Made by a program: the position numbers and the translations under genes. The notes below the pieces were generated by a model, which did no database searches, was not told the DNA's origin, and saw only the letters and a list, made by a program, of their open reading frames with translations. Positions 1 to 64,000 of a stretch of 64,000 nt of DNA are shown here, in pieces. The stretch spans positions 102,300,001-102,364,000 of the forward strand of contig OX597815.1 of assembly GCA_951406725.2 (NCBI GenBank), in the 5' to 3' direction. This DNA comes from Octopus vulgaris. Lineage: Eukaryota. The number at the start of each line of letters is the position of its first letter. Position 1 is the stretch's first letter.

Positions 1-784
1 TTCCATATTTTCCCCTCAATATTGAACGGCAGTTTATAAAGAAACTGTCATACAAGCCATCCTTTAAACAACATATTACACAATAAAACATTTTTATCCG
101 TTCACTTACCTTTTTATCGTTACCGTTCTCTCTTCATCATTCAATTACATAGATCATCGATATAGAGCGTTTTAACATTTGTAGCTATTTATAATTCTAA
201 AACTTTACTAAAAATTCTGTCTGTCTGTCTGTCTGTCTCTCTTTCTCTCTCTCTCTCTCTCTGTGTCTCTCTTTCTCTCTCACTCTTATAACCATTCTCT
301 TCTTGCAAGCTATCGTGGTATTTTTCTTTCAATTACACTGTACTTCTGTCGTTGAAGTCTCTCTCTATCACTTTCTTTCACCTTCAGTATACGCCTACAT
401 ACATACATACATACACGTATATATACACACATACACACATATATATGCATATATATGCACATGTGTATATATATACACACACACACACACACATACACAC
501 ATATATATCCGTGTTGTTTTTTTACTTACACAAGCTCAATCGATTCCCAACAACCAATCAAAGTATGTATTAACATTCAAATATTTTGCGGCTTCCAGAA
601 CGAATCCAAATTATATGTATGTTCTCTTTTCAATCACTACTGTCGAACAAACCCAAAAGGAAAGTGCAGAAAAGCATTATTGAAATTTCAGCATTTATTT
701 TCTCTTTCCACGTCTGCATTTACATGTATATATATATATATATATCTGCTTAGATGTGTGTGTGTGTGTGTGTAGCCGTATAAA

Positions 785-851
<67 letters not shown>

Positions 852-921
852 TAATAGTATTCAACAAATCACAATATTTACTGGAAAGCGTAGTCGATAG
901 CATACGACGTTATAGTAAAGC

Positions 922-969
<48 letters not shown>

Positions 970-1090
970 CATGCATACTTACATAGCATCATACAAACAT
1001 ACATACGTACATACATATCCATCCATCTATCCATCCATTCATACATACATACATACATACATACATACATACATACATACATACATACAT

Positions 1091-1637
1091 AGTAAACGTA
1101 ATAGACTTGACATAGTGATTAGGGATAAGGAACAAAAACTGTGTACGGTTGTGGAAATCAGCTGCCCAACGGATGTTAATATAAAGCTAAAGATCAACGA
1201 AAAAGAAAATACCTACGCTGTAATACTAAGAAATCTGCAGTTACTCTATCCAGATTATATGTCCAGGTTTATACCGGTCTTTACAGGAGCTAAAAGATAT
1301 GTAACAGACTGCCTAAATACCAATCTTGACAAATTAGGCTTCTCAAAACCAGGAAGGAGAAAGCTGATTCGAAGACTACAGTTCCAATTCAACACTGGAC
1401 CTGTAAAAATCTAAAATTTTCCAAAAGTTTATCATTTAAGTATATATGATCATGTCTAGATATGCAGCTATATGCATGAGAATACATGCATAAAGCAAAT
1501 CATACAAATCTGCACATATACATACAACAATAGCCTGCTGATGTTGAAATTCCTATGAAGGAGCCGTTGATCTAAGTTAGGAACCGGCTACTTCTCTATT
1601 GGCATGAAATATTGAAATAAAACTAAATAATGACGTT
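1091..1637 (+). mobile_element. 5'-truncated R4/Dong-like non-LTR retrotransposon (RLE C-terminus + 3' UTR) inserted in (CATA)n
   Basis: Frame of ORF 971..1414 reads NRLDIVIRDKEQKLCTVVEISCP...KENTY...LQLLYPDY..FIPV, matching the PD-(D/E)xK restriction-like endonuclease pattern RPD..E..P..K..Y. (CATA)n tracts flank it on both sides (1040-1090, ~1640-1742). Confidence 0.8.
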
Positions 1638-1742
1638 CATGCATACATACATACATACAAACATACATATACATACATACATACATACATACATACATAC
1701 ATACATACATACATACATACATACATACATACATACATACAT

Positions 1743-2810
1743 AATCCGGACTTCAGACTCGGCAATGACATCCCGGTCTCACTCCATTTCCGCTCTACAG
1801 GCCATTCGCTACATCTGTCTGCGTTTCGACTGTCTTTGCACAGGGGCCATCTGGATCCTTACCTTCGACGTGAACAAGAATTAATCTCCTGTCTTTGCTT
1901 TTTTGCTCCATATGGACTAAACTCACCTCCTCTCTTCATCTGACACCAGCCTCACCTCCTATTTTCATTTGATACAAACTCATTCCACGCACACTAGCAC
2001 TGACAACTTCCCAGCACCCACACCATACACCTCATCCCACCAAACAGTCTTCGATAGCGTCACCACACATACCATTATATGAGCAGCCACACACATTTGG
2101 TTAACTCCACACATTATCGTACACACTCCCACACGCACACAAGTGCATAATACCTGAACACAGACAATATATACTCTTACACCCACACAAACACATAATA
2201 CCTGGACACAGGCTATATATATACATATATATACACACGCAACACGCATTAACACACGCAACATACATAGAGAAAGATAACTTTCACCCACATATATACA
2301 TCATACACATGCACACTGTTTGATCAGAGAGACAAGCACACATACATGTGCACATCCACGTGAAAAAGCACACATCAACTAATACACACACAACACACAC
2401 ACACGTTACACACGCACAAACTCACACACATCAGTCACTCGCCCCTATTCACACTTATACTTATACATTCACACACACCATTCTCACATATAGACACATG
2501 CATGCGTACCTTCTCTTGGGATCACTATCACTTTATTATCTCCCTTTTAACCAACCTCTTTTTTTATTATTATCTCTCTTTCTTTCAACCTCCTTTTTTT
2601 TTTTATCAAGCATTCACCATGCTGGACCGCTGAAATCTACAATTTATTTTCATTCTCTCTCAATTTATTTTCTTTTATTTTTTTCTGTTGAAGAGCGTAG
2701 GCTCGAAACGTAAAATACTTTTTCATTTTTCTCGAGCGTCAAACTAATATTCTTGCTTGTTGTTAATACACCTGTCTTCGTCTTTTGTTTTTCTATAAAT
2801 TTCAGGTATA
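1743..2810 (+). mobile_element. Penelope-like element 3' fragment (GIY-YIG C-terminus, CA-rich spacer, pLTR-like tail)
   Basis: 1743-1943 translates NPDFRLGNDIPVSLHFRSTGHS...RREQELISCLCFFAPYGLNSPP*, the typical PVxxHF...REQxxI..L....PxGLN end of PLE GIY-YIG domains. The tail carries a hammerhead-like CTGTTGAA-GAGCgtagGCTC-GAAACGTA at 2685-2712. Confidence 0.7.
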
Positions 2811-2832
2811 TGTGTACACACACACACACACG

Positions 2833-2874
<42 letters not shown>

Positions 2875-2886
2875 CACGCACACACA

Positions 2887-2927
<41 letters not shown>

Positions 2928-3084
2928 GCACACATTATATATAAAAGGTGACTGAAAAGGCAACCACAAGAGGGGGCCGGATGCTGTTTGGGTGGATCAT
3001 GAAAAACGGCGTATCCCGAGGGATGTTGTGATATGGCAAGTTGAGGAGAGCCAAAACTACAAAAAAAAAAGACAAAAAATAAAA

Positions 3085-4184
3085 AGCAGAATTTTGAGCG
3101 GCCGAATAAACCACTGTTGAAATGTAGAGAATGTATTTAATCAGTTGATTGATGACAGTGAGGAGATCACCTGAGAAGTAACGAGAAACTCCTTAAGAAA
3201 AACAACCCAGGAAATACTTCTAAAGAAAAAGGAAAATAGAAACAATAAGAAACGGATGACTGAGGGGATCCTTTCGGTGATGACTAAGAAACAGAAGATC
3301 AGGAACAGGAAATCCGAAGAGAGTATAAGGAACTGGATAGACTGATTAAACGTAAATGCAGAGTGTCTAAAGAGACTTGGTTGAATGAATAGTGTGAAGA
3401 AATTGAAAGGTAATTTCCGGTAAGATGCAATGTACATCAGAAGAGGTATGAGATCTCTGGCAGAAAGTCAGGATGTATCAGAGCAAAGGATGGTACCATG
3501 CTGGTTAAGAAGATCGACATTTTGAATTGATGGACAGTACACAGGAAATTTATTTCATGATGCGACAGCAACCTTGCCTAGTTTTCCTAATTCTCATATT
3601 GGTCCAAAAGTTCCTGCCATCTGAAGTACATGCAGCCAACAAAATGACGAGGAAAAACAAAGCTGCTGGGCCAGACGGAATTGTCATCGAGATGATAAAA
3701 GCATTAGCAGAATATGGAACTAGAAAACTGATAGATGTAATAAGCAAGATCTATGATGATGGGAAATTTCAAGAAGATATGAGTAAATCCATCTTTACTG
3801 CACTCCCGAAAAAATCAGGAGCAGTGGATAGTGAACAACATCGCACAATTAGTATCAAGAGTCACGTTACAAAGATCATTCTGCGAAGGCAAGAAACAGA
3901 ATAACATCAGATTAGAATTAAACAGTTTGGCTTTATAAAGGGTGCAAGTACTAGGAATACTATTTATATAGTGAGAATGATAACAGGGCTGCAGTGGAGG
4001 TGTAAAAAAGACGTCTTCATAGGCGTAGGAGTGGCTGTGTGGTAAGTAGCTTGCTTACCAACCACATGGTTCCGGGTTCAGTCCCACTGCATGGCACCTT
4101 GGGCAAGTGTCTTCTACTATAGACTCGGGCCGACCAAAACCTTGTGAGTGGATTTGGTAGACGGAAACTGAAAGAAGCCCGTCG

Positions 4185-4237
<53 letters not shown>

Positions 4238-4510
4238 CTGTGTTTGTCCCCCAACATCGCTTGACAACCGATGCTGGTGTGTTTACGTTCCCGTAACTTA
4301 GCGGTTCGGTAAAAGAGACTGATAGAATAAGTACTAGGCTTACAAAGAATAAGTCCTGGGGTCGATTTGCTCGACTAAAGGCGGTGCTCCAGTATGACCA
4401 CAGTCAAATGACTGAAACAAGTAAAAAGAGAGAGAGAGTATGTGTTTCATAGATTACACGAAGTCCTTCGACAAATAAGACATGACATGTCATTTGAAGA
4501 ACTCAGTAAC
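3085..4510 (+). pseudogene. Degenerate RTE (BovB-like) LINE reverse transcriptase fragment, interrupted by a SINE
   Basis: Motifs NKAAGPDGIVIEMIK, SIFTALPKKSGA..HRTISIKSHVTKII and QFGFIKGASTRNTI, then after the SINE MCFIDYTKSFDK (RT domain 3). Stops and frameshifts are present. Confidence 0.8.
4020..4439 (+). mobile_element. tRNA-derived SINE family 1 (full length, internal TA/TG microsatellite, CR1-like tail)
   Basis: A-box TGGCTGTGTGG, B-box GGTTCAGTCCC, tail GGCGGTGCTCCAG..CAGTCAAATGACTGAAAC. Near-identical copies at 37528 and 38614. Confidence 0.9.
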
Positions 4511-4949
4511 CTTGTTCTGCTTTAACTAAAACACAGCCAACAGCATTGACTGAGTTGCGCTATTGTATTTTAAAGCCACGGCTTTCAATCTGCCCAGAGC
4601 TACCGCTGTTGGATATTTCCCTTTGATAACGGCTAACTAGGTAGAAATGCCGAGCCTGAGAATCCGATGGCAACGCTGCACAGATATGGTAGTTTTACTC
4701 TTTTACCATAAGAAAGAAATTTTCTCCACGGTAACTGAAGTAAATTTGCCTTTAGAAGTTGAAATATGTCACAAACATACTTTTCCTAGCCTAAAATTCG
4801 AAGATACATATATACATATATACATATAGATACACGCACACGCACACAAACACACATACATACGAAGACATGCATACACAGACACAGACAAACTGACACA
4901 GACAGATGCACACACACATGTACACCCCGCCACACACAAACACAGAACA

Positions 4950-5750
4950 TACTGAAAAATTTTGTGACAAATTTTTTAGAAGCTGTAATAACTGTCCTAT
5001 ATTACTGTAATTTTAATATGTCATTTGTTATTTATGTACATCAAATAAGCTGATCTGTCATCTTTGGTTATTCAAGATTAACGAAGACGGATGTAAAAGC
5101 ACTGTGAACACACCCAACTAAGTATTGTTTTTCATAACTGACTAGTATGTAGAATGCAGTCGGGAAGTGAAGATAATTTGAAAGCTCATATGCAATAAAG
5201 TGTTGTGTTAAGCTGGGAAAAAGCGCTACAGGAACTTATGAAATGCTCCACACTGCTTATGGATTAACTTGTAGGAGCCGAGCGTCAGTTTTCGGTTGGC
5301 ACAAGAGGTCAGGAAAAGCAACTCCACCTGGAAACTCATTATAACTTCTTTTTTCGACAGCAACGGCATCATTTACCTCTACTAGGCTCCTTCTGGTTAG
5401 ACAGTCAACAAAGAAAACTTTGTGGAGGTTTTATAGGAGTTCAGAGAGAGAGATTTCGTTGCAAAAGGCGTTGTGCAGATGTCGCTGATCCAAGTGCATC
5501 AAAATTGTCCCTCACCCTTCCCTACAGTCTAGACCTTGCTCTCTGTAACTTGTTGTAGTCCCTCAAGAAGAATGAGAAAATGGAGGAGGCTGTGACAAGG
5601 GTCCTTGATACATTCACTTTCGGGGACTTTTATGAATCCTTCACGAAGTGCACCGAATTCAGGAGATCCTACTTTGAAAGAAATTAGAGTTTCGTGCTTC
5701 TCTGAAATTAATAAATGTATTTTTCTGATAAAGTCTCAAAATTTTTAGAA
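4950..5750 (+). mobile_element. Internally deleted mariner (Tc1/mariner) transposon remnant
   Basis: N-terminal HTH YAIKCCVKLGKSATGTYEMLHTAYG..SRASVFGWHKR at ~5190-5310; degenerate YSPDLAP motif (PYSLDLALCN) at ~5520; degenerate inverted ends AAAAATTTTGTGAC (~4956) / GTCTCAAAATTTTT (~5733). Confidence 0.75.
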
Positions 5751-6656
5751 TGTATGTATGTATGTATGTATGTATGTATGTATGTATGTATGTATGTATG
5801 TATGTATGTATGTATGTATGTATGTATGTATGTATGTATGCACAAGTGTGTGTATGTGTGTACACGCACACATACTTCTAACCAGATATTCTGAACGTAA
5901 TTTCATCTATCTCACAGTAAGAAACTAAAATGTAATAGAACTTTTATATATTGGAAACGATCAACAAGAACAAGAGATTTCTCTCTATGCACACATTGGC
6001 ATCCAGAAACGTGGAAAAAGAAGCACACGAAATGATACCCACGTCGCTCTCTCTCTCTATCTGTATATATGTATGTATTATATATGATATGTGTGTGTGT
6101 GTGTGTGTTTGTTTGTCTGTGGACGTATTATGTGATGAATGCCCAGAAACATGCTTACATGACATTTCATTAAAAAATAGGTTAGAAGTTCTTCCGTTAA
6201 AATACCTGGTATCAAAATATACCTATTTCCAGTTTCCAATCAAAATTGTCATCCACAATTTTATTTTGCATTATTTTACTTTCATTTTCATCCAATATTT
6301 GTCAATACTATTCCATTACATTTTTTGCATCTGTTTATGTATCCACTTCTCTTTTATTCTCTCTATACCCATATAACATCTTAAGTTCTGCTTTATGTCA
6401 ATTAACTTTCCTGGTCCTATTTCCTCTTCCTCTCGACTTTCCTCACTCTCGACCCTTCCCTCTCGCTGCTACCTTCTTCTAAATGCGTCTTCATCTTCCT
6501 TTCTATTTTCTTTTCTCTTTCTATACGGTATATGTTTCCGTTCTACTAGAGGTGTACAAACGCGTTATTATTTCTTGAGAACGAACTTTTGACATTGGTT
6601 CAAAGTAATAAGACATATCTTCCTTAATTCAGTGAGTTACACACTGTATATATACA

Positions 6657-6746
<90 letters not shown>

Positions 6747-6774
6747 GCACGCACACACACACATGTATAGGCAG

Positions 6775-6806
<32 letters not shown>

Positions 6807-7456
6807 TTATCTATCTGTCTGTCTATCTGTTTGCCTGTTTGTCTGTTTATATATATATGCATATTCATACGTGTGTGTGTGCGTGTGTATGTATATATGT
6901 ATATGCAAATGTAAAAATATATATATATGTGAGTGCGTGTATGAGTATGTGTGTACATGTGGGATGTGTGGTGTGTAGGTAGATATGCAACTTTACTATA
7001 TATATATTATATGTGTACAGAAAACATCTAAATCTAGTTGATACAATACAATCTAAAAGTTCAGATATGAAAATAAATATTTTCAGATTTTGATATTTCA
7101 AAACTTCAAGCATTATATACACAATTACCAATAGGGAAATGTCGTATAATCACGCATATATGATTTATAACCGCACTGTGTTGTGTATTATTCACAAGAG
7201 AGGCGAAACACAACACAAAATGCAGAAGACCTAAGTAACTTTTTATTTTCTTTCCTCGGAGAATAAATGTATACGATTTACTGAAATATCATAATGATTA
7301 TGTTTAAACTTTTGGTCGATAACTAACCCTCATTCTACTTTTCCTAACCAACTCAAACCGGTCACCGTCTCTAAAGGCGACCACTCACTTAAAGTAGTGA
7401 ACTGTTAGTTCATTCGCCGCCATTGAAGATATGAAATAGAAACCGTTATATAGAGT

Positions 7457-7523
<67 letters not shown>

Positions 7524-8689
7524 CAAAGTGGAAGTGAGAATAAAATTGAGGAAAAATACATGAGAGAAAGAATAAGAGGAAGAGGGAGGGGGAATTATAA
7601 AAAGTGAGAGGGAAAGAAACATATCGTTCACTGGTAATTTTGTTTAATAGGCAATTGTCACATAGTCGCTCAACCTGCTGAAAACAACAGTCAAATCTCT
7701 CATACACCATCAACATAATTCCTGATATACAAATCGTCTCTGAAGGTGGTCACCCAATTGACGTATGTGTTAGTCTAACCACTTTCTCTGAAGATAAGAA
7801 ATTAGAAAACGTGTTAGGCGTGTGAGAAGAAGAGGAAAGTGAAGAAAAGGAACGCGCGAGAGAGAGAGGGGGAGAGGGGGAGAGAGGGAGAGAGGAATAG
7901 AGAGAAATGTTCATTTTATTCAATATGCGACTGACACATGGTCGTTCGACCTACCAAAATAATAGCTCAGGATCTCAGAAATTGCCCCTAGAAAAAGTGG
8001 GGAGAAAGAGGAAGAGAGAAATATCCTTCACTGGCAATTTTTGTTCCATAGATAACCCGCTGAGAATACACTACACACTCGCAAATCACTACATACCGTT
8101 TTGAAGAAATGCTGTAAGGAACAATATATTTCCTGATATACAAACAGTAGGTTGTCACGACTGAATTACCGTTCATCATTCTTCTGCAACTGATCTGAGA
8201 GTACAGCGAAAATTACGTTCGGTCAATGAGGTGGAAGTTTTCCCAGATCTAAGACATCCTAGATATAGCAGTTAAATTCCTCTCACCTCATAATCTACTG
8301 TCTGAATTCAGGAAAAGACACGCTGGAAAATGTAGCCCTATTTATACAAACAGACGAAAAATTTGCCCATGTGTGTGGATGTAAGTATGTATATATACAC
8401 AGGCACCCACAGACATACACACAAATACGTAAGTACAAAATGCTAGCATATCAACTGCTATTTGTTCTTATAAAGTTGTAATAACTAAAAATGGTGGAAA
8501 TTGCTTTTGACTGCGAAATGTCACTGAACGGATCGACAGAGTTTAACAATGGTGCTTGTAGACAAGGTACTACTTGTTTTCTCTCTCTTTTCCGCCCAAG
8601 AGAACATTGAAGACGCGATACAATACGTGACACAGATTCAGTGAACATCCAAGTTCATGGATACTAGCATGAAACCATAGAATGACAGT

Positions 8690-11482
8690 AGCTAGTTAAG
8701 AAGCTAGAAGAGGCAATTAGAAGCGGCATCGCATCCGACGTTTTGGCGGCGAGGTTGGCCCTCGACCAACACTTCAACGCCAAATACGAAGGGTGTGCTG
8801 TCAGGGCTAGGATGCATGCTCTAAGGAACGAAGGTGTTGGAGCCGCGAGAGAGGCCTGGGTGGCAGAGGTGCAACAGGGCAACAAAGCCACCATTCGGTC
8901 TCTGGTAGATGAACAGGGGCGCGAATTGATCGAGCCAAGTAAAATGTGTGAGGCCTTTCAACAGCATTTTGCCCGACTGTTCGGAACGAGTGGCGAGCAA
9001 GAGAGGCAGGGTGCTGCGAAGGTGCCATCACGGCGGCGGAAGTGCAGGACGCGATGGCAGAATGCTCGGGGGACAAATCACCGGGTTTGGATGGTCTACC
9101 CTACGAGCTTTACAATTGTATGCCAGACTTGTTTGGAGATGTCTTGGCAGCGGTGTACTGCAACTGGCAGCAAAACGGGAGCATTCCTGGTTTTGTGAGC
9201 CGAGGAGCCGTAACACTGCTGAAGAAAGATCTAAACAAGGGAAATGTAATAGATAACTTTAGGCCCATCACTCTGTTTAATGCAGACTTGAAAATTTTGG
9301 CCAAGGTGCTAGCCAAGAGGTTGGCGCTTGTCATCGAGAAACTGGTCGACAAGGCGCAAAAATGCGCCGTGCCGGGCCGGACCATCCATGACAACCTCCA
9401 CCTGATGCGCTACATCATAGACAGGGTAGTTAACGAACCTGGCATGGTTGGGGCGCTGATCAATTTGGATCAATCGAAAGCTTTCGATAGGGTGGACCAT
9501 CGGTACTTGGAGGCAGTCCTCAGAGCGGCTGGCTTCGGTACCGTCTTCCGCGGCTGGATAGTCGCTTTGTACAGAAGTATCCGTTCGGTAGTTCGCGTAA
9601 ATGGACATCTATCGAGACCTTTCGACATCGCACGTTCGGTCCGTCAGGGATGCCCCCTCTCATCGCTTCTATACGTATTGACTCTCGAGCCATTATTGCG
9701 GAAGCTGGCAACTTTGAGGGGCATCCCGCGAGAACTGGGATGCGGGACGAGCGTGTCTGCATACGCGGACGACGTCACCGTCATAGTGTCTAGCCACAAG
9801 CACATCGAGCAGGTCGGCGAGACACTGAAAAACTACGAAGCGGTGACAGGAGCGAAAATCAACCGGGAAAAGTCAGTGGGCTTGCGACTAGGCACCTGGA
9901 GAAGCAAGCCCATGCCGTCCACCAGCGCCTCCGTCGTGGGACGCTGGCCCGACGGCCCGGTCGAGTTGCTCGGGGTCTGGTTCGGTCCGGACCTCCAAGT
10001 GGAGAAGAACTGGAACGAGATAACGAGTAGGGTGGTCACTCTCGCCCGGCAATGGGCCGAGAGGAAACTGTCCCTAAAAGGTCGGGCGGAGGTGGCGAAC
10101 ACGTACATCGCGTCCGTCATCTACTACCGCCTGACCGTCGTGCATTGTCCCGACCCTACCATCACCAAACTAGAACGCATTCTCTTTCGCTTCTTGTGGA
10201 AAGGATGCGTCCCGATGGTCAGGCGATCCATTTGCTGTCAACACCCGTTAAAAGGAGGACTGGGCATGCCGTGGTTGATGATGCGCAGACACGCGCTGAG
10301 ACTGTGACATCTCAGGCTCTTCGTAGGCGACGGTGAACAGGTGTGGTCGCCGTTTGTGAGGCACGCTTTCCCGTAGCTCGTCTCCATGACCGAACTGCAG
10401 TCGTGGATCAAAAAGAGGCCGAGGAAGGGCGAATGGCACCGCGAGTGTCGCGTTGCTCTCAAGCAACTCTGCCGTCCTGGGTCGGCTTTGAGTGACTCCA
10501 TCACAACCAAAGCATTCTATAGGGGATTAGTGGAGGGGAGGTACGACGACGAGCTCGGGGCGAACCTGGACGTCGACGAGGAGTACCTGACCCGCCTGTT
10601 TGGGACGATTTTCGGGCCAGGGCCCATGGACAACTTCCAGAGATCCCTGGCCTGGCAGTGCTACCGAGAAGCGCTACCCGTTCGGGATAAGCTCTACAGA
10701 CACGGCTCGAGAAGCACGGGGCCGACCTGTCCGAGATGCAGTCAGAGCGACGAAACCGTTCTGCACACACTCGTGCAGTGTCCAACAATCTCCGACCTGT
10801 GGGCTTATGTCGAACAACTGCTGTCATGTGTGGGACGAGTCGGTTTATCAGCTGAGTTTATCGTCAATATTGTCACGCCTCCTTCATTCAAACGGGAAGG
10901 AAGAGCTATTTTCATCATCCTTGTGGCTATGGCGAAGAAATGTATCTGGTGGACGCGTCTGAAAGGATTGGAGACAAACACTTTCCTCTCTGGTCAATCT
11001 CTCATCAACTTCTTCAAGTACCACTTGAAAAGGAAAGTGAGAGTAGAGAGGCAAGTTTTGTCTAGCGAATGATTTAAAAAAAGATGGGTGAATGTAGCAA
11101 GAATGGCACGTATGAATGACGAAGCTACCTTGAGCATAATCCTATGAACCCAGAAATTGAAAACAGAGGGTTACCCACTTGCAAATAAATGTGGTAACAT
11201 ATAACAATATTGACCGAGGTTACCGTGGTCTTTTTCGTAGGCTTTTCTTCCCACGGATAAACCTTATCTGCTTTTCCCTTTACACCGTACATCATGACAC
11301 TGTGATACACGATCCCTATTGATCGTTTTTTTTCCTCTCCCCCTTTTTCCTCTTTTTTCTTCCTTTTTTTCCCCCTTTTTTTTCTTTTCTTTTGTTTTTT
11401 GTTTTTTTTCATCCCACAAAAGAAAAGCTCTACCTTGTAATTTCTCCCATCTGTGTGCAGCCCTGTGTGGCCAATAAAGAAA
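8690..11482 (+). mobile_element. 5'-truncated Tx1/L1-clade LINE (ORF2 RT + zf-RVT, 3' UTR)
   Basis: GC-rich island. RT motifs KSPGLDGL, FRPITLFNADLKILAKVLA, LDQSKAFDRV, VRQGCPLS, YADD; C-terminal CPRC..ETVLH..C. T-rich 3' UTR ending AATAAAGAAA followed by (CTAT)n. Confidence 0.92.
9042..11147 (+). pseudogene. Tx1-type ORF2 reverse transcriptase reading frame with three in-frame stops
   Basis: ORFs 9042..10307 and 10386..11072 share one frame. Stops at 10305 (TGA), 10374 (TAG) and 11070 (TGA); the frame continues FKKRWVNVARM... to TGA at 11145-11147. Confidence 0.85.
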
Positions 11483-11577
11483 CTTATCTATCTATCTATC
11501 TACTTATCTATCTATCTGTATATATATATATATATATATGCATGTATATGTAAATATATCTAAATGTATAAATATGC

Positions 11578-11634
<57 letters not shown>

Positions 11635-11845
11635 CACACACACCCAGTCTACGTGTATGACTGTGTGTGTGTATGCAGGAACGCAGGAATATTGAGCGTT
11701 TTAGTATTTTGTGTATTACATAAAGGAAAGTAATATATTACCACGTTGTTTACAGCACACGCGCACGCACAATACACATACACACATACATGTATACATG
11801 TACGTATGCAACTATGTATGTAGGTGTATATATATATGTGTGTGC

Positions 11846-11879
<34 letters not shown>

Positions 11880-13139
11880 TTCGAAGTCTATGTATATTAC
11901 TAAAGCAGGGTACATTTTCTATCCTATTTCCAGTTGTTTATTAAAATAAGATTTCATATTAGCTATCACTTATATATCATAGGTGTTCATTGAATTCCAT
12001 GTATTGATGCAGAAAAAGCAATCGATACACATATGGTCAAATTGTTAAGTGTCTTAGGTCGATTGAAGCCATGTGAATGAAACTGGGTCCACAGTCGCTG
12101 TTTGGAAGCCCATTGAATGGATTGTTCTGTAATTTAAAGACCTAGCTTTACGTTACGGCCACACACATGTCCTTAGAAGATTCATCCACTTTGCATGATA
12201 ATTTTTACAGAAAGGATAATTCATTTGATCGAACTGAATATAAAGCGTATATTTATCTGTATCTACATTCAAAATCAGGACTTGAATTATTTCCTTTTAT
12301 TCTATTGGTACATTTTTTTCCCCGGAGATCGAAATACCATAGCCTTCTTCTATAAAGAACCGCCACAACAAAACTGAGAAAACTGCGTGGAAACGTAAAA
12401 CTCTGAAGGTAATAAATGCATGTGTATAAATTGAATATTCAAAATTGTTAGGTATTATCCAAATTGCATATCACTGTTTCTGTGTCATCAATATGAACAG
12501 GTGTGCGTACACACGTATTGATATAGATAAGTAAAACACGTATCCGTACATTGAGATATTATCGCATTGTTATAGCGACTAGTTTGATTATTTTATCTCT
12601 TCAACAGAATCTGTTATTTTACTAACTGGTATTTACTGTCAAAGTAAATATTTAATATTTACATTTGCTACGCAGATGTGTGACACTTTTATATAAACAT
12701 TGATATCAGTATTATGTATATCTCAACAAAGATGTGTATGTATGAGTGCTTATAACACACATATATGCATTACTATTTGTATAAATGTACTATATATAAT
12801 AAACGTGCTTACATCAATGTTCGCGTATGAGAGCTTACAATAAAAATAAGTATATATTAATGCGTATATTTTAAACACATATATTAAAGTGTAAAACAAT
12901 GTTTATAAAACGCATACATGCATAAATGTGTTTATGAGCATATATAATATACAAGTTTATACTTTGAGACAAGAGTCGTTATATTCTCAACGACATTTCC
13001 ATATTTACAAACATACACACAGTTATACAGCAACACGAGCACACACATCTGTAAATGTATATCTATCTATTAGAATATGTGTGCGCGCGTATGCATGTAT
13101 ATATAAAAGTGTGTGCGTTTGGTAAGATAGATGTATATG

Positions 13140-13186
<47 letters not shown>

Positions 13187-13222
13187 TCGCATACATCGAA
13201 ACGAGTGTTTGTCTGCCTGTAC

Positions 13223-13253
<31 letters not shown>

Positions 13254-13897
13254 TGTATGTATGTATGTATGTATGTATGCATGTATGTATGTATGTATGC
13301 ATGTATGCATGTATGCATGTATGTATGTATGCATGTATGCATGTATGCATGTATGTATGTATGTATGCATGCATGCATGCATGTATGTATGTATGTATGT
13401 ATCTATCTATCTGTCTGTTTGTCTTTCTTCTGTCTCTCTTTGAGTATATATATCTATAGAGTATATATCTCTATAGACACTGCTAATAGAATAGCACTTT
13501 TGTGCCCTATGATAAAACAAGTAAAATACATATGTACATATGCGTCTACACACACACACATGCCCATCCACACATACACCCTACACACGAGCATACACAT
13601 ATACATACATACATACACACACATACATACACACTCTGACATTTACAAACTCCCACATATATGAATGTGTATACGTGTGTGCATACATTTGTATGCGTGC
13701 GTATCTCTGTGTAAAAAGGGAGTGATATATTATTGCATTCACGATATCAAGAAACATTCATTGTGTACGGTGATAACAAATAAATGATTAAAGAAAAAAA
13801 AAACCTATAAGAATTTGTGTTTTGATATTACAATACTTGAGGTGAGAATAGTATTTAAATGCAAATTCAACAACGGTATGCGTGTGAGCATATACGA

Positions 13898-13952
<55 letters not shown>

Positions 13953-14186
13953 CATACATACACAAACGTGTATGTATAAAATTATGTGTGTATATGCATA
14001 TATTTGTATATATATATATATATATATGTAAATATATGTATATATATATGTATAAAGTTATATATGTATATATATATGTATAAAGTTATACATACATACA
14101 TATAGACTAATTGTGTTGGTGTATTTCTGAAATATATGTGTATGTTAGTGTGTGTGTGTGTATGTGTGGAGTGTGTTTGTGTGTTT

Positions 14187-14227
<41 letters not shown>

Positions 14228-14389
14228 TGTGTGTGCGTGTTTTTCTACCTATGTATAGTGTGTAAGCAAGTGTGTAATAATGTTATTGCTTGTGAGAATA
14301 TAGATTCGTCGGTATAAATAAATACGAAGATGTGTATTTTAGAAAATGGATACTTCACGCCTGTTATACATTTATTATATTATTACAAA

Positions 14390-14436
<47 letters not shown>

Positions 14437-14733
14437 ATTCGTGAGTGTGCCTGTGTGTGCATATGCATGTGTTTGGTGTTTAGGTGTATGCTTGTATATG
14501 CGTATACAAAGGTGTGTGCATATGTGTGCTTGAGTATGTGTATGGATATGCAGGCCTATTTGTGTGTGTGTGTGTGTGTGTGTGTGTATTTATGTCTATT
14601 TAGATACTATCAAAGAAAGAGCTTATCGGTGTTTAGATTGATGTTCTAAAACAAATTATATCTAGATACATATCATACATACGTATGCAAAAGTACATAG
14701 CCGAAGCCATATATATATGCTCACACATTTATG

Positions 14734-14790
<57 letters not shown>

Positions 14791-14915
14791 TACTATGTAT
14801 ATAAAATATAAAATGAAATATGTATGTGTGTGTGTTTGTGTATATATATATATGTATTTATATATATATATATGCACACACACATAGACATATGCACATG
14901 CATGCATCACATGAG

Positions 14916-14951
<36 letters not shown>

Positions 14952-15076
14952 AAGATGTGTTTTCTAGTGTATGCCTGTGTGTGTATGTTTGCGACTATAG
15001 AATAGGAAGAACGGTTCTGTCATTTTCAATCATTTTCTCTCAATTCTGATGAAAAAATCAGATAACAATTATAACG

Positions 15077-15158
<82 letters not shown>

Positions 15159-15499
15159 GAGAGAAAAGATAAAAATACAGTGATAGAGAGGGAGAAAAAG
15201 AGTGTATAGTAATATACTTGTATGGAAGTCATTTCAGAAATACAATGGAAGGAAATGATAAAAGAGTCAAGCTGAACATCGAGATTAAACCAGTAAAATG
15301 TCCGATTGTTGTGCGCAATAAACAATCACATACTCAACTCACCTTATGGTGATGTTTAAGTATATATAAATACACACACACACGCACACACACACACACA
15401 CACGTACACATACACACACACACACACGTACACACACACACACACACACACGTACACACACGCGTATATAACTATATACATACAGATATAAAAATACAA

Positions 15500-16080
15500 T
15501 TCAATTTAACTATAGCCATCATGGTTGAGGCCACGCTAAAACACTGCCCTTATGGCTAAATGTTCTGCTTCTATTGTGTCTGCATATCTTGGGGTACTAA
15601 ATTTTAGGAGTTTTATTTATCCATTTGCATGGAATTTTTAATTGTTGGATCTAAAATATGGTGGAATTTGCCGGCTTTGCTTTAGGCTTTTGTAGCTGGC
15701 TGATCAAACATACAAGAAGAAACGTGTCTATGTATCTAATAAAAATCTCAGAGGAAACTGTACTTAAGCTTGATAAGAAGGCTGGGAGGCAATTGAATAT
15801 TTGCGTACCTTTGAATGTTAAATTGCTGCCGTATTGTAGTCGTGAAGAAGCTTTTTATTACCAAAGGCTAATAGGAAGTTCATGAGAAACCCCGGTGATC
15901 ATCAATGCTGAGAAAAATAATGAATCTTTAAAAAGTTTATGGCCATGCAGCTTATATTGAATTCTGTTTTAGTATTAAGCCTTAGTCAGTTCTTTTCTTT
16001 TTCCAAATGAGTTTTTAGAGCATTTCATTTCAATGGCTTCAAATTTTAATGTGGGTGAAGTTTATTAGGCGAAAGAGAAT
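15500..16080 (-). mobile_element. Old CR1-group (Zenon-like) LINE 3' remnant
   Basis: Minus strand reads YGSNLTFKGTQIFNCLPAFLSSL..IDTFL, like the C-terminus at 33770-34030. Degenerate tail GGCAGTGTTTTAGCGTGGCCTCAACCATGATGGCT at ~15512-15548. Confidence 0.55.
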
Positions 16081-16225
16081 TCTTGTTTTTATTTCAATAT
16101 TTGACGTGAGGTTTTCACATATATATGATGACACAGAATCCCCGTCGTTGTTATTTTGCAGCGATGAGCAAGGATTGTATTGCTTATTGAAGATTCTACG
16201 ATAAAACAACACCTCCATTCACATC

Positions 16226-16309
<84 letters not shown>

Positions 16310-17436
16310 TTCAAAAGTTTGAATGCAGCTCTCACATATACAGCAAAACGGGATATGTACTTTAACATGTATATGTACTTTAACAGTTGATAACTGAATT
16401 TTAATTTCTTTTGAGAAAATATCAGAAATAATGAAGGAAATCAGATTAAGCTTTGGATAAATGAAAATTAGCCTAAAGTGCTACTGGAAGTTTGAAACCG
16501 CAGTCGAAGTACTCAGGTAGTTTAAGAGGGGGATTCAAGCAGACCTACCTAGTGACATACCATCACCCAATTAGAGATAAATTTTAAGCAGATAGAAATA
16601 CTCAGAATTTCACAAGAAACGTTCCGAAAGACCGAGGACATCGACACTACACAAAGAAAGAAAGAGCACTAGAAATGTCTTTCCCGAGTTCAGGAACGTC
16701 TGTGTGGAAAGCGAGTGAGGGACAGGAATTTCAAAATTAGGCGTTCATCACATTTTGATGTGCTCCCATTTGAAACTTTACATTTTAAAAATAGTTCATA
16801 CTCTCAATGAAAATGATTCAGACCGAAGAGTGGAGTTTTCTGAGAGTTAGTTAGCGCGATGCTTAGACGATGCACACTTGCCGACAAAGATTGTTGGGAG
16901 TGACGAGGTTACATTTAAATTAAATAGCTCAAGTTATCTGCTGCTATTGTACACTATTGCACTAAGAAACTACATATTGCGGAGGACCACCATGGTAATT
17001 TACCAGGTGATACAGTATGGTGTGACTTATCATCAAGAGGATTGATTCGACTATTCTTTTTCGATGGTACTGTGACCGGTCCCTTTTACTTAATTCAGTC
17101 GAAACTGTCATGTCAAGCATTCAAGAGGACTATGAAAATGTGGAGTCTTATTTCCAGCACTCCTACACTGACAAAGGATGAGATTTTGCCGAATAGATGA
17201 ATTGGGTGAAGGGGTTCAGTAGAATACCCTCCGAGTTCACCAGAGCTCGAAATTTCTTTTTATAGGAATACATAAAGGATAAAACTTAACATACAAAATT
17301 AGCAACAGTCGACGAACTGAGAGCAGCGATTGAACGAGAATGCACACAAATACCGAATGAAGTGTTTCTTGGTAGCTGCAATTTCATTATTTCGCGTTAT
17401 CAGCAGAACTGTAATTAGTTTGAAAATAGGCGTTCA

Positions 17437-17459
17437 TCTGTATATCTATAAAAGGCAGG

Positions 17460-17524
<65 letters not shown>

Positions 17525-20087
17525 TGTACGTGAATGTAATTTATGCACGTCCACAAATTAGCATGCATATCGCTCCAATTCGACCCTAGCTGGGTTTTGT
17601 CAACTTATTTTCCCCTCGGTTAGCAGTAAAAATCGATTTTCATCCGTAACTTTTACCAGTTTTTACGTCGGTGAAATCCGTTGTTTGCTAACATGAGCTA
17701 AGTACCCTGCAATGGCGACTATTATACAGAAAAAACAAAGATAAACTATTCCGTTTTTGGATTTGGTTTGCCAGATTCTTTATGTGAGTTCGTGTGATCT
17801 GAAAGAAATATACATATAGTTTTAATTATACAGAAAAACAAAGATCAACCGCTCTGAAAGAAATGTATATACAGTATACATATAGTATACAATATGTATA
17901 TATTTAATTTTTCTATATATTTAATTTTAAATGAAATTTTGAATGTTAGATAATTAATGATGGTTTATTTAATTAGAAAACAAAACCTAATGACGATGTA
18001 ATTAGCAACTAGCACATTTTGTTCCTTAGTTTTTCTTTCCTTCAATATTTAAATTCTTTACTTGACTTATTTTTTATTACTATTCGCTAGAAACCTCACG
18101 ATAGTCTTTGTTCAGCCGCAACATTCTTTTCATTCATTTATGTTTATGAAATTCTCTGTACGTACTTCTGCTTTCTCGGTGGTCGAAGCAAATCGATGAC
18201 TTCGTGCTGTAGCCATTTTCTTTCTGATGTGATTTAAAGCATTTTTTGATATGTGGCATTTCAACATTAGAAACGAGTTCCGAAAATGCTATTCAAGTTT
18301 GCTGAAACTTATCTCCTGCCACTCAAAAGAACAACTCAAATAGGATAAAGAGTACACGCATCACAACAACAATAGCACCAAGTGTGTGTTTGTGTGTGTG
18401 TGTAGACTTACAATATATCCTATTGTTAAAAAAATTTTTACACGATCATTCAATAAAACTCAAATGGGATAAAGAGTACACGCTTTATCCGCCGATACAG
18501 TGCAACGGGAACCGCTTGGTAGTTAAGTCCCTGACGCCTAAGTTTATTGAGGCTACCATTGTTACAGGGTGCGGGAGGGGGAAAATGTTTTCATTTCAAG
18601 GATGCACCTTTATCCCTCGGGGTCAGACATGCCGTTTAACTTCCGCAGATTGCCATGTCCATCAACAAATCGCAAGGCCAAACACTCGGTGGCGGGCATC
18701 CATTTGGGGGAAGCCGTGCTTTTCACATGGGCAACTTTATGTGGCCTGCTCCCGTGTGGGGAGTAGAAACACTCTTTTTGTGTATGCTCCTCAGGGCAGA
18801 AACGCAATGTTGTCTATAGCGACGTTTTATAGACGTAGAAAGAACAAGTCATCATTGCAGCCGATGTGGTTATAAACAGGTGATCCGGAAGCGTTGGCCG
18901 GACATACTCTCAAATATGGCAACATGATTCATAGACTCTTCCTCTTCTTTATTAGACAATGCTGACTTCTTCAACAACAATGCTCACTCGGCCGATATCA
19001 GTGCTTGGACAAGTTGCTCATAGAGTTAGTAGAAGGGACAGGTCCCTTATTTTTTTTTGTTAAGGCTGTTGGCAAGTTTTCCTAAGTTACTCCAGCCCGG
19101 ATCCCCAATGCAAACCTTCGAATCAACCTTCTCCAATGCGGATATCTAAGGCAACCTTATCCAATTCAAATCTTTGAGTCGACATTCTTCACTGCAGATC
19201 TCCAATGCAAACCTTCGATGCATCCTTATCCAATGCAAACCTTCGATGCAACCTTCTCCAATGCAGATCTTCGATGCAGTTTTGACCGATAGTACCCCTA
19301 GGAGGGGTTAGGACTAGATCGGGATTAGTAGCCGCCTTTTAGAAGCACCCGAGCCCTCTTTCGCTAGATTAGCTTAGGCTTAGGTTAAGACTTAGTTGTG
19401 ATCTGAACATAACCTCTTCTGACACAGGATTAGGAGCCCTTTTGGGCGTTCTATTTTCCTTGCCGGAAGGGTTCCCAACACATGGGCCAAAGGAGGGGGT
19501 TTTAGGTGGGTTTGAAAGGGCCAGCATGTGCAACCTGATCACCTCTGCCGATCAAACTCCCAACACATGCGCTCCCGTGACGACACTGATTCTGCAGAAC
19601 TGGGATGGGTGTGAAAACCAACTTTAAAGTATAGATCTTTTGAATCAGCAATGTTGTGTTCGGTTAAGTCCTATTTGGGTTGAAAATCAATAAACCAATT
19701 CCTTATGGGGTTTTCCATACAATCAGGATGAAAAATCGATAAACTGATTCCTTATAGGATTTCCCACTAAAATTGGCTACACCCCATTTTCAACCATAAC
19801 TTTTACCACTTTTGACGTATTTTGTTCAAACTTGATGCCGGCGTTACTATGGACTCATGGGATATTTGACTGCTTTAAGTTCTAAAAAAAAATCCCCAAA
19901 AACAACAATCGATGATTGGAAAAATCGATAAACCGATACCGTATGGGATTTCCCAATCAAATTGTCTGCAACCCATTTTCAGCCAAGCGTTTACCAATTT
20001 CAATTTGACGTCGGTGTTACTTAGTTTGGTATGAAACAAAGCACTTGATTAGCTTAATAATCCTAACTTAATCCCGGCCAATGCTAG
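17437..20087 (+). mobile_element. Non-autonomous Helitron carrying a PIF1-like helicase fragment
   Basis: A|TC 5' end (TCTGTATATCTATAAAA followed by (TG)n) and CTAG|T 3' end at 20084-20088. Internal helicase C-terminus at 18500-18830. Internal sub-repeats at 19100-19280 and 19680-20020. Confidence 0.75.
18500..18835 (+). pseudogene. Helitron RepHel PIF1-like helicase C-terminal fragment (frameshifted)
   Basis: CNGNRLVVKSL..IEATIVTG / ENVFISRM..PSGSDMPFNFRR / INKSQGQT / PCFSHGQLYVACSRVG across three frames (SF1B motifs V-VI). Confidence 0.88.
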
Positions 20088-20768
20088 TAAAATAATAAAA
20101 TTCAGTCTGTAGATTCTGTCAAATTTTTGAAAATGAAATGTATATTAATATGCACTGAATTCATTATTTTATGTATGTGTATATATTTTTGGGACACCTT
20201 GCACATGACAACATAGAAGTTGTATTGTAGGAGCTTAAGGGCGGAGTCGGAAGGCATTCCGATTCTTGTTACAGTAGCTTTTTGTTTTGGTAACATTTTA
20301 GTTCTGTTGGTATGAGTTAGGTTGTTAAAAATTTGTTGTCTAATGGATTTCCAATATGTCACTGTATTTCTATGGCATGAATAACAGATCGACACTGAAG
20401 TAGACTAATTTTTGTTTTTATTTTTAAATCTAGAAACTCACATGCATATCGGAACAAGATCTTTGGAATTGTTTTTATCCATTTAGCCCGTCAAAATTTC
20501 TTTTACTGATCGTTCTTTTTCATAGGAGGGTGTGAGTAGCTGGAATAGCTTTATTTATTATTTTCTTTAACGTATCGTATATTTAAAATGAAAAAGTACA
20601 CTTGTGCATTCGAATGATATAAACTAGTATCGATGATTGAATTTGATATTTATTTATTTAAATACCGACAACTGTATGCCAGACTTCTAATAGCAGAAAT
20701 CAGCAGCAACATCAAAATTGGTAATTTGCTTGTGTGGTGACGGTGAAAGATGCTGTTAATTCTCCAAC

Positions 20769-20968
20769 TGGTTTCAAATTTTGGCACAAAGCCAGCAATT
20801 GCAGGAGAAGGGCAAGTCAATTAAATAGACTCCAGTGCGCAAATAGTACTTGTTTTATCGAGCCAGGAAGAATGAAAGGCAAAGTTGACTTCGGCGGAAT
20901 TTGCACTCAGAACATGGAGACAGACAAAATGCCACTAAATGCTAACATTTCTACCACTCACCGCCTTA
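20769..20968 (-). mobile_element. tRNA-derived SINE family 2, degenerate copy
   Basis: Reverse complement of the 21010 unit (AAGGCGGTGAG head, GACTTTGCCTTTCAT core, TTGTGCCAAAATTTGAAACCA tail). Confidence 0.75.
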
Positions 20969-21008
20969 ATGCTGTTTATAATATTATTAAAAAAACATAA
21001 GCATAATC

Positions 21009-21582
21009 AAGGTGGCGAGATGGCAGGATCGTTAGCACGCCGGGCGAAATGCTTTGCGGTATTTCGCCTGCCGTTACGTTCTGAGTTCAAATTCTGCCGA
21101 GGTTGACTTTGTCATTCATCCTTTCGGGGTCGATCAAATAAGTACCAGTTACGCAGTGGGGTCGATATAATCGACTTAATCCGTTTGTCTGTCCTTGTTT
21201 GTCCTCTCTGTGTTTAGCCCCTTGTGGGTAGTAAAGAAATAGGTATTTCGTCTGCCGCTACGTTCTGATTTCAAATTCCGCCGAGGTCAACTTTGTTTTT
21301 CATCCTTTGGGAGTCGATAAATAAAGGACCAGTTACGCAATGGGGTCGATATAATCGACTTAATCCGTTTGTCTGTCCTTGTTTGCCCTCTCTGTGGACA
21401 ATAGAAATAGGTATTTCGTCTGCAGCTACGGTCTGAGTTCAAATTCCACCGATGTCGACTTTCCCTTTCAACCTTCCGGGGCGATTAAATAAGTACCAGT
21501 TACACAGTGGGGTCGATGCAATCGATTATCCCTCTTCCTCACCAAATTTTCAACGTTTTGTGCGTAGAGTAAAAATAATTAT
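21009..21582 (+). mobile_element. SINE family 2 tandem trimer
   Basis: Head with A-box TGGCAGGATCG and B-box GAGTTCAAATTC. Units restart at GGTATTTCG at ~21058, ~21242 and ~21410. Central GACTTTG..TTCATCCTTTCGGGGTCGAT..AAGTACCAG resembles the Meta/Sauria-type SINE central domain. Confidence 0.85.
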
Positions 21583-21779
21583 TAAAAAAATAAACATGAA
21601 TGCATACCACTTTCTTTCGAGTTAAAATTGTTTTAAAGAAGGTAGTCTGCTAAAAATGGTTGGTTTGAAACGTAGGCGAGACTTAGAGTTGGGTTATGCT
21701 TAAAACAAATATCGACATGTGCCATAATTACATTTCTGATTCTTTTAGAGTCCTCCAATACAGATCTGTTTTAATGCGT

Positions 21780-22560
21780 CATTTTCGTTTGAATTTCAGT
21801 TGATTTTCTTTTGGAAATAATGTATCAGTTTATGTGAATTAAAACTTGGTACACTCCCCTCATCATTCTTCAAAAATTGGAAAAGTGACATTTCTACAAT
21901 GCTGCTGGCCGCATTCAGCCTAGGTAATAGTAATATAACTGAAGAATCTCTAGTACAGAAGACACATAAGATCCATTCTGATAGCAACAGAAAGGAGAAA
22001 TTGTCGGACATTGGGATTTAAATCGCAGATTGATTTTGATTAATCGCTTATTTGAAATAGTTAATGGAATACTTCCTTAATGACTGTAGCCATTCATAGC
22101 CTGATACTAGGTATAATAAGTTTAACCAGATAACAAGAGGCAGGATGTCTTTTTGATAATGTGTGGAGCCATATTTGATTTGTTTGTTGCTGCTTCTGAA
22201 ATGCATTGTGTCTTTGTAAGGCATTGAATAGCGGCTGTAAGTGGTTATGGAACTTTGGCTAATTAAATGCTTTGATAACCCTTCTATGCAGCACTTTTCT
22301 CTGATAACACTACAGCCATGGTCTTTCTTATTGATTCTAAGATCATTTTGTTGACAGATCCACTGTACAGCCCCATACTTCTTTCGCCAAGCCTTCACAG
22401 GTATTATAATATTGTTTGGTGGCGCAGTGATCTTTATTGAGACAGCCATGTATTATGTATCTTATACATAATGTTCTAGCTGGGTTTTGGGCGGCAATGT
22501 TTAGCTTGTGTGGTTTTATTTCTTTTGTTTTGCTGATAAGACTGATGTTTAGACCGTTCA
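21780..22560 (-). pseudogene. Possible highly decayed hAT-like transposase remnant
   Basis: Minus-strand peptides EWLQSLRKYSINYF (RW..WL..Y-like) and LLLPRLNAASSIVEMS (hAT dimerisation-like SxxVERSFS). Many stops; weak evidence. Confidence 0.3.
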
Positions 22561-22640
22561 AATGTACACGTGCTCATTCCATAGTGTTATATATGTATGT
22601 ACATAAGCTTATGAATTTATGTGTTTTGTATGTATGTATG

Positions 22641-25600
22641 AACTTTTTTTAATTATCTAAATTATTCCTTCGAGGAAGACGCTGGTTTCTTACGAAGATA
22701 CAAAGCTCTATCGTTGGAATGATAGATAACTAAAACAACGACACATTTTAAACTTGGGAAATGTCTTGCATATTTTGACTGTCCTATTTACAGATTGCAT
22801 TTGTAAGGTGCAAGTTAATTGGTTGATTTCTTTTTCTGAAAATCTAAGCTTATCTAGAGTGTCACTTAGACATTTTCTCACAAAACCAAGTATACCAATT
22901 ATTATTAGTATAAATGTAAATTTGTAATCTAGGTTTAGAAGCTGGAGGTTTCGAAGCAGTTGCCCATAGTAATCGTCTTTCTCTTTGATTTTCAGTGGGA
23001 GACTGATCTCTATGACTGCATATTTTCCTCGTCTGTTCCTAACAACAATATCCGGCATTTTATGCTTGTACTTGACAGATGTTTCGGTGGGAATTTTCCA
23101 CCAGTATTCCTTGTGTTGATGTTTGTGTATGTATTCAACAACAAGGAGTTTCTCTATATTTATCTTAGGACCGTCTTTTTTTCCCGAATGGCATTGGATA
23201 TTGTTTTTGCGACAACATCATGACATTATATCCAGGTCTTCTTTGAGATATGTTAGTCCGGCTGTTTTGGGGGTAGTATGGGAGGTAATTAGGAAGAGAG
23301 TGCTTCACTTTTTAGCATTAAGTTAATACATTTATTTTTGCGGCTGTTGTTTAGCAAGTGCTATCTGAGAGAGACTATACGATATTCGAAAACTGTCTAC
23401 ATTGATCTCTAGTCGCCATCTGCTTTATCCCTTCTTAGAGCCTGTTGATATCCCTCTTATAATGGAGATTTCCCCTTGACTTCAGAATTTTGCGGGTATT
23501 AACGTCTATGAAGTGGATACTTTAATCAGACTAGTCAGGCATCCCAAATGTTGGAATCAGCACTGGTACTGAAAATGCATTGTGAGATATTGTCTTGTTA
23601 TAAGAGAAGATTCCTGACTGCCATATTTTTCTAAGACTAGCAAAGTATCCTCGAGTTACAATCTTTATTCTCAGTATCTTCGCATTGCATGTTTTTATCA
23701 ATGCTTAGGTACATGTAACATTCTTTGTATGGAACAGGTGAGATAGTGAAACCATTGATGCACAAGTTTTGAGTCTGGGGGACTGATTTTCTCCGTTCAA
23801 CTATCAAATATGAAAATTTCTTTTGGCCAAATTCCATTTCATATGTTAGCTGAAAATGTTATTAATTCCAACTATTTTTTAGCATTGTTAACATTTTAAC
23901 ATAAATCTTGAGGTCACCCACAAAGAATTTATGTCCTACATTAATATTTCTAGCAGTTTGCAGACACTAAAGTGAGTCCATTTGATTTTTGTAGCAGGAA
24001 TGATAATGGATTTAATGTCAAAATGAACTGAATTACAGAAAATCTATTTGTTTGGAATATTCCCTTTGACATATTTATAACATTGGAGTTAATTGCTCCG
24101 CTCTCAATTTTTAGCGTAAGGATTGTTGCCCAGGTCTTTACGAATCTCTCAATGGTGGCAGTTAAGATAGCAAGTACTTTTGCAAAATGGAGACACTTCA
24201 ACAATCATGAGTGGAGAATAGAGTCAAAGTCCTTCCTATAATCAAGCCATATTGTTGTAAGGTTCCTACGATATTTTTTTCATTTCAGACAGTACAGCTT
24301 TCTTTATCAAGAGTTGTTCAGCACATCCTCACACACCCTTCTTTCCACCAGCCTGTTCATAAGTCACTATATTGTTAGATTCACAATAATCCTGAAGGAA
24401 TTGGTTGAGGAAGCTTGGGTACAGTTTGAAATAATATTTAGGCAAGCAATGAGTCTATAGTTTTCTGCCACCTCGGTGATTTCATTCTCGGCTACAAGAT
24501 TTGTCCGTGCTATGACATGCCAATTGGATATGTCAATCTCATCTGCCATAATGCATTTGCCTATACATATTAGTTATTTCTTGTAAAATATTAGCCTCGT
24601 ATACCTGTATCCAACTATTAGGTCCATTTCCGGTGCCTTCCCATTATGGAGTTTGGCTACAGCTACGGTGAAAGTTTTCCGGTCAATTGTATATGCTTTA
24701 AAGTATTCTCTCCTTACTGCATTTATCCACGATGCATTAAGGTTGAAGTCCCTCTTTTCGTTCCAATTTGTCGACCAAAATGATGCAAAATTTTATTGAG
24801 AAGGGATTTTCTTAACGGTAATATTTTCCATTCTTATCTCTTTGTGTAATGTCTCTGAATTAGAAGCACGCTTGTAATTTTTACAGGTTCGCTCAGAAAT
24901 TCGCCTTCGGTAGCGAAGATGTTTGCTCAGCGTCTCGAGCTCGTGTTTTAGAGTAATTAACCTTTCAAGAGCTTGGTGTGAAGAATCACCACAGAGTTTT
25001 ACTAATTTATTCGTAAGATGTTATTGATGAGGTGTAAACTCATTATTCCCCTTACATTTCATTCCCCTTACATATTATCGTGGTTAACCATCCAATATGG
25101 CAGTGCAGATTGTTGATGTTTTCTTCGAGTTTTGTTTTCCATCTAGGTTGCTTCCGTTTAGTAGTTTCATTACCATATGTATACTGCAGATTTATCCTAG
25201 GTGTTCTTTAAGAGTGATAGCAGTAGTGTATGAAGGTATTAATATTCCAATTAATTAACATCACGTGATTCTATATGATCTCCAGTTCATGGAATCATGA
25301 TAACTTTCTATATTGGAGCTGTTAAATTTTTTTCTTAATTTTGTTAGGAATGACTTGTTGCTTAACAGTAATTTCGAAAACAGAAAAGTTTTCTACGGAC
25401 TGTGGTTTCAGGTTGTTTGTAAGTTGAATATATTTCCCAGTTATCTCTGTTGACTCAGCTACATTTGGAGAAACTCGAGAATCTAGTGATGGCGGCAGTG
25501 GTTTGTTTGCACTATTTTCGATCTCTCTTCTGGCAAGTTTTGACCAGTTTTCAGTGATTTGAGAAGATGGATTTACATCACAAGAGCAAGCCATTTTTCT

Positions 25601-26327
25601 ATTTGGCTTGCTACCGAAGTTGTTTCGTTGTAATGGTGCTTAATTTGAGATGAGCTTCGTCCCAGGATTTTTATAAACGCTTCATATATCTGATAGAAGG
25701 GTCTTCACGGGCTTTTTCTTAGCCTTACCTGGTTTAGATTTAAAGTTCAAATAAAATGGAAGTACTTATGTCTTCTCAGATAGCTTACTGGTATTGTAGT
25801 ACTGTTTTTGCCGGTGGTATTGTTCTGAATTTCGACCATGATCATGTTAGCGAAATTCCACGTGGTATAAGGAATATTTTTTAAAATCAAGTTTGAATAA
25901 CGCTCCGAGGGTAGGCTCAAAAGTACCTAAGCTGTTTATGAAGGAGTGATGTTAAGGCTGTGAAATCTTGCATGCTTCTATTTTAACTCTTCTTATTAAT
26001 AACTGTATACTTTCATTCCAAGTAAATTAATCTCTGATTGTTCAAAGAAGACTTCAGATACCTACAGGTAAAAAAAATGGGGTCTCCCCTCCCAGGACAC
26101 TCATTCGGACATACTTGCTACATTAGGGAATAACACCCCAGCTTTATTTATAGTGCAAAAGTGGGTTGCTGAATTTAGGACGGGAGTAAAAGGTGTTTAT
26201 TTATAATTGGAGAAATAAACCAGTTATTGATTTAGGCTAGAGGAGTTGAGATAAATGTAGAAAAAATGCTCCAAAATAAATTTTAAACGGTACTCTACGC
26301 CTGCACATCTGATAGTGACGGCGCCAT
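22641..26327 (-). mobile_element. Near full-length but decayed R4/Dong-like retrotransposon between (CATA)n tracts
   Basis: Minus strand in order: EQAGGKKGV*GCAEQLLI, IWLDYRKDFDSILHS*LLKCL, KGIFQTNRFS..LNPLSFLL, HKFFVGDLKIY (YMDD-like), CHDVVAK (RHD motif), PDIVVRNR..VIEISLP..KDDYYGQLLRNLQLL (RLE homologous to 1091-1414). Confidence 0.85.
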
Positions 26328-26759
26328 ATGTACGTGCGTATGTATGTATGTATGTATGTATGTATGTATGTATGTATGTATGTATGTATGTATGTATGTA
26401 TGTATGTATGCATGCATGTATGTATGTATGTATGTATGTATGTATGTATGTATGTATGTATGTATGTATGTATGTATGTATGCATGTATGTGTGTACGTA
26501 CGTATATATGTATGTAATGTATGTATGTAATGTACGTACGTACGTATGTATGTAGGTAATGTATGTATGTATGCATGTATGTATGCATGTATGTGTGCGT
26601 ATGTATGTCTGTGTCTATGTATGTATGAGTGGATGTGTGCGTGTGCAGGTGGATTCGTGCCGGTTGGTATATATTTACATATGCTACTATGTGAAAGCAT
26701 GTATGTTTGTACACCTTTAAATATGACTTTTTAAAATTGCTTATGTAAAACACGTGTAC

Positions 26760-27230
26760 GTATATTCATTGTAATTTATTGAACATTTTTTGTAAGAAGT
26801 CAGATTACCTTTACGAAATGTGTTGCCTCTTTCCGGTGTACCAGACGACAATTAGTTGTTGGAAAATGGAATCTTTTAACAATACAACAACTTTTTCCAT
26901 CTTTCCGTCTCTCCGATAGACGAAATCCTGTCTATAGAAATAAGCAGTTTACTAGCAAATGGAAGAACGTCAAAATGGTAGATCCTAAAGCTTTGAAATG
27001 TCTAATGTCTTGCATATTTTGACTGTTTCTTTACTGGATAATTTGTAGAATACGGATTAAGAAACTTATGTTTATTTCTCGTTAACGTAATCTTCTTACT
27101 TCCAAAGTGTTTGCATATGTAAACATGCACAGTTGGTTATAACTGTAAATATGTGAACTTGGGACCAGGGTACAGAGTACAAATGCTCATAATTTTGTTT
27201 TTATCTTTGCTAGGCTTGACTTAGATGGTC
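26760..27230 (-). mobile_element. Third, very decayed 3' fragment of the CATA-associated R4-like family
   Basis: Shares ATGTCTTGCATATTTTGACTGT (~27005) with 22761 (TVKICKT). Minus-strand LYPGPKFTYLQL resembles LYPDY-KFTFI. Confidence 0.5.
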
Positions 27231-28399
27231 TCATTTCAGAAAAGTATATCTTATGTAAATTGTTTCTATTGAATGGAAGTTTCCATTGGAGGTTTTCGGC
27301 AGAAGTTAACATTCAGTAAATATGATTTGTCGTTCCATGTCTGGGAGGTTTCGTCCTGGCGTTTGTATACTAACTAGCTTCCGTAATTACATGTTTCACA
27401 AGAAGGTTATACTTTAATGACATAAACTTGCCATAGTCGATCTGTTTTTATCACATCTCAGAAAATCTAACAATGTTCACTATAAATGTCGCCATGTTCC
27501 CCTGTAAGAATTTTGTATTTTTATTTCTAGATTGAAGGGGAATATCGCTTTAGTGTTTGCTGGTTCATTAGTCAATATTCTGGTCGGTGTTAAAGACATG
27601 TTTCAATTTAATCATGCATTACCGCAAGGTGTATGTGGAATCTTTATTCTCAAGATTATTTATTAGCTTGGTGTACCCCGCGGTTCGAATGTCACTTGGG
27701 ATAACCTTGATTGAATCTCGAGCAGTTCCGAAATAGTCTGTCTTTACATAAGCAATTCACGTAAATGCGTTCTATATATAAATGTTTAGCATAATATTTT
27801 ACTTTGTGGCCGTTCAACTAGTTATAAACAGTAGCCAAGTATTTCTCAAATCACACATTACTGTCACGAAAAAAAGATACATAGAATAATGCAGTGCTTA
27901 ATACATTACATCTGAATAAAAGAGATGGCCATAAAGAGAATGTATAATTATAGGTTTGCCTGATAAAGGCAAAGTTAGGATTAAGCAAGAACAATAAAAA
28001 CACAACAGTGACAACAACTAGGTGTTTGCAGATATTATCTTTTTTCCTAAAACACTTTAATGAGTTGATCTCGTAACATTATCTCAACATCCAGTTTGTC
28101 CTTAACGAAATATAATTCCTCCAGAGATAGTATACAAATACGTTACAATATTCTCACTTTGTGCTAAGAGGAACTATATCTTATTATCATATTTTTCATA
28201 ATGTTGGTATAACATTATTTCTGTGAAGCATTATTTTTATTAACAATGCTAGTTATGGTCAGATATTATCAAAAGCAATATTATTTATAGCTGCCATGGT
28301 TTTGAGAAAAAAAGTGAGATAGTCAGATAGCTTCCGTTGACTTCTGTCTTTGTTAATAATTTGAACAGTCGAAAACTGATATGTAAATTACTATTAATA

Positions 28400-28617
28400 A
28401 TACTTTCTACTGAAAGCACAAGGCCTGAAATTTTTGGAGAGGAAACTAGTCGATTACATTGACTCCAGCGTTTCATTGGTACTTAATTTATCGACCCCTG
28501 AAATGTTGAAAGGCAAAGTCGACCTCGACAGAATTTGAGCTCAGAACGTAAAGACTGACGAAATGTCGCTAAGCATTTTGCCCATCGTGCAAACGATTCT
28601 GCTAGCTCGCCGCCTTT
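28400..28617 (-). mobile_element. SINE family 2 copy with target-site duplication
   Basis: Full head-to-tail reverse complement, flanked by the direct repeat TAAATTACTATTAATAATA (28384-28402 and 28617-28635). Confidence 0.85.
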
Positions 28618-28746
28618 AAATTACTATTAATAATAATAAGGAAAATAAAGTGGTGGTGAGAGAATCATTAGAACGTTGGACAAAATTCCTTGTATTTAAT
28701 TATAGCTTTTAACATTCCAAGTTCAATTACCAGTGAATGTGCTCAT

Positions 28747-28780
<34 letters not shown>

Positions 28781-28783
<3 letters not shown>

Positions 28784-29267
28784 GATTGAACGCCACGCAT
28801 CCTCTTCCAAGTAAGTTTTATCTTAATAATTTTGATGCGCTCTCTTTTCTATCTTTTTGCTCTTTCGTTTTTCTCTCTTCCTCTTTCTTATTCTTTTACC
28901 TCATCTTCTCCCACTATTCTCGCCACCACAACCGCGTTTAGAGTTAGCAGCCTTTCCTGTTTGTTTTCACTGTCCTGTTTTTGTTACTAGTTTTGACCCT
29001 CCGCAAAAATTCCAAATTCTACTTAATTTGCTTTGCAGGAGCAACTGTTTTATCGAAAGCGCATCGTGTTGTGGATTGCTCGAAATATGAGAGTAGAAAA
29101 ACAGCCAACAACTGCTGAAGGGTTATTCTTTATGTTGTTTGTCTTGTTTTCCATGTGTGTCTTTCGTTGTTCGAAAAAAATAGTTCATATTCCATGTACT
29201 CATGCATATACATACATACATACATACATACATACATACACACACATACATATACACACATACATAC

Positions 29268-29321
<54 letters not shown>

Positions 29322-30112
29322 ATATATATATATGCGTGACGTTCAATCATATAATAATGCAAATAATATATATATATTATTTGCATTATTATATGATTGA
29401 ACGTCACGAATCCTCTTTCAAGTAAGTTTTATCTTAATAATTCTGATGCACACTATCCTTTTACTCATTCGTTTTTCTCTCTTCTTCTCTCTTATTTTTT
29501 ACCTCCTCTTCTCCAAATATTCTCTCCTTTCGGTTTTTCTGCCTTCCTTTCTCATATTCTTCTATCTCCCTTTTCCCCCTTCTTGTTTTTTCTTACTTAT
29601 CATATCTCCGAATTTTTTTCTCTCCCCTTCACAGTTCTCTGTCTGTCATTCTCTTTCCCTCACTCTTCCCCACTTGCTCACGTGGCTCACACATGACCAT
29701 CGGTCATCTTTCTTTCTTCTCCTAACTTGTGTTTCTTTCTGTCTCTCCGTTGTAGCTGAATTAAAGAAGACGTGTTCTTGTCCAAGGTTGATTTACGCGT
29801 TCACCACCACAACTTCGTTTAGGCTTAGCAGCCCTTCCTGTTTGTTTTCACTGTCCTGCTTTTGTTACCAATTTTGACCATCCGCAAAAATCTTATATTT
29901 TATTTAATTTGCAACTGTTTTATCGAAAGCGTATCTTGTTATGAGTAGAAAAAACAGCCAGCAACTGATGAAGACTCGTTCTTTATGTTGTCTTGTTTCC
30001 AATTGTGTCTTTCGTTGTTCGAAAAAATAGTTCGTATTCATGTACTCGTACTTCGTATTTTTTGCTGTACACGTTTCGTGACGTCCTGTGCCCACATATG
30101 CATATATATCTA

Positions 30113-30191
<79 letters not shown>

Positions 30192-30343
30192 ATATATCTA
30201 TCTATATATGTATGTATGTATGTATATGTATATATATACGTATAGATGTTAAGTATGTACATGTACGTATGTATATATATGCATATATATATTATTCATA
30301 TTTTTATATGATTGAACGCCACGCATCCTCTTCCAAGTAAGTT

Positions 30344-30349
<6 letters not shown>
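28781..30349 (+). repeat. Partial tandem of a ~0.4-0.7 kb pyrimidine-rich unit (Penelope pLTR-like) separated by TA/CATA/CTAT tracts
   Basis: TATGATTGAACGYCACG.ATCCTCTT.CAAGTAAGTTTTATCT recurs at 28781, 29392 and 30307. The first two units share a long downstream block (CACCACAAC...GAAAGCG...GTTCGAAAAAATAGTTC). Confidence 0.65.
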
Positions 30350-30394
<45 letters not shown>

Positions 30395-30541
30395 CATATA
30401 TATATATATATATATATAGTACAATATATATATACATCTATATGTATATATATTTTATACTATATATATATACATATGCGTACATGCAGGAATGTACATC
30501 TACACTGACACACTCATATATGTGTGCATACATACACACAT

Positions 30542-30572
<31 letters not shown>

Positions 30573-30880
30573 CATACATACATACATACCGAATAGTGAA
30601 AATGAGCGCTGAGCGCTGCACCGGTGGATGTGGGTTGACAAGGATACCATTGGTTTTATGTCGAGAGAAATTTCAACAATTTTGAAGCCTACCACATAGG
30701 ACGTTGTTGCTCTTCTCCATCTAGGATGACAACACAGCAAAATCACATATGATCGCACGAAATTTTAGGATGAAGAAATGAATATACATAGCGAGGGAAC
30801 CACCCCCAATTATCATCTTCTTTGAATCAATTCGAAAATATAAATATAGACACGTGTATGTCCGCGCATATTTTGTACAC

Positions 30881-30926
<46 letters not shown>

Positions 30927-31294
30927 TGGCTTGCACAACCATACCTGTGTCATGTATTTTGAGTGTGTGCACTTAATAATTCTTATTTGCATATATGTGC
31001 ACATAGTTGCGGAGTTTCACATATTTTTCACTTATTTTGGCGTCATACTTGATCCCTGATATGTCTGAGTGTGTGTGTGTGTGTGTGTGTGTGGATGTGT
31101 TTGTATGTGTATGTGTGTGTATGTGCGTGTGTGTGTGTGTCTGAGTGTCTGTATACAAGTCTAAGGAAGCATATTTATAGTCTCATGATGCCATATCATT
31201 CATATATTAATTCACAGAAACAGTTACGGTGCAGATCGATTCACTTCATATGCTATTCTCTGAACATCATTTGTTAGTTAGTCAAAGTAAATCT

Positions 31295-31500
31295 AGTAGA
31301 ATCGTTAGTACTCCGGGCAAAAATGCTTAGCGGCATTTCATCCGTCTGTATATTCGGATTTCAAACTCCGCCGAGGTTTTCTTTGCCTTTCATTCTTGCA
31401 GGGTCGATGAAATAAGTACCAGATAAACACTTGAGTGGATGTAATCGACCCATCCCACCAAATTGCAGGTCTCATACCAATAACAAAAAGAAGAGTAATT
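31295..31500 (+). mobile_element. SINE family 2 copy
   Basis: GAATCGTTAG..AAATGCTTAGCGGCATTTC..TCAAACTCCGCCGAGG..GGGTCGATGAAATAAGTACCAG matches the 21010 unit. Confidence 0.75.
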
Positions 31501-33657
31501 AGTCAAAGGACTGAGGTTGTAACCATCACCTCTGCTAGTTTTCCTCTCTATACTTGTAATATTAATGAGATTGATGTCCAGTCTGAACATCTGCATATTA
31601 ATGTTTAAAAAAAGATAAATACTGGAGGTGAGGGAGCCAGTAGTCTGTTCTCAGAGTTTGTATTATAGAGTGAACTCACAAAAATGTACCTGAATAATAT
31701 GAAAGCTTTTGCTTTACACTAATTCAGCATCTTTTAAAGACAAAAAGCTCTTCAACTATGATCATTCCATATTATTCAATCACAGCTTATTCTGAACTAC
31801 GTTATACAATGTTTTTTTTTTATGACAGTAGACTTTAATGATAAAGGGATTTGTCTTCTTTTTCTAGCTGGTTCATTTAGCATTGAAGTCGAGCGTCGTG
31901 TTAAGCTTTGCACGACTTCCTTATCTTCTTACATTTATCTTATGCTTTTAGTAAATATGCTTATTTTTCTAGATACAAACCTTATAAAAAATAAGTAAAG
32001 ATTAATTAGAACATGTCAGTATGTAAAGATTAATTAGAAATTATCAATATTTTACTTTTCGATTCGATTCAATTTTTAAAAGCCAAATTTTAAACAATAC
32101 ACTTTTAATAGACAAGTCTCTCAAAATTCAAGTAATATTCTGAAAAGATTCAGTTGAGCTGAGACATGCAGAATAAAATATCCTTCTTAGAGACACGACA
32201 AACCATCTAAATTTAATTGGAATCGAGTTGGTAGTTCTACAAGTTCTCCACTCAACTATATTTCCCCTATTTAATACGATATATAGACATATAACTTCAT
32301 TTCTCGGAAGTGGCATGGAAACTGTATCGATTCGTATAAACTGTAACAGAAACACGAATCATCTTGCAACCATGCACTAAAATTATGTCATATAAGAAGG
32401 ATTAATGATGTATTTGACATTTGTACGTATAACCTTTCTATATTTCATTTTGCATGAGCGGGAAATGAGATTTCAATGTATCTGTCAACAGTTAAATCTA
32501 TCTACACTTTTAACATGTATTTATTTGCATTAGCTCTTCGAGAAGATTACTGTCAAGAATTGTCATTTTAAATATAACGCTAATAATAATTTATGTTTAT
32601 AAATAATTCATGCATTTACATACGAGTATAAATATATTTATCCCTCACATGAACAGATGACGGCTTAGGGTAGGTAGTGAGTGTTTCAATCCGATCTGGA
32701 TTTCTCTCGTAACTCTTTAACTACTTTTGGTTGCCGAGTTGAAGTAGCGGTGTAATAGACACCGTCGCATATCTTATTTCCTATGGCTTTGTAATAATCA
32801 AATGAACATAAATAATTTGGAGCTATGTAGATAACAAACGTAAACGTGCTATAGAACGAAAGACAGCGAAATGTTCACCACGACTGACTGCAGTAGATGA
32901 TGGCTGGGTTAGCAAAAGATCGTTTTAGCGTGGTAAGGCTGAAGTGACAGCAACGAAAGAAGAAACTTACTATAGGTGGTAGACTAAATTTGTTGCCATG
33001 TTTAGCATTATCATCTGGCACCTTTAGTGCCTTTAGTGAAATCCACTCCGTTGTAAGCATTTGGGTCAAAGCTTCGCGGCTTTAGTATAATTTTCTCTCT
33101 CTCTCTAACCAGTCTTTGTAGTCCCGTAAAAGATCTCGAGCAGTGCCTTCTCTTCAGGTTAAAAGATATAAAATAAAACGATTAGGGGCAATAGTAGTTA
33201 TATCGTGTATGTTGAGTTTCATAGGTTGTTGAGGAAGAACTGAGATGGAGTTTAGATATTTTTAGTAAGCACAGAGAGGAGAGAAGGCAGTTATAAAACA
33301 GTACTACATAACGATCTACGTTGTATCTAACAGAGAGATAATTTGTGTTACCATATATTAGGAAGTGTGCATCAAAAAGAAATAACTATGCACTCTCAAT
33401 GATTAATATTATTTAAGTTATTCCGGCAAGTAACGAAAACAGCCCCGACATATTTCTCAATCTTATAATTCTTCAGAGGCATAGATTTCGCTGGTGTCCA
33501 TATGCTAGAGACTCTCTATGCAGGTGAAGAACTCGAGTAGTAAAGAAAAATTAGTGTATTTAGAAAATACATTCCAGAGATAGTTACGTACACGTATATG
33601 TGCTTGCCTATGTGTAATTGTCTGTACGAATGCGTGAGTACGTGTGTGTATGTGCTT

Positions 33658-34862
33658 TTTTTTGTAGTTTCAGCTCAGAGCTGTAGCCATACTGGAGCAC
33701 CGCCGTTTTGCTACACTGTTGTTACTGAGATGCTCCGCTAATATGCGGCACTTGGTGTAGAATGGAGTTTTATGTAGCTAGCCTCATTTGCACCTCTTGC
33801 CATGAGGTAGGCTCGTCTGGGACTCTCGACAGGAAGTCCAGCCTTGATTTAAAAACGCCTACATCTACTTTGTGCAAGTTCCTCAGGCTCTCTGAGAGAA
33901 GTGGGCCCCTGAAACCCAGGCTGTTGCAGTAACTGGTCCTGAAGCGCGATAGCATTGCTGGGATCTTTGGCACTGTGCAGTGTCGACCCGTTCTGGCATT
34001 GATGTAGCTTTCAATGCCAAAATTTGGCACAATTCCTTCTATGATCTTCCAAATATATATTACTGCATACGTCTCTCGCCTTTACCCCAGGGAGTAGAGT
34101 CTTAGCTGTTTCAGCCTTTCCCAGTAGCTGAACTGTTGCAAAGAGACGATCTTCTTTTCAGAGGACGATCTTCTTTTCAGAGGACAATCATGGTTTCCTT
34201 ATCTCTAGTTCTGAATATTCTCAGGATCCATCCAGCCAGTCGAATATATGTTTGCTGCACTTTGTCGCCATCCTGGTGATGTGCACTTGGAAAGAGGAAT
34301 CACCACTCATGTCTATACCCAGGTCCCTCACTGATTTAGGCTCTGGGATTGTAATTCCCTGTGGACCAGTGTACTCTTTAACTTTCATATTCAGTTTTGG
34401 ACGCTGGTAGCGTAGGGCTTGGTATTTTTCTGCATTGAACTGCATATTATTATCCTCAGTCCATCTGTAAATTGAGTCCAACTCCTGCTGCAGATGTGCA
34501 ACATCGTTGGGCTTTTCTGTATTTTCTGCGAGACTTTCGTATCGTCTGCGTAGCTAACAAGGGCGGCTATCCGGGCAGTTGAGGGCATATCTGAGAGAGT
34601 CATTATGAAAAGCAGTGGTCCCAAGACAGCCCCGTGGAACACCGCGCACTGTTTGTGTTTTCATTGAGGTGGCTTCATTGGCCACTACTGCTTGACTTCT
34701 ATCTTTCAGAAAGTCATGTAACCACTCTCCAAATTTTCCAGACAGGCCGAAATCACGCAGTTTGTAGCATATCATACCATGGTCAACTTTGTTAAAAGCT
34801 TTTGCAAAATCAAGGTATATTACGTCCACATTTGAGTGGTTGAGTAACAGCCTCAGTACCCA
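33658..34862 (-). mobile_element. 5'-truncated CR1-group (Zenon-like) LINE with RT remnant and 3' stem-loop tail
   Basis: DVIYLDFAKAFNKVDHG, GVP/GAVLGPLLF, SYADDTKV, WTEDNNMQFNAEK, VRDLGI, YWERLKQLRLYSL in successive frames. Tail GGCGGTGCTCCAGTATGGCTACAGCTCTGAGCTGAAAC followed by poly(A). Confidence 0.88.
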
Positions 34863-35526
34863 TTAATATATATGCGTGTGTTTACACATATATTAATGTA
34901 TCTGAATATATGTTTTGCTGCGTGCTAAATGTGTGAATATGTGAGCATATGCGTGTGTGTTAACATAGTGAAATTAAGATATATTAGTGAATCACAAAAG
35001 AGAAAAATAACGAAAATATATAATCATTAATTATCACTTTCGCGGAAAAAAAAACCCTCCAGTATTTATAGTATTCCATAATATACACACACACACTCAA
35101 GTAAACATACAGACTTACACGTCTACACTCATACAGTTATACAAATATATATATATACACATATAATCATACTCATATATACATACACACACATTTATGT
35201 AGACACACACACACACATATTTATGTAGACACACGCACGCACACATACACACACGTATATACACAATATGTATATATATACATATATATACGAGTGTATT
35301 AGTGTGCATCTGTGTGTAATACACTGTCTGCTTTTGAGTGCTTATGTACCAAACTTTTAACGATAAAATGTCTGGATCAGTGTGCTCTTAAATAGAAGCC
35401 TTTTAACCAGACGCAACTTTCAGTTCGTTTCTGGTTCCTGGAACCCAAACAATCGAAAAATGTTGTTGATTATGGTAGCAATGCAGAAAAGTATTTTTCA
35501 ATCATTCATGAAAAAGAAACATTTCA

Positions 35527-35788
35527 TACACACACACACACACACAGATGCACGCACACGCACGCACGCACACGCACGCACGCACACGCACGCACGCACA
35601 CGCACGCACGCACACGCACGCACGCACACGCACGCACGCACACGCACGCACGCACACGCACGCACGCACACGCACGCACGCACACGCACGCACGCACACG
35701 CACGCACGCACACGCACGCACGCACACGCACACGCACGCACGCACACGCACGCACGCACACGCACGCGCACACGCACGCACGCACACA

Positions 35789-35820
<32 letters not shown>

Positions 35821-37240
35821 CACGCACGCACGCACACGCACGCACGCACACGCACGCACGCACACGCACGCACGCACACGCACGCACGCACACGCACGCA
35901 CGCACACGCACGCACGCACACGCACGCACGCACACGCACGCACGCACACGCACGCACGCACACGCACGCACGCACACGCACGCACGCACACGCACGCACG
36001 CACACGCACGCACGCACGCACGCACGCACACGCACGCACGCACACGCACGCACGCACACGCACGCACGCACACGCACGCACACGCACGCACGCACACGCA
36101 CGCACGCGCACGCACGCACGCGCACGCACGCACGCGCACGCACGCACGCGCACGCACGCACGCGCACGCACGCACACGCACGCACGCACACGCACGCACG
36201 CACACGCACGCACACGAACGCACGCACACGCACGCACGCACACGCACGCACGCACACGCACGCACGCACACGCACGCACGCACACGCACGCACGCACACG
36301 CACGCACGCACACGCACGCACGCACACGCACGCACGCGCACGCACGCACACGCACGCACGCGCACGCACGCACACGCACGCACGCACACGCACGCACGCA
36401 CACGCACGCACGCACACGCACGCACGCACACGCACGCACACGAACGCACGCACACGCATGCACGCACACGCACGCACGCACACGCACGCACGCACACGCA
36501 CGCACGCACACGCACGCACGCACACGCACGCACGCACACGCACGCACGCGCACGCACGCACACGCACACGCACGCACGCACACGCACGCACGCGCACGCA
36601 CGCACACGCACGCACGCACACGCACGCACGCACACGCACGCACGCACGCACACGCACGCACGCACACGCACGCACGCACACGCACGCACGCACACGCACG
36701 CACGCCACACGCACGCACGCACATGCACGCACGCACACGCACGCACGCACACGCACGCACGCACACGCACGCACGCACACGCACGCACGCACACGCACGC
36801 ACGCACACGCACGCACGCACACGCACGCACGCACACGCACGCACGCACACGCACGCACGCACACGCACGCACGCACACGCACGCACACGCACGCACGCAC
36901 ACGCACGCACACACACACACACACACAAATGCACGCACACGCACGCACGCACGCACACGCACGCACGCACACGCACGCACGCACACGCACACGTGCACAC
37001 ACACGCACACGCACGCACGCACACACACGCACACAGACGCATACACACACACACACACACACTGACAATTTGCGCCCACACGCACACAGACACACAAATA
37101 TACACTCACACACGCACACAAACACAAACAAACATACTCACACACACTCACATACACACATACACAAACACGCATGCACACGCACGCACACACACACAAA
37201 CACACATAGATGCATTCATACGCACACACACACACGCAAA
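35527..37240. repeat. ~1.7 kb alternating purine-pyrimidine (GCAC)n/(GCACGCACAC)n microsatellite
   Basis: Direct inspection; it is the source of the 500-660 aa HARTH/RACV ORFs. Confidence 0.97.
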
Positions 37241-37527
37241 CGATAGAGAACGAAGGGAAGCTATCATAATTTTATCTTTGAGACCGAACACACATACACT
37301 TATTAATCAGCGGACAAATTGGAAAACTTCCATAAGTACTGGTACTATCATTTATTGCATGTATTAACCTTGATAGGCACCAAACACGAAACCTTCGGCC
37401 CTTGAGTTACTTTCGGAATGTTTCAGCGAATTTTGCCATTTAGTTTTGACAAACTATATGCTTTAACTTTCATGAAACTGTAAATGAAGAAGCGTCAAAA
37501 TATATTATAATCAATAACGCTAGCTTA

Positions 37528-37916
37528 TAGGCGCAGGGGTGGCTGTGTGGTAAGTAGCTTGCTTACCAACCACATGGTCCCGGGTTCAGTCCCACTTGGG
37601 CAAGTGTCTTCTACTATAGCTTCGGGCCCACCAAAGCCTTGTGAGTGGATTTGGTAGACGGAAACTGGACGAAGCCCGTCGTATATATGTATATGTATAT
37701 ATGTGCGTGTGTGTGTGTGTTTCTCCCCTCCCCAACATTGCTTGATAACCGATGCTGGTGTGTTTACGTCCCCGTTCGGCAAAAGAGACCGATACAATAA
37801 GTACTAGGCTTACAAAGAATAAGTCTTGGGGTCGATTTACTCGACTATAAAGGCGGTACTCCAGCATGGCCGCAGTTAGATGACTGAAACAAGTAAAAGA
37901 GTAAAAGAGTAAAAGA
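37528..37916 (+). mobile_element. SINE family 1 copy
   Basis: Colinear with 4020-4439; ends in (AAAAGAGT)n. Confidence 0.9.
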
Positions 37917-38282
37917 CCTTAGTTAATGAAATAATGTTTTACAATGGAGTTGAGCGGAATGAACCCGATAAGATGTTTGCAATATTACAGTTTTCAACTC
38001 CCAGCGACGTGTGCGCCTACAGTCAGCGATATATATTTCAAATAAATCATATATATACGTTAACGACATGTAGTGCTTTGTTCTGATTTTTTTTTTATTT
38101 TCTGGAGCGTCGTACAAAAAAATAAAAAGTTTTAAATTTTCGTTTACATAAAACATTTTGCCAGCCATACCTCTCTCCGTTTTAGAGTATACAAGCAGAA
38201 GCAATTTTTTTCTATTTCGATAATGTTTCCAATCTTTTTTTTTTGTGAATTTATATATAATAAACATTGGAAATATTTAGAT

Positions 38283-38447
38283 ACCACCTTTAATCGAGCA
38301 AATCGACCCCGATAATGTTTCCAATCTTTTTTTTTGTCCCGAGGCTATAGTAGAAGACACTTGCCCAAGGTGCCACGCAGTGGGACTGAACCCGGAACCA
38401 TGTCGTTGGTAAACAAGCTACTTACCGCACAGCCACTCCTGCGCCTA
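38283..38447 (-). mobile_element. SINE family 1, inverted and internally deleted copy
   Basis: Head reverse complement at 38338-38447 plus a 3' piece at 38283-38310, joined by a duplicated GATAATGTTTCCAATCTTTTTTTTT (also at 38219). Confidence 0.8.
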
Positions 38448-38613
38448 TAAGTGTATAAGTTTTTTGGTGTACTTTTTAGGATCTAGAGTTATATGGAGAA
38501 GACAAATAAGCGCAATATATATTTGTGAATTACCTTTCTCTTTTCACAAAATCATAATTTCCGGTGTTTAAACGCAGAAATCTGGAAAATACTCTATGTA
38601 AATTAAAAATTAA

Positions 38614-39027
38614 TAGGCGCAGAAGTGGCTGTGTGGTAAGTAGCTTGCTAACAAGCCACACGGTTCCGGGTGCAGTCCCACTGCGTGGCATCTTGGGCAA
38701 GTGTCTTCTGCTACAGCCCCGGGTCGACCAATGCCTTGTGAGTGGATTTGGTAGACGGAAACTGAAAGAAGCCTGTCGTATATTTGTATATATATGTATG
38801 CGTGTGTGTGTTTGTGTGTCTGTGTTGGTCCCCCTAGCATTACTTGACAACCGATGCTGGTGTGTTTACGTCCCCATCACTTAGCGGTTCGGCAAAAAGA
38901 GACCGATAGAATAAGTACTGGGCTTACAAAGAATAAGTCCCGGGGTCGATTTGCTCAACTAAAGGCGGTGCTCAAGTATGGCCGCAGTCAAAATGACTGA
39001 AACAATTAAAAGAGAGAGTAAAGAGTA
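38614..39027 (+). mobile_element. SINE family 1 copy
   Basis: Colinear with 4020-4439. Confidence 0.9.
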
Positions 39028-39395
39028 CTAGCCACCCCACCACACATACATACATGAAAGTATGTATGATTGAATGCGTTCGACGGGCGAGAGTTAAACC
39101 ACATACGTTCCGGCCCTAATGTTAATTACATTAAACTCTCAGCGTCACTTGAACGCGTAGGTTCCCTGCATCCGAGAGTGGGCTGTGACAAATTCTTTAT
39201 GTATGTATGTATGTATGTATGTATGTATGTATGTATGTATGTATGTATGTATGTATGTACGTATGTACGTACGTACTTTACAGAATTTGTTAAATACTGA
39301 ACGAGAAAAGTATAGAGTTGTTCTTTAAAAAAATTAATATATCCACACTGTAGTTCTGAATTGAGTTCTTCGCTTTAATATACATACATACATAC

Positions 39396-39426
<31 letters not shown>

Positions 39427-39441
39427 CATACATACGTATAT

Positions 39442-39540
<99 letters not shown>

Positions 39541-39635
39541 TTTATATATATATATTATATATATATATTTATATATATTTATATATACATATATTTATAT
39601 ATATATATTTATATATATATATATATTTATATATA

Positions 39636-39690
<55 letters not shown>

Positions 39691-39837
39691 GTATATATTT
39701 ATATATGTATATATATACATATACACGTAAACACACGAACATACACACACGTATATGCATATGCAGCTATATACGCATATATATATATATATATATATAT
39801 GCATATATATATATGCATATGCGTATATGTCTCTGTC

Positions 39838-39895
<58 letters not shown>

Positions 39896-40384
39896 CATAT
39901 ATATGTATGTGTATGCATATACGTGTGTGTCTATCTTCATATATATTTACTAAGAGGCGGTGAGTGAAGGATAGCGCTACAGACAAATGAAACAAGAAAA
40001 AAACTAAACAAACAACTCATCTATTTGAAAATTCACAAAAGCAATAGTTTGGAAGTATTGTAGATAAAGGCTTAAGTAAACAGCAAGCAGATTTGATGCT
40101 TCGATTGTTGTAGTAAATAGTGGTGGAATCTTCTATTAGGCTATAAACAGGTTTACTCCATTGTCTTTGAGGTCAGTGAAAAAAACAAACAGAATATGGT
40201 TATAGAGCCGCAGGTAGTGGAGGGGCGTGTATAATATCTGTATGCAAGTGTATGTTTTTGATATTAAGTGTGCGAGTGGGTATGGTATTTGTTCGCGCGC
40301 GTGTGTTTGTGTGTGTGTGTGTATGTGTGTTTGCGTGTATGTATATAGATGTTAGCATACTCATAAAAAGCAAAGTTACGTGTT

Positions 40385-40428
<44 letters not shown>

Positions 40429-40446
40429 AATAACAAAGGGTAAAAT

Positions 40447-40508
<62 letters not shown>

Positions 40509-55275: not shown

Positions 55276-58200
55276 TTGAGTGAGAGAGTGTGAGACAAGA
55301 ATAGTATGTATCTTGGATAGATTTGGATGGAGGCAGCACGCAATTTCGTATTTCAGAAGGTAGGCCATTATAGTAGCAAAGCAAGGGACAAGAGAACGAA
55401 ACGAACGCCGATGGTTGAAGTATAATGGTGAATCTTCATCATCCAGATGCTTATGTACTTTGGAATGCCATTTTGTATGCTTGCCTGTATAAAAGTATCA
55501 AAATCCTAGTTTAACAGTTATAGAACAATATAGAATATTGGGCTATCATGTTTTCGTCGTAAAACAAATATTAACTAACTTTATTTGACTTTCGCTCATT
55601 TCAAATACTATTAGTTGACACAACAGAACAGTAGGCAGACAAGAGAACCGTGAGTGTTGCCATGTTATCTCAGTGAAAGTAATTTCACCTCCCTTAGAGT
55701 ACTAATCCCCTTAAAAAGAGAATGAATGTTCTACATTTTCACATTCGTAAAAATATAGAAAATCGCAAGCAAGTTAAAACAACAATCCGAACACTGTTTG
55801 GATACTTAAAAGATATTTTTTATAAATTGTAAATTAATATATCATTTTGTTGATAAATACACACGTATATAAGTTGTTTTTAATTCACCTTGGCTAAATA
55901 TTATATTAAAGTTATAGTGCTGTATGCTATACATATATTGAGTTCTTTGATAGAATTCTCTAAAAGAAAATGCATATAAATGGCGAACAGAAAGAAAAGT
56001 ATTTTTGGACCAATACAATGGCTTTTAAGTGTTGTAGCGCAGATCAGGTGATAAATAAGCAAATAAACATTAAGGGATGATAAGGCGTGTTTGTCACATT
56101 CTAAGTCTGTAGAAACTGTTGAATAAGTCGAGTGCCAATTGACGATGATAATACAAACATAATAAACAAGTGGAATAAAGTTAAATAAAACGAAGCGTTA
56201 TGCTCTGAAATAATATAGTCATTAAAAGCCAAGGAACGAACCAGACGAGGACCGTTTTAAAGTTTTGAAAACACAAGCGAAGTAAAGTGATAATAAAATG
56301 AAAATAAGAGCAAACAAATGAAGAAATATGTTATAGGGAAGAGATGTAGGGACCGAGAGAGACCAAAGTAAATGAGAATCTTCGTGAGTAAAGAAGAGGG
56401 AGGAAAAAAGAAAGGAAAAGAGAACGGGGAAGAGAAGGATTAAGAGATGTGTCGAGAGGATAAGACCTATAGAGCATTGTGATATAGATATACAATGATA
56501 CATAGTTTGGTTAAAAATAGAAACGATGGACAGAGAGGTATATACGGTATATACGTAAGAAAGGTGTGTAAAAGAAATAGTGAGGTAAGCAATATAGATG
56601 TGTAGCGTGAAGAGAAATTGGAAGTGCGGAGAAAGTATGGAGAAGATAGGTCCTGAAATTTAATGTGGAACGTGAAAGGCAATAAGTAATTCCATTTGCA
56701 AGCATGCTCTTAAGAACAACAGGTTCTCTGAGTAGATACGCTTTGTGGACATTGAAAATAATCCCAAATTTCACAAACCTAGGAGCACAAAATATTGTGG
56801 TTTAATCAACATTCAGTATGATTGTAAAGACTAAAGTAGCTAGGGACTAACTAAGCATTTCCTCAGAGGACGCAATATTCAATAGAAGTACCTTGAAGAT
56901 TACCTGTTCATGTGAAAACGTCGCCGTATCGACGTATAATGTGAAAAGATTCTCTGAAACCAATGAAAATGAGCAAAATCCTAAATTCAATCGTATGGAC
57001 TCCCGTAATTTCTTGCTTAATGGCAAGTGTATAAAACTGAAGTCCAAATAGGCAACAGTTCTCTATCTAAAACGTTTACCAGTGCAGTTAATCATAGTTT
57101 CAAGAGAGATTTTACCTGCACGAGAATTTGTTTAAATATCCTGGCTACTTAAAGTATCTGGTTGGACTTTTTAAACATCCACTGGTCTGTTTTAAAAAAA
57201 CAGTAAACCCATTAAGACATGGCTTTTATCCCAATTACATCAAATTTCAGTTGGATGAAAAGTAGTTTATCCTGTTTCTGAACCGAATGTTTGAGTTATT
57301 GAACTTTTCCAAGCATTCTTAAAAGCTTTCGGTCGACGCTTCTTCTATCAAACGGATGACGTGCACTAGTATTTCTCCAGTTGTTATTATTATTATTTAG
57401 AATATGTTGATACATTCTAATTCTTTCACTAACTTATTTTCGACATTTGTATTTTGATCTTTAGGTACAATTATTACACATAATTTTTATCTAACATTAC
57501 CATCGATCCTGTTTTATGTTTTACATATGACATTCACAAAAGTTCATCCCTTTTACTTTTGGAATTTTACGTTTTCATGCATTTTCTTATGTGCTTTCTC
57601 ATCAATTCAAATTACTTTTCTCCCGTCAATTTTGACCAGATTTTGTGTATATGCATTCATTTTGTTTTCTTGAGCCAACCCCACAAAAAATACAATAATT
57701 GCCTTTCATCCTTCGCGCTAGGTTTTTCTATTTATTCTCTATATACTTTCTGTTTTTTTCACTCACTCTTCTTTCTACACATTTGCTTTACTTAAATCCT
57801 TATTCGTCTTACAACTTTTCTTACGTATACATTTCCCTAGTCTTTTCTTTTACTATAGGACGTGCATCATATTATGCTTCCTGTGCATATATACTTCGCC
57901 TCAAATGCTATACAGCTTTCTCTTCTCAGTACATCTCTTAATCACTGTCGCTGTTTCAGTATCTCACTTTTTTAGTTCCATTTCCTATAAACTTTTCTTG
58001 TTACACTCTTTTTTACTTACTGTTTCGACACCGCTCTCTCTCCTACAACAAATTTATATATTTGTTCTTATTTCCATTCATTTTATTTATCTTATCTGTT
58101 CATGTGTGCTCTCAAAACTACGATGGCTTTGCCTGCCTTCTTTAGATTGATCGAAGCAGAGCTTATGACTACATTAATTTATCTTGACATAACGCCTCGT

Positions 58201-58655
58201 TTCGTTCAAATTTATTTCATTTGTTTATGTTTATATTATTTCCATTAATGGTCAGTTGTCTTATCCACCATATCCCATTAATTTTGACATATAATAACCT
58301 GTTATGCAACCAGCTTTAAATGCTCATTTCCTTATTTATGAACCGATTCCCACTACAGTATTTAAAGCCATTGTATTGTTCAAACTTCTGATGATCGGTT
58401 ACATAAACCGCGGGGGCCAATGGTTTGCGAAGATTTTTAGCTTTGCTGAAACTTTATCGAATCCTTCTTTCGAGGGTTATTTACTGCACATGTTTTTGTA
58501 CTTACTCACGTGTGTATGTATATGTATATAAAATATCAAAATATGTATATATATATAGATATATAGATATATTTATATATATGCATATATATACATATAT
58601 ATGTATATATATATACATATATGTGTATATATAAATAATAATAATAATAATAATG

Positions 58656-58741
<86 letters not shown>

Positions 58742-58747
<6 letters not shown>

Positions 58748-59773
58748 CTGTTCTCAGTATTTAAGGAAGCTGACAAATACAAACAAGAAATCATACCACC
58801 TAATAAACACAAAGAAGAAGAAGAAGATGATGAAGAAACAACAAAAGCTATAAAACAAATGAAATCCAAACTAAAAATAGAACAGCAACGAACCATGATA
58901 AAACGATGGCAAGAAAAACCCCTTCATGGTAAATACTGCACTAAACTAAACGCAAAAGAAATAGACAAAGAAAAATCCCAGCAATGGTTGAGAAGCTCAG
59001 GACTCAAAGCAGAAACAGAGGGATTTTTAATTGCAGCACAAGACCAAAGCCTCCCCACCAGAAATTACCAAAAACATGTAATGAAAAGAAATATTACAAG
59101 TAACTGCAGAATATGTGGAGATGGACAAGAAACAATAAATCATATTATCTCTAGCTGCCCAGTCCTGGCTAAGAAGGAATATATTCACAGACATGACAGA
59201 GTTGGAACCTACATACATTGGAAGCTATGCCAACATTATGGAATAACAACAGAAAAAAGATGGTATAGGCACACACCAGAAAAGGTCACAGAAAACGAGA
59301 AAGCAACCATACTCTGGGATATGCCGATACACACAGATAGAGAAATTAAGGCCAACAGACCAGATATAGTTGTCAGAGATCATGAAGAAAAAAATGCTTT
59401 TTAATTGATGTATCAATACCGGCAGATGACAACGTGTCTCTAAAAGAAATGGAGAAACTCTCAAAATACAAAGACCTGGAAATAGAGGTAACTAGAATGT
59501 GGAATCTGAAAACAGAAACAATTCCTATCATAGTAGGTGCATTAGGCATGATAAAAAAATATTCAGACAAATACATAACAAAAACACCAGGACTTACAAA
59601 CACATATAACATACAGAAAATTGCACTACTAGGCACTGCCCACATCCTACGCAGAACACTTTCCATACAATAACCATCAGAGCATCACAACAAATCACAG
59701 CACATACCCAAGGCACACAGAGCTGCGCTCGGTAGTGAAGTGAAAGCACGCTATAAAAATAAAAATAAAACTA

Positions 59774-59776
<3 letters not shown>
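58742..59776 (+). mobile_element. 5'-truncated Dong/R4 element E in (AAT)n
   Basis: WQEKPLHG, LKAETEGFLIAAQDQ, CRICG..ETINHIISSC (CCHC), RHD, NRPDIVV, then a single frameshift in the A-run at ~59390 into KLSKYKDLEIE..PIIVGALG; 3' UTR followed by (AAT)n. Confidence 0.93.
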
Positions 59777-63183
<3,407 letters not shown>

Positions 63184-63209
63184 TAATAATAATAATAATA
63201 ATAATAATG

Positions 63210-63338
<129 letters not shown>

Positions 63339-63454
63339 TTAATAGTGATAATAATATTAATAATAATAATGATGGTGATAGTAGTATTAATGATGATGAT
63401 GATAATAATAATAATAGTGGTAATATTAATAATGGTAATGATAATAATAATAAT

Positions 63455-63500
<46 letters not shown>

Positions 63501-63529
63501 TTAATAATAATAATGATAATAATAATAAT

Positions 63530-63569
<40 letters not shown>

Positions 63570-63590
63570 TTAATAATAATAATGATAATA

Positions 63591-64000
63591 TACAGTACCA
63601 GGCAGTGGTTCTCATGGCTTCTGATCTTAACTGATTTGAAGTGTTATCATGTACATTGTTTTGTCTTGGTATAAAAGATGGGCTACAGCAAATATTCTGC
63701 TCAATAGTACAGATTTGTTTGTCAGTTGTTTGACCTTAACCAGTTGAGAATGTCCTTTAGTGGCTGACGATATGTGCATCTCTGATCACGAGTAGAAGTA
63801 GTGGGGGAGCATCATAGCCATGTGTTGAGAGGGATTCTTTGGGGTTTGAATAATTCACCTCTGGAAACATGGGTGGCTCTTTCAACATCCTTAAACAACC
63901 CTTATTCAGAGACCTTTTGAGCGGGATGGGCTACTCAACCAGAAGAAAATTCTAACTGGGCCCCACCTGCAAGGTCATGTGCTGTTTATCTTCATATGAG
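63591..64000 (+). mobile_element. Second copy of the ~555 bp (AAT)n-associated non-coding element (runs off window)
   Basis: Colinear with 47450-47856. Confidence 0.85.

Follow-up and report, generated by a model that had tools for sequence, protein, structure and literature searches.

Two related subfamilies of decayed retrotransposons, A and B, which we assign to the R4/Dong clade, lie in (CATA)n microsatellites of the Octopus vulgaris genome, and it is very probable that they arrived there by sequence-directed target-primed reverse transcription. Both have a fixed 3' end, variable 5' truncation and no LTRs, and both are RLE-type non-LTR retrotransposons. An earlier note, made from the window (the whole 64,000-nucleotide stretch of DNA that was analysed), had proposed an R4/Dong-clade RLE family tied to sense-strand (CATA)n at both ends, and the junction counts and the phylogenetic tree described below bear this out. 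The features of the window on which the analysis is built are the following.

925..1091, + strand: (CATA)n array adjoining copy 1 on its 5' side (TRF period 4, 41 copies)
1092..1634, + strand: copy 1, 5'-truncated subfamily A (A 3489-3880 at 85.7%, 3934-4044 at 83.9%)
1638..1743, + strand: (CATA)n array on the 3' side of copy 1 (TRF, 27 copies)
22629..22640, - strand: three CATA units on the 3' side of copy 2 (from the sequence)
22645..26327, - strand: copy 2, near-full-length decayed subfamily B (B 5-3815 at ~74%, in four segments)
26327..26627, - strand: 300-bp (CATA)n array adjoining copy 2 on its 5' side (TRF, 74 copies of TATG on the + strand)
27004..27026, - strand: 23-nt match to the ORF end of copy 2 (TVKICKT), remnant of the former 'copy 3' (sequence comparison)

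Copy 1 spans the last 560 nt of A and contains the end of the RLE coding region, the 3' UTR, inside which a CATA tract has decayed (about 1482-1524), and the terminal stem-loop motif; we infer that the array at 925..1091 is the upstream half of its target. Copy 2 retains a Myb-like N-terminus, RT and RLE, with many stops, frameshifts and internal deletions. CATA on the sense strand at both sides of these two copies, as first described, was recovered as TRF arrays or units at all four flanks. Three copies had originally been recognized, and the first two stand as members of the family (A at ~85% and B at ~74%). The third (26760-27230) lacks LRNLQLL, RT/RLE homology and the 3' UTR, has 23-24 nt in common with copy 2 and can be no more than a very small fragment. 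The segment 26780-27260 (481 bp), tried as a family member, matches only itself in the genome, and because these surroundings are unique the supposed head-to-tail arrangement of copies 3 and 2 around one CATA array drops out. The C-terminus said to be shared by all three copies is likewise absent from copy 3, while copy 1 keeps LRNLQLLYPDY and has lost the final CKT by a small deletion. The shared 3' UTR motif proved to be family-wide in an alignment of 3' ends. The ending 'GTT|CAT', in turn, is a coincidence of private decay in copies 1 and 2, as none of 30 other aligned 3' ends finishes in GTT; the family end is GA|CATAC, with nearly all aligned ends reading TGA or AGA and then CATA.

Subfamily references were derived from long genome copies (A, 4,046 nt; B, 3,824 nt), and copies were aligned to them instead of being delimited by all-against-all boundary calling, which overran into microsatellites. 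Peptide searches of the genome (G000, 2.8 Gb) returned at least 150 matches each. The majority sequences carry a single ORF, of 991 aa in A and 822 aa in B, and the two proteins are 63% identical. Their motifs include RT FVDD, a CCHC finger (CxxC-x8-H-x4-C) and an RLE with RHD and PD..E..K. At the N-terminus A aligns with the Dong-type, SANT/Myb-like motif W..E.N....Y..A....GYM.RLK..W...HPE....QL..Q and has no zinc fingers there; the Myb-like motif could be aligned for A, the B reference being broken in that stretch. Relatives at about 50% identity match RVT_1 in Pfam, and the Pfam search of window peptides gave no RLE match. Copies are at a median of 91% and a maximum of 96% identity to their reference (116 A and 77 B fragments), and no complete frame occurs among the A/B matches listed in each genome search; for these two reasons both subfamilies are apparently extinct. 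The last 19 nt of A have 1,276 exact matches in the genome, which by our own estimate scales to roughly 7,000 A 3' ends if copies are 9% diverged. The A 3' UTR carries a second CATA tract ~113 nt before its end. Three loci within 21.1-22.3 Mb of contig C1 of G000 (L304, L305 and L307) have one 113-nt A end in common and do not differ in the 40 nt upstream of it, probably as a segmental duplication or as a short element that carries the A 3' end. A further B copy (93%) lies ~1.3 kb before the window start (G000:C2:102298040-102298654; L395 4040-4654, - strand). There also appears to be a third variant, B-like but more diverged and distinct in its 3' UTR, of which several copies also end in CATA; it comprises L055, L062, L066, L070, L074, L076 and copy 2 of the window (73-79% to B in those measured).

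The CATA at the 5' side is the decisive evidence, and it was counted at junctions scored as positive when at least three CATA lay in the 30 nt outside the element. Thirteen redundant loci were left out, as were fragments <150 nt and those of A that began within its final 250 nt; a few overlapping loci may remain in the set. Pooled A and B 5' junctions showed sense CATA in 89 of 204 cases, antisense CATA in 2 and AAT in none; sense AAT was also absent from all 121 true 3' ends. Truncated junctions alone gave 83/192 with sense CATA, against 2/192 with antisense CATA and a CATA background rate of 2.0%, and these 83 are spread over 80 distinct element positions, so that the CATA is not element-encoded. 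When only the 100 truncated junctions with any simple repeat upstream are considered, 81 have sense CATA, compared with 610 of 4962 background repeat windows (12%); TA is the commonest background repeat and yet is found at 2 of these 100 junctions. Enrichment of the 5' flanks over background, also when matched for microsatellites, and a constant orientation, which the earlier note had proposed to check, thus both come out on the side of targeting. A held-out batch of junctions was weaker and pointed in the same direction (13/45 sense, 0/45 antisense), and full-length A 5' ends had sense CATA in 21 of 30 cases and antisense in none (30 of 59 pattern matches were examined).

At the 3' side, 896 of the 1,276 exact A 19-mers run on into CATA in a fixed phase, a share close to that expected if a junction once uniform has decayed by 9%, and CATA was found at 0 of 34 secondary (broken) 3' ends. 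The copies also nest head-to-tail in one another's CATA tails: 24 of the 204 5' ends follow the 3' end or internal array of another A/B copy at a distance of no more than 700 bp, and in 17 of these cases the intervening DNA is mostly CATA-like. Young AAT Dong elements of the same genome have AAT at 31/31 true 3' ends and at 14/14 truncated 5' ends, and CATA at 0/25 5' ends. Given the sense-strand 5' enrichment, the CATA-free broken ends and the AAT-only junctions of Dong, we regard CATA as the target and not just a tail, and we consider with high confidence that the A/B family is (CATA)n-associated and target-specific. The fixed orientation of the copies within CATA repeats is likely due to directed insertion there.

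Several observations bear on how strict this targeting was. No simple repeat lies upstream of 92 of the 192 truncated A/B 5' junctions, in contrast to the young AAT Dong, in which all 14 truncated copies have one. True 3' ends pass the same CATA test in 72 of 121 cases and secondary breaks make up 34 of 155 3' ends; from these two rates decay predicts ~47% of CATA-bearing 5' junctions against 43% observed, roughly enough to account for the shortfall. Targeting by A/B may nevertheless have been looser in its specificity. The CATA status of 5' and 3' ends is uncorrelated across 114 copies (29/21/38/26, p=1). No empty (pre-insertion) site was seen, nor did any of 12 extended loci clearly show a nested insertion dividing a host 3' UTR into two parts. 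Microhomology at 5' junctions averaged 2.1 nt against 0.8 expected (66 junctions) and was set aside as evidence because BLAST end effects may inflate it.

The mechanism we favor for A and B takes the R2 model as its guide, in which 3' UTR binding, target recognition and target-primed reverse transcription are described in the accessible parts of PMC10499050, PMC4838377 and PMC13580325. By analogy with R2, the protein would bind the stem-loop of its own 3' UTR, the repeat would be read by the RLE together with the Myb-like domain at the N-terminus and the basic arm specific to the clade, and a nick on the (TATG)n strand would prime cDNA synthesis. If the RNA reads through into a few CAUA bases, these may pair with the primer and set the phase, and early termination of the cDNA would then leave a junction with upstream CATA. 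The 3' UTR stem is itself a suggestion: RNAalifold returned no consensus structure for this motif, and although a stem placed by visual inspection is paired in 88% of cells, its covariation does not exceed shuffles (29-229 of 500).

Sequence alone does not separate the share of the protein in this specificity from that of RNA pairing. A loosely specific nuclease could have opened sites at which the CAUA tail of the RNA annealed to (TATG)n and so picked them, placing the specificity in the RNA; we consider this unlikely, though it is the most serious of the alternatives. It fits the fixed phase of the 3' junction and the 30 of 88 A copies that stop at or near the internal 3' UTR CATA tract, as internal priming would yield, although deletion between two CATA tracts could also produce such endings. 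The R2 systems point both ways, as avian R2 requires at least 4 nt of pairing between 3' tail and primer (in the part of PMC13580325 available), while Bombyx R2 initiates without 3' homology and loses nicking without ZnF/Myb (from the portion of PMC10499050 at hand). Against RNA-borne specificity, the A/B branch carries at its N-terminus a conserved basic arm and a Myb-like domain that together differ from those parts of AAT Dong.

Another alternative is that the elements had no site preference and that the CATA is self-made, by an encoded 3' tail and, at the 5' end, by template jumping to RNA rich in CAUA or later microsatellite seeding. About half of the 5' junctions have no CATA, and A does spread CATA arrays by virtue of the internal tract in its 3' UTR. 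Sense CATA at 80 truncation points would, however, need template jumping in >40% of insertions and always in the sense direction, secondary 3' breaks have none, the AAT-targeting Dong shows the same two-sided pattern, and free CATA arrays are common, with 13 perfect tracts of at least five units in the window, mostly away from any copy. We therefore judge self-made CATA to be improbable. Least credible is a passive association in which old elements and CATA arrays gather in repeat-rich regions of a genome that is indeed very microsatellite-rich, since it is contradicted by the strand bias (83 against 2) and by the motif bias against TA, CA and AAT, and CATA adjoins the copies within 30 nt and not at secondary breaks.

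The proteins nearest to those of A and B are 48-56% identical and include one cluster from Argonauta hians, whereas the local AAT Dong is 30-33% identical to the A/B protein. The C-terminus of the Argonauta relative finds nothing closer than 59% in the O. vulgaris genome, its top matches being largely A/B loci. Searches of metagenomes found 80 loci, and the flanks of 35 were inspected. The two closest full-length relatives, L211 and L212 (49-53% identical), lie in a different tetranucleotide: L212 has (CTTA)n at both sides; for L211 the array is at the 5' side, and none is present where the contig ends on the 3' side. No array accompanies a third close relative, L213, which is incomplete. More distant metagenome loci have mostly AAT, ATT or poly-A ends, and two adjoin LSU rRNA. 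A scan of prokaryote genomes turned up four stray contigs.

The IQ-TREE phylogeny (28 of 59 rows, SH-aLRT values only, rooted at the midpoint without an R2, NeSL or HERO outgroup) used references named by their flanks (AAT, LSU rRNA) and not by Repbase names. It groups the rDNA elements, the AAT/ATT Dong elements (SH-aLRT 96) and a branch of A, B, L211, L212 and the Argonauta protein (100), which is closer to Dong than the rDNA-flanked R4-like elements are. On this tree A and B thus appear to fall within the R4/Dong clade, on a branch apart from AAT Dong. An SYRR-NRDY-like arm before the Myb-like domain is common to the A/B branch and absent from the aligned AAT types. A structural model of P0137, a protein 52% identical to A (mean pLDDT 69, pTM 0.44), matches R2 proteins best and has a three-helix bundle at residues 25-78 (pLDDT about 80) and a C-terminal helix-strand, RLE-like core. 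Within the Dong group itself, a sub-branch (L231, L232, L234, L236, L237 and L238) ends in (ATT)n or poly-A and not in (AAT)n, which suggests a flip of orientation or a target change there too.

The earlier note had regarded the family as a sister lineage whose endonuclease had switched its target. Its separateness from AAT Dong holds, but a local switch from AAT does not, since identity is only 30-33%, the branch is separate and widespread, and its other members with readable flanks lie in (CTTA)n. It is probably an old tetranucleotide-targeting R4 subclade, and the whole branch likely targets C(A/T)TA tetranucleotides, a claim that for the wider branch has two contigs as its basis. Beyond this, and with slightly more doubt than belief, we offer the view that the branch is an undescribed, widespread R4-type subclade, sister to AAT Dong, which specializes in tetranucleotides (CATA in this genome, CTTA in marine relatives) and reads them with its Arg-rich arm and Myb-like domain, and which in this genome both used CATA arrays and seeded them by way of the target copy in its 3' UTR.

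The window contains other mobile elements. A young 5'-truncated AAT Dong (61402-63145, + strand) is 97% identical to a full-length copy and lies between large AAT arrays. Its C-terminal peptide has at least 150 genome matches, all of those listed being 100% identical and several of them lying in open frames of 1,268-1,316 aa, so that the young AAT Dong family looks recently active. This copy and L146, on different contigs, are both truncated at reference position 2301 on the 5' side, which points to duplication of a segment or to a hot spot of microhomology. Older, diverged Dong-type fragments at 58742-59667 and 45810-46653 (both +) are at 63-70% DNA identity to the young family. Another non-LTR element (8692-11072, +), with matches to RVT_1 (E 5e-31) and zf-RVT, is one we take to be L1/Tx1-like, and decayed RT fragments at 33770-34862 (-; weak RVT_1 match) and 3509-3904 (+) are presumably CR1-like and RTE-like. 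A 1.5-kb array at 35528-37032 repeats the 14-bp unit ACACGCACGCACGC in about 110 copies (TRF).

Elements of the R4/Dong clade are known to target rDNA or microsatellites, mostly (TAA)n, and a SANT/Myb-like domain has been reported for them (consulted portion of PMC7998251). Dong elements (Bombyx Dong, DongAg, DongBg, ostracod Dong1/2 and the local AAT Dong) share with A and B a single ORF with SANT/Myb-like domain, RT, CCHC and RLE (same portion of PMC7998251), as well as microsatellite insertion with fixed orientation and phase and 5' truncation. They differ in their target, (TAA)n instead of a CATA tetranucleotide, and in the RT motif, (Y/F)MDD against F(F/Y)VDD in the A/B branch; the SYRR-NRDY arm of A/B and the internal target-like tract of the A 3' UTR are additional. 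Nematode-type R4, represented here by L255 and L258 adjoining eukaryotic LSU rRNA, has the same domain order and RLE motifs, but its target is a unique site in large-subunit rDNA, its identity to A/B is 25-28% and it lies outside the group of Dong plus A/B. R2 proteins (9nl3, 9dou, 9nl2 and 8gh6) are the best solved-structure matches of the close relatives in sequence and fold, though with a 28S rDNA target, N-terminal zinc fingers and about 16% identity.

Microsatellites serve as a safe multicopy target for other families, among which Rex6 and EhRLE were left out of the comparison. The ACAY target of Waldo (WaldoAg1, WaldoAg2 and WaldoFs1, R1 clade) covers the ACAT/CATA repeat (PMC3812793, in part); Waldo elements have an APE-type endonuclease and occur in insects, and since they are a different element group a target common to Waldo and A/B would be convergent. 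Togen (TG)n, Kibi (TC), Koshi (TTC), Mino (AC) and some HERO elements (PMC4640811 and PMC3812793, both in part) resemble A/B in using microsatellites, but belong to different clades and use different repeats. Dong-R4 elements have been reported in cephalopods, with no target analysis in the available text of PMC13282606, PMC9115989 and PMC10294476. The accessible parts of PMC4640811, PMC3636483 and PMC7650587 describe no CATA or CTTA family, and a literature search, whose scope did not extend to Repbase, Dfam or supplements, found no R4/Dong family with either target. Those sources may already list A and B.

The A/B family represents a new target for a known mechanism, the mechanism itself not being new. 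The CATA and CTTA versions, one base apart, form natural pairs with which to ask whether the Myb-like domain, the endonuclease or the RNA tail sets the target. If the proposal is true, one-base changes of target would be mappable to few residues, and the question of what sets the target bears on RLE-based gene-insertion tools. For the octopus genome, thousands of copies with an internal CATA tract would be a source for part of its CATA microsatellites, and the same family would be a reason why such CATA markers may share flanks.
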